36,424 nt of DNA. It comes from a virus (Duplodnaviria > Heunggongvirae > Uroviricota > Caudoviricetes). Below, one piece after another: positions 1 to 36,424 of this stretch. Below the pieces are notes generated by a model. It saw only the letters and a program-made list of their open reading frames with translations. It was not told the origin of the DNA and did no database searches. The position numbers were made by a program, and so were the translations under genes. The first letter of the stretch is position 1. Every line of letters begins with the position of its first letter. Location: IMG/VR virus record IMGVR_UViG_3300046474_000274, positions 1 through 36,424 of that record; one strand, written 5' to 3'.

Positions 1-2
1 CG

Positions 3-1793
3 TCTGCTCTCGGCAAGTATCAGATCGTCGGTCAGACGCTCCAGGGTCTCATGGAAGAGATGGGCCTGTCGGGCGACGAGATGTTCGATGAGAAGATGCA
101 GGACCAGATGGCGATGCGTCTGCTCAATCGTCGCCTTGGTTCCGGCGAAGGTCTCGGTGGTCTGCGCAAGGAATGGACTTCGCTCAAGGGCGTTCCCGAT
201 GACGTGATCCAGAAGGCGCTCGACGGCGCTTCCAACGGCCCGACGCGCGAAAAGGCCGCTGGCCTTGCCACGACCAGCGCACCGGCGATGGCTGCGAGCC
301 TCAGCCCGCTTCCGGCCTACCAGCCGACCATCATTGACGCCCAGATCGAGAAGACGGCTGACCTGCGCACCGCGCTCGACGAGGCTGACAAGAAGTATCA
401 GGAGCTCGGCAAGCAGACCAACGACGCCGACCTCGCCGACTGGATCAAGCAGACCTCTACCGAGACGAAGGATCTCGGCAAGAATGCTGAAGACACCGGC
501 AAGCGTTACGACGCCCTGGTTAAGGCCATTACGGGCGGCAAGTTCGGCGATAGCGCGGAAGACAAGAACCCGGAGGCAGCGCGCTACAAGGACGCGATCG
601 CTGCGGCAAAGGAATACGACGCCGTTGCCAAGGATGTCGACGAGAAGAAGAAGCTTCGCACCCAGACGGATCGCGAAGCCGAAAAGCTCGAGCAGGACCG
701 CGTCGAGCTTAACCATCGCCTGTCTGAAGCCCAGAAGAAGGCCGCGAACCCGGACTACATCAAGGACTCGTCTGCCCTTGAAGAGCTGACCAGCCGTCTC
801 GACGCTTATATCGCCAAGACCAAGGAGCTCTACGGCGAAGACAGCGATGCGTATCGCCAGGCGCTACAGACCAAGACCAATATGCTGCGCTCGCAGTCCC
901 AGCTCGACAGCGCCGTCACTCAGACGAAGCTCGAGAAGGAACGCCGCGACACCGAGAACTCGCTGCTCACGACCACGCAGATGCGTGAGAAGGAGATGCA
1001 GCGCAAGATCGCACTCATCGACCAGGCCACGCAGGAAGCGATTGCTGCCGGCGAGGATGAGGTCGAGGCGACCAGGCGTGGCGAAGCCCAGAAGGCGGCT
1101 ATCCGTGCACAGTATGTGCAGGAAATGTCGCCCATGCAGAAGCAGTTCCAGGAGTGGGGCGATCTGCAGGCCAATCTCGCCCAGGGATCTGCCCGCTGGA
1201 TGGACTCGCTTGCGGGTGGCATCTCCGACCTCATCACCGGCACCGGCGACCTGCGCCAGACCCTTCAGGGCATCCTGAAGGACATCGTGAACACGGGCGT
1301 CAAGTATATGATGTCCGGCATGTTCGGGAATAAGTCCGGGGCAGGAGCGGCCGGTGGCAAGAAGGCCGGCGCTGCCGCTGCCGGTGGCAGCAAGAAGGGC
1401 CTGGTTCCGACTGCACACACGGGCGGCATCATCGGCTCGAGCGCTCTTTCGCCGAAGATGGCGCACGCTGCCATGTTCGCCGGCGCTGCGAAGTTCCACA
1501 CGGGCGGCATCATCGAAGGTCTGCTGCCTTCCGAGGTGCCGATCATCGCCAAGAAGGGCGAGGGCGTCTTCACGCCTGAGCAGATGGACGCGATGGGCGG
1601 CTTCTCCCAGAACCAGCAGATCGTCATCTCCTCGCCGATCACCGTCCAGGGAAGCGCCGGCTCGCCGGAACAGAACCAGGATCTCGCAAAGAAGATGGCC
1701 CGTGAATACGAGCAGTCGATGCGCGGCGTGGTCGCTGAAGAGATCCGGAAGCAGACGCGTCCCGGCAATTACATGAACCAGAGGAGCCGCTGA
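3..1793 (+). CDS. Tail tape measure protein, C-terminal part (5'-truncated by window), with an embedded lambda-R-like muramidase motif
   Basis: The frame is open from position 3. Long Ala/Lys/Glu-rich helical protein with C-terminal HTGGII...LLPSEVPIIAKKGEGVF motifs typical of tape measure C-termini, directly upstream of gpM/L/K/I/J-like genes. Confidence 0.85.
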   Translation, partial: SALGKYQIVGQTLQGLMEEMGLSGDEMFDEKMQDQMAMRLLNRRLGSGEGLGGLRKEWTSLKGVPDDVIQKALDGASNGPTREKAAGLATTSAPAMAASLSPLPAYQPTIIDAQIEKTADLRTALDEADKKYQELGKQTNDADLADWIKQTSTETKDLGKNAEDTGKRYDALVKAITGGKFGDSAEDKNPEAARYKDAIAAAKEYDAVAKDVDEKKKLRTQTDREAEKLEQDRVELNHRLSEAQKKAANPDYIKDSSALEELTSRLDAYIAKTKELYGEDSDAYRQALQTKTNMLRSQSQLDSAVTQTKLEKERRDTENSLLTTTQMREKEMQRKIALIDQATQEAIAAGEDEVEATRRGEAQKAAIRAQYVQEMSPMQKQFQEWGDLQANLAQGSARWMDSLAGGISDLITGTGDLRQTLQGILKDIVNTGVKYMMSGMFGNKSGAGAAGGKKAGAAAAGGSKKGLVPTAHTGGIIGSSALSPKMAHAAMFAGAAKFHTGGIIEGLLPSEVPIIAKKGEGVFTPEQMDAMGGFSQNQQIVISSPITVQGSAGSPEQNQDLAKKMAREYEQSMRGVVAEEIRKQTRPGNYMNQRSR

Positions 1794-2146
1794 TGCCGCT
1801 GCCGACTTTCGTTCCGCCCGTCGGTCCCTCGCCGGGCACCTCTCACAAGCCGACCGTCAACCTTTGGGAGTCGGAGTTCGGCGACGGATACAGCCAGACC
1901 ATGCCGAAGGGCATCAACCACATCAGGAAGACCTCTTCGCTGAAGTGGGAGGCGCTGACCTATGACCAGATGCGCGAGATTGTCGATTTCTTCGAGGACC
2001 AGCAGGGCTCCAAGGCTTTCTGGTTCAAGCCGTTCGGCGAACCGGTTCGCGTGAAGTGGACCTGCAAGGAATGGGATTACGTCACGAACGGGGGCATTTG
2101 GACCGTCTCGGCAAACCTCGTCCAGAGCCATACGACGGAATTGTAA
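1793..2146 (+). CDS. Minor tail / distal tail protein (lambda gpM-like)
   Basis: 117 aa; EFGDGYSQ...GIN...FFEDQQGSKAFWF motifs; TGATG overlap with the tape measure stop. Confidence 0.85.
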   Translation: MPLPTFVPPVGPSPGTSHKPTVNLWESEFGDGYSQTMPKGINHIRKTSSLKWEALTYDQMREIVDFFEDQQGSKAFWFKPFGEPVRVKWTCKEWDYVTNGGIWTVSANLVQSHTTEL

Positions 2147-2165
2147 GTGTTTCCTTATCTAGGGC

Positions 2166-2194
2166 TTGCAAGTAAGTAAGCACTTACTTACAAT
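2166..2194 (+). promoter_or_regulatory. Sigma70-type promoter with an 18-bp palindromic operator between and overlapping its elements
   Basis: TTGCAA (2166-2171)-N17-TACAAT (2189-2194); TAAGTAAG-CA-CTTACTTA at 2173-2190. Confidence 0.75.
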
Positions 2195-2217
2195 TGGGCT
2201 TCAATTAAGAGGCCCGA

Positions 2218-2925
2218 ATGTCCGTTCAGTCTGAAGCTCAGTCGCTTTCGCCGTCTGCCATCATCTCGCTGTTCACCATCGACGCTTCGCCGATGGGCGG
2301 CCCGCTGATGTATTTCGTGCAGGGCTCCGAGAACGACGGCCCCGTCGTCTTCAACAGCATCAGCTACCAGCCGGTCGACGTTCAGTTCGAGGGCCTCGAA
2401 ACGTCCGGCGCCGGCGCTCTGCCGCAGCCGAAGATCCGCATCTCCAACGTCGACGGCATGGCCCAGGCTCTCGTCTCGACCTATGGCGAACTGCTCGGCT
2501 GCACGCTCTATCGCGTCCGCACCTACAAGCGCTTCCTCGACAACCAGCCCGACGCTGACCCCGAAGCCTTCTACGGCCCCGACATCTTCCGCTTCGAGCG
2601 CAAGACCTCGGAGAACGGCGTCTTCATCGAGTGGGATCTGTCCGCGTCGATCGACCAGGAAGGCAAGACGCTGCCTGGCCGCACGGTCATCCGCAACACC
2701 TGCCTGTGGCGCTACCGCTACTTCAACCTCCAGACCGGCACCTTCGACTACTCGAAGGCGCAGTGCCCTTACACGGGCGGCCGGTATTTCGACATCAACG
2801 ATGCAGAAGTCAGCGACCCGTCCAAGGACATGCCGTCGCGCCGGCTGAACTGCTGCCGCACCCGCTTCGGTCGCGGCAATCCGCTGCCCTTCGGCGGCTT
2901 CCCTGGCGTCCAGAGGATCTCCTGA
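2218..2925 (+). CDS. Minor tail protein L (lambda gpL-like)
   Basis: 235 aa; C-terminal Cys cluster (TCLWRY, QCPYTG, NCCRTRF) and terminal LPFGGFPG motif characteristic of gpL. Confidence 0.9.
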   Translation: MSVQSEAQSLSPSAIISLFTIDASPMGGPLMYFVQGSENDGPVVFNSISYQPVDVQFEGLETSGAGALPQPKIRISNVDGMAQALVSTYGELLGCTLYRVRTYKRFLDNQPDADPEAFYGPDIFRFERKTSENGVFIEWDLSASIDQEGKTLPGRTVIRNTCLWRYRYFNLQTGTFDYSKAQCPYTGGRYFDINDAEVSDPSKDMPSRRLNCCRTRFGRGNPLPFGGFPGVQRIS

Positions 2926-2926
2926 C

Positions 2927-3709
2927 ATGATGAAGTTTGCACTCGCTTTCGAGGATGCGAAGGCGCACGCGCGTCGGGTCTATCCCGAGGAAAGCTGCGG
3001 CCTGATCGTCGCCGGCAAGTATATCGCCTGCGAGAACTTCGCCGACGATCCGGCCACCCACGTCGACGATCCGAATTGCTCCTGCCGGAAGTGCTCGTTC
3101 GAAATCTCGCCTGCTGTCTACGTCAGCCATGGCGATGACATCGATATGGTTGTGCATTCGCATCCGGACGGCCCCTTCTACCCGTCGAAGGCCGACATGG
3201 AATGCCAGGTCCAGACCGGCAAGCCCTGGGCAATCATCACCCTCGACGAGGAACGCGCCGCTGAAAAGCCGGTAATCTGGGGCGGTGACATTCCGGAGCT
3301 GCTCGGCCGTCAGTTCATGCACGGCGTCACCGACTGCTATGCGGTGATCAAGGATGCCTATGCGCTCGGCAAGGTCGAGCTCGAAAAGCAGGGCATTCCC
3401 GGCTGGCCTTACGACCCGATCACGCTGCCTGAATTCCCGCGCAGCGATGCCTGGTGGGAAGGCGCCGAGGATCTCTACATCGATAACTTCGCCAAGGCCG
3501 GCTTCGTGGAGACCACGGACGCGCCGAAGCCCGGCGATGTCTTCCTGATGAAGATCCGCTCCTCGAAGGAGAACCACGGCGGGATCCTCGTCGGTAACGA
3601 CCTCATCGTCCATCACCTGCCGTCGCGCATGTCGCGCCGCGAACCTGCTGGGCTCTGGGGCCGGCAGTCAACGCGCTGGCTTCGCTACAAGGGGAACGCC
3701 GATGCGTAA
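2927..3709 (+). CDS. Tail assembly protein K (JAB/MPN plus NlpC/P60 domains)
   Basis: EESCGLI, VVHSHPDG...PSKAD (JAB) and GVTDCY...NHGGILVG...IVHH (NlpC/P60); lies between L and I. Confidence 0.9.
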   Translation: MMKFALAFEDAKAHARRVYPEESCGLIVAGKYIACENFADDPATHVDDPNCSCRKCSFEISPAVYVSHGDDIDMVVHSHPDGPFYPSKADMECQVQTGKPWAIITLDEERAAEKPVIWGGDIPELLGRQFMHGVTDCYAVIKDAYALGKVELEKQGIPGWPYDPITLPEFPRSDAWWEGAEDLYIDNFAKAGFVETTDAPKPGDVFLMKIRSSKENHGGILVGNDLIVHHLPSRMSRREPAGLWGRQSTRWLRYKGNADA

Positions 3710-4358
3710 GGTCATCCTGCACGGCTCGCTCGGCGACAAGTATGGCAAGGAATTTAGCCTCGACGTTCGCACGGCCGGCGAGGCTGTCCGCGCACTCGCT
3801 GCCAACTTCCCGATGTTCATGAAGGATCTGCGTGAAGGCGCCTGGCATGTCGTCCGCGGCAAGAAGGTCGATAGCGGTCTCGCGCTCGATGAAAACCAGA
3901 TCAGCGGTTTGCGCCTGGGCAAGGGTGACCTGCATATCGCGCCCTTTATTGCCGGCTCCAAGCGCGGCGGGCTGCTCAAGGTCGTTCTCGGCGTCGTGCT
4001 CATCGGCGCAGCCTTCGCGTTCACGGGCGGCGCGCTGGCGGGCGCGATCGGCGCCGGCACTGCAATGGGCTCTCTCGGCATCACCGGCACCCAGGTCGCG
4101 CTCTTTGGCGCAGCCGTGGCCCTTGCCGGCGTCTCCTCGCTGCTGGCGCCCGAAGAGAAGGCCAAGGAAGAGGACGGCTCGCAGTCGTTCACCATGACCG
4201 GGCCTGGGAACACCTCCGACCAGGGCGCTCCGGTCCCTCTCGTCTACGGCGAGGTCATCACGGGCGGCGTGCTCATTTCGGGCGGCATCGACATCGAGCA
4301 GATCGCGGTCACCGGCGACGGTGGTGGATCTGTCGGTGGTGGAGGGAGCAAGAAGTGA
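3702..4358 (+). CDS. Tail assembly protein I (lambda gpI-like)
   Basis: N-terminal ubiquitin-like segment (LHGSLGDKYG...TAGEAVRAL), Gly/Ala-rich hydrophobic middle, C-terminal GAPVPLVYGEV motif. Confidence 0.88.
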   Translation: MRKVILHGSLGDKYGKEFSLDVRTAGEAVRALAANFPMFMKDLREGAWHVVRGKKVDSGLALDENQISGLRLGKGDLHIAPFIAGSKRGGLLKVVLGVVLIGAAFAFTGGALAGAIGAGTAMGSLGITGTQVALFGAAVALAGVSSLLAPEEKAKEEDGSQSFTMTGPGNTSDQGAPVPLVYGEVITGGVLISGGIDIEQIAVTGDGGGSVGGGGSKK

Positions 4359-7300
4359 TCCAGTTCCGCTCCCACGGCGACACCGCGCTCGCGACCCATG
4401 AAATCGTCAATGCCCAGCCGGCCCGCGTTCGCGGCTTCAAGGGCAGCAGCAAGGGCGGCTCGAGCGGCGCAGTGTCGAACGACGGCAATACGCTGCGTTC
4501 TCGCGCCAACTTCCGGCTTGTCGAAGCCGTCTCCGAAGGCCCGATCTGGGGTCTCGTCGATGGCCACAAGTCGATCTACTTCGACCAGACGCCGCTCCTC
4601 AACGACGACGGCACCTATAACTTCAAGAACCTCTCGATCATCGCGCACAAGGGGCTGCCTGACGAAGGCTACTTCAACGGTCACACGGCCGTCGAGACCC
4701 CGGTCAATGTCGAAGTCCAGGTCAAGAATTCGCTCGGCCCGACGGTGCGCACCATTGTCGATGAGAACGTCGACGCCGTGCGCGTCATCATGCGCATTCC
4801 TTCCCTCGTTCACCAGGACGACAAGGGCGGCCTGAAGAAGACCTCGGTCGCCTACGCGATCGATGTGCGCGCCAATAATGGTGGATGGCAGCAGGTCATC
4901 GTCAACGACCTCGCCAACCAGAAGACTCTCTCGCCGGTCCAGATCGATCATCGCGTTCCCCTGCCGCTGAATGGCGCGCCCTGGGACGTGCGCGTGCGCC
5001 GTCTGACGGCCGACTCCACCGACGACAAGCTTCAGAACGATACCTATTGGGAGGGCTACGTCGAGCTGGTCGAAGGCAAGTTCATCTATCCGAACACGGC
5101 TGCCTTCGCGATCTCCGGCACGGCCGAGCAGATGGGGTCGAACATCCCTCCGCGGTCCTATCATGTCCGCGGCCTGCTGGTGAACGTTCCGTCGAACTAC
5201 GATCCTTTCACGCGCCAGTATACCGGCATCTGGGACGGCACTTTCAAGATTGCCTGGACGAACAATCCGGCCTGGGTCTTCTACGATCTGCTGGTCAATG
5301 ACCGCTACGGCCTCGGCGAGTTCATCAAGCCTGATATCGTAGACAAGTGGTCGCTCTACACCATCGCGCAGTATTGCGATCAGCTCGTCAAGTCCGGCTT
5401 CAAGAACGGCGATACGGGCGCTGATCTCTACGAGCCCCGCTACACCTTCAACGGCGTCATCAATACCAAGGATGAAGCCTTCTTCGTGCTGCAGTCGATC
5501 ACGAAGGCATGGCGCGGCATGGGCTATTGGGCATTGGGCCAGGTCTTTGCGACCGCGGACATGCCGCAGGATCCTGTGCGCCTGGTCACGCCGGCAAACG
5601 TCATCGGCGGGGACTTCGAATACGGCGGGACGGCGCTCAAGGCCCGGCACTCCGTCATCATGGTCAAGTGGAACAATCCGGACGACTTCTATCGCCCGGA
5701 CACCGAAGTCGTCATCGATAGCGAGCTCCTGCACAAGTATGACTGGCGTGACAAGACGCTCCAGCTCACCGGCTGCACCTCGCGCGGCCTCGCGCACCGC
5801 TATGGCAAGTGGGTTATCGACACCGAGCAGCATGAGACTGACACGCTCACCTATCAGGCGAGCTGGGATCATGCCGAGCTGCGGCCTGGCGAAATCATCG
5901 CTGTCTCTAACCCTCGCAAGGCGCTGATCCGCGCGGGCGGCCGCGTTGTCGAGCACAATGGCCTGACGGTCACCCTGGACGATGACTTCGAATACACCGA
6001 GGGCGAAACCTATCAGCTCATGCTGACGCTGCCTTCGGGCCAGGTTGAGACCAAGCCGATCCTGGCGTTCCTGGATGCCCGCACCATTCGTCTCTCCTCG
6101 GCTTTTTCCGCCGAAGCCGAGCCGGACGCGATGTGGACGATCAAGGGCACCGACATCACGCCGCGCCTCTACCGCGTCATCTCGGTCGATGAAACCGACA
6201 CCAACATCTTCAAGATCACGGCCCTGTTCCACGATCCGCAGAAGTATGCGCGCATCGAAAAGGACATCGTGTTCGAACCGTTGCCGTATGACCGGCCGGA
6301 CAAGAAGGCAGTTCCGCCGACGAACCTGCTCGTGCGCGAGACCGGCTACGTTACGGGCGGCCAGACTTTCCATTCGCTGACGGTCTCCTGGAGCCCGCCT
6401 CCGAATACGCTGTTGCGTGGCTTCATCGTCGCCGTCGACGCGCCGGATGGTGAAAGCTTCGTCATTGGCTCGACCAACGAAACCTTCATGGAGCTGCTCA
6501 CCACGAAGGGCGGCACCTACAAGTTCTACGTCCAGACGATCACCTATACCGGCCTGACTTCGGAACCGGCGACCATCGAATTCGAGGCTGCCGGTCCGGA
6601 AGGCTATCCTGTTCCGACCGTGACGGATCTCGAGTTGGTCGATGATCCGACGACCGCGAACTTCACCGGCACGGATCTCAGGGTTCGCTGGAAGAACAAC
6701 TTCGCCCTGTCGGCTGCTGGCGCCCTCGAGCACGTCGCATCGCCGCACTACAGCCACAACACGGTCAATGTCTATCACAATGGCACCGGCGCGCTGCTGC
6801 GCACCGAGCGCGTCACCGCGGAGAGCTATACCTACGACCTGGCGTCGAACCGCGCCGATTGCGTCAAGCTGGGCTACGCTACCCCGACCCGCGCCATCCG
6901 CATCGAGGTCACTGTAACCGATGTGTTCGCCCGCACCTCGCATGAGGTCGACCGGGTGTTCACCAACCCGGTCCCGCAGGCGCTCGCTCCGAGCTACACC
7001 GTCACGGCGTCCACGATCTATCTCGGCTTCAGCCAGCCGACCGATCCCGACTATGCCGGTTACGTGCTTCTGCGCTCCGAGGTTGCCGGCATCGATCTGA
7101 CCGACGATCCCTATTACGACGGCCAGGCCAACCCGCTGACCATTCCCGGCGAGCCGAACACGACCTATTACTTCCGCATTGCCGCCTACGACGCCTTCGG
7201 CAGGACGGGCCTGAACTGGTCGACCGAGTTCGAAATCAGCACCCATTCCGATAGCGTCGACTTCGAGCCGCCTGCAGTTCCGACGGGCCTTGCTGCCACT

Positions 7301-10300
7301 TCGGTCATTCGCGGCGACGGAATGGTCGATGTGACCTACACCTGGGACGCCAACACCGAAGGCGACCTGATGGGCTACGTCGTCCAGATCAAGGAAGGCA
7401 TGGGCAACTATGTCGGCTTCTCGGCGCCGTCGCCGGCCCTCAAGGTCACGGTGCTGCCGAGCACGCTGCTGACCGCCCAGGTGCTTGCCTACGACACCAG
7501 CGGCAATAGGTCGAACTTCAGCGATCCTCCGCTCGTCTACACGGCAAGCCGGGACGAGCTGCCGCCCGCTGTGCCTTCGAACTGGACCGCAAAGGGCGGC
7601 TTCGGTCTCGTCGTGCTGTCTGGCGATCCGAATACCGAACTGGATTTCTCCCATTACGAGATCTACCAGAGCACGACTGACACCACGCCTGACGCCTCAG
7701 AGCCCGCTACGCTCGTCGCCAGCAGCAACCAGTTCTTCGTCACCGACCTCGATGACGAGCTGACGCTCTATTTCTGGCTGCGTTCCGTCGATGGCAGCGG
7801 CAACAAGTCGGACTGGTCCGATAGCCTGGTCGCAACCACGGTCTCCTCCAACGTCCTGCTTACCACCGAGGCTCTCGAGGGTCTGATCGACCGGACGAGC
7901 TTTGCGACCTCGATCGAGCCGCCTGGCATTGGCAACACCCTGCCGGCGCTTCCCTTCACCTCGGCTACGCCCAAGCAGTTCTTCCTCACGACCGACGGGA
8001 AGATGTATATCCAGAAGGTCGACGGTTCCGGCTGGGTGCTGACCACCTCGACCACGATCCTCGACGGCAAGATTGTCACCGGTCAGATTGCGGCCGGCGC
8101 GATCGGCGCGGATCAGATCGCCGCGGGCGCCATCACCACCAAGAACCTGTCCGTTCGCGATTTCACGATCCTTGCGGACAATGCAGACATGCAGCTCGGC
8201 GCTGCAGTCGGCTGGGCGGGTGGCGCAAGCCGCATCATCCAGGACGCTACGAATGCCTATCCGGGCCAGACCTGGGTCGCGGCACTGACCGGCACTGGCA
8301 CCTTCGTCGTGACCAACGTGCTCGAGGTGCCGTGCGTCGCTGGCGAACGCTTCTATCTCTCCGCGGCCGTCAAGACCGTCGGCGATGCCGGCTCCGGCCG
8401 CAAGGGTGTCCGCGCTCAGTTCATCGACAAGGACGGCAATCTGCTGACGCCCGGCACGGCCGACACCACTGGCAATCCCACGGCCTGGACTGCTGTTGCG
8501 GGCTTTGCGACCGCGCCCGCCGACACGGCCAAGGTTCGCCTCGAGCTTATCAACTACAACAACGTCGGCGGAACCACCTATGTCGCGAACCCGCGCCTGA
8601 TGCGCGCGGCCGCGGTTCTGATTGAGCCGAACGGCATCACGGCCGACAAGCTGACCACGGGCGAACTGATCACGCTGTCTGCGCAGATCAAGGATGCCAT
8701 CATCACGAGTGCCAAGGTGCTCGATCTTGATGCTGCCAAGATCAGGGCTGGCACCATCATGGCCGGGACCATCACGGTCAACGGTTCGCAGCTCGGCATC
8801 ATCAAGAACAATGCGGAGCTCGGCGCGTCCGACCCCGCAACCCGTATCAACACGGGCACGACGACGATCAACGGCGGAAAGGTCACGATCTCCAACACCG
8901 GCGTCCTGAGCAATTGGGCAATGGGTGGCGACTCGACCGAGATCAACGGTGGCGCCGTCGCGGCAAACACCCTGACGGCCAACAAGCTGACGATCGGCCA
9001 GCGCGGCATCAACCTGGAGAACGTCCAGTTCTCTTATGACAAGGCGACGAACATCGTCTCGTGGACGGCCGGCGTGTTGCGCTACACCCGCACCAACGCG
9101 ACGACGCTCCAGCCGGAAGTCGGCTTCGTCAACATCCTGGCCGGCAACGCTACGTGGACCACGGGCCGCCTCTACGTCTATTGGGATAAGGGCGCGACCG
9201 ACCCTGCCAACGGCGCCAGCGTCACGCTGCTTGCCAGCAACGTCGTCGCAACGGCCAACGGCGACAACAAGCTCGTGCTCGCGACCTATGGTGGTGGCAC
9301 GATGTTTGTCGCCAACTATGGTCAGACGATCATCGACGGTGGCACCATCCGCACGCAGTCGATCGACACCCAGCAGCTCAAGGCGAACGCTATCACGGCC
9401 TCGCTGATTGCTTCCGATGCGATCGACACGCGTCACCTGAAGTCGCAGATCATCACCGCAAAGCAGATGGTCATGTATGACGCCCAGAATTGGGTCGCAA
9501 ATGGCGAGTTCGAGGAGAGCGACACCGAGGCGACGTGGACGTTTGGCGGCAGCAACATTTCGCCTCTGTTCGGCGGCCTTGATACGAACAGCATGTTCTA
9601 CCTGTCGACGGAAGGCTCGCAGACCGGCCGCTACGTTTTGGCGCTCGATCGCAAGAGCGCCTCGTATGGCACGAACCTCAACGTCAACATGAAGAACAAG
9701 TTTCAGGTGACCTCGGGATCGACCCTGACGGTCAGCGTTGCCTTTGGCTCGCTGAACGCAGCAAGCAGCGCGGGCTTCTACATCACGCTCTACTGGTATG
9801 ACTCCGACGGCGTGCAGACGACCAGCACGTTCCTCTGGAACAACAGCTCCATCCCGGCCACGATCGCCGAGCAGACGAAGAAGGTCGTCGTGCCGGCTGG
9901 CGCCACTTATTGCCATCTGCGCATCACCCACGGCGCGGGCTCGACCGAACCGGTCATTTACGTCGACCGCGTTTCGGTTCGTAAGGCCAACGCTGCCAGC
10001 CTTATCGTGGACGGCGGCATCAAGGCCAACCACATCGATGTCGACGACCTGAGCGCCTTGAACATCAAGGTGCACAACATCGACATTGACGAAGGCACGA
10101 TCGGCGGGGAGAAGCTCACCAACGGTGCGATCTCCGAGGTCTATGTCGATAGCTCTGGATCGTCGATCTACCTTAACGGCTCATCGAACATCCTCGTTCG
10201 CAACATCGCCGTTAAGGCGACTGAGCGGCTCCTGTTCACCGGTTTCTGGAACATCCGGAGCTTCATCAACTACGACAGCGAAATCACCTGGTTTGGCTAT

Positions 10301-10558
10301 GCTCAGCTCGTGGTCAACAGCACCGTGATCGCCCAGACTATGATCGTCGGGCCTGCCGTTGACGGATATACGTGCAGCAACCAGTCGATCTCCGGCGCTT
10401 GCATTATCGGTTCGGACCAGACGGTCACTTGCTATTTCCGCTTCGTTATCGGCTCTGGCGGCACTCCTCGTTCCGGCAGTTATAACGCTGGCGCGCTAGC
10501 GCAAAACCCGATGTCTAACGACAGCGTTTCGTGGTCCATCATGAGGGCAAAGAAGTGA
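4355..10558 (+). CDS. Central tail tip / host specificity protein J (2067 aa) with Fn3-like repeats, carbohydrate-binding-like modules and variable C-terminus
   Basis: VEAVSEGPIWGL, YHVRGLLVNVPSNYDP, AWTNNPAW, LTGCTSRGLAHRYGKW motifs of gpJ-family proteins. GTGA overlap with the gpI stop. Repeated IAAGAI/ITADKL-type spacer repeats in the C-terminal half. Confidence 0.92.
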   Translation: MIQFRSHGDTALATHEIVNAQPARVRGFKGSSKGGSSGAVSNDGNTLRSRANFRLVEAVSEGPIWGLVDGHKSIYFDQTPLLNDDGTYNFKNLSIIAHKGLPDEGYFNGHTAVETPVNVEVQVKNSLGPTVRTIVDENVDAVRVIMRIPSLVHQDDKGGLKKTSVAYAIDVRANNGGWQQVIVNDLANQKTLSPVQIDHRVPLPLNGAPWDVRVRRLTADSTDDKLQNDTYWEGYVELVEGKFIYPNTAAFAISGTAEQMGSNIPPRSYHVRGLLVNVPSNYDPFTRQYTGIWDGTFKIAWTNNPAWVFYDLLVNDRYGLGEFIKPDIVDKWSLYTIAQYCDQLVKSGFKNGDTGADLYEPRYTFNGVINTKDEAFFVLQSITKAWRGMGYWALGQVFATADMPQDPVRLVTPANVIGGDFEYGGTALKARHSVIMVKWNNPDDFYRPDTEVVIDSELLHKYDWRDKTLQLTGCTSRGLAHRYGKWVIDTEQHETDTLTYQASWDHAELRPGEIIAVSNPRKALIRAGGRVVEHNGLTVTLDDDFEYTEGETYQLMLTLPSGQVETKPILAFLDARTIRLSSAFSAEAEPDAMWTIKGTDITPRLYRVISVDETDTNIFKITALFHDPQKYARIEKDIVFEPLPYDRPDKKAVPPTNLLVRETGYVTGGQTFHSLTVSWSPPPNTLLRGFIVAVDAPDGESFVIGSTNETFMELLTTKGGTYKFYVQTITYTGLTSEPATIEFEAAGPEGYPVPTVTDLELVDDPTTANFTGTDLRVRWKNNFALSAAGALEHVASPHYSHNTVNVYHNGTGALLRTERVTAESYTYDLASNRADCVKLGYATPTRAIRIEVTVTDVFARTSHEVDRVFTNPVPQALAPSYTVTASTIYLGFSQPTDPDYAGYVLLRSEVAGIDLTDDPYYDGQANPLTIPGEPNTTYYFRIAAYDAFGRTGLNWSTEFEISTHSDSVDFEPPAVPTGLAATSVIRGDGMVDVTYTWDANTEGDLMGYVVQIKEGMGNYVGFSAPSPALKVTVLPSTLLTAQVLAYDTSGNRSNFSDPPLVYTASRDELPPAVPSNWTAKGGFGLVVLSGDPNTELDFSHYEIYQSTTDTTPDASEPATLVASSNQFFVTDLDDELTLYFWLRSVDGSGNKSDWSDSLVATTVSSNVLLTTEALEGLIDRTSFATSIEPPGIGNTLPALPFTSATPKQFFLTTDGKMYIQKVDGSGWVLTTSTTILDGKIVTGQIAAGAIGADQIAAGAITTKNLSVRDFTILADNADMQLGAAVGWAGGASRIIQDATNAYPGQTWVAALTGTGTFVVTNVLEVPCVAGERFYLSAAVKTVGDAGSGRKGVRAQFIDKDGNLLTPGTADTTGNPTAWTAVAGFATAPADTAKVRLELINYNNVGGTTYVANPRLMRAAAVLIEPNGITADKLTTGELITLSAQIKDAIITSAKVLDLDAAKIRAGTIMAGTITVNGSQLGIIKNNAELGASDPATRINTGTTTINGGKVTISNTGVLSNWAMGGDSTEINGGAVAANTLTANKLTIGQRGINLENVQFSYDKATNIVSWTAGVLRYTRTNATTLQPEVGFVNILAGNATWTTGRLYVYWDKGATDPANGASVTLLASNVVATANGDNKLVLATYGGGTMFVANYGQTIIDGGTIRTQSIDTQQLKANAITASLIASDAIDTRHLKSQIITAKQMVMYDAQNWVANGEFEESDTEATWTFGGSNISPLFGGLDTNSMFYLSTEGSQTGRYVLALDRKSASYGTNLNVNMKNKFQVTSGSTLTVSVAFGSLNAASSAGFYITLYWYDSDGVQTTSTFLWNNSSIPATIAEQTKKVVVPAGATYCHLRITHGAGSTEPVIYVDRVSVRKANAASLIVDGGIKANHIDVDDLSALNIKVHNIDIDEGTIGGEKLTNGAISEVYVDSSGSSIYLNGSSNILVRNIAVKATERLLFTGFWNIRSFINYDSEITWFGYAQLVVNSTVIAQTMIVGPAVDGYTCSNQSISGACIIGSDQTVTCYFRFVIGSGGTPRSGSYNAGALAQNPMSNDSVSWSIMRAKK

Positions 10559-10950
10559 TTTGGTTCGTATTGTATAAGCCTGATGGCTCGATTGCCCAGC
10601 ATGGCAACGCGATCTCTGAAGAGGAGGCGGAAGAGCAGGCTGATCTGCTCGGCCTCTCCATTCTTCCCGTGGAATCTCAGCTTGGAGATGTGCGCGACTG
10701 GTATGTTTCGGCAGGTGTGCTCACGCCTAAGCGGGAAATCGATGCCGAGGACGAATACACGATCGCCGCTGACGGGGCGGCCGAGGTCTCCTTTCCCGTG
10801 CCGGACGGAACCCCGATCATCTTCCAGAAGGCATGGCACCTGTCGGATGGCTCGTTTGAGTTCGCCACGGACACGCCGGGGACTTACGAGGTCAAGATCG
10901 AGACCGGGGCTACGACTTTGAGCAAGAGGGTAATTATCCATGCGGTTTGA
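10555..10950 (+). CDS. Tail fibre-associated hypothetical protein
   Basis: In-frame GTG at 10555 overlaps the gpJ stop (GTGA), preferred over 10531; located directly after gpJ. Confidence 0.6.
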   Translation: MIWFVLYKPDGSIAQHGNAISEEEAEEQADLLGLSILPVESQLGDVRDWYVSAGVLTPKREIDAEDEYTIAADGAAEVSFPVPDGTPIIFQKAWHLSDGSFEFATDTPGTYEVKIETGATTLSKRVIIHAV

Positions 10951-11353
10951 TTTCAAGATGGGGCTCACGGCCATCAAGGCGGAGCTGAAGGCCAAGATCG
11001 ACCTGCAGGCGGGGCAGCTTCGCTCTCTCTACATCACGACCGTTCCAGGCCAGGACATGGTCTACATGGAGAAGCGTATTGAGGCCGAGCTTGTCGTTGC
11101 CGATCCTCAGCTCGGGGACGGGCTCAGCTCCTCCGAGATTCCCCACATCGTCAAGGAAGCCGACACGTCTGGGGTTAGCCGCTACGAGAAGGCGGTGGAG
11201 ATCCTCACCATGGCTAATATTTGGAAGCAGATTTCCCCGATGATCGAGGATCGCCGGCTGTCGGTGAAGAGCGCCATCGATGCCGCTACGACCGTAGCCG
11301 AAGCACGGGCTGTCGCCGACGTGAACTGGCGTGAACTGGCGTTGACGCCCTAA
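10940..11353 (+). CDS. Putative tail fibre assembly/chaperone protein (DUF4376-like)
   Basis: 137 aa, helical; KAELKAKID...GQDMVYMEKRIEAE...RRLSVKSAIDAA pattern seen in small genes after tail fibres; overlaps the upstream gene. Confidence 0.6.
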   Translation: MRFDFKMGLTAIKAELKAKIDLQAGQLRSLYITTVPGQDMVYMEKRIEAELVVADPQLGDGLSSSEIPHIVKEADTSGVSRYEKAVEILTMANIWKQISPMIEDRRLSVKSAIDAATTVAEARAVADVNWRELALTP

Positions 11354-11419
11354 ACGACGAATCTGCCGGCTAGGCTCGGCCGATCTTGAGTTTTGGTTGC
11401 CCTTTCCTCCCACATGTAG

Positions 11420-11437
11420 TAAGTAAGAGCTTACTTA
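11420..11437. promoter_or_regulatory. 18-bp palindromic operator ahead of the lysis cassette
   Basis: TAAGTAAG-AG-CTTACTTA; TTGCCC at 11397-11402 lies 17 nt upstream. Confidence 0.75.
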
Positions 11438-11458
11438 CTTATTCGCCGGAGACGTGTC

Positions 11459-11815
11459 ATGGCAGCCATGCCTTCCATTCAGCTCAATAAGGAGACGCTC
11501 GGTCTTGTGATCGCATGTTTCTCGGTCGCAGGCAGCATTTTCGCCGCCTACAACTGGCTGCTGGCCGGCCGGGCGGAAAACGCCCCGATCGTTCGCCAGC
11601 TCGTGCTGAAGGACCAGGTGCAGGACAAGCGCCTCGATCGCACCGACGAGGATCGCGCCATCACCAAGGAGCTCAGCCAGAAGACCGGTGAGCTCAAGGA
11701 AGCCGTCGTCAAGCTGACCACGGTGATCGAGGAGAACGGCAAGCTCCCCAAGAAGGCCGAATATACCCCTATTCCGGCACCCACGCGCCAGGCGATCAAT
11801 CTCGAGGTTCAGTGA
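11459..11815 (+). CDS. Membrane protein at head of lysis cassette (possible holin/antiholin)
   Basis: One N-terminal hydrophobic helix (LGLVIACFSVAGSIFAAYNWLL) followed by a coiled-coil-like tail; first gene of the lysis cluster. Confidence 0.5.
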   Translation: MAAMPSIQLNKETLGLVIACFSVAGSIFAAYNWLLAGRAENAPIVRQLVLKDQVQDKRLDRTDEDRAITKELSQKTGELKEAVVKLTTVIEENGKLPKKAEYTPIPAPTRQAINLEVQ

Positions 11816-12033
11816 TGCTGCACCCCGACTGGAAGAAGATCCTGACAAAGGCATGGTCGCAGCGCCTGAACGCGCTCGCCTTCGTGCTCACGGTCCTCGA
11901 GGTGATCTTCGCGGTCTATGGCGCACCCGCATTCATCCCGCTCGGCACGTTCGCGGTCCTGTCCGGCCTGACCACGGCCGGCGCATTCGTGGCTCGCCTC
12001 TACGCCCAGAAGGAATTCAAGGATGCCGATTAA
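11815..12033 (+). CDS. Putative holin (small two-TM protein)
   Basis: 72 aa; WKKILTKAWSQRLNAL...ARLYAQ, two hydrophobic segments; immediately upstream of the endolysin; TGATG overlap. Confidence 0.7.
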   Translation: MLHPDWKKILTKAWSQRLNALAFVLTVLEVIFAVYGAPAFIPLGTFAVLSGLTTAGAFVARLYAQKEFKDAD

Positions 12034-12625
12034 CACGATCGTCGCCACGAAGCGCGGCAAGGCCGCAATCGCTGCGGCCATCATCGCAGCGACCGCAGGT
12101 GGCTGGCATTCCCAGATCGACACCTCGCAGACGGTTCTTCCTCCGGCCGTCATCCTTGCGACCGATGAGCTGATCCTGCCCTGGGAGGGCATGGTCCTGA
12201 AGGCGCATTGGGATCGGTTCGCCAAGATCTACGACATCTGCGCCGGCATCACGCGCATCAACGGCAAGCCCGTCACGGCGAACATGTCGTTTACCAGGTC
12301 GCAGTGCGAAGCCATGACCCGTGAGCAGATCTTCAACGACTACTATCTCCCGCTGGTCAAGCAGGTTCCGGGTTTCGTCAACTTCCCGGTCGGCGTCCAG
12401 GCAGCCATGCTTTCGGGCGCCTATAACTTCGGCGTCTACGGCATGGTTCATTCGAATGCGACCGCGTTCCATCTCAAGGGTGAATACCGCAAGGGCTGCG
12501 AAGCCCAGACCGCCTGGAATAAGGCGGGCGGCGTCAGGGTTCCTGGTCTCGTGAAGCGCCGCGAAATGGGTGATGACCAGCGCAAGGGCGAGGCCGAAAT
12601 CTGCGTGTCGGGGCTGCCCTCCTAA
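12023..12625 (+). CDS. Endolysin, GH24 lysozyme with putative N-terminal SAR domain
   Basis: WEGMVLKAHWD (E-X8-D), ICAGIT, AYNFG, WNKAGG...GLVKRR...E...C; N-terminal KRGK followed by AAIAAAIIAATAGG. Confidence 0.9.
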   Translation: MPINTIVATKRGKAAIAAAIIAATAGGWHSQIDTSQTVLPPAVILATDELILPWEGMVLKAHWDRFAKIYDICAGITRINGKPVTANMSFTRSQCEAMTREQIFNDYYLPLVKQVPGFVNFPVGVQAAMLSGAYNFGVYGMVHSNATAFHLKGEYRKGCEAQTAWNKAGGVRVPGLVKRREMGDDQRKGEAEICVSGLPS

Positions 12626-12969
12626 TGCTGAAGGCTCTCATCGCACCCTATCTCGGCTGGGTCTACGGCGCGCTCGCAGTCGCGATCGTGGGTGCCGGCA
12701 TCTACGCCTACAACACCATCTACGACCGCGGCTATTCGGCCGCTGCAGTCGTCTACGAAAAGCAGGCTGAGGATCAATTGAAGGCGAACAATTTCGCCAT
12801 TGCCTCTGCCGAAAAGGGCCTGCGCGAAGACGTGGCCGCCCTTATCCTCGACAAGGAGAAGCTGGAAGATGAAGTCGCTCGCCTTAACAGCGAAGCCGGG
12901 GCGGATCCTAGCGCTCATGCTGGTGGCATCAAGCGCAGCAGCGTGCAGCGCGTTAACTCCATCCGCTAG
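12625..12969 (+). CDS. Inner-membrane spanin (Rz-like)
   Basis: N-terminal TM helix plus coiled-coil; follows the endolysin; 3' end overlapped by a lipoprotein gene. Confidence 0.75.
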   Translation: MLKALIAPYLGWVYGALAVAIVGAGIYAYNTIYDRGYSAAAVVYEKQAEDQLKANNFAIASAEKGLREDVAALILDKEKLEDEVARLNSEAGADPSAHAGGIKRSSVQRVNSIR

Positions 12970-13207
12970 GGCGCCAATCGCCCTTCCGGTCCTGCCTGTG
13001 GAGCTCGCGTGCAAGATCGGCCAGGAGAACTGCAAGCCGGCCTGCGCCTATGGCGTGCTGGTCCCGGATCGCGATCTCGACCAGGCCGAGACGGAAACCT
13101 ATTGGATCAAGGACCGGGCGAGCCTGCGCAATTGCCGGAACAGCTTCACTGCTCTCCAGAACTACTATGACGCCCTGCGGACCTATCTTTCCACACCGGA
13201 AGATTGA
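12869..13207 (+). CDS. Outer-membrane spanin lipoprotein (Rz1-like)
   Basis: ATG at 12869 with AAGGAG upstream; signal peptide ending in lipobox-like AAAC; overlaps the i-spanin by 101 nt in another frame. Confidence 0.72.
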   Translation: MKSLALTAKPGRILALMLVASSAAACSALTPSARAPIALPVLPVELACKIGQENCKPACAYGVLVPDRDLDQAETETYWIKDRASLRNCRNSFTALQNYYDALRTYLSTPED

Positions 13208-13255
13208 TCCGTCGTTCGTCTATTATTGTTAACTTAGAAGTAAGTATATCTTACG

Positions 13256-15112
13256 ATGAATGGACGGGAATACATGTCGGCTATTGTGCCTGAAGATCGT
13301 TTCGTCGCAGCCTACAACGACAAGGAAACCTACCCCAATCTCACCGATGTAGCCGTAGCTCTCGGTCTTTCGTATCAGACGGTGCGCAATCGCTCCTCGG
13401 TCCTTCGTGCTCGCAAGCGTGCAGGCGAGGATGTTCCGGCTCTTATCAATCGCGTCATCCAGGCGACCGAGAAGGATCCGGAAGCACCGAAGAACCACGC
13501 CAACGCACGCGCGGATCTGCTGCGTTATGAAATCGACAAGCTGCTGACCAGCTCCCGCTATCCGGTCACCAATCCGGAGGCTGTCGTGGTCGATCCCTAT
13601 ATCACCACCAAGTATGATCGCCGGGCCGGCAAGAAGCAGAACGTCGAGGGCACGCCGCGCACCTGGCTCACCGACACGCTGCTCGCTGAAGGCGTCGAGG
13701 ATCCTCGTGGGCGTGTGTTCATCTTCACGGGAGCCCAGAACGACGCCGAGGTCGATCTGCCCTTTTGGGAGAACCTGCAGGCATATGCGACCTTCCGCGA
13801 AGCCGATATCATCGTGGGTCCGGGCACCTATGAAACGCAGTGGTGGTCGGAGAATAACGCGGCCGTCCGCTCCTATGCCGAGGAGATCGAGGAATACCTC
13901 TGCTTCGGCCAGATGAAGATCGGCGAGAACTTCGTCTTCTGCGGCGAGATGAACATGCTGCCGACGGCCAACCGGCCGATCAGCGATCTCACCACCTACA
14001 CGCAGGGCCGCTGGGGCGTTTTCCCGCATTCGAAGATCCAGCTCAAGTCGGTCCCGTCGCTCGATCCCGCGCGCCAGGCGCACCAGGTCATGACGACCGG
14101 GCTCGTCACCAAGCCGAAGATCATCCCGCGCAAGGCAGGCATCAAGTCGATCTTCCACCATCAGCTCGCCGCTGTCCTCGTCGAGTTCGACCATGACGGC
14201 GATCTCTTCTGCCGGCATCTCGTCGCCGACAAGGACGGCTCCTTCTCGGACCTCGAATTCTTCGTCAAGGATGGCGAGGTCTCGGTTGATGACGAGCAGG
14301 TGGAGCTGGTCGTCATGTTCGACATGCACACCGACAAGGAAGACCGCAAGAATACCGATGCGTTGTTCCGGGCCAAGAACTCGGTCTTCAAGACGCTGAA
14401 GGTCCGGCGCGCGATCGCCCACGACATCTTCGACAATTACCGGCGCAATCATCACAACGTCCACGACAACGCCCATTCCTACGAGGTGGCAGTGCGCGGC
14501 CGCGAGAGCGTCTTCGAGGAGGTTCGTGGCGTCGTCAATATCCTCAAGGAGCTGCAGGCGTCGGTCGCAGTCACGGTCGTCGAGTCCAATCACGATATCG
14601 CCCTGGAACGCTATGTGAAGGAAGGCCGCTACCGCAACGACGGCATCAATATTCGGCTCGGTCTCCAGCTCGAAGACGCCTATCTCGCCTGGCGTGAGGA
14701 GGTGGCTGAATGTCTGGACGCCAACCGGCCGGCGCCATCCTTCTCGCTGCTCGAATATGCCGTCAACATGGCAGCCGACAAGGACGGTGTAGATCTCACC
14801 GATGTCGAGTGGGTTCATGACGGCTATTCCTACGTGATTAACGGCGTAGAGTGCGGCAATCACGGCTTCCGCGGCGCCAATGGTGCACGCGGCACGGTAT
14901 CGGGTTTCGCAGCCCTCGGCCGCAAGATGAACATCGGCGACAAGCATTCGCCCGAGATCATGGATGGCGTCTACGTCTCCGGCGTGGTGAGCCTGCGGCA
15001 GGGCTACAACAAGGGTCCGTCCGGCTGGGCGGTCACTTGCACCTTCCAGTATAACAATGGCAAGCGGACTCTGGTGACGTTCCAGAACGGGAAGTGGCGC
15101 GCGTTTATTTAG
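13256..15112 (+). CDS. Calcineurin-like metallophosphoesterase/nuclease with N-terminal HTH, resembling T5 A1-family proteins
   Basis: DMH, HDIFD, SNHD, NHG and GDKH motifs in phosphoesterase order; N-terminal LTDVAVALGLSYQTVRNR HTH; FIFTGAQN...FWENLQAYA segment recalled as A1-like. Confidence 0.6.
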   Translation: MNGREYMSAIVPEDRFVAAYNDKETYPNLTDVAVALGLSYQTVRNRSSVLRARKRAGEDVPALINRVIQATEKDPEAPKNHANARADLLRYEIDKLLTSSRYPVTNPEAVVVDPYITTKYDRRAGKKQNVEGTPRTWLTDTLLAEGVEDPRGRVFIFTGAQNDAEVDLPFWENLQAYATFREADIIVGPGTYETQWWSENNAAVRSYAEEIEEYLCFGQMKIGENFVFCGEMNMLPTANRPISDLTTYTQGRWGVFPHSKIQLKSVPSLDPARQAHQVMTTGLVTKPKIIPRKAGIKSIFHHQLAAVLVEFDHDGDLFCRHLVADKDGSFSDLEFFVKDGEVSVDDEQVELVVMFDMHTDKEDRKNTDALFRAKNSVFKTLKVRRAIAHDIFDNYRRNHHNVHDNAHSYEVAVRGRESVFEEVRGVVNILKELQASVAVTVVESNHDIALERYVKEGRYRNDGINIRLGLQLEDAYLAWREEVAECLDANRPAPSFSLLEYAVNMAADKDGVDLTDVEWVHDGYSYVINGVECGNHGFRGANGARGTVSGFAALGRKMNIGDKHSPEIMDGVYVSGVVSLRQGYNKGPSGWAVTCTFQYNNGKRTLVTFQNGKWRAFI

Positions 15113-15121
15113 CCCTCAACA

Positions 15122-15139
15122 TAAGTAAGCACTTACTTA
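15122..15139. promoter_or_regulatory. 18-bp palindromic operator ahead of phoH
   Basis: TAAGTAAG-CA-CTTACTTA; GCTACAT -10-like element at 15154-15160. Confidence 0.75.
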
Positions 15140-15201
15140 GCCTGACCTTTTCAGCTACATTGGGCCGGTAAGAGATACCTCCCCATTGGAGTCCCCCTGA
15201 A

Positions 15202-15954
15202 ATGTCTAAGCCTCGCAAGTCCGTCGCCCGCCAGACCCGCCGCGACGACCGCGCACGTATGCGCAATGACTCCAAGCTGATCGGTTCCGTCGATCGTTCC
15301 CTTCCTGTCCAGCCGACGGCTGCCCGCAAGGAGCCCGTCCTCGCACTCACGAACGGCCAGAAGCGCTACGATGCCGGCTTCAAGTCCTCCGACATCATCT
15401 TCGGCCTTGGACCTGCCGGCACGGGTAAGACCTGGTTCGCCATTCAGCGCGCAGCAGAGGCTCTCAAGCGCGGCGAGATCAAGAAGATCTACGTCACCCG
15501 GCCCGCAGTCGAGGTAGGCGAGGGCATGGGCTTCCTGCCTGGCGAGCTGGAAGAGAAGTTCGCACCCTATCTGATCCCGGTGAAGGAAGCCTTCGTCGAA
15601 GCGCTGGGCTCCGGCTACTACGAATATTGTCTCAAGGCAGGCATCATCGAGCCGATCCCGCTGGCCTTCATCCGCGGCCGCACGCTGAAGGATGCTTGGG
15701 TGATCTTCGACGAGGCACAGAACGCGACCAAGGCCGAGTTCAAGGCGTTCCTGACCCGTATCGGCGAGAATGCCAAGTTCGTCATCAATGGCGACGCAAC
15801 CCAGACCGACGAGAAGATCGGCTCAAAGTCCGGCCTGGAGGATGCAGTCCGCCGTATCGGCAATCACAGCCAGGTTACGGTCGTCCAGTTCCTTCGCTCC
15901 GAGATCGTTCGCTCAGGTCTCTGCCAGGATATCGTCGAAGCCTACGAGTTCTGA
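15202..15954 (+). CDS. phoH: PhoH-family ATPase
   Basis: GPAGTGKT Walker A, TRPAVE, GFLPG, RGRTL, DEAQN, GDATQTD motifs. Confidence 0.93.
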   Translation: MSKPRKSVARQTRRDDRARMRNDSKLIGSVDRSLPVQPTAARKEPVLALTNGQKRYDAGFKSSDIIFGLGPAGTGKTWFAIQRAAEALKRGEIKKIYVTRPAVEVGEGMGFLPGELEEKFAPYLIPVKEAFVEALGSGYYEYCLKAGIIEPIPLAFIRGRTLKDAWVIFDEAQNATKAEFKAFLTRIGENAKFVINGDATQTDEKIGSKSGLEDAVRRIGNHSQVTVVQFLRSEIVRSGLCQDIVEAYEF

Positions 15955-15960
15955 CATCAA

Positions 15961-15989
15961 CGAGCGCGGATAACCCCGCGCTCGCTTTG
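15961..15989 (+). terminator. GC-rich hairpin after phoH (possible weak terminator)
   Basis: CGAGCGCGG / CCGCGCTCG 9-bp stem followed by CTTTG; the U tract is short. Confidence 0.45.
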
Positions 15990-15992
15990 ACT

Positions 15993-16018
15993 GCGTTTCC
16001 GCATGCGTCTCGCTATAA
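15993..16018 (+). promoter_or_regulatory. Promoter-like motif, GCGATCCC-N11-GCTATAA class
   Basis: GCGTTTCC-N11-GCTATAA ahead of the 16047 gene. Confidence 0.55.
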
Positions 16019-16046
16019 GTCTTCTCAGAACAGCGAAAGACCAGTT

Positions 16047-16799
16047 ATGCCGCATTTGATTACTGCTTATTCAACCGAACTCGAAGCCGAGCGCTGCCCG
16101 ACTTTCGAGAACGACTTCATCATCTCCAACTTCATCTCTACGAAGTTTCAGGGGTTTGATCGGGAAGGCTGGAACAGCAAGTGGTTCGACTACCGGCATA
16201 TGACGCTCCTGCAGGCGACCTGCGCCTACATGGAAGCCTATGGTGACGTTTACCGTCGCATCTATGCCCGCGAGTTCGACCGCGACCGCGCCGAGCATGT
16301 AAAGCCGATGAATATCGATCTGATCCTTGGCGCTCTACGTCCGGGCGGCCAGCAGGATCAGAAGAAGATCACCAAGGCGAAGAAGCAGCTCGTTGGTTGC
16401 TGGCGCGGCCGTCAGATCGCCGACATGATCGGCTGTCCCTATGATGTCTATCTCGATCTCGCCTTCACCTACCGGATGCGCCGCTGGCAGCAGAACAACA
16501 TGCCGCAGCCGACGCACCTTTACGACCTGCGCGTCGTGGAGCAGATCGTCGACCGCTGGGAGGAGCTGCAGGCTTCCCGGCTCTATCTGGCCGAGCACTC
16601 GGCATACCTGGTCGAGAACTACCAGGATCTCCCGCAGCAGAACGCCTATCACGAATGGCTGTTCAAGCAGGCCAAGCTCCGCAGCAATCCGGCCGAGTTC
16701 ATCGCCCGCTTCATCGAGGAGCATTTGCTCCCGGTCGACAAGGTGCAGGCGCGCTCCGATCTCCCGCCCTGGGAAATGATCGAGCGTTACCTGCAGTAG
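16047..16799 (+). CDS. Hypothetical protein upstream of helicase (possible helicase loader/initiator)
   Basis: Real start is probably ATG 16047, after the promoter motif; the listed 15627 start overlaps phoH. Function is inferred from position only. Confidence 0.6.
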   Translation: MPHLITAYSTELEAERCPTFENDFIISNFISTKFQGFDREGWNSKWFDYRHMTLLQATCAYMEAYGDVYRRIYAREFDRDRAEHVKPMNIDLILGALRPGGQQDQKKITKAKKQLVGCWRGRQIADMIGCPYDVYLDLAFTYRMRRWQQNNMPQPTHLYDLRVVEQIVDRWEELQASRLYLAEHSAYLVENYQDLPQQNAYHEWLFKQAKLRSNPAEFIARFIEEHLLPVDKVQARSDLPPWEMIERYLQ

Positions 16800-16821
16800 T
16801 CCCTTAGCGATTTAGCTATAA
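16796..16821 (+). promoter_or_regulatory. Promoter-like motif, GCGATCCC-N11-GCTATAA class
   Basis: GTAGTCCC-N11-GCTATAA ahead of the helicase. Confidence 0.5.
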
Positions 16822-16851
16822 TCGAAATACGACGCTTTGCGCGTTAAGACA

Positions 16852-16869
16852 TAAGTAAGCACTTACTTA
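16852..16869. promoter_or_regulatory. 18-bp palindromic operator ahead of helicase
   Basis: TAAGTAAG-CA-CTTACTTA ending 4 nt before the first ATG. Confidence 0.75.
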
Positions 16870-16873
16870 GGAA

Positions 16874-18208
16874 ATGGAGTCTCGAATGTCCGAAGAGACG
16901 GCACAGTTCGAATTCGATCCTTCCTTCCAGACGAAGGTTGCTGCGCTGGTGATGCGCGATAGCAACTTCGCGATGAACACCAAGGATCTGATCAAGCCGG
17001 AGTATTTCACTGAGGACGCAGCAGGCACCCTCGTTCGTATCGTGCATGAGCATGTGAAGACCTATCGGTCCGTGCCCGACATGAAGATCCTGCCGACCAT
17101 CTTGCGCGACGAGATCGCCGCAAAGCGCATCCGCCCCGACATGGTGGATCCCGTCAAGAAGATGGTTCGCGAGATCCTGACCACTGATCTCTCAAACCCG
17201 GCCTTCGTCCAGGACAAGGTTGTCGACTTCGCCAAGCACCAGGCCGTTGAAGGCGCGATCATGCAGATCCTCCCGCTTCTCGAGAAGGGGAAGGATTGGG
17301 ACAAGATCGGCCAGCTCATGAAGGACGCCGTCTCGGTCGGCGCAGTAACCGACGGTGGCGACTACGACTACTTCGGGGAAATCGGCAATCGCACCAAGCA
17401 GCGCCACGACCTGAAGGCAGGCAAGGTGGTGCGTTCCGGCATCACGTCCGGCTATGCCGCGATCGACGCTTATCTCTATCACATGGGCTGGGGCCGCAAG
17501 GAACTGTCCTGCATCATGGGCGCTGCCAAGGCTGGCAAGTCCATGTCGCTCGGCGACTTCGGCAAGAACGCGGCGATGGCCGGCTACAACGTGTTCTACG
17601 ACAGCCTCGAAGTGTCGAAGGACATCATCGCCTCGCGTGTCGATGCTGCGCTTTCCGATACGCTGATGAAGGATCTGCACAAGGATCCTGATGCCGTCGA
17701 AAGGGCAATTGCAGCGATCGCTGCAAAGTCCGGCCGGTTCAAGTTGCGCGACCACGCATCCGGCACCTTAAAGCCCACGCAGCTCTACCGCCTGCTGGAG
17801 CAGTATCGCGCCGAAGGCATCATCTTCGACCTGGTGATCGTGGACTACGCCGACATCATGGCCGCGGAATATCGCTCCGACAGTCTGCAGGAGAACCTGC
17901 GCACGATCTACGTCGACCTTCGCGCCATTGCCTACGAAGCCAACTGTGCGCTGCTGACGGCCACTCAGACGAACCGTGACGGCGCGAAGGCTGCGACTGC
18001 CAAGGCGACCGACGTTGGTGACGACTGGAACAAGGCCAGGACCGTCGACATCATGATCGGCATTAATGCCACCGACGCCGAAAAGGCCGCGAATGAAGCC
18101 CGCCTGACCTGGCTGCTCGCGCGTAACGGCGAAAGCGGCTTCTCGCTGCGCATCAAGCAGGATCGCGCCAAGATGCAGTTCCTGACCAAGGTCATCGGGA
18201 AGGAATAA
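16874..18208 (+). CDS. dnaB: Replicative DNA helicase (DnaB/SF4-like)
   Basis: Walker A MGAAKAGKS, SLEVS, IVDYAD, TATQTNR, ARNG motifs; adjacent to primase. Confidence 0.85.
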   Translation: MESRMSEETAQFEFDPSFQTKVAALVMRDSNFAMNTKDLIKPEYFTEDAAGTLVRIVHEHVKTYRSVPDMKILPTILRDEIAAKRIRPDMVDPVKKMVREILTTDLSNPAFVQDKVVDFAKHQAVEGAIMQILPLLEKGKDWDKIGQLMKDAVSVGAVTDGGDYDYFGEIGNRTKQRHDLKAGKVVRSGITSGYAAIDAYLYHMGWGRKELSCIMGAAKAGKSMSLGDFGKNAAMAGYNVFYDSLEVSKDIIASRVDAALSDTLMKDLHKDPDAVERAIAAIAAKSGRFKLRDHASGTLKPTQLYRLLEQYRAEGIIFDLVIVDYADIMAAEYRSDSLQENLRTIYVDLRAIAYEANCALLTATQTNRDGAKAATAKATDVGDDWNKARTVDIMIGINATDAEKAANEARLTWLLARNGESGFSLRIKQDRAKMQFLTKVIGKE

Positions 18209-18210
18209 GC

Positions 18211-19332
18211 ATGGCTCGCCTGTCATTCGAACAGATCCAGGAAGAACTCGACATGGAGTTTCTCCTGGACCGGGAAAGCGTTTCCTATCGCGAGACGCGC
18301 GGCTCCTCGGGCATTCAGCTCAACATCAAGACCTGCCCGAATCCCGCCTGCCGCGACGAGCGCTGGCGCACCTATTTCGGGATCGATAACGGGCAGGGTA
18401 ACTGCTTCGTCTGTAACACGTCCTTCAACAAGCTCCAGTATGTGAACTATCAGTTCGACCACGGCGCCGACAACTGGCGCGCCACCTTCGCGGCGTGCGA
18501 GGAGATCATGCGCGACCAGGGCTACAAGCCCAAGCGCAAGGCAATGGTCCAGGTTATCCACGGCGAGGTCACCCTTCCGGTCTCCGATCCGCTTCCGCTG
18601 CCCGACGGCTCGAACCTGGCCTATCTCGAGCAGCGCGGCTTCGACGCCGAGATCGCCAAGTATTTCGAGCTCCGCTGGTGCCAGTTCGGCTGGTGGAAGT
18701 TCAAGGATGCCGAGGGCGTGACCCAGACGCAGAACTTCGGAAACAGGATCATCATTCCCGTCTTCGACCTCGACGGCAGCTTGAAGACCTTCCAGGGCCG
18801 CGATCTCACCGGAACCTCGCCCAAGAAGTATCTCTTCCCGATGGAGCTTCCGGGAACGGGGCGCTATTTGCTCAACGGGCACAATGTCGTTGCCTGTGAC
18901 CATGTGGTGATGGGCGAGGGGGCTTTCGACGTGGCCGCGATCAAGGTCGCCTTCGACGCCGATCCCGAGCTCCGCAGCGTCGTCCCGGTCGGCTCCTTCG
19001 GCAAGCATCTGTCTTTTGGTTCGTCCGACGGCGATGACCAGCTCGGCCGCTTCATCCAGTTGAAGGCGAGGGGAGTGACGACCGTCACGATCATGTGGGA
19101 TGGCGAGGTCCCGGCGCTGCTGTCGGCCCTCGACGCAGCCAAGATCCTCACCGGCATTGGCTTTAAGGTGCGCATTGCGCTGCTGCCGTTCGACAAGGAT
19201 CCGAACGAAGTCACCGGCGATGTCGTGCGCAAGGCTTTCTACGCCGCGGCGCTCTGGACGCCGAGCCTCGACATTAGATGGCGCCTCAAGAACCCCTATG
19301 CGGCAGAGGCAAAGAAGAAGAGCGCTGCCTGA
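18211..19332 (+). CDS. DNA primase (Zn finger plus TOPRIM)
   Basis: CPNPAC...CFVC zinc finger; RIIIPV, FQGR, MGEGAFD, WDGE, KDPNE motifs. Confidence 0.88.
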   Translation: MARLSFEQIQEELDMEFLLDRESVSYRETRGSSGIQLNIKTCPNPACRDERWRTYFGIDNGQGNCFVCNTSFNKLQYVNYQFDHGADNWRATFAACEEIMRDQGYKPKRKAMVQVIHGEVTLPVSDPLPLPDGSNLAYLEQRGFDAEIAKYFELRWCQFGWWKFKDAEGVTQTQNFGNRIIIPVFDLDGSLKTFQGRDLTGTSPKKYLFPMELPGTGRYLLNGHNVVACDHVVMGEGAFDVAAIKVAFDADPELRSVVPVGSFGKHLSFGSSDGDDQLGRFIQLKARGVTTVTIMWDGEVPALLSALDAAKILTGIGFKVRIALLPFDKDPNEVTGDVVRKAFYAAALWTPSLDIRWRLKNPYAAEAKKKSAA

Positions 19333-19337
19333 CGGGA

Positions 19338-19355
19338 TAAGTAATCGAATACTTA
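19338..19355. promoter_or_regulatory. Core-type operator TAAGTA-N6-TACTTA
   Basis: TAAGTA-ATCGAA-TACTTA, just upstream of a promoter-like motif. Confidence 0.65.
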
Positions 19356-19364
19356 TTTCCTACC

Positions 19365-19390
19365 GCTTCCCAAGAGCGATCTCGCTATAA
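19365..19390 (+). promoter_or_regulatory. Promoter-like motif, GCGATCCC-N11-GCTATAA class (upstream element weak)
   Basis: GCTTCCCA-N11-GCTATAA. Confidence 0.45.
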
Positions 19391-19397
19391 CTGAAAC

Positions 19398-19997
19398 ATG
19401 AACGACGACGAAGCGGACGAACGAAAGCGCAAGTTAGGCCGCGCGTTCCTCGCTCGGACGAAGAGGAAAGCCATGCTTGTTTACCCGATTAAGTCCAGGA
19501 CGATCTCCCTCGATCACCAGGCCGGCACCAAGTCCTATCACCTGCACCTGATCGAGGCGGCGAACGGCCACTGCGTCGTTATCAACCGCTGGGGCAAGAC
19601 GGGCGCATTCGGCGAAATGAAGGTCGAGACCTTCGACAGCCCGATCGCGGCGCGAAAGGCAATCGACAAGAAGGAAAACGAAAAGACCCGCAAGGGCTAT
19701 CGCCAGGTGGGCGCGGCGCGCGAGACCTCGGCCGAGGACGTATCCGAGCTCGTCAAGGCGATCGGCATGGCCCCGTTCAACAAGATGGGCGCTACGGCCG
19801 TCGAATGGCTCGACCCTGACTTCGACACGTCCGGCATGCGCGAAGCCGACGGTCCTCAGTATGACGAGGACACCGGCCGCAAGCTCGACACGGCGCGCAA
19901 GGCGAACATCGAAGAGGCGCGCGCCGAAGCGCGCCGGCGTGAAGTCGAGACTGCCCAGCAGGCATATGCCGAAAACGATCTCTATGGAAGGTTTTGA
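19398..19997 (+). CDS. WGR-domain protein
   Basis: KSYHLHLI...VINRWGKTGAFGEMKVETF...ARKAIDKKENEKTRKGY matches the WGR domain pattern; alternative start ATG 19473. Confidence 0.7.
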   Translation: MNDDEADERKRKLGRAFLARTKRKAMLVYPIKSRTISLDHQAGTKSYHLHLIEAANGHCVVINRWGKTGAFGEMKVETFDSPIAARKAIDKKENEKTRKGYRQVGAARETSAEDVSELVKAIGMAPFNKMGATAVEWLDPDFDTSGMREADGPQYDEDTGRKLDTARKANIEEARAEARRREVETAQQAYAENDLYGRF

Positions 19998-20566
19998 TGA
20001 TGCGCCAATACCTGACTCTGGATAACGACAACCAGTTCCAGTTCTCGTGCCCGATCTTCAACGTCACGACCAAGATGAGCCTGTGCATGAAGCTGCGCGA
20101 GCTGGTCTGGATGGGCAAGCGCCCTGACGTTCGCAAGGGCTGCCAGGCGTGTATGTCTGCCGGCAAGTGCCCGGCTGCCGCAATTGTCTCGAAGATCTCC
20201 TATGGTCGCGAGGTGCCGGATGAATACGGATCGAGGACGCCGGTCACGGGCAAGCTGCGCAAGGACATCCTGGAGCGGGTTCATCGCCCTATGGTCCTCG
20301 AAAAGACCCTCAACGATTTCGAGGTGCCGGCTGCAGAACGTGAGCTGATCGCCGGCGCATCCGACCGCATCGGCAAGATGATCGGCGCAGCACCGCTGCC
20401 GTCCACTGACGGCCCGCCGAGCCGTTCTGCTTTTGGCGCCGAGACGGCCACTCCCAAGAGCCCGCGCAAGGCAACGCCGAAGGCCGAGAACACCAACACC
20501 CCGACGAACGCCGTCAACGACGCTGCCGCATCCGGCAACCTCGCAGCGGCCATCAACGCAGCGTAA
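19997..20566 (+). CDS. Hypothetical Cys-rich (probable Zn-binding) protein
   Basis: CPIF...LC...CQACMSAGKCP; TGATG overlap with the WGR gene stop. Confidence 0.65.
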   Translation: MMRQYLTLDNDNQFQFSCPIFNVTTKMSLCMKLRELVWMGKRPDVRKGCQACMSAGKCPAAAIVSKISYGREVPDEYGSRTPVTGKLRKDILERVHRPMVLEKTLNDFEVPAAERELIAGASDRIGKMIGAAPLPSTDGPPSRSAFGAETATPKSPRKATPKAENTNTPTNAVNDAAASGNLAAAINAA

Positions 20567-20575
20567 GGAAAAATC

Positions 20576-22105
20576 ATGGACGCTTATGCAGTCTCGCGCC
20601 TGATCGAAGACATCGGCGCTACGTCGTCGCGCACGGAGAAGGAGACGCTCGTCGGCCAGCTCGGCGCATCCGATCTCGGCAAGTTCGTGCTCACCTGGGC
20701 CTATAATCCCTTCGTCACCTACGGCATCACGCCGGCAAAGTCGGACAATGCTGGCAGGTTCAAGATGGAGTTCAAGGAGAGCCTGGTCGAGCCGCTGCTC
20801 AAGAAGCTGTCGAGCCGCGAGCTGACCGGCATGGCCGCGGAGCGCGAGATCGGCGAGGTCATGGGCGCGCTCGATGAGGATGGCGCCAATCTGCTCTTCC
20901 TGATCCTGTCGAAGGATCTGAAGTGCGGCATTGCCGCAAACACGATCAACCAGGCGGTGCCCGGCCTGATTCCGGTCTTCTCCGTCCAGCGTGCGCAGGC
21001 TTATGAAGCCAAGCGCATGAAGAAGACCATGAAGGGCGAGTTCAAGCTCGACGGAAACCGCAACACCTTCATGTCGAAGGATGGCAATGGCGGGTTCTTC
21101 TCGCGCACCGGCAACCGTGTCGCGCCGCTCGACTTCCTTGTTCCGCCTGTCATGGTGGCTGCATACTACGCCATGCAGAAGGGCAGTGATGCCTTGAAAA
21201 AGGTGCTGATTGGCGATCGCGAGCCTGGACATGCAAGCCTGAACTTCGTCCTCGACGGCGAAGCCATGATGACGCTGTTCGAGGAGACCGGCGCATTCCG
21301 GCGCAAGGATGAAGACGCGCTTGGCGCTGAGCTGCACCTCTACGACATGATGTCCTACGAGGACTTCGATGCCGTTGGTGCTGTCGGCGAACCGCTGCAC
21401 GTCCGTCGCACCTGGGTCGCCGAGTTCGTCAAGCTCGCCAAGGAAGGACTCAAGCGCACTGATGGGGAGGACGCTATCCAGATCGTCCCGCAGTATTTCG
21501 TCAACGACGATAACGAGGTGCAGGCGCTCTTTGAGCGCGCCCGCTCGATGACGCTCGCCAAGTATCTTGCCCGCGGCGACGCCGAGAAGGAAAAGCTGCT
21601 GCTCACCAAGACGATCGACAAGGCGACCGGCCAGCCCAAGGTGCTCGAAGGCATCGTGGTCAAGGATCCCGACGCCCTCTACGAGAAGAAGAAGTCCCAC
21701 GCCTGGATGAAGCTCAAGGCGGAAGAAACCCTCGATCTGCCGATCATCGGTGTCTTCAACGGCCAGGAACATTCCAAGTATGAGAATATCCTGGGCGGCG
21801 TGATCGTCGATCACAAGGGCGTCGAGGTGCGGGTCGGAGGAGGGATCTCCGATGACGCTCGCACCTATCTCTGGTCCCTCTGGGAGAAGGACGCAAAGAT
21901 CATGGGTGTCGATCCGCATGTCGGCTTCAAGGGCGCAGTCCATGACTACGCTGATCTGAAGTCCCTCGGCGCAACCAATCTCATGACCCGTCTCCTCGAG
22001 ACCGAGTTCATGGAAGTGACGCCGGACGGATCACTCCGGCACCCGCGCGCCATTCGCTTCCGTGACGACAAGGACGGAGAAGTCGAAAGCAAGGAGGCCG
22101 CGTAA
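20576..22105 (+). CDS. ATP-dependent DNA ligase
   Basis: EFKLDGNR (KxDG), LDGE, LYDMM, EGIVVK, WMKLK, SLRHP motifs. Confidence 0.92.
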   Translation: MDAYAVSRLIEDIGATSSRTEKETLVGQLGASDLGKFVLTWAYNPFVTYGITPAKSDNAGRFKMEFKESLVEPLLKKLSSRELTGMAAEREIGEVMGALDEDGANLLFLILSKDLKCGIAANTINQAVPGLIPVFSVQRAQAYEAKRMKKTMKGEFKLDGNRNTFMSKDGNGGFFSRTGNRVAPLDFLVPPVMVAAYYAMQKGSDALKKVLIGDREPGHASLNFVLDGEAMMTLFEETGAFRRKDEDALGAELHLYDMMSYEDFDAVGAVGEPLHVRRTWVAEFVKLAKEGLKRTDGEDAIQIVPQYFVNDDNEVQALFERARSMTLAKYLARGDAEKEKLLLTKTIDKATGQPKVLEGIVVKDPDALYEKKKSHAWMKLKAEETLDLPIIGVFNGQEHSKYENILGGVIVDHKGVEVRVGGGISDDARTYLWSLWEKDAKIMGVDPHVGFKGAVHDYADLKSLGATNLMTRLLETEFMEVTPDGSLRHPRAIRFRDDKDGEVESKEAA

Positions 22106-22109
22106 ACAA

Positions 22110-22137
22110 GCCGCCCGAGCCTAATAGCTCGGGCGGC
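22110..22137. terminator. Probably bidirectional intrinsic terminator between ligase and the convergent small ORF
   Basis: Perfect 11-bp stem GCCGCCCGAGC/GCTCGGGCGGC with a 6-nt loop; T-rich on + (GTATTATTT) and on - (TTGTTTA). Confidence 0.75.
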
Positions 22138-22140
22138 GTA

Positions 22141-22233
22141 TTATTTAGAGAACAACTCCACTAAAACGATTATAGTTCCAATAATCTGAGCTATATTTGC
22201 CAATATAGCCAGTATTACCAGCATCTTATTCAC
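22141..22233 (-). CDS. Small hydrophobic peptide (30 aa, MNKMLVILAILANIAQIIGTIIVLVELFSK); candidate type I toxin or exclusion peptide
   Basis: Hand-translated; GTG start at 22233 (alternative ATG 22224) with AAAGGA upstream; the stop lies 3 nt from the terminator stem; AT-rich; below the ORF-track length cutoff. Confidence 0.55.
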   Translation of the reverse strand: MNKMLVILAILANIAQIIGTIIVLVELFSK

Positions 22234-22334
22234 GATTGGTAAATCCTTTTGGTTAGGATCGTTCCCAATCGACGTTCTAGCGGGGCGCCTGAGCTGCGCA
22301 GAACACCACCAACCGATGTAAAGATAGTGAGTAT

Positions 22335-23459
22335 TTAGCGGCGCGCAAGATCTTTCGATAGGCGTTGAATCTCGTTTGCTAAATTCAACTGTCCGGCTTT
22401 GATCAAACGGACCATCGCCCTGAAATAGCCGCCCGCGTTCTTGATCGGATCCGATCCTGGCGCGGGCCGCGTTTGCATCTGCACCACGTAAACCAGCGTG
22501 GCCGACGCGCCGAGCGCCCCGATTTCACGGGTCGCCTCCTCCCAGCCGGACGCGGACACCCCAAAAGCGCCCCGCATGCGCGACACGCCCATAATCAGGT
22601 CGCGGTCGCTGCGCACATCGCCTATAAACTCCATCGCATCAGGGCAAGCTCTCGCCAAATCGCCGGCGTCCAGGCTGATGCTCGGCCGTTCCGGCTCCCT
22701 CACATCATCAGAGCCGTTGTTACAAGACTGGTCAGGGGCATATTTGTTGTTGTCTTTGTGACGGCAAGAATTGCCGGCAGAGGCGGCGTAATATCTACCT
22801 TCTGCTTCTTCCCTGATCGAGCGCCAGGCTTCTCGGGCGTCGTCGGCCGATCCCGCTCCAGACCTGCGTGGCGTGACTCTAGCGAGCTCAAGGGCGCGCG
22901 CCGTCAGTTCGGTGATGTCGATGCTCGGGAAAGTCTCTGCAAGCGCCCTGAGAGCCTCCTGCGCCGATCTGCGATGGATGGTGAGCTCGTCAAAGGCTGC
23001 CGCTCGCTCGCGCTCCATATCTTTGATCGCCTGGAGCTGATCGCGGAGCTCCGGCAGGCGCGCAAGGAGAGGGGAGAGGTCGAAGCCATATGCCTTGACG
23101 ATCTGGCCCCGCAGCGATCGCTGCGCGAACCGTTTGCCGTTCGGGCTGTCCTTGGCGCCGATCACACCATCGGCAAGCAGCCGGGCAAGCGCATAGCGAA
23201 CGGATCGCTCTGGAATGCCGGTGCGCTCGACCAGGAATTCGTTCGACGGCCAGACGAGCATCCGGTTTTCGATCAGCTCCCCACCGTAGACGCCGACGAG
23301 CTGGTCGAGGACGAACCTGCAGCTTGACGGTAGTTTCAGCACGCGGGCAGCCGCCCGCGCCGCCTCGTAGAGGACTTGTTTGTCCGCTGTGTCTGGCTCT
23401 TCGGCCGACGGGAGCGTCGGCTTTAGAGCGCGCCAGCCGGACGACTGTGCGCTTCTCAT
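22335..23459 (-). CDS. repC: Plasmid replication initiator RepC (repABC-family type)
   Basis: VWPSNEFL, SVRYALARL, KDSPNGKRF, AYGFDLSPL, IKNAGGYFRAM motifs. Start ATG 23459 with AAAGGGA RBS, preferred over 23501. AT-richer middle near 22730-22800, where oriV lies in characterised repC genes. Confidence 0.92.
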   Translation of the reverse strand: MRSAQSSGWRALKPTLPSAEEPDTADKQVLYEAARAAARVLKLPSSCRFVLDQLVGVYGGELIENRMLVWPSNEFLVERTGIPERSVRYALARLLADGVIGAKDSPNGKRFAQRSLRGQIVKAYGFDLSPLLARLPELRDQLQAIKDMERERAAAFDELTIHRRSAQEALRALAETFPSIDITELTARALELARVTPRRSGAGSADDAREAWRSIREEAEGRYYAASAGNSCRHKDNNKYAPDQSCNNGSDDVREPERPSISLDAGDLARACPDAMEFIGDVRSDRDLIMGVSRMRGAFGVSASGWEEATREIGALGASATLVYVVQMQTRPAPGSDPIKNAGGYFRAMVRLIKAGQLNLANEIQRLSKDLARR

Positions 23460-23508
23460 GGTTATCCCTTTCACAGGGCAACGCTTCGCCGTTCGCCTCA
23501 AATAGGCG

Positions 23509-23537
23509 TTGACAAATCAGCGGTGATTCGGGATAAC
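23509..23537 (+). promoter_or_regulatory. ctRNA promoter antisense to the repC leader
   Basis: TTGACA-N17-GATAAC with a GANTC (GATTC 23525-23529) in the spacer, matching the layout of repABC ctRNA promoters. Confidence 0.75.
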
Positions 23538-23543
23538 CAAAGT

Positions 23544-23624
23544 GCTTGATAGCTCTGGTGTCCCGACGGTCACTATCTAATTTCGAAGGCTCTAGGATTG
23601 GCGTCCTGGAGCCTTCAGCGTTTT
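23544..23624 (+). ncRNA. Counter-transcribed antisense RNA (ctRNA/IncA-like) controlling repC; ends approximate
   Basis: Lies in the repC leader on the opposite strand; 13-bp stem GAAGGCTCTAGGA/TCCTGGAGCCTTC (one G-U pair) at 23585-23616 followed by AGCGTTTT. Confidence 0.75.
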
Positions 23625-23630
23625 AAGCCC

Positions 23631-23828
23631 TTAGTTTCGTTCCTGAATTAACTTGTTAAGGGCAGCCGCAACGGCTTCAGACCGATTGCGGAACTCACCC
23701 GACTTGACCAGTTCGTCCAAACGTGTCGTCAGACGGTTCTCGATCCACAGAAGAACCTGCTTCTCGCCTCGCGCTTCACGCTTGACGCGATATCTCTCAG
23801 ACGCCGTAATGTCGCTTTGGATGCCCAT
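23631..23828 (-). CDS. Ribbon-helix-helix (CopG/Arc/MetJ-like) protein upstream of repC
   Basis: KQVLLWI...LDELVKSGEFRNRSEAVAAAL RHH signature; ATG 23828; same strand as repC. Confidence 0.72.
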   Translation of the reverse strand: MGIQSDITASERYRVKREARGEKQVLLWIENRLTTRLDELVKSGEFRNRSEAVAAALNKLIQERN

Positions 23829-23939
23829 GATCAAAAATCCGACTCATTCAAATCACTACATCGCTAGTGATCGCCCGATTCTGCTGATTTGTGAAGTCCC
23901 CAATATCCACAACAGCCATAGGTAGACGCCGAGGAACGT

Positions 23940-23967
23940 TTCTTGCATAAGATGCATTATGGAACAG
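23940..23967. other. dif-like XerC/XerD recombination site
   Basis: TTCTTGCATAA-GATGCA-TTATGGAACAG: 11-6-11 layout sharing GCATAA-N6-TTATG with E. coli dif (GGTGCGCATAA-TGTATA-TTATGTTAAAT). Confidence 0.65.
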
Positions 23968-24009
23968 GCGCGGATTTAAGCGGTTGTGGTCAAGCCCGGT
24001 TCGTCAACA

Positions 24010-24027
24010 TAAGTATGTATTGACTTA
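24010..24027. promoter_or_regulatory. Core-type operator (one mismatch) overlapping a TTGACT -35 ahead of the XRE gene
   Basis: TAAGTA-TGTATT-GACTTA; TTGACT at 24020-24025. Confidence 0.6.
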
Positions 24028-24056
24028 TTTTTTCGTTATGGTCTAAGGGCGACGCA

Positions 24057-24082
24057 GCGATCCCTTTCAAGTCGCGCTATAA
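24057..24082 (+). promoter_or_regulatory. Promoter-like motif, GCGATCCC-N11-GCTATAA class
   Basis: Exact GCGATCCC-N11-GCTATAA. Confidence 0.6.
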
Positions 24083-24145
24083 GTCATGTTGTCGAAAGCG
24101 ATACGTCCAGGCGCTACGAACCGCATAATCAGGGAACTATTTATT

Positions 24146-24538
24146 ATGGCAACGCAAACAGGAACACCGACGCGGTTTTCCAACTACATATTTAAGAAAC
24201 TCATGGAGTCGCCGAAGTCTCAGAAGGAGATCGCGGACGCCGTGGGCTACAAAAACCAAAACATGATCACCATGCTCAAGCAGGGTCATGTAAAGCTCGC
24301 ACTCGACAGAGTGCCGGCAATGGCTAAGGCTCTCAACATAGATCCGCTCGATCTGTTCAAGATCGCGCTGACCCAATTCTATGACGACGCTGCCTGCCGG
24401 ATGCTGACAGACATCATAGAGGCTGGCAATTCCGCCCAAGAGCGGAAGATACTCCAGATAGTGCGCGACGCTTCCGGCGATGCCACGCCCCTCCTGACAC
24501 CAGAGCGCGAGAAGAAGCTGGCAGAGATATTCGGCTAA
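24146..24538 (+). CDS. XRE/Cro-CI-type HTH transcriptional regulator (candidate repressor)
   Basis: SQKEIADAVGYKNQNMITMLKQG...LDRVPAMAKALNIDP HTH; divergent from the RHH-repC unit; ATG 24146 preferred over 24086. Confidence 0.8.
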   Translation: MATQTGTPTRFSNYIFKKLMESPKSQKEIADAVGYKNQNMITMLKQGHVKLALDRVPAMAKALNIDPLDLFKIALTQFYDDAACRMLTDIIEAGNSAQERKILQIVRDASGDATPLLTPEREKKLAEIFG

Positions 24539-24569
24539 TTCGCTCGCGACCCAATGCGATTCGGCATTG

Positions 24570-24600
24570 AGCCTGCTATATCAGTGGCAGGCTTTTTCTT
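24570..24600 (+). terminator. Intrinsic terminator after the XRE gene (overlaps a GCTATAT promoter-like motif)
   Basis: AGCCTGC / GCAGGCT stem followed by TTTTCTT; GCGATTCG-N11-GCTATAT at 24556-24581 overlaps it. Confidence 0.6.
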
Positions 24601-24612
24601 CGACCGCAGAAT

Positions 24613-24630
24613 TAAGTAATTGCATACTTA
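24613..24630. promoter_or_regulatory. Core-type operator
   Basis: TAAGTA-ATTGCA-TACTTA. Confidence 0.7.
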
Positions 24631-24653
24631 CACCAGCTTCCCAGAGGAACATC

Positions 24654-24884
24654 ATGACTGAGACTTCTCCCTTCCTGCGCAATCTGTCGATGTCGAATGA
24701 GGAAGCCTATGAGCTCTCCTTCGAGCTTGAGGATAAGCAGGTAGAAGAACTGAATGGCTGCACGATCTATTCAGGCAAGCATCCCGAGCACGGTAATATT
24801 CATATCGTGATCCCTGCGATGGGCGACAGCGCAAAGGCACTTCTGCCCTTTGATCTGAAGCCTGTCGTTCTCCGTTCATTTTGA
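24654..24884 (+). CDS. Small acidic hypothetical protein (76 aa)
   Basis: ATG 24654 preceded by AGAGGA; bracketed by two identical operators. Confidence 0.55.
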   Translation: MTETSPFLRNLSMSNEEAYELSFELEDKQVEELNGCTIYSGKHPEHGNIHIVIPAMGDSAKALLPFDLKPVVLRSF

Positions 24885-24893
24885 GCGTAAGAG

Positions 24894-24911
24894 TAAGTAA
24901 TTGCATACTTA
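24894..24911. promoter_or_regulatory. Core-type operator ahead of the cobT-like gene
   Basis: TAAGTA-ATTGCA-TACTTA, identical to 24613-24630; TTGAGC-N17-CATACT spans it. Confidence 0.7.
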
Positions 24912-24931
24912 ACTCAAGGAGTTAGCGACAA

Positions 24932-27331
24932 ATGAACCGCGATATCATCGAACTGCGCGAGGTCGTTCAGAAGCTCGTGCCTCTGCTCGCCGGCAAGGGT
25001 CTTGTCGTAACGCAGCGCGGATCGCAGGCTTATGTCACGACCAATCCGCGCACGAAGCAGCCGGAGACGGTCAACATTCCAAACATTCCGGACACCGCCA
25101 ATTCCGAGTTCATCGCGGCGATCTCCGGCTTTATCGACCACGAAGTCGCGCACGTCCTGCATACCGATTGGCATTGGTATGGGGGCAAGGGCGGCATGAG
25201 CGAAGCCGATCTTCGCAACCCGAAGCGCCGCGCATTCATGAACACCCACAACATCCTCGAAGACGTGATGATCGAGCGGGAGATGATCAAGACGTTCCCC
25301 GGCTCGGCGCGGAACATCGCGACCACGCGCAAGTGGTTCCTCGAAAAGATCACCGACGAGGCGCTCAAGGGCGTCAAGGATCCCAAGGAGCAGTTTCGCT
25401 ACATCCTGGTTCCGATGATGCGCGCGCTCGGCGGTCACGAGGAAATGCAGGACTGGATGGACAAGCGCGGCTTCTGGAAGCATCCGCTGGTCGACGAGCT
25501 CCTCAAGACGATGAAGCCGGCGACCCTCGAGCTGCTGAAGACCTGCACCACGACGCGCGAGACCTGCACGATCGCCGAGGAGGTTCACGACATTCTGACC
25601 GGCAAGATCCTGCCGCCTCCCCCTCCTGCCCCGCCCGCGCCGCCTGTGGCACCCCCTCCTCCGAAGCAGGAGAAGGGCAAGTCGAAGGACAAGCCCGACC
25701 AGGAAGCCGCTGAGGGTGATGGCGACGGTGAACGCGATCACAAGGACAAGAAGCCTGGCAAGAACGGCAAGGGCGCAAAGTCCGCGGCCGACTATGAAGG
25801 CGAGGCTGAGCCCGATAAGTCCGACAAGTCCGACAAGTCCGATAAATCGGATAAGTCAGACAAGAAGGACAAGAAGGACAAGAAGGACAAGCCTGAGCCG
25901 AAGTCCAAGGATGAAACTGGCGATGAAGACGAGAAGGACGGCGAGAAGGACGAAGAAACTGACGCCGACGGCTCTGGCGCTGATGATGGCCCCGAGGAGG
26001 AGTCCGACGACGATGACACCGGCGATACCGGTGACGGCGATGATAGCGAGAGCAACGACGAGCCGTCGGACAAGCCTGATCGCGGATATGAGGATCAGGA
26101 CGACGAAGGAGACGACGGCTCTGCCGGTGCTTCTGAGGATGATGACGACGCCGGAGGTTCGGCAGGCGGTGAATCGGGCGACGATGGCGATGACGATGAG
26201 GACGAAGGCCGTCGCAATCACGTCTCGGAAGTCACTACGTCCGGCGCTGATGGCGGTGGTGTAGGCGAGGTCGGCGAAGGATCCGACCAGGAAAGCCAGG
26301 GAGGAGGAGGAGGCGTCGGTAACGGTGGCGCCAAGAGCCTCTTCGACTACGACGACGACGCCTTCGAAAAGGTCGACATGTCCTCGCAGATCGCAATCAA
26401 GATCTCCGACGCGGCCGTCGCTGCGATGAACCCTCGCGAGTATCTCGTCTTCAGCCGCGAGCTTGACGAAATCAAGCCGGTGCCGGTGCCTTCCACCATG
26501 GACCCGACCTGGGTTCCGGAGATGGAAGACGAAACGCGCCAGATGACCTCGAAGATGCAGAAGGACATCGAGCGCATGATGGCGTCTCAGTCCCATGTCA
26601 TCCGCACGCCTGGTCATCGTAGCGGCAAGCTGCATGCGCCGTCGCTGTTCCGCGTTCCGCAGGGCGACCCGCGCGTGTTCTCGCAGAAGCAGGAGCATGA
26701 GAGCAAGGACACGGCCGTCTCGGTCGTGATCGACAACTCCGGCTCGATGGGTGGTCCGAAGATGGCGCTCGCCATGACGGCCGGCTATGCGCTCTGCTCC
26801 ACGCTCGATCGCGTCAAGATCGCCAACGAGGTTATCGGCTTCACGACGGGCGGTTGGGGTGGAATGCCCGCCTCGATGCGCGAGGCGATGGCCAACGACG
26901 CAAAGGCCGCGCGCATCAGTTGGGATCGCACGACGCCGCTGGTGCTGCCGATCTACAAGACCTTCGACGAGCGTCTGACCGCAACGGTCAAGGCTCGCTT
27001 CGCCTTCATGAAGAATGCGCAGGCAGGTCTGGCCGGCAACGTCGACGGCGAGTCCCTCGAATACGCAGCCGAACGCCTGCTCAAGCGCAGCGAGAAGCGC
27101 AAGGTCATGCTGGTGTTGTCCGACGGTCAGCCGGCCGGCAGCCACAAGTGCGGCCCTCACCTGACGTATGTCGTCCAGCAGCTCGGGAAGATGGGCATTG
27201 AGTGCGTCGGTATCGGCATCATGGACGACTCCGTGAGCCGGTTCTACCCGAAGTATACGGTCCTCAAGAAGGCCCAGGACTTGCCCACCCAGGTCATGTC
27301 CGAAATCAAGAAGATCCTCACGTCGATCTGA
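24932..27331 (+). CDS. cobT: CobT-like protein: N-terminal HExxH domain, Pro/Asp/Lys low-complexity linker, C-terminal vWA (MIDAS)
   Basis: GFIDHEVAH...NILED; DNSGSM MIDAS; VLSDGQP; paired with a CobS-like ATPase. The symbol denotes family only. Confidence 0.8.
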   Translation: MNRDIIELREVVQKLVPLLAGKGLVVTQRGSQAYVTTNPRTKQPETVNIPNIPDTANSEFIAAISGFIDHEVAHVLHTDWHWYGGKGGMSEADLRNPKRRAFMNTHNILEDVMIEREMIKTFPGSARNIATTRKWFLEKITDEALKGVKDPKEQFRYILVPMMRALGGHEEMQDWMDKRGFWKHPLVDELLKTMKPATLELLKTCTTTRETCTIAEEVHDILTGKILPPPPPAPPAPPVAPPPPKQEKGKSKDKPDQEAAEGDGDGERDHKDKKPGKNGKGAKSAADYEGEAEPDKSDKSDKSDKSDKSDKKDKKDKKDKPEPKSKDETGDEDEKDGEKDEETDADGSGADDGPEEESDDDDTGDTGDGDDSESNDEPSDKPDRGYEDQDDEGDDGSAGASEDDDDAGGSAGGESGDDGDDDEDEGRRNHVSEVTTSGADGGGVGEVGEGSDQESQGGGGGVGNGGAKSLFDYDDDAFEKVDMSSQIAIKISDAAVAAMNPREYLVFSRELDEIKPVPVPSTMDPTWVPEMEDETRQMTSKMQKDIERMMASQSHVIRTPGHRSGKLHAPSLFRVPQGDPRVFSQKQEHESKDTAVSVVIDNSGSMGGPKMALAMTAGYALCSTLDRVKIANEVIGFTTGGWGGMPASMREAMANDAKAARISWDRTTPLVLPIYKTFDERLTATVKARFAFMKNAQAGLAGNVDGESLEYAAERLLKRSEKRKVMLVLSDGQPAGSHKCGPHLTYVVQQLGKMGIECVGIGIMDDSVSRFYPKYTVLKKAQDLPTQVMSEIKKILTSI
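25814..25894 (+). repeat. Tandem 9-bp coding repeat, 9 units, encoding DK(S/K)
   Basis: Five GA(C/T)AA(G/A)TC(C/G/A) units, then GACAAGAAG x3 and GACAAGCCT. Confidence 0.85.
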
Positions 27332-27365
27332 AAAAAAAAGTAAGCGGGGACTTATTTCCCCGCTT
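27331..27365 (-). terminator. Minus-strand intrinsic terminator between the cobT- and cobS-like genes
   Basis: On the - strand: AAGCGGGGA-AATAAG-TCCCCGCTT-AC-TTTTTTTTT. Confidence 0.65.
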
Positions 27366-27382
27366 GCGTCCCACGTCAGAAA

Positions 27383-27400
27383 TAAGTAAGAGCTTACTTA
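27383..27400. promoter_or_regulatory. 18-bp palindromic operator ahead of the cobS-like gene
   Basis: TAAGTAAG-AG-CTTACTTA; TTGCGT at 27364-27369. Confidence 0.75.
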
Positions 27401-27440
27401 TAGCGCAACGCGAAAGCGCTTCATCACAAGAGGGAATGAC

Positions 27441-28757
27441 ATGAGCCAGGCTATTGAAGCTGGCGCAGCGGCAACTGCGTCGGACGGGAAGATTCTGTGC
27501 CACATCGACAATGTGCGCGTTCATACAATCCAGGGTCACATCAAGAAGACCCATCCCGATTGGACCATCGAGCGGTATCAAGCCGAGTTTCCCGGCGAGC
27601 CGCTTTTCTCTGAGACCGCAAAGGCGTTGATGGCGAAAGCCGAGGCTGAAAAGGCCCAGGCAGCCGCTGTAGCGCCCGGCGCCGATGCCGCTGATATTCA
27701 GGCGCAGATGGTTGCGGCAGCGACCGGTGTCGCCGCGCCGAAGATCACCGTCAAGCAGGCGTTCTTCCACGAGCTGTTCGAACTCGGCAACGCGCCGGCC
27801 GCTCTGTCGGCCAAGGGTCAGCCGATCCCGATCAAGGTTCTCGAAGGCCACGACGCCGGCTCGGCCGACTATCTGCCGGACCTCGATAAGTCCTACGTCT
27901 TCAACATCGACCTGTTGAAGAAGGTCATCATCGGCTTTGAGCTGAACATGCCGACCTATCTCTGGGGCTTTCACGGCACCGGCAAGACGACGGTCCTGCA
28001 GCAGGCGGCAGCCCGCACGCGCCGTCCGTTCATTCGTGTTCAGCATACGATCAACATGCAGGAGTCCGACGTGCTCGGACAGTGGACGGTTCGCTCCAAG
28101 GCTGTCGAAGTCGAGGTGCTCGATCCGACCGGCGCCAAGGTCAAGGTCATTCAGCAGCAGTCCGTCACCGAGTTCCAGCTCGGGCCGCTTCCGATGGCAA
28201 TGATCAACGGCTGGGTCTATTGCGCCGACGAATACGACTTCGCGATGCCCTCCGTCACCGCGGTCTATCAGCCGGTTCTCGAAGGCCAGGCGTTGCTGAT
28301 CAAGGACGCTCCTCCGCACTTCCGCAAGATCGTGCCGCATCCGAACTTCCGCTTCGTCGCGACCGGAAACACCAACGGTGTCGGCGATGAAACCGGCCTC
28401 TACCAGGGCACGCTGGTTCAGAACGCAGCCAACTATTCGCGCTTCGCGATCACCGAAGAAGTCGAATACATGGAAGCGAAGATCGAGACCGCGATCCTGC
28501 AGTCGAAGACCGGCATCGATGCTGCATCGGCTTCCAAGATCGTCAAGATGGCGAACGAAGTCCGCAAGCTGTTCCGTGATGGCAAGATCACCATGACGGT
28601 CTCGCCGCGCGAGCTGATCCGCTGCGCGTCTCTTGGTATCGCCTACGGCGGCAATTGGACGCTCGGCATGGAGCTCGCCTTCGCCAACCGTCTGTCGCGC
28701 GTCGATAAGAAGGTCGTGCAGGAATACATGCAGCGCGTATTCGGAGGCGCAGCATGA
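27441..28757 (+). CDS. cobS: CobS/MoxR-like AAA+ ATPase with N-terminal zinc-finger-like extension
   Basis: GFHGTGKT Walker A, CADEYD Walker B, HPNFRFVATGNT, NAANYSRF, SPRELI. The symbol denotes family only. Confidence 0.85.
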   Translation: MSQAIEAGAAATASDGKILCHIDNVRVHTIQGHIKKTHPDWTIERYQAEFPGEPLFSETAKALMAKAEAEKAQAAAVAPGADAADIQAQMVAAATGVAAPKITVKQAFFHELFELGNAPAALSAKGQPIPIKVLEGHDAGSADYLPDLDKSYVFNIDLLKKVIIGFELNMPTYLWGFHGTGKTTVLQQAAARTRRPFIRVQHTINMQESDVLGQWTVRSKAVEVEVLDPTGAKVKVIQQQSVTEFQLGPLPMAMINGWVYCADEYDFAMPSVTAVYQPVLEGQALLIKDAPPHFRKIVPHPNFRFVATGNTNGVGDETGLYQGTLVQNAANYSRFAITEEVEYMEAKIETAILQSKTGIDAASASKIVKMANEVRKLFRDGKITMTVSPRELIRCASLGIAYGGNWTLGMELAFANRLSRVDKKVVQEYMQRVFGGAA

Positions 28758-29398
28758 TCAAGCGCGATCCGAAGCTCGACCGCCCGCAGGTCAAGGCATT
28801 CGCGTATAAGGTTCTCAAGCGCGTTCACGCGCTTGGGGCCAAGTCGCAGACCCTGGATGATATCGAGGGTGAACTGTGGATCGCCTGGTGCCTGGCCTGC
28901 GACCGTTTCGACCCGACGGCCGGCGCCGCCTTCAAGACGTTCCTCTACCGCGGCATGCGCCTGCATATCAACCGCTGGATCGAGAAGACGTTCGAACGGT
29001 TCCATGACGAGACCGTCGCCGCGTCCCTCGAGGCGAGCTACGGCTCTGAGGAAGCATCTGGCGCAAACGGCTCGACGCTCGGCGAAGTCATCGCTGACAC
29101 GGCCGAACGCCAGGACGAGACCTTCCAGAAGGAGAATTGCTTCGCCTACGCCCTCACCCGCGTCTCTGACCGGGCAAAGCTGTTCCTGACGTTCCTGAAG
29201 GACAATCCTCCGGAGCTGATGGTCCGCATGAGGGATCTCGAGGCGAAAGCCGCACACGCCAAGGAGCTCGGCGTTTCCTACGCCATGCCCCACCGTATCA
29301 CCTCGGCCATGATCTTCGACTTCATGGGCGCCTCCCGCGTCGAACGTAAGCAGATTATGGACGAAGTCACCCAGATCGGGCGGCTGATTTCGAACTAG
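28754..29398 (+). CDS. Sigma70-family-like factor (regions 2, 3.2 and 4-like)
   Basis: DDIEGELWIAWCLACDRFDPTAGAAFKTF resembles region 2 (DLIQEG...AVEKFDP.RG.KFSTY); SLEASYG...STLGEVIAD resembles region 3.2; IFDFMGASRVERKQI resembles region 4.2. Confidence 0.68.
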   Translation: MIKRDPKLDRPQVKAFAYKVLKRVHALGAKSQTLDDIEGELWIAWCLACDRFDPTAGAAFKTFLYRGMRLHINRWIEKTFERFHDETVAASLEASYGSEEASGANGSTLGEVIADTAERQDETFQKENCFAYALTRVSDRAKLFLTFLKDNPPELMVRMRDLEAKAAHAKELGVSYAMPHRITSAMIFDFMGASRVERKQIMDEVTQIGRLISN

Positions 29399-29405
29399 GA
29401 CGATC

Positions 29406-29954
29406 ATGACGACCATTCCCCATCTGGCGCCGGGCTGCTTTGGTTCAGCCCTCGCATTCAAAAAGGACGACACCGTCTGCCGCGGATGCAAGTTCTTGAG
29501 CTTGTGTGAGCCCGCTCACCTCGAGGCTCAGAAGGTCTTGCGCGAGCGCTACGGCATCAAGACGACCCAGGAAGTGCTTGCCGATCAGAAGCAGGCGCGT
29601 GAAGCCGAAAAGGCCGCCCGTGAGGCGAACCGCAACGAAGCAGTCTTGGTGCTGCCGAAGAAGACCCAGGAACTGATCGATAGGCTCGATCGTGGAAATT
29701 ACGATGTGAAGGGCAAGTTCGCCCGCGGTGAGAACCCGTTCGGACAGTCCATGCGCTTCATGCAGATCGTCGGCCATCTGCTCCTCAATCTCAAGAACGT
29801 CCGGCTCGACCGGGCGCTGATCGCAACCGCCTTCGTCAAGAAGCTCGAATGGCAGCAGGGCACCGCAGACGCGCATGCCCGCATGGCAATTCAGGCGCTC
29901 GAACACGTCGGCGCAATCATCAACAACGACGGCGTTATCGCCCTCAAGGGGTAA
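29406..29954 (+). CDS. Hypothetical protein with N-terminal four-Cys cluster
   Basis: PGCFG...VCRGCKFLSLC; sits between the sigma-like gene and dnaE. Confidence 0.65.
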   Translation: MTTIPHLAPGCFGSALAFKKDDTVCRGCKFLSLCEPAHLEAQKVLRERYGIKTTQEVLADQKQAREAEKAAREANRNEAVLVLPKKTQELIDRLDRGNYDVKGKFARGENPFGQSMRFMQIVGHLLLNLKNVRLDRALIATAFVKKLEWQQGTADAHARMAIQALEHVGAIINNDGVIALKG

Positions 29955-29958
29955 TTCG

Positions 29959-32900
29959 ATGCACTCGATCCTTGCAGCGCGGACTGATTTCTCAGTCGGC
30001 GAAAGCATCCTCACGACCAAGGTTCTGATCAAGAACGCCGTCGATGCGGGCGCAAAGGCGATCGCCATGACCGACACGATGTCCGTCACCGGTATGATCG
30101 ACTTCACCAACAAGGCCAAGGCCGAAGGCTTGAAGCCGGTCATCGGCTGCCGGCTGCGTCTGTCTGATAATCCGACCTGGCGCCCTGGCGACGGCGAGAA
30201 GAAGAAGGATATGCCGCGTTCCTACTTCCTGACCGTCTACGCGCTCAAGGAAGCCGGCATCAAGGCGATCTTCCGGCTGCTGACGCTGGCGAACTCCGAC
30301 GACCGCTTCTATTACGTGGCCAAGCTCGGCTTCGAGGATCTCTATGCGGAGTTGAAAGGGTTGGCCGGCGACGATCTCGCGATTGTGCTTGGTGATGCCC
30401 ATTCGGTTCTGGAGCATCCGAATGTCGACGATATCGTCCTGGAGCTCAATGACCAGGTTGAAATGATCTATGCGCCGCTGGTCCCGATCGACACGCCCTA
30501 TTACGGGCGCTTGAACGAATTGGCACTGCGGCAGATCAGTCTTGGCGCCGTCAAGCCGATCGTCGTGCGTCCGGCCTTCTACGGCCAGGGTGAAGCCGAC
30601 ACCCAGGAGATCATGACCGCGATCTCCGAGAACCATAAGGTGACCGATCCATGGTTCCGCTCGCGCCACAATCGCGACATGCACGTCATGGGTAACGCCG
30701 AGCTCGTCGGCGAAATGAAGAAGGCTGTCGCCCATCTGGTCAAGCGCGGCAATGATCCGTCGGCTACCGCTTTGAAGTTCAAGGAAGGGCTGTTCAACAC
30801 CGCAATGCTGGTCGCCGCCGTAGAATACGAATGGAAGAAGGCTGCGGTCTCGCTTCCGATCATGGCGCCGGACGAGTTTGCGGCCGTCGTCGAGGAGTGC
30901 AAGAAGGGCTGGAAGCTCCGTTTCGCCGCGCCGATCTTCGGGCATCAGCCGGACGCGAAGGAACTGGTCGAGGTCTATAAGCCGCGCCTCGCCTACGAGC
31001 TCGAAACCCTCAAGCGGTTGAACTTCTCGGGCTACTTCCTGCTCGTGCAGGACGTGGTGCAGTTCGCGAAAAACTCGGGCATCATGGTCGGTCCTGGTCG
31101 TGGTTCCGTGGGCGGATCCCTTGTCGCTTATCTGATGGGCATTACCGAGTGCGATCCGATCCGCTTCGGACTGCTGTTTGAGCGCTTCATCAATCCGGAA
31201 CGTATCGACTTGCCCGACGCCGATCTCGACTTCATGTCCGAGCGCCGGCACGAGATTTTCGAATACCTCACCAAGAAGTATGGCGAGAAGCGGGTAGCTG
31301 GCGTCAACAACTACGGAACGCTCGGCTCCGCATCCGCGATCCGCGATGTCGGCCGCGTGACGCTCATCCCCGAAAAGGACTATTCCGTCTCGAAGTTCGT
31401 GCCGAAGCTGCACGGCCAGAACGTGCCGCTGCCCGAGGCGCGCAAGCAGGTCGCCGATATTGACGACTTCGCCAATCACTATCCGGGCCACTGGCCGATC
31501 ATGGAGCGCCTCGAGGGCACGATCCGCAATTTCAGCCAGCACGCGGGCGGCGTCATCGTCGGCGGGGTCGATATCGTCGACCGTGCGGTCGTTGAGCGGC
31601 GCAAGGACGGCAACGTCGTCTGCTGGGACAAGCGCATCGTTGAAGACCAGGGTCTGGTCAAGATGGACGTTCTCGGGCTCAACACGCTCGACCTGATGAC
31701 CCTGACGCTCGACTATATCCGCGAAAATACCGGCAAGCGTCTCGATCTTAACCGCATCCCTCTCGATGACGAGAAGGTGCTGGCGAACTTCGCCAAGGCG
31801 AACACGACCGCGATCTTTCAGTTTGAGTCCGGAGGCATGCGCCGGCTCTTGAAGGAGCTCGGCTCGACCGGCGTCATCACGTTTGAGGATATCACGGCTG
31901 CAACCGCTCTCTACCGCCCTGGTCCGATGGAGTCGGGGATGATGGACAGCTTCTATCTGCGCAAGCAGGGCCATGAGGAAATCGAATACGACCATCCGCT
32001 GATGGAGCCGGTGCTCGAGGAAACCTTCGGCGTTATCGTCTACCAGGAACAGGTCATGAAGATCTCCCAGGTGATCGCCGGCTACTCCGGCGCGGCCGCT
32101 GACAAGCTCCGCAAGATCATGGGTAAGAAGCTGCCGGAGGAGATGAAGAAGGAGCGGAAGAAGTTCTGCGACGGCTGTGTCGCGACGATCGCCTGCACCG
32201 AGGATTGGGCCGGTGCCCTTTTCGACAAGATCGAAGGCTTCGCCGGCTACGGCTTCAATAAGTCTCACTCGGTCGAATACACCCTGATCTCCTACCAGGC
32301 CATGTATTTGAAGACCTACCATCCGGCCGAGTTCTACGCCGCGGCGTTGACCGTTCAGAAGGAAGAGAAGCTGACGGGTATCATCCGTGATGCGAAGTCG
32401 CTTGGTATCGACGTGTCGATGCCCGACATCAATATATCGACCGATCGCTTCGAAATGGCAACGCCTGTGCGCCTGGTCATGCCGCTGCAGCGCATCAAGG
32501 GTCTGTCCGAAAAGGCGACCACCGCAATTCTCGAGGCCAGGAAGTCGGGACTGTTTGCCGACAAGAACGACTTCCTGGCCCGCGTGGAGAAGCGGGTCTG
32601 TAATAAGCGCGTCCAGGAGGCTCTCGATCTCGTCGGCGCCTTTGCGCGCATCGAGCCTGGTCAGAAGGCCGCAAACGATCCGAGCCGCATCAAGGACCAG
32701 ATCGAGCTGCTGCCGGGCCTGGTCGCTGGCCACGTTCCCATCGAGCACGAGCTGGAGAAGGACAAGGACACGAAGGAAGCGCTCGGCGAGCTCGTGGACG
32801 AATACCGCGCAGCGCATGGCCCCAAGGCAACGATGACTGACGGATATCCGGTCAAGCCGTTCTTTGGCCGCGATGCCGACTTCATGATCATTTCGGACGC

Positions 32901-33324
32901 GCCTGGCAACGAAGAGGACACGGGCGGCGTCATGGGCTTCTCGATGTCGAACAACGCTGTGATCGAGGCTGTGGAAGCGGCATCGCTCGACCGTTCGAAT
33001 ATCTATTGGACGGCCCTGATCAAGCGCCCGAAGCGCGGCAAGCAGGTTACGCCCGACGAGATTGCCACCTATTGGCCGTATCTGGAGCGGGAGATCGAAC
33101 TGCTCAAGCCGCCCGTTATCGTGCTTCTCGGCTCGCAGACGGTTCGCCACTTTATCCCGGACTTCAAGGGCAAGGCATCCGACGCGGCCGGCAAGGTGAT
33201 CTACTCCAAGAAGTATGACGCCAACGTCGTGATCGGCTTTAGCCCCGGTGAGATTTATCACGATCCGGACAAGCAGCAGAACATGAACGAGGTGTTCGCC
33301 TCAGTCGCGGATTGCTTATCATGA
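29959..33324 (+). CDS. dnaE: DNA polymerase III alpha subunit (DnaE) with C-terminal UDG-like domain
   Basis: GPGRGSVGGSL, LLFERFINPER, PDADLDF, KMDVLGL, ALYRPGP, YQEQVM, YGFNKSHS. Start ATG 29959 preferred over 29875. Confidence 0.95.
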   Translation: MHSILAARTDFSVGESILTTKVLIKNAVDAGAKAIAMTDTMSVTGMIDFTNKAKAEGLKPVIGCRLRLSDNPTWRPGDGEKKKDMPRSYFLTVYALKEAGIKAIFRLLTLANSDDRFYYVAKLGFEDLYAELKGLAGDDLAIVLGDAHSVLEHPNVDDIVLELNDQVEMIYAPLVPIDTPYYGRLNELALRQISLGAVKPIVVRPAFYGQGEADTQEIMTAISENHKVTDPWFRSRHNRDMHVMGNAELVGEMKKAVAHLVKRGNDPSATALKFKEGLFNTAMLVAAVEYEWKKAAVSLPIMAPDEFAAVVEECKKGWKLRFAAPIFGHQPDAKELVEVYKPRLAYELETLKRLNFSGYFLLVQDVVQFAKNSGIMVGPGRGSVGGSLVAYLMGITECDPIRFGLLFERFINPERIDLPDADLDFMSERRHEIFEYLTKKYGEKRVAGVNNYGTLGSASAIRDVGRVTLIPEKDYSVSKFVPKLHGQNVPLPEARKQVADIDDFANHYPGHWPIMERLEGTIRNFSQHAGGVIVGGVDIVDRAVVERRKDGNVVCWDKRIVEDQGLVKMDVLGLNTLDLMTLTLDYIRENTGKRLDLNRIPLDDEKVLANFAKANTTAIFQFESGGMRRLLKELGSTGVITFEDITAATALYRPGPMESGMMDSFYLRKQGHEEIEYDHPLMEPVLEETFGVIVYQEQVMKISQVIAGYSGAAADKLRKIMGKKLPEEMKKERKKFCDGCVATIACTEDWAGALFDKIEGFAGYGFNKSHSVEYTLISYQAMYLKTYHPAEFYAAALTVQKEEKLTGIIRDAKSLGIDVSMPDINISTDRFEMATPVRLVMPLQRIKGLSEKATTAILEARKSGLFADKNDFLARVEKRVCNKRVQEALDLVGAFARIEPGQKAANDPSRIKDQIELLPGLVAGHVPIEHELEKDKDTKEALGELVDEYRAAHGPKATMTDGYPVKPFFGRDADFMIISDAPGNEEDTGGVMGFSMSNNAVIEAVEAASLDRSNIYWTALIKRPKRGKQVTPDEIATYWPYLEREIELLKPPVIVLLGSQTVRHFIPDFKGKASDAAGKVIYSKKYDANVVIGFSPGEIYHDPDKQQNMNEVFASVADCLS

Positions 33325-33932
33325 TGCTCCGGCCGGTATCCGCTATCCGGCTGGTATCAAACGAGCCGGTAAAGAAGACCTTCGGCCAGAGGCTCCGGGA
33401 CTATTTCTTCCCGGAGCAGGCCGAAACTCCCGAAACTGAACCGCCCAAGATGGTTTTGAAACCGACGGCTGATCCCGCGCCATTCGTGCCGTTCCCGACG
33501 ACTTACGGCTCCGTCAGGGTGCCAGGCACGATTACGACCTGGGACGGCGAGATCATGACCTCGACCATGATGAAGCCCGACCAGCCCTGCGCCTGGTGGT
33601 ATTGCGACGATCACCGCGTTCCGAACTGCAACTTCGGACACAAGGTTCTCGACAAGCACGAAGTCACGGATTGGAATGACATGACCGAAGACGAGCGCGA
33701 AGAAGCGATCAATGAGTGGGAGAAGCTCATGGGTTTGAGTTCCATCGGCATCACCCCTCCCACGCCCGAGGGTCCGAATGAGCTCGCGGCTGCGCGTATG
33801 CACCAGCGGGCGGTTGCGAACAATCTCGCCCGCGATATGGAAGCTCACAAGAAGAAGTTGGAACGCGAGCTGGCAGAAGCTGAGGAGCGGGAGAGGCTCT
33901 ACGAAGGCAACAGCACTTTCGGCGCTTTCTAA
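33321..33932 (+). CDS. Hypothetical protein
   Basis: ATGA overlap with the dnaE stop; C-terminal coiled coil ending YEGNSTFGAF. Confidence 0.6.
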   Translation: MMLRPVSAIRLVSNEPVKKTFGQRLRDYFFPEQAETPETEPPKMVLKPTADPAPFVPFPTTYGSVRVPGTITTWDGEIMTSTMMKPDQPCAWWYCDDHRVPNCNFGHKVLDKHEVTDWNDMTEDEREEAINEWEKLMGLSSIGITPPTPEGPNELAAARMHQRAVANNLARDMEAHKKKLERELAEAEERERLYEGNSTFGAF

Positions 33933-33936
33933 ATGC

Positions 33937-33962
33937 GCTCTCCGATCGCGAAATCGCTATAA
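33937..33962 (+). promoter_or_regulatory. Promoter-like motif, GCGATCCC-N11-GCTATAA class
   Basis: GCTCTCCG-N11-GCTATAA. Confidence 0.5.
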
Positions 33963-33988
33963 TTTCAGTATCAACAAGGAACCACAAC

Positions 33989-34564
33989 ATGACGACTCCC
34001 ACGACGGCCGACGCCGCGAAGGAGCAGACCTCCTATCAGGTCCGCGACTTCATCGATGCTGCACAGTTGAAGCGCGACCTCGCCTTCTCCCCGAACAATC
34101 TGACCGACGCCATGATCTCCCAGGCGTCCATGTTCTCATATTATGGCGTTCTCGCCGCTGACGCCGCAAAGCAGGTCGACGTGGTGAAGATGCTCCTGGA
34201 GAACACCGAGGCTGCTGTCTCGCAGATCGTCCGTAACGAAGCGGCAACGGCCGGCGAGAAGATCACCGAAGGCGCGATCGCGACCCGCATCGCCCGTCAT
34301 CCGCGCGTCGTCGGGATGAAGAAGGCGCTGAACGATGCCAAGCGCGTCGAGGCGATCGGCAAGACCGCTGTTGAGTCCTTCCGGCACCGGCGCGACATGC
34401 TGGTGCAGCTCGGCCTGATCTCCCGCGAGGAGATGAAGGGTGAGTTGTCCATCCGCGAAAAGTCGGCACGCGAAGACGCGGTCGAGCAGTCCAAGCAGAG
34501 CACGCTCGATCGTCTTGCGCGCCGCAATGGCGTTCAGGCAGCGGACGAAAATTCCGTAAATTAA
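33989..34564 (+). CDS. Helical protein, possibly a UvsY-like recombination mediator
   Basis: KITEGAIATRI...HP...ALNDAKR...AVESFRHRRDMLVQLG resembles T4 UvsY-like proteins from memory; near the gp32-like SSB. Confidence 0.5.
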   Translation: MTTPTTADAAKEQTSYQVRDFIDAAQLKRDLAFSPNNLTDAMISQASMFSYYGVLAADAAKQVDVVKMLLENTEAAVSQIVRNEAATAGEKITEGAIATRIARHPRVVGMKKALNDAKRVEAIGKTAVESFRHRRDMLVQLGLISREEMKGELSIREKSAREDAVEQSKQSTLDRLARRNGVQAADENSVN

Positions 34565-34566
34565 GT

Positions 34567-34612
34567 GCAATCCCTCGTCATTTACGCTATAAAGTAAGTA
34601 AGCACTTACTTA
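34567..34612 (+). promoter_or_regulatory. Promoter-like motif followed immediately by an 18-bp operator
   Basis: GCAATCCC-N11-GCTATAA (34567-34592), then TAAGTAAG-CA-CTTACTTA (34595-34612). Confidence 0.75.
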
Positions 34613-34641
34613 GTGTGACGCCCTTCAAAAGGAAGATCCTC

Positions 34642-34905
34642 ATGGACGCATTCATTGCATATCTCCGTAAGTTCCTTGGCCTGGAACTGACCATCGATCG
34701 TGTCGTCGCCCGTCAGAGCAAGGTCGTTCGCGACCTCGACAAGCTCGAAACGTTGCACGTCACCAAGGCTGAAAAGGCGGAGAGCAAGGCAGCCAAGGCC
34801 GCAGCCAAGGCCGAGGAAGCTCGCCTCGAAGCTGCTGACGCAGCCGAACTGTCGAACAACTGGAAGAATTCTGGCCTGGTCCGTCCGTCCCGCAAGGCGG
34901 CCTGA
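34642..34905 (+). CDS. Small Ala/Lys-rich hypothetical protein (87 aa)
   Basis: ATG 34642 with AAAGGAA upstream; coiled-coil-like AESKAAKAAAKAEEA. Confidence 0.6.
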   Translation: MDAFIAYLRKFLGLELTIDRVVARQSKVVRDLDKLETLHVTKAEKAESKAAKAAAKAEEARLEAADAAELSNNWKNSGLVRPSRKAA

Positions 34906-34920
34906 CCACTCGGGACTTGA

Positions 34921-34946
34921 GCGATCCCATCGACACATCGCTATAA
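34921..34946 (+). promoter_or_regulatory. Promoter-like motif, GCGATCCC-N11-GCTATAA class, followed by an operator half-site
   Basis: Exact GCGATCCC-N11-GCTATAA; TAAGTAAG at 34944-34951. Confidence 0.6.
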
Positions 34947-35023
34947 GTAAGTAGCTAGATAGCTGGATAGCTATCAAGGCAAGTCGAAAGCACAAAGCAC
35001 AAAAGCACGAAGGAACTAAGCAT

Positions 35024-36064
35024 ATGGCTCTCAGCCCTGAACTGAAGAAGGCGGTCTCCGGCGCCAAGAACAAGTATTCTGGCGGCTCCAGCAAGACCGT
35101 TAAGCCCAAGGACGGTCGCAATACCTACCGTCTTCTGGCCCCGACCCCTGCCCAGGCTCCCTGGGTTCCGGCTTCCGGCCAGTATTGGGCCGATCTCGGC
35201 GTTCACTGGATCAAGGCAGACAAGAACGGCAAGCCGCTGGCTGTCGTCGGCGACTGCGACACGGTTTACCAGCAGCCGTCCGTCCTGAACACCGCGATCG
35301 AAATGGCGATCAACTCGGCGATGGATGAAGAATCCAAGGAGCTCTACAACGAGTGGAAGGCCAAGAAGTCGGTCCTCCTCAACGTTGTCGATCGCTCCGG
35401 TAACGCCGACGAGGCCGTTCCGCTCGAACTGACCGGCACCACCTTCGGCAAGGTCATGGATCTCGTTGGCGTCTACGACGACGCTGGTCGCGATCTGACC
35501 GACCCGCTGACCGGTGTCGACATCATCATCACCAAGACCGGCAAGGGTCTGAATACCAAGTATGAGGTGATGGTCGATCCGGCTCCGTCCAAGCCCGTCA
35601 GCCCCGAGGTTCTCTCGCGGACGGTCGATCTGCACGCCTTCATCGCGCAGAACTTCTTCCGCGGTGAAGAACAGAAGGCACTGAACTGCATCGCGCAGAT
35701 CGCCGGTGTCGCTGTTCCGGCTCTGACTGGTCCTGCTACTTCGGCCGGCGTTCGCACGCCGACTGCTGCACTGTCCTCGCCCGCCGCTGCTGTTGCAGAC
35801 GCCTCGGTAGCTTCTGCTGCCGCTGCACCTGCCACGACTGCTGCCGCTCCGGCCCCGGCCGCTGCTGCTGCCCCGGTCGAAGATCCGGCTATCGCCGCAC
35901 GTCGCGCCGAAATCCTGCGTCGCCAGCAGGAAGCCGAAGCTGAGCTCGCCGCGCTCTCGCAGCCGACGGCTCCTGCCGAAACCGCAGCTCCCGCGGCCGG
36001 CATCTCCTCGCTGCCTGTTTCCGAACAGGACGCGATCCTCGCGGAACTCGATAACCTCGTGTGA
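35024..36064 (+). CDS. Single-stranded DNA-binding protein (T4 gp32-like)
   Basis: KPKDGRNTYRLL...GVHWIK...LTDPLTGVDIIITKTGKGLNTKYEV core, Ala/Pro linker, acidic-hydrophobic tail DAILAELDNLV. Confidence 0.75.
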   Translation: MALSPELKKAVSGAKNKYSGGSSKTVKPKDGRNTYRLLAPTPAQAPWVPASGQYWADLGVHWIKADKNGKPLAVVGDCDTVYQQPSVLNTAIEMAINSAMDEESKELYNEWKAKKSVLLNVVDRSGNADEAVPLELTGTTFGKVMDLVGVYDDAGRDLTDPLTGVDIIITKTGKGLNTKYEVMVDPAPSKPVSPEVLSRTVDLHAFIAQNFFRGEEQKALNCIAQIAGVAVPALTGPATSAGVRTPTAALSSPAAAVADASVASAAAAPATTAAAPAPAAAAAPVEDPAIAARRAEILRRQQEAEAELAALSQPTAPAETAAPAAGISSLPVSEQDAILAELDNLV

Positions 36065-36126
36065 CGCTAATGCCGAGCGGGATCCCCTCCCCGCTCTGGC
36101 CGCCTCATCGTCGCGGATGAGGCTTT

Positions 36127-36168
36127 GCGACGGCACCACCGCCCTCCTGGTGCCGTCGCTTTTCTCTT
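36127..36168 (+). terminator. Intrinsic terminator after SSB
   Basis: Perfect 12-bp stem GCGACGGCACCA/TGGTGCCGTCGC followed by TTTTCTCTT. Confidence 0.8.
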
Positions 36169-36179
36169 GAGAGGTTTCA

Positions 36180-36424
36180 ATGACCAATTATTCCCTGATC
36201 GACGGCAATTCACTCGGTCACTACTACAACAATGCCAAGCCGCTCTCGATCGGCGAGGTCCAGGTTCAGGCGATCTATTACCTGTTGAGGGGCCTTCGCT
36301 CGCACATTGCGAGCTTCCAGGATTATCAGCCGGTCGTCCTCTGGGATGGCGCGTCGTGGCGCAAGCTCATGTTCGCTGCCTACAAGGACAACCGCGACAA
36401 GAAGGAAACGAAGAACGAGATCCG
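36180..36424 (+). CDS. 5'-3' exonuclease / flap endonuclease (PolI N-terminal / RNase H-like), 3'-truncated by window
   Basis: Hand translation MTNYSLIDGNSLG...VVLWDGASWRKLMFAAYKDNRDK matches LIDG, WD, WRK and YKxNR motifs; GAGAGG RBS. Confidence 0.85.
   Translation, partial: MTNYSLIDGNSLGHYYNNAKPLSIGEVQVQAIYYLLRGLRSHIASFQDYQPVVLWDGASWRKLMFAAYKDNRDKKETKNEI

What the first reader, a model, noticed from the sequence alone, without database searches (positions are those of the whole stretch)
2166..34951. Genome-wide 18-bp palindrome regulon (TAAGTA-N6-TACTTA) gating tail, lysis and replication genes
Seen: six perfect TAAGTAAG-NN-CTTACTTA copies (2173, 11420, 15122, 16852, 27383, 34595), three perfect-core copies (19338, 24613, 24894), one single-mismatch copy (24010), a degenerate copy at 27337 and a half-site at 34944. 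All are intergenic in an otherwise GC-rich sequence, and several overlap -35, spacer, -10 or start-site positions. Inference: one repressor silences the whole lytic programme through many operators, as P1 C1 does, rather than through a lambda-style cascade. The best candidate binder is the XRE protein (24146-24538), which has a copy over its own -35. An alternative is a dispersed centromere, as with the N15 IR sites.
Basis: partly seen in the sequence, partly recalled or inferred. Interest (0 to 1): 0.78.

Follow-up and report, generated by a model that had tools for sequence, protein, structure and literature searches.

The report
Master-repressor operators of a Rhizobium phage-plasmid
An 18-base DNA palindrome repeated about 37 times between the genes of this 121-kb Rhizobium phage is most likely the docking site of the phage's own small helix-turn-helix protein, which keeps nearly all phage genes switched off while the phage lives in the cell as a plasmid.

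Summary
The window holds 10 copies of TAAGTA-N6-TACTTA with at most one mismatch, against 0 expected. The whole 120,956-bp genome holds about 37, and 35 to 37 of them are intergenic. Eighty Rhizobium genomes (about 400 Mb) hold only 3.

The copies lie on core promoters: in the spacer, over the -10 and start site, or 2 nt after a phage-specific -10.

Relatives are resident plasmids (pLM21S1, pRlX6 and others) and carry 23 to 41 copies. This makes the element a phage-plasmid of the RHEph10/pLM21S1 branch of SSU5-like elements.

The XRE protein (24146-24538) is the best-supported binder:
- It is the only clear HTH_3 regulator in the genome.
- Its first recognition-helix residue tracks the operator in 16 elements. 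Asn goes with TAAG, Arg with TCAG (twice independently) and Gln with TCAGTCAA.
- Three Rhizobium chromosomes carry the same palindrome between two XRE paralogues.
- Its E. coli orthologue, CYRAN_45, is the published putative repressor and is expressed in lysogens.

Binding and repression have not been tested experimentally.

This scan has already reported the same regulon in this genome and in related genomes. I found no published description.

The parts
2173..2190 (.). Operator, perfect 8-2-8 palindrome. It fills the 17-bp spacer of the promoter TTGCAA-17-TACAAT (2166-2194), ahead of tail genes L/K/I/J.
   Evidence: conserved with its promoter in RHph_X66 and pRlX6
11420..11437 (.). Operator, perfect, 21 nt before the first gene of the lysis cassette (lysozyme at 12023-12625).
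15122..15139 (.). Operator, perfect, 9 nt after the stop of gene 13274-15112 and 62 nt before phoH.
16852..16869 (.). Operator, perfect, 16 nt before dnaB-like helicase/primase. A GCTATAAT -10 lies about 30 nt upstream.
19338..19355 (.). Operator, core-perfect, 5 nt after the primase stop and upstream of a phage-type promoter (GCTTCCC...GCTATAAC) for the WGR protein and ligase operon.
24010..24027 (.). Weakened operator in the divergent RHH-repC / XRE control region. Its right arm TTGACTTA holds a candidate -35 (TTGACT 24020-24025, 16-nt spacer, TCTAAG 24042-24047) for XRE.
   Evidence: The TTGACTTA arm is conserved at this position in 8 relatives and in pLM21S1/pRlX6. The promoter assignment is by eye (inference).
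24146..24538 (+). XRE-family HTH protein (130 aa), candidate master repressor. Asn37 is the first residue of the recognition helix.
   Evidence: Pfam HTH_3; only clear HTH_3 hit in the six-frame genome search; 5-helix Cro/CI fold plus 3 C-terminal helices; operator covariation; orthologue CYRAN_45
24569..24594 (+). Terminator-like hairpin with T-run, ending the XRE transcription unit.
24613..24630 (.). Operator (TAAGTAATTGCATACTTA) before the small conserved ORF 24654-24884.
24654..24884 (+). Conserved 76-aa ORF between two operators, with no family match. It sits in the same place (XRE | small ORF | cobT) from Rhizobium to Salmonella elements. Possible Cro- or antirepressor-like partner (speculation).
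24894..24911 (.). Operator, identical variant, 20 nt before the cobT-like gene.
27337..27365 (.). Decayed palindrome fused to a terminator-like hairpin (27342-27365). Probably not a working operator here.
27383..27400 (.). Operator, perfect, 40 nt before the cobS-like / sigma factor / dnaE operon.
28754..29398 (+). Phage sigma factor (Sigma70_r2), downstream of operator 27383. Likely reader of the phage-type promoters.
   Evidence: the link to those promoters is inference
34567..34593 (+). Phage-type ('class II') promoter GCAATCCC-N11-GCTATAAA, ending 2 nt before operator 34595.
34595..34612 (.). Operator, perfect, covering the predicted start site of that promoter.
34944..34951 (.). Half-site TAAGTAAG directly after a class II -10, in front of ssb. 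It is followed by a TAGCTA/GATAGC array of a different motif family.
22335..23834 (-). repC (22335-23501) and its small RHH gene (23631-23834): the plasmid replicon, transcribed away from XRE.

Best explanation
The palindrome TAAGTAA(G/T)-NN-(C/A)TTACTTA is the operator of one element-encoded regulator, most likely a dimer of the XRE-family HTH protein at 24146-24538.

Proposed mechanism:
- The element is a phage-plasmid, so it can persist as a plasmid using its repC replicon.
- In that state the protein occupies about 37 operators.
- Each operator overlaps a core promoter. It lies either in the -35/-10 spacer of sigma-70-type promoters, over the -10 and start site, or 2 nt after the -10 of the phage-specific promoters.
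- RNA polymerase is thereby shut out of the tail, lysis, replication, nucleotide-metabolism and sigma-factor operons.
- The regulator's own promoter carries a weakened operator over its -35, which gives autoregulation.
- Because the phage sigma-factor gene sits behind an operator, the phage-type promoters are locked twice.
- The protein has no S24 peptidase domain, so release probably needs an antirepressor.

What is shown: the sites, their positions, their conservation, the plasmid lifestyle of relatives, and the protein-operator covariation.

What is inferred: binding, the dimer, the sign of regulation and the induction route.
For: 1. Non-chance and element-specific.
- 10 sites in the window against 0 expected, and 37 in the genome, essentially all intergenic.
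- 3 in about 400 Mb of Rhizobium genomes.

2. Promoter overlap at several registers.
- TTGCAA-[site]-TAcaat at 2173, 106275 and 110048.
- The -10 elements TATTGT and TATAGT run into the site at 99616, 109078 and 116282.
- 14 sites lie 1-9 nt (mostly 2) after GCTAWAA.

3. Purifying selection on sequence, not on structure.
- The arms are islands of identity in diverged intergenic DNA across 3 to 10 relatives.
- The centre is free, and pair 8/11 is not kept complementary.

4. Lifestyle.
- Relatives are plasmids in Sinorhizobium, Rhizobium, Shinella, Methylobacterium and Pararhizobium.
- pLM21S1 is described as a plasmid-like prophage without an integrase (PMC4447125).
- pLM21S1, pRlX6 and the Shinella plasmid carry 41, 35 and 23 sites.

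5. Identity of the binder.
- XRE is the only clear HTH_3 hit. The second, weak hit lies in the gene before terminase.
- It has the Cro/CI fold.
- In 16 elements the first recognition-helix residue is Asn with TA(A/G)GTAAG operators, Arg with TCAGTCAG-NN-CTGACTGA, and Gln with TCAGTCAA-TA-TTGACTGA.
- The Arg/TCAG pair occurs in both the alpha- and the gammaproteobacterial clade of the XRE tree, with the split supported 97/96.
- 2 of the 3 Rhizobium chromosomal palindromes, plus a third genome, lie between two divergent XRE-family paralogues (E 2e-14 and 1e-5). None of about 117 chance hits in other bacteria does.

6. The E. coli orthologue CYRAN_45 has the same synteny (pairwise E 3e-15). It is listed as the putative master repressor, is expressed 10-fold above prophage background in lysogens, and the element is induced 39-fold by ciprofloxacin (PMC9928086).
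Against: - No binding, footprint, transcription start or expression data exist for this element.
- This record is a viral contig, and lysogeny of this particular phage is not shown. Its gene set (rIIA/rIIB, RNR, own replisome, tRNAs) also looks like that of a virulent phage.
- The promoter of the parA-like operon carries a perfect operator (97734). This is odd for genes needed in the plasmid state.
- The XRE gene also has a phage-type promoter (24057-24083), so part of its expression may be lytic.
- Several sites (15122, 19338, 101051, 27383) have no recognisable promoter around them.
- The chromosomal XRE paralogues flanking the same palindrome have different recognition helices from the phage protein.
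- The covariation rests on one alignment column and three states.
- The left arm is more conserved than the right. A plain symmetric dimer model does not explain this.
Confidence: 0.62

Rival explanations
1. The protein and sites are the same, but the main job is timing inside the lytic cycle. The regulator would be made after infection, shut off early and middle (phage-type) promoters from the +1 position, and act positively or neutrally at structural-gene promoters. It would be a phi29 p4-like or P1 Lpa-like switch rather than a lysogeny repressor.
For: - XRE has a phage-type promoter (24057-24083).
- Site position differs by gene class. It is mostly +1 at replication and metabolism operons, and in the spacer (centre about -20) at three structural operons.
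- Gene content is typical of virulent phages.
- RHEph10-type relatives were isolated as plaque-forming phages.
Against: - The spacer-type promoters already have a good -35 and an optimal 17-bp spacer, so they need no activator.
- Other structural promoters have the site over the -10 and start site, which is a repressing position.
- Plasmid-resident relatives keep 23 to 41 sites.
- The orthologue is expressed in E. coli lysogens whose other genes are near background.
Confidence: 0.15
2. The palindrome is bound by a different element protein: the RHH protein before repC, the small protein after parA (a ParG-like centromere binder), or an unrecognised regulator. It would serve as a dispersed centromere and silencing site, as with the N15 SopB sites or omega of pSM19035.
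For: - A perfect site sits on the parA-operon promoter (97734).
- Each arm is a tandem of two 4-bp boxes (TAAG TAAG), reminiscent of RHH box arrays.
- An 18-21-bp symmetric site also fits an RHH tetramer such as Arc (own knowledge).
- Many small proteins have no family match.
Against: - The RHH beta-strand differs in L255 although the operator type is the same. The RHH gene also has its own local palindrome (TGCAT-AAG-ATGCA).
- The ParG-like protein is only 54-58% identical among phages sharing the identical operator, against 79% for XRE.
- 37 sites on promoters is far more than a centromere needs.
- Enterobacterial and Acinetobacter relatives with other replicons and partition genes keep the XRE-operator pairing.
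Confidence: 0.1
3. The palindrome works as a nucleic-acid structure: a 5' mRNA hairpin, a terminator or processing site, or a cruciform promoter element.
For: At the 14 phage-type promoters the site would be the first ~18 nt of the transcript, followed at about 13-16 nt by the start codon.
Against: - The RNA hairpin is weak, at -3.1 kcal/mol.
- There is no T-run.
- The arms show no compensatory changes. They are sequence-invariant, and inner-pair changes are uncompensated (20 of 35).
- At least three sites lie in untranscribed promoter spacers.
Confidence: 0.03
4. A host (Rhizobium) transcription factor recognises the sites.
For: None specific. Three host chromosomes carry single copies.
Against: - The host genomes have essentially no such sites: 3 in 80 genomes, equal to the control.
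- Those that exist sit next to XRE-family paralogues.
- The operator type changes with the element, not with the host. RHEph10 and RHph_X66 both infect Rhizobium but differ in operator.
Confidence: 0.02

Closest known systems
Bacteriophage P1 C1 repressor and its dispersed operators (22 operators, 17-bp consensus; PMC8546580)
   Same: - It is a plasmid prophage.
- One repressor acts at about 20-40 operators spread over the whole genome.
- The operators lie on promoters of replication, late-regulator and accessory operons.
- The repressor gene is autoregulated.
- There is no self-cleaving domain, so induction would be by an antirepressor (in P1, Coi and Ant).
   Different: - The P1 operator is asymmetric; this one is a perfect 8-2-8 palindrome.
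- C1 is not an XRE/Cro-CI HTH protein, so there is no homology.
- Here structural-gene promoters carry operators directly, and a phage sigma factor with its own promoter class is part of the circuit.
E. coli LF82 phage-plasmid Cyrano / Salmonella phage SSU5 group, putative repressor CYRAN_45 (PMC9928086); pLM21S1 and RHEph10 (PMC4447125; PMC7969092)
   Same: - The regulator is homologous (36% identity over the HTH, pairwise E 3e-15).
- The synteny is the same: XRE | small ORF | cobT | cobS | dnaE.
- The operator is of the same type, TA(A/G)GTAAG-NN-CTTAC(C/T)TA, with 12 near-core sites each in Cyrano and pHCM2.
- All are plasmid prophages.
   Different: - In the enteric elements the XRE gene is divergent from the cobT-dnaE operon and sits next to an integrase-like gene.
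- The replicon is IncFIB there, not repC.
- The papers I could search name a putative repressor but describe no operator network.
Cluster A mycobacteriophage repressor (L5 gp71 type) with operators and stoperators (PMC9283540, PMC6550527)
   Same: - There are about 30 repressor sites spread through the genome, in short intergenic gaps.
- Site sequence and repressor co-diverge into immunity groups.
- Several sites here lie 2-9 nt after a stop codon, where they could also block read-through.
   Different: - Stoperators are asymmetric 13-14-bp sites, oriented with transcription and bound by a monomer.
- They act mainly on elongation.
- Cluster A phages integrate into the chromosome.
434 / P22 / lambda Cro-CI HTH repressors and R-M controller C proteins (2b5a, 1y7y, 3jxb, 2cro, 1lmb)
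   Same: - The DNA-binding domain has five helices.
- The operator is symmetric, with half-site centres about 10 bp apart and an uncontacted, flexible centre.
- The covarying residue (Asn37) aligns with the first residue of the recognition helix (Gln28 of 434 repressor by my alignment; own knowledge).
   Different: - Those proteins act at two or three clustered operators, not about 37 dispersed ones.
- The C-terminal three-helix part has no clear structural match.
- There is no S24 peptidase domain.
N15 dispersed centromeres (SopB sites in lytic promoters) and TP228 ParG / pSM19035 omega
   Same: Palindromic sites are scattered in promoter regions of a plasmid prophage, and one site lies on the par operon promoter.
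   Different: - N15 has about four sites bound by a ParB-family protein (own knowledge).
- Here there are 37 sites.
- The partition-linked small protein is poorly conserved among same-operator phages.
- The specificity covariation points to XRE.

Membership tests
Cro/CI (XRE, HTH_3) repressor with symmetric operator | HTH_3-type DNA-binding domain | tested here: met
   Pfam HTH_3 at E 8e-5, 23 bits, exactly at the cut-off. Six-frame search gives 23.5 bits. The profile hits the XRE-type repressor Rco (8bny) at E 1e-4.
Cro/CI (XRE, HTH_3) repressor with symmetric operator | Five-helix fold of the 434/P22/lambda N-terminal domain | tested here: met
   AlphaFold2 model has pLDDT about 88-90 over residues 10-80. 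Foldseek top hits are C.BclI, C.AhdI, lambda cI NTD, P22 c2 and 434 Cro, with probability 1.0 but E only about 1e-2.
Cro/CI (XRE, HTH_3) repressor with symmetric operator | Two-fold symmetric operator, half-sites about one helical turn apart, centre not sequence-specific | tested here: met
   The sites are an 8-2-8 palindrome with invariant arms and a free, YR-rich centre.
Cro/CI (XRE, HTH_3) repressor with symmetric operator | Specific binding of the protein to the operator | not testable with these tools
   Only indirect evidence is available: the Asn/Arg/Gln to TAAG/TCAG/TCAGTCAA covariation in 16 elements, and chromosomal XRE pairs flanking the palindrome.
P1-type immunity (C1 and dispersed operators) | Extrachromosomal (plasmid) prophage | tested here: inconclusive
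   Relatives at 75-80% nucleotide identity are circular plasmids of sequenced bacteria. This record itself is a viral contig with a repC replicon, and its own lysogeny is not shown.
P1-type immunity (C1 and dispersed operators) | Tens of operators dispersed genome-wide on promoters | tested here: met
   37 sites, on average about every 3.3 kb, overlap promoter elements.
P1-type immunity (C1 and dispersed operators) | Asymmetric 17-bp operator (ATTGCTCTAATAAATTT) and a C1-family protein | tested here: not met
   The operator is symmetric and unrelated in sequence (PMC8546580). The candidate binder is an HTH_3 protein. I ran no search for a C1 homologue.
Cluster A stoperator system | Asymmetric sites oriented with the direction of transcription | tested here: not met
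   The sites are palindromic. The centre dinucleotide shows no fixed orientation on the + strand, although nearly all genes are on +.
N15-type dispersed centromere | Sites match the specificity of the element's partition (ParB/ParG-type) DNA-binding protein | tested here: inconclusive
   The small protein after parA is only 54-58% identical among phages with the identical operator. The two ParB-N proteins sit beside terminase.
SSU5-related phage-plasmids (RHEph10/pLM21S1 branch) | Siphovirus genome of about 100-120 kb with a plasmid replicon and partition genes, dnaE, cobS/cobT, and the XRE | small ORF | cobT synteny | tested here: met
   RHEph10 is placed near the Acinetobacter group, and pLM21S1 is called a known phage-plasmid, in PMC7969092.

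The most novel reading that the evidence does not exclude
The XRE/operator pair is a portable 'immunity code' shared by the whole SSU5-related phage-plasmid supergroup, from Rhizobium to Salmonella, Yersinia, Klebsiella and Acinetobacter.

- A single recognition-helix residue (Asn, Arg or Gln) would set the operator type (TAAG versus TCAG). It would therefore decide which elements are hetero-immune.
- The type has switched convergently at least twice.
- Some Rhizobium chromosomes carry a two-gene XRE module with the identical operator. That module would plug into this network, either as a decoy or immunity island or as a satellite-like sensor of the phage-plasmid's repressor.
Probability: 0.25. 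Interest if true: 0.75.

Novelty: new variant of a known kind. Interest (0 to 1): 0.55.

Why it matters
Phage-plasmids of the SSU5 type are common, including in clinically important enterobacteria and in agriculturally important rhizobia. How they stay silent as plasmids is essentially undescribed. The papers I could search name at most a 'putative repressor'.

This analysis gives a concrete, testable circuit:
- a defined 18-bp operator;
- a map of about 37 controlled promoters;
- a named 130-aa candidate repressor;
- a one-residue specificity prediction.

It also shows that genome-wide silencing by one repressor, known from P1 and cluster A mycobacteriophages, has arisen again with an ordinary Cro/CI-type protein. 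Here it is combined with a phage sigma factor and a private promoter class.

For annotation, the motif marks transcription-unit starts in a family whose genes are mostly hypothetical.

Tried and rejected
- Complex prediction on two copies of XRE (alignment A3) returned no verdict, with a score of 0.29 against a mark of 0.42. It says nothing either way.
No RNA or DNA read evidence could be obtained for this element, and read laying was not used.
- My first reading was that this is a virulent T5-like phage (A1-like protein, terminal repeat, rIIA/B). I dropped it. The 127-bp 'terminal repeat' is what an assembler overlap would give, and relatives are resident plasmids.
- Pfam scans of 40 proteins found no further DNA-binding regulator. 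Six-frame searches with HTH_19, HTH_17 and RHH_1 found nothing. This does not exclude an unrecognised binder.
- Searching RHEph10-type genomes for the same motif found none. They carry a diverged palindrome at the same positions.
- About 25 strongly scoring chromosomal XRE-family homologues in Rhizobiaceae (E 1e-27 to 1e-37) have no shared palindrome nearby, so they did not help.
- I could not assign sigma-70-type promoters around sites 11420, 15122, 27383 and 101051 with any confidence.
- The consensus promoter scan finds few promoters overall, no more than in shuffles. Promoter calls other than 2166-2194 rest on repeated motif context.

Full report
**What the window is.** The window is bases 1-36424 of a 120,956-bp virus record at 60% G+C. 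Its 127-bp terminal repeat looks like an assembler overlap. The DNA is 84.6% identical to Rhizobium phages V1VFA-S, RHph_X66 and B1VFA, and more distantly related to RHEph10 and its kin.

Using the RHph_X66 annotation as a guide, nearly all genes are on the + strand. The window runs in this order:
- end of the tape measure gene, then tail genes M/L/K/I/J;
- a lysis cassette;
- an A1-like protein and phoH;
- dnaB, primase, a WGR protein and ligase;
- on the minus strand, repC and a small RHH gene;
- XRE, a small ORF, cobT-like and cobS-like genes, a sigma factor, dnaE and ssb.

**The observation.** There are ten matches to TAAGTA-N6-TACTTA with at most one mismatch, against none in 100 shuffles. 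Genome-wide there are 13 perfect 8-2-8 palindromes and 37 sites in total. 35 are intergenic by a crude gene call that puts 77% of the genome in CDS, and the other two lie at a gene end and at a doubtful start.

Features of the sites:
- Positions 1-7 are invariant in 35 of 35 sites.
- The centre is free but prefers pyrimidine-purine steps.
- The inner pair 8/11 is complementary in only 20 of 35 sites.
- As RNA the hairpin is worth only -3.1 kcal/mol.

The constraint is therefore on the sequence of two half-sites and not on a structure.

The one at 27337 overlaps a terminator-like hairpin. The one at 34944 is a genuine half-site.

**Host frequency.** Eighty genomes of the Rhizobium genus hold 3 core matches, the same as a reversed-pattern control. 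A scan of 185,579 species finds only single copies per genome, at about the chance rate. The phage holds about 230 sites per Mb.

**Position relative to promoters.** The sites occupy several registers.
- At 2173, 106275 and 110048 the palindrome fills the 17-bp spacer of TTG(C/A)AA-17-TA(c/t)(a/g)AT promoters. The consensus scan picks up 2166-2194 independently.
- At 99616, 109078 and 116282 a TATAGT or TATTGT -10 runs into the first base of the site.
- At 14 sites the palindrome starts 1-9 nt (mostly 2) after the -10 of a repeated phage-specific promoter, GC(G)N(T/C)CCC-N11-GCTA(T/A)AA. It therefore covers the predicted start site, and a ribosome-binding site and start codon follow within about 13-16 nt.
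- Some sites have no recognisable promoter and lie 2-9 nt after a stop codon (15122, 19338, 101051).

Variable register over core promoter elements is what an operator for a repressor looks like. An activator site would keep a fixed upstream position. Sites in untranscribed spacers rule out a purely RNA-level role.

**Conservation.** I aligned the regions upstream of orthologous genes in 3 to 10 relatives. The palindrome arms, the promoter hexamers and the Shine-Dalgarno sequences stand out as conserved islands, while the centre dinucleotide and the flanks drift. RHph_X66 and V1VFA-S each have 27 exact core matches.

RHEph10-type phages have none. They carry a different 8-2-8 palindrome (TCAGTCAA-TA-TTGACTGA and degenerate forms) at the same intergenic positions: before dnaB, after XRE, and before cobT, cobS and ssb. 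The operator and its reader have therefore co-diverged.

**Lifestyle.** I first read the gene set as that of a virulent phage. Notes from earlier agents of this scan pointed to the pLM21S1/RHEph10 literature, and I checked it.
- pLM21S1 (117.5 kb, Sinorhizobium sp. LM21) is described as a plasmid-like prophage without an integrase. It has a RepC replicon and shares 83 genes with RHEph10 (PMC4447125).
- PMC7969092 calls pLM21S1 a known phage-plasmid and places RHEph10 near the Acinetobacter group.
- The window DNA hits five circular plasmids of 115-119 kb in Sinorhizobium, Rhizobium, Shinella, Methylobacterium and Pararhizobium.
- pLM21S1, pRlX6 and the Shinella plasmid carry 41, 35 and 23 near-core copies of the same palindrome.

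The family does live as plasmids, and it keeps this motif while doing so.

**Who binds.** XRE (24146-24538) matches HTH_3. It is the only clear HTH_3 hit in a six-frame search; a weak second hit lies in the gene before terminase. HTH_19, HTH_17 and RHH_1 give nothing, and 40 proteins scanned against Pfam yield no other regulator. The AlphaFold2 model is a five-helix Cro/CI domain plus three C-terminal helices. Its nearest structures are R-M controller proteins, lambda cI, P22 c2 and 434 Cro.

Three independent lines tie this protein to the site.

1. Covariation.
   - XRE has homologues in 837 plasmids, nearly all non-mobilizable and about 100-115 kb, of Klebsiella, E. coli, Enterobacter, Yersinia (pMT1), Salmonella (pHCM2) and Acinetobacter.
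   - These keep the synteny XRE | small ORF | cobT | cobS | dnaE.
   - In 16 elements the residue at the first position of the recognition helix (column G-[YFW]-x-[N/Q/R]-x-N) is Asn where the half-site is TA(A/G)GTAAG. This group includes pHCM2, pMT1, a Klebsiella plasmid and E. coli LF82.
   - The residue is Arg where the half-site is TCAGTCAG. Methylobacterium pAMS5a has 16 such sites in 45 kb, and an A. baumannii plasmid has 7 in 20 kb.
   - The residue is Gln in the RHEph10 group.
   - On the XRE tree the two Arg/TCAG cases fall in different major clades (split 97/96), so that pairing arose twice.
   - Asn reading A and Arg reading the G of a C:G pair is chemically sensible (own knowledge).

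2. Chromosomal modules.
   - Of the three palindromes in the 80 Rhizobium genomes, two lie in the gap between two divergently transcribed XRE-family paralogues (hmmsearch E 2e-14 and 1e-5).
   - A third genome has the same module.
   - None of about 117 chance occurrences in other bacteria has such a neighbour.

3. The E. coli orthologue.
   - In E. coli LF82 the orthologue by synteny and sequence (pairwise E 3e-15) is CYRAN_45 of phage-plasmid Cyrano.
   - Its authors list it as the putative master repressor, expressed 10-fold above the prophage background in lysogen transcriptomes.
   - Cyrano is induced 39-fold by ciprofloxacin (PMC9928086).

**The alternatives for the binder.** The RHH protein before repC diverges in its DNA-reading strand in L255 although the operator type is unchanged there, and it has its own local palindrome. 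The small protein after parA is only 54-58% identical among phages sharing the identical operator.

**The XRE control region.** The site at 24010 is a weakened operator whose right arm is always TTGACTTA, in all relatives including RHEph10-type ones. That arm contains a -35 hexamer. With a 16-nt spacer and TCTAAG it could be a host-type, self-repressed promoter; this assignment is my inference. A phage-type promoter without an operator follows at 24057-24083. The gene ends in its own terminator at 24569-24594. The next two operators bracket a conserved 76-aa ORF of unknown function.

**Model and caveats.** The best reading has these parts:
- An XRE dimer sits on about 37 operators and occludes promoters during plasmid carriage.
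- The phage sigma-factor gene lies behind operator 27383, so the phage-type promoters are locked twice.
- XRE has no S24 peptidase domain, so induction probably goes through an antirepressor.

The caveats are:
- Nothing has been measured for this element.
- The parA-operon promoter carries a perfect operator.
- The left arm is more conserved than the right.
- Several sites lack an obvious promoter.
- A role in lytic timing cannot be excluded.

**Comparison with known systems.** Functionally this is closest to P1 C1, which has 22 dispersed operators (PMC8546580), and to cluster A mycobacteriophage stoperators (PMC9283540). Both of those use asymmetric sites and unrelated proteins. Here the parts are an ordinary Cro/CI-type HTH and a symmetric operator.

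The kind of system is known. This implementation, its spread across the SSU5-related supergroup, and the residue-to-base code are not described in the papers I could search.

The same regulon has already been noted by earlier agents of this scan, in a neighbouring window of this genome and in related genomes.

Noticed in passing
window 16012, 19384, 24076, 33956, 34586, 34940; genome 38889-74065, 97759(-): There is a private promoter class, GC(G)N(T/C)CCC-N11-GCTA(T/A)AA(G), with over 20 copies. About 14 of them are followed by the palindrome. The -10 resembles the alphaproteobacterial CTATAT, but the upstream box is unlike TTGACA. The phage sigma factor (28754-29398) is the obvious candidate reader.
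   Followed up: partly
window 27401-27420: A highly conserved element, TAGCGCAACGCGAAAGCGCT (inverted repeat AGCGC...GCGCT), lies between operator 27383 and the cobS start. It is kept in all 10 relatives aligned. It may be a 5'-UTR structure or a second binding site.
   Followed up: no
window 22390-23896: The repC plus RHH cassette is 81-87% identical in DNA to cassettes on 250-318-kb Rhizobium leguminosarum and R. beringeri plasmids. This suggests recent exchange of the replicon between phage-plasmids and large symbiotic-type plasmids.
   Followed up: no
L269 (G001 C12:1198430-1201447), L270 (G063), L296 (G157): Three Rhizobium genomes share a chromosomal module. Two divergent XRE-family paralogues (about 140 and 124 aa) flank a perfect or near-perfect TAAGTAAG-NN-CTTACTTA in an AT-rich island. 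Its function and its relation to phage-plasmid immunity are unknown.
   Followed up: partly
window 34948-34975; genome ~70520, ~88384, ~93143, ~94290: A second repeat family of TAGCTA/GATAGC-type short boxes occurs in clusters, one of them directly on the ssb promoter after the operator half-site. These may be sites of a partition or RHH protein.
   Followed up: no
window 23945-23957: A local palindrome, TGCAT-AAG-ATGCA, lies upstream of the RHH-repC operon. It is a candidate operator for the RHH protein.
   Followed up: no
genome 94316-94948 (L265:18316-18948): A 210-aa protein has an Acb2/Tad1 hairpin domain (Pfam E 1e-9). It is a likely sponge for cyclic-nucleotide defence signals.
   Followed up: no
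genome 84759-88376 (L265:8759-12376): A 1205-aa ORF has no Pfam match and no counterpart at that position in RHph_X66.
   Followed up: no
genome 1-127 and 120830-120956: The 'direct terminal repeat' is exactly 127 bp, as an assembler k-mer overlap of a circular or permuted genome would give. It should not be read as a T5-like repeat.
   Followed up: partly
L245 (R. beringeri pRlX6, NZ_CP140813): Many genes of this plasmid copy are annotated in pieces (tape measure, dnaB, repC, cobT). This is either sequencing error or a decaying phage-plasmid that still keeps 35 operator sites.
   Followed up: no

What the first reader, a model, noticed from the sequence alone, without database searches (positions are those of the whole stretch)
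15993..34946. Private promoter class GCGATCCC-N11-GCTATAA paired with an element-encoded sigma-like factor
Seen: eight + strand sites with GCTATA(A/T) at 16012, 16815, 19384, 24076, 24575, 33956, 34586 and 34940. Each has an 8-mer exactly 11 nt upstream: GCGTTTCC, GTAGTCCC, GCTTCCCA, GCGATCCC, GCGATTCG, GCTCTCCG, GCAATCCC, GCGATCCC. None has TTG at the normal 17-nt spacing. They precede replication and regulatory genes, not tail or lysis genes. ORF 28754-29398 carries sigma region 2, 3.2 and 4-like motifs. Inference: a middle-gene promoter class read by this sigma or by an activator plus host sigma70, forming a second layer under the palindrome repressor.
Basis: partly seen in the sequence, partly recalled or inferred. 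Interest (0 to 1): 0.72.

Follow-up and report, generated by a model that had tools for sequence, protein, structure and literature searches.

The report
Phage-plasmid promoter class and its sigma
A Rhizobium phage-plasmid drives nearly all of its replication and regulatory genes from about 25 near-identical promoters of a type found in many copies only in this virus family. They are most likely read by the virus's own small sigma factor, perhaps with a DNA-binding partner encoded next to it. This is a new example of a known strategy, not a new principle.

Summary

They belong to a larger class, GCnnTCC-N11/12-GCTATAA:
- 24 + strand sites in this 121-kb genome, between 16 and 80 kb.
- 26 and 24 + strand sites in two independent relatives; chance gives 0-1.
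- All eight window sites are conserved in both relatives.
- In IMG/VR the motif is multi-copy only in this family.

ORF 28754-29398 is a real sigma-70-family protein with sigma2, a disordered 3.2-like linker and sigma4.

Which factor reads the promoters is not settled. I favour the phage sigma at about 0.55:
- No TTG at -35, and T at -7 in only 6 of 67 sites.
- The layout equals the sigma28 consensus (8-mer, N11, extended -10 ending ATAA).
- One clade with an altered sigma region 2.3/2.4 has a changed -10 (KCTATTM) in the same host species.

Against this, GCTATAA also matches the alphaproteobacterial housekeeping -10 (GCtANAWC). The gene after sigma (29406-29954) encodes a Cys4 plus winged-helix protein that could be an activator working with host sigma.

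An earlier report of this scan already described this promoter type in the adjoining window. The result is a new variant of a known kind.

The parts
15993..16018 (+). Class A promoter (GCGTTTCC-N11-GCTATAA) before the hypothetical gene that follows phoH
   Evidence: (matrix score 29.1). Orthologous sites in G001 and G002.
16796..16821 (+). Class A promoter (GTAGTCCC-N11-GCTATAA) before the DnaB-like helicase gene; palindrome at 16853-16868
   Evidence: (score 25.1); DnaB_C match.
19365..19390 (+). Class A promoter before the WGR-domain gene. The ATG at 19398 lies 7 nt after the -10, so the mRNA is leaderless or nearly so
   Evidence: (score 26.1).
24057..24082 (+). Class A promoter (GCGATCCC-N11-GCTATAA), without a palindrome, before the XRE/HTH_3 regulator gene
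   Evidence: (score 28.7). The true start of XRE is at 24146, by alignment with relatives and an SD-plus-ATG match.
24146..24538 (+). XRE-family helix-turn-helix regulator, conserved beside repC in all relatives
   Evidence: Pfam HTH_3; alignment A2.
24556..24581 (+). Weak class A member (GCGATTCG-N11-GCTATAT). Its -10 lies in the loop of a terminator hairpin at 24569-24594
   Evidence: Score 17.2. Terminator scan. The stem covaries in relatives while GCTATA(A/T) stays.
27363..27399 (+). Hybrid site before the cobS-sigma operon: CTTGCGTCCC-N11-AAGTAAG (palindrome). It is the only box that carries a host-like CTTG; it is a candidate bootstrap promoter for the sigma gene
   Evidence: CTTGC plus CCC is kept in nearly all lineages. 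Its function is inferred.
28754..29398 (+). Sigma-70-family protein, 214 aa: sigma2 (10-83), disordered 3.2-like linker (84-115), sigma4 with HTH (120-213)
   Evidence: There are 79 homologue clusters, almost all on 106-122 kb contigs.
29406..29954 (+). Partner protein: N-terminal Cys4 motif (C11, C25, C28, C34 invariant) plus a C-terminal winged helix-turn-helix. It follows sigma in nearly all lineages examined (in 15 of 15 first loci; no such ORF in two of the later, more distant loci)
   Evidence: A4; pLDDT 80.6; Fur/PerR/MecI DNA-binding domains, Z 7-8.6.
33937..33962 (+). Class A promoter (GCTCTCCG-N11-GCTATAA) before the 191-aa ORF 33989-34564
   Evidence: (score 24.6).
34567..34592 (+). 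Class A promoter (GCAATCCC-N11-GCTATAA); the palindrome at 34596-34611 follows directly; before the small ORF that starts at 34642
   Evidence: (score 29.7).
34921..34946 (+). Class A promoter (GCGATCCC-N11-GCTATAA) before the gp32-like SSB gene (35024-36064); followed by TAGCTA-type repeats at 34950-34975
   Evidence: (score 28.1).

Best explanation
The sites are transcription promoters of one class, used for essentially all non-structural operons of this RepC-type Rhizobium phage-plasmid (16-80 kb).

With T-12 A-11 placed in TATAA, the class has two elements. The first is an extended -10, cGCTATAA, at -15..-8. The second is an upstream element at -40..-26 with the core G-33 C-32 nn T-29 C-28 C-27.

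I propose that host core RNA polymerase reads these promoters with the phage's own 214-aa sigma. Its sigma2 domain would take the extended -10, flipping A-11 and not using -7, as sigma28 does. Its sigma4 domain would take the upstream element. The Cys4 plus winged-helix protein encoded right after sigma may contact the invariant TCC.

The sigma gene would first be expressed by host SigA from the hybrid CTTGCGTCCC promoter before cobS, and would then reinforce itself. The 18-bp palindrome just after most -10 elements would be a separate repressor layer.

Shown: the promoter class, its conservation and its restriction to this family, and that the ORF is a sigma. Inferred: which protein reads which element, the bootstrap step and the timing.
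For: 1. Not host-type. T at -35 in 2 of 67 sites and T at -7 in 6 of 67. Rhizobial and Agrobacterium SigA promoters are CTTGAC-N17-CTATAT and CTTGNN-N18-TATNNT (PMC3384568), and R. etli SigA region 2 is identical to that of E. coli RpoD (PMC4943231). The same genome does hold TTG...TATWGT promoters, before the major head and a candidate major tail (Ig-domain) gene, so two recognition types coexist.
2. Geometry equals the sigma28 consensus TAAAGTTT-n11-GCCGATAA (PMC2859248). In the sigma28 open complex the -10 is (-15)GCCGATAA(-8), only A-11 is flipped and -7 is not read (PMC12784957). Class A has ATAA at -11..-8, GC-rich -15..-13 and an unconstrained -7.
3. The sigma is a two-domain protein whose full-length structural matches include sigma28, SigH and SigB. 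FliA/WhiG and SigB/F/G are the commonest specific sub-threshold NCBIfam matches (11 and 9 of 17 members).
4. Covariation of the -10. The RHEph10 plus L115 clade (support 100/99) uses KCTATTM instead of GCTATAA. It also has IEG(I/L) in place of (R/N)GM in region 2.3; RHEph10 additionally has a 3-aa insert. Phages of this clade and of the GCTATAA clade infect the same species, R. phaseoli.
5. Every related full-length genome examined encodes the sigma, and multi-copy motif hits in IMG/VR are only relatives.
6. The promoter of the sigma operon alone adds a host-like CTTG to the box, in nearly all lineages.
Against: - GCTATAA matches the housekeeping extended -10 of Caulobacter sigma73 (GCtANAWC, which also lacks T at -7; PMC13004042) and the rhizobial CTATAT. 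Host SigA could therefore read the -10.
- The -10 is the same in lineages whose sigma proteins are only 30-40% identical. That is easiest to explain by an invariant host sigma.
- Sigma4.2 residues at the base-contacting positions vary between lineages that keep the same TCC core. The winged-helix recognition helix of the neighbouring protein is nearly invariant, which points to that protein for the box.
- Each covariation maps to a single branch, so n = 1 for each.
- The sigma gene lies downstream of class A promoters and three palindromes, and the proposed bootstrap promoter has only a weak -10.
- No Pfam region 4 match.
- There are no transcript data.
Confidence: 0.55

Rival explanations
1. 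Host primary sigma (SigA) reads the GCTATAA -10. A phage activator bound at the box around -30 replaces the missing -35 contact, as MotA/AsiA do at T4 middle promoters and Lpa does at P1 late promoters. The best candidate for the activator is the Cys4 plus winged-helix protein at 29406-29954, and less likely the XRE protein. The phage sigma would then serve some other promoter set.
For: - The -10 equals the alphaproteobacterial housekeeping consensus (PMC13004042, PMC3384568) and is constant across very divergent phage lineages.
- The box core at -29..-27 lies downstream of a normal -35.
- The whole element, -40..-26, is larger than one sigma4 footprint.
- The winged-helix protein has a DNA-binding fold. 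Its recognition helix HARMAIQAL is conserved wherever the TCC core is, and changes to HATQAFQAL where the box becomes AAAC(C/G)CC.
- Sigma-encoding phages usually make the sigma in one temporal class and use it for the next (established knowledge of T4 gp55 and SPO1 gp33/34).
Against: - T at -7 is depleted (6 of 67 sites), and -9/-8 are invariant AA, which SigA does not demand.
- The clade-specific -10 switch in the same host species is not explained by a host sigma or by an upstream activator.
- No other abundant non-host promoter class was found for the sigma to read. The three late promoters seen look host-type.
- The winged-helix matches are middling (Z 7-8.6).
Confidence: 0.27
2. Host SigA holoenzyme alone reads these promoters. 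A near-perfect extended -10 and the known lax -35 requirement of alphaproteobacterial primary sigmas make the upstream box dispensable, or make it a mere modulator. Control then comes only from the palindrome repressor.
For: - R. etli SigA shows 'transcriptional laxity' that maps to region 4 (PMC4943231).
- The -10 is host-like.
- Almost every class A promoter carries its own operator palindrome. That fits promoters which are intrinsically active in a lysogen.
- Something must be transcribed first after infection, and no canonical promoters exist in the 16-35 kb region.
Against: - The box is under strong selection: C-27 in 67 of 67 sites, and a footprint at -40..-26 between genomes about 80% identical.
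- TTG and T-7 are avoided, although the same genome uses them elsewhere.
- The box changes by phage lineage.
- The composite motif is not enriched in 121 genomes of the host order: 54 hits against 152 for the reversed control. That test has little power, because the exact host consensus is not enriched either.
Confidence: 0.1
3. The motif is not a promoter. It would be an RNA-level or DNA-level signal of another kind, such as a processing, packaging or replication signal that happens to contain TATAA.
For: - At two sites the -10 sits inside a covarying inverted repeat: the 24569-24594 hairpin, and the orthologues of the 38889 site.
- The accompanying palindrome also occurs at intercistronic places with no promoter.
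Against: - Strict strand bias with the genes: 24 to 2, and 10 to 0 for the exact pattern.
- The sites are intergenic, 7-80 nt before start codons, and sometimes directly after an intrinsic terminator (48352).
- There are two blocks at promoter spacing with a free spacer.
- No Rfam family matches in the window.
Confidence: 0.03

Closest known systems
Sigma28 (FliA) promoters and holoenzyme, group 3 sigma factors
   Same: - Same layout: 8-mer, N11, then an 8-bp extended -10 that starts GC-rich and ends ATAA (TAAAGTTT-n11-GCCGATAA against GCGCTCCC-n11-(c)GCTATAA).
- No conserved T at -7.
- Full-length structural alignment of the phage sigma to sigma28 complexes, and sub-threshold FliA/WhiG matches.
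   Different: - The upstream element has a different sequence.
- The phage protein has no folded sigma3 domain (residues 84-115 are disordered).
- It scores far below the FliA/WhiG cut-off (13 bits against 189.6).
- Its profile hits SigA/RpoS region 2 better than FliA.
- It controls phage replication genes, not flagella.
Phage-encoded sigma cascades: SPO1 gp28 and gp33/34, T4 gp55/gp33, phiEco32 gp36 (from established knowledge)
   Same: - A small phage sigma redirects host core RNAP to a uniform set of phage promoters that differ from host promoters.
- The sigma gene is paired with a small partner gene.
   Different: - No detectable sequence kinship was found to a characterised phage sigma; the only match was the broad PHROG sigma family phrog_351.
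- The host is an alphaproteobacterium and the element is a temperate RepC phage-plasmid.
- The promoter class covers early/replication genes, not late genes.
- The -10 resembles the host's own.
T4 middle promoters (MotA box at -30 plus sigma70 -10, sigma appropriation by AsiA/MotA) and P1 late promoters (Lpa)
   Same: - A host-like -10 with the -35 replaced by a phage-specific box centred near -30, 11-13 bp upstream of the -10.
- A phage DNA-binding protein is a candidate reader.
   Different: - No MotA, AsiA or Lpa homologue was identified.
- T-7 is not kept.
- A complete sigma is encoded as well.
Rhizobial and Caulobacter housekeeping promoters (CTTGAC-N17-CTATAT; TTGaCg ... GCtANAWC)
   Same: The -10 half GCTATAA fits CTATAT (5 of 6) and GCtANAWC (7 of 8).
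   Different: - No TTG at -35 (T at -35 in 2 of 67 sites).
- A conserved GCnnTCC at -33..-27 stands in its place.
- Uniformity is far above that of host promoters.

Membership tests
Sigma-70 family of RNA polymerase sigma factors | Region 2 (sigma2 domain: core binding and -10 recognition) | tested here: met
   - Pfam PF04542: 32.1 bits against a 24-bit cut-off; found in 17 of 17 homologues.
- The model's residues 1-83 superpose on sigma2 of sigma70, sigmaA, sigma28 and SigE with rmsd 1.5-1.7 A over about 70 residues, Z 9-10.
Sigma-70 family of RNA polymerase sigma factors | Region 4 (sigma4 domain with a helix-turn-helix for the -35 element) | tested here: inconclusive
   - No Pfam region 4 match.
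- The AlphaFold model has a five-helix C-terminal domain (120-213).
- Whole-model alignments run to sigma70 residue 605 and to the end of sigma28.
- The motif G-A-S-R-x-E-R-x-x-I resembles the region 4.2 helix, by inspection only.
Sigma-70 family of RNA polymerase sigma factors | Binds core RNA polymerase and directs promoter-specific initiation | not testable with these tools
   This needs biochemistry.
Group 3 sigma28 / FliA-WhiG subfamily | Scores above the curated subfamily model and has a folded sigma3 domain | tested here: not met
   - TIGR02479: 13.1 bits against a 189.6-bit cut-off.
- Residues 84-115 are disordered and no sigma3 domain is present.
- It works like sigma28 in promoter layout but is not a member.
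Group 4 (ECF) sigma factors | Two-domain sigma2-sigma4 architecture above the ECF model cut-off, and promoters with an AAC-type -35 and a CGT-type -10 | tested here: not met
   - The architecture is two-domain.
- TIGR02937 scores 25.8 bits against a 42.9-bit cut-off.
- The promoters have neither AAC nor CGT motifs.
- The profile prefers group 1/2 sigmas in the PDB.
Rhizobial SigA (sigma70-type) promoters | CTTGAC-like -35 at 17-18 bp from the -10, and T at -7 | tested here: not met
   - T at -35 in 2 of 67 sites, and T at -7 in 6 of 67.
- The consensus scan finds 2 sigma70-like sites in 15.9-35.1 kb against 5.0 expected, and none at these promoters.
- The -10 core CTATA is met.
T4-type sigma appropriation (MotA/AsiA middle promoters) | An activator box centred near -30 that replaces the -35, plus a sigma70 -10 | tested here: inconclusive
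   - The box position (-33..-26) and the 11-13 bp distance to the -10 fit.
- Pfam and PHROG scans of the proteins encoded between 13.2 and 36.2 kb returned no MotA or AsiA family; these families were not sought by name.

The most novel reading that the evidence does not exclude
Promoter recognition is split between two phage proteins encoded in tandem. A minimal sigma (sigma2, linker, sigma4, no sigma3) reads an extended -10 in the sigma28 manner and reads a lineage-specific stretch around -33. An obligate Cys4 (possibly metal- or Fe-S-binding) winged-helix co-factor reads the invariant TCC at -29..-27. This would be a two-component '-35' module conserved across a family of 105-120 kb alphaproteobacterial phage-plasmids. 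It could make the lytic programme sensitive to redox or metal state.
Probability: 0.2. Interest if true: 0.75.

Novelty: new variant of a known kind. Interest (0 to 1): 0.55.

Why it matters
RepC-type phage-plasmids of about 115-120 kb are widespread in Rhizobium, Ensifer, Agrobacterium, Methylobacterium and other alphaproteobacteria (79 sigma clusters). The papers found in the searched library on these phages and plasmids say nothing about their gene regulation.

A uniform, compact and apparently orthogonal promoter, with its sigma and perhaps a co-factor, gives three things:
- a direct way to map the lytic/lysogenic circuit of these elements;
- a way to predict their operons in new genomes;
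- possibly an orthogonal expression part for rhizobia.

It would also show that sigma28-like promoter geometry is used by a sigma that lacks a sigma3 domain.

Tried and rejected
- Leaderless XRE argument. I first read the ATG at 24086 as a leaderless start, which would have argued for host reading in lysogens. Alignment with relatives puts the true start at 24146, so I dropped the argument.
- Late-promoter motif TTTAGGCTTG before palindromes at 2174, 106276 and 110049. It is the end of the upstream coding sequence plus its stop codon, not a promoter.
- Host-genome enrichment test. The composite motif is not enriched in 121 genomes of the host order. The exact host consensus CTTGAC-N17/18-CTATAT is not enriched either (9 hits against 13 for the control in 26 genomes). 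The test cannot separate the hypotheses.
- Loose scan for CTTGAC-like promoters genome-wide: no excess over shuffles.
- A sigma70-like site on the minus strand at 24152-24125 as the RHH-repC promoter: not conserved in relatives, so rejected.
- Covariation of sigma4.2 with the box. The A-rich box of the Methylobacterium-type lineages goes with NRIY in sigma4.2. These lineages are sister groups, and the winged-helix protein changes on the same branch, so this does not discriminate.
- IMG/VR pattern scan for unrelated phages with this promoter: only chance single hits outside the family.
- Rfam: nothing in the window.
A second IMG/VR scan supplied other distant lineages instead.
- ESM Atlas gave only unnamed viral clusters for the partner protein.

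Full report
**Context**

The window is the first 36.4 kb of a single-contig genome of 120,956 bp with 60% G+C. It is about 81% identical in DNA to Rhizobium phages RHph_X66, V1VFA-S and B1VFA. It is also related to plasmid pLM21S1 of Sinorhizobium sp. LM21, an R. beringeri plasmid, and more distantly RHEph10. These are RepC-bearing phage-plasmids (PMC12509600, PMC4447125).

Genes in the region of the finding:

| Coordinates | Product |
|---|---|
| 15202-15954 | PhoH |
| 16874-18208 | DnaB-like helicase |
| 18211-19332 | primase |
| 19398-19997 | WGR-domain protein |
| 20576-22105 | ATP-dependent ligase |
| 22335-23501 (minus strand) | RepC |
| 24146-24538 | XRE regulator |
| 24932-27331 | CobT-like protein |
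| 27441-28757 | CobS/MoxR ATPase |
| 28754-29398 | sigma-like ORF |
| 29406-29954 | 182-aa ORF |
| 29875-33324 | DnaE fused to UDG |
| 35024-36064 | gp32-like SSB |

**The observation**

GCTATAW occurs 11 times against 1.75 expected. None has TTG at the canonical distance.

The whole genome holds many more sites. A matrix built from 21 of them gives the following:

| Genome | + strand sites | - strand sites |
|---|---|---|
| this genome | 24 | 2 |
| IMG/VR genome G001 (119,863 bp) | 26 | 4 |
| IMG/VR genome G002 (120,831 bp) | 24 | 3 |
| Markov shuffles | 0-1 per strand | |

In G001 and G002 the upstream box alone scores above the 95th percentile of random positions at 23 of 32 and 17 of 22 GCTATAW anchors. 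The box is therefore not a by-product of how the sites were anchored.

All eight window sites have orthologous sites in both genomes. Across the 15 promoters that have an orthologous site in both genomes, conservation falls into two blocks, -40..-26 and -15..-8. The spacer and flanks are about 0.3-0.55 identical. This analysis is partly circular, because the orthologues were chosen by the matrix.

Pooling 67 sites, and taking T-12 A-11 within TATAA:

| Position | Base | Sites of 67 |
|---|---|---|
| -33 | G | 61 |
| -32 | C | 56 |
| -29 | T | 52 |
| -28 | C | 58 |
| -27 | C | 67 |
| -15 | C | 55 |
| -14..-8 | GCTATAA | almost invariant |
| -35 | T | 2 |
| -7 | T | 6 |

A weaker ACCT sits at -40..-37.

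The sites are intergenic, share the gene strand, and lie 7-80 nt before start codons from 16 to 80 kb. A consensus scan finds no canonical sigma70 promoters in 15.9-35.1 kb (2 found, 5.0 expected). Site 24575 is a weak member. Its -10 lies in the loop of a terminator hairpin whose stem covaries in relatives.

**Restriction to this family**

An exact-pattern scan of IMG/VR finds multi-copy matches only in relatives of this phage; other contigs have single chance hits.

The exact composite GCNNTCC-N11/12-GCTATAA occurs 10, 12 and 9 times, all on the + strand, in the three phage genomes. It occurs 54 times in 121 bacterial genomes of the order that holds Chelativorans. That is fewer than the reversed control, which gives about 152 by my own count from the table.

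This last test is weak. The exact host consensus is not enriched in such genomes either.

**The sigma**

- The ORF passes Pfam Sigma70_r2 and matches the PHROG sigma family.
- A 17-member profile matches region 2 of SigA and RpoS chains in the PDB (best E 2e-7). It matches region 3.2/4.1 weakly.
- The AlphaFold model (pLDDT 77) has helices 10-83, a disordered stretch at 84-115, and helices 120-213.
- Its sigma2 superposes on sigma70, sigmaA, sigma28 and SigE at rmsd 1.5-1.7 A. Full-length alignments cover sigma28, SigH, SigB and sigma70 residues 375-605.
- It reaches no curated subfamily cut-off. The commonest sub-threshold matches are the generic sigma70 model, FliA/WhiG and SigB/F/G. Pfam region 4 is not detected.
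- There are 79 homologue clusters of 181-223 aa, nearly all on contigs of 106-122 kb. They come from Rhizobium, Ensifer, Agrobacterium, Methylobacterium, Aureimonas, Phaeobacter and Azospirillum.

**What reads the promoters: evidence for the phage sigma**

- The class avoids both hallmarks of group 1 recognition, TTG at -35 and T at -7. Rhizobial and Agrobacterium consensus promoters have them (PMC3384568), and R. etli SigA region 2 is identical to that of E. coli (PMC4943231).
- The same genome carries TTG-N18-TATWGT promoters, flanked by palindromes, before the major head gene and before an Ig-domain, candidate major tail gene.
- The layout copies the sigma28 consensus TAAAGTTT-n11-GCCGATAA (PMC2859248). 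In the sigma28 open complex the -10 is (-15)GCCGATAA(-8), only A-11 is flipped and -7 is not read (PMC12784957).
- One well-supported clade (RHEph10 plus L115) has KCTATTM in place of GCTATAA, behind the same TCC(G/C)-N11. That clade alone has IEG(I/L) in place of (R/N)GM in region 2.3, with a 3-residue insert in RHEph10. Members of both clades infect R. phaseoli, so the host sigma does not explain the switch.

**What reads the promoters: evidence against**

- GCTATAA is also the alphaproteobacterial housekeeping extended -10. It matches GCtANAWC of Caulobacter sigma73, which likewise lacks T at -7 (PMC13004042), and the rhizobial CTATAT.
- The -10 is constant across lineages whose sigmas are only 30-40% identical.
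- Each covariation is a single evolutionary event.

**A second candidate**

The gene directly after sigma follows it in nearly all lineages: all 15 loci of the first set have it, while two of the more distant loci added later lack such an ORF. It encodes a protein with four invariant cysteines (C-X13-C-X2-C-X5-C) and a C-terminal winged helix-turn-helix. The closest folds are the DNA-binding domains of Fur/PerR, MecI, IdeR and LexA (Z 7-8.6, a middling score).

Its recognition helix (HARMAIQAL) is nearly invariant in every lineage that keeps the TCC core. It changes to HATQAFQAL where the box becomes AAAC(C/G)CC. Sigma4.2 varies much more.

Three facts together fit either a sigma plus co-factor pair or an activator that works with host SigA. 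The upstream element is 14-15 bp long. The TCC lies downstream of a normal -35. The helix conservation tracks the TCC core.

**Bootstrap**

The sigma gene lies behind class A promoters and three palindromes. Directly before cobS-sigma there is CTTGCGTCCC-N11-AAGTAAG (27363-27390). The CTTGC plus CCC arrangement is kept in nearly all lineages, with GCGATAA as the -10 in several. This is the only box that carries a host-like CTTG, so it could let host SigA start the cascade. This step is inferred.

**Verdict**

| Explanation | Weight |
|---|---|
| Phage sigma reads the class, perhaps with its neighbour | about 0.55 |
| Host SigA plus a phage activator | about 0.27 |
| Host SigA alone | about 0.10 |
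| Not a promoter | about 0.03 |

I found no paper on regulation in this family. An earlier report of this scan (e1-1876910) had already called a phage-specific promoter plus operator palindrome in the adjoining window. In kind, this is a new variant of the known phage-sigma strategy.

Noticed in passing
window 24569-24594: An intrinsic-terminator hairpin after the XRE gene holds the -10 (GCTATAT) of the next promoter in its loop. In relatives the stem changes by compensatory substitutions while GCTATA(A/T) stays. This is an overlapping terminator and promoter.
   Followed up: partly
window 19384-19400: The WGR-domain gene starts (ATG 19398) only 7 nt after the -10, so its mRNA would be leaderless or nearly so. 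Relatives have 7-12 nt. The palindrome lies upstream of this promoter (19339-19354) instead of downstream.
   Followed up: no
window 34947-34975, and the same place in many lineages (e.g. L101, L110, L122): Directly after the promoter of the gp32-like SSB gene lies an array of TAGCTA / ATAGCT-type repeats (GTAGCTAGATAGCTGGATAGCTATC). Repeats of the same kind recur at that position in distant lineages, and also at about 70.5, 88.4, 93.1, 94.3 and 97.8 kb of this genome. They may be a second operator or iteron set.
   Followed up: no
genome 38,870-38,930 (outside the window) and orthologues; weaker at window 24070-24110: A covarying inverted repeat has its left arm filling the promoter spacer (between box and -10) and its right arm just before the start codon. 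Examples: GTGCCCAGCTT...AAGCTGGGCAC in G002 and CGCCCGACTT...AGGTCGGGCG in G001. It could pair only in read-through RNA or in single-stranded DNA, and might mask translation of read-through transcripts.
   Followed up: partly
window 2174, 11421, 15123, 24895, 27384; genome 101052, 106276, 110049, 117967: The palindrome AAGTAAG-N2-CTTACTT also lies at intercistronic places with no promoter, sometimes right after a stop codon and 3-30 nt before the next start. Its role may therefore not be limited to promoter occlusion. It could be a roadblock, an RNA hairpin or a translational signal.
   Followed up: partly
window 27398-27404 (minus strand); G002 65965 (minus strand); genome 109018 (minus strand): GCTATAA elements on the minus strand abut a palindrome but lack the box. 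At 109018 the palindrome sits at the -35 position and points antisense into the scaffold gene; this is conserved in G001 and G002. These are possible antisense promoters.
   Followed up: no
genome 99,586-99,633; 109,024-109,095; 116,227-116,299 (outside the window): Canonical-looking rhizobial promoters (CTTGCC/CTTGCG/TTGTCA-N18-TATWGT, with T at -7) precede the terminase-region operon, the major head gene and a candidate major tail (Ig-domain) gene. The last two are bracketed by two palindromes each.
   Followed up: partly
window 22110-22137 and 22190-22209: A 12-bp-stem bidirectional terminator lies between the ligase gene and the 3' end of repC. It is followed by an AT-rich stretch with the palindrome GCTATAT-N6-ATATAGC.
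   Followed up: no
RHEph10 (L001), pAMS5a (L005), L014, L017: The operator palindrome differs by lineage: TAAGTAAG..CTTACTTA here, TCAGTCAATATTGACTGA in RHEph10, TCAGTCAGCACTGACTGA in Methylobacterium, and hybrid AGTCAGC.CTTACT in L014 and L017. This variation is independent of the promoter box, so the two signals have different readers.
   Followed up: partly
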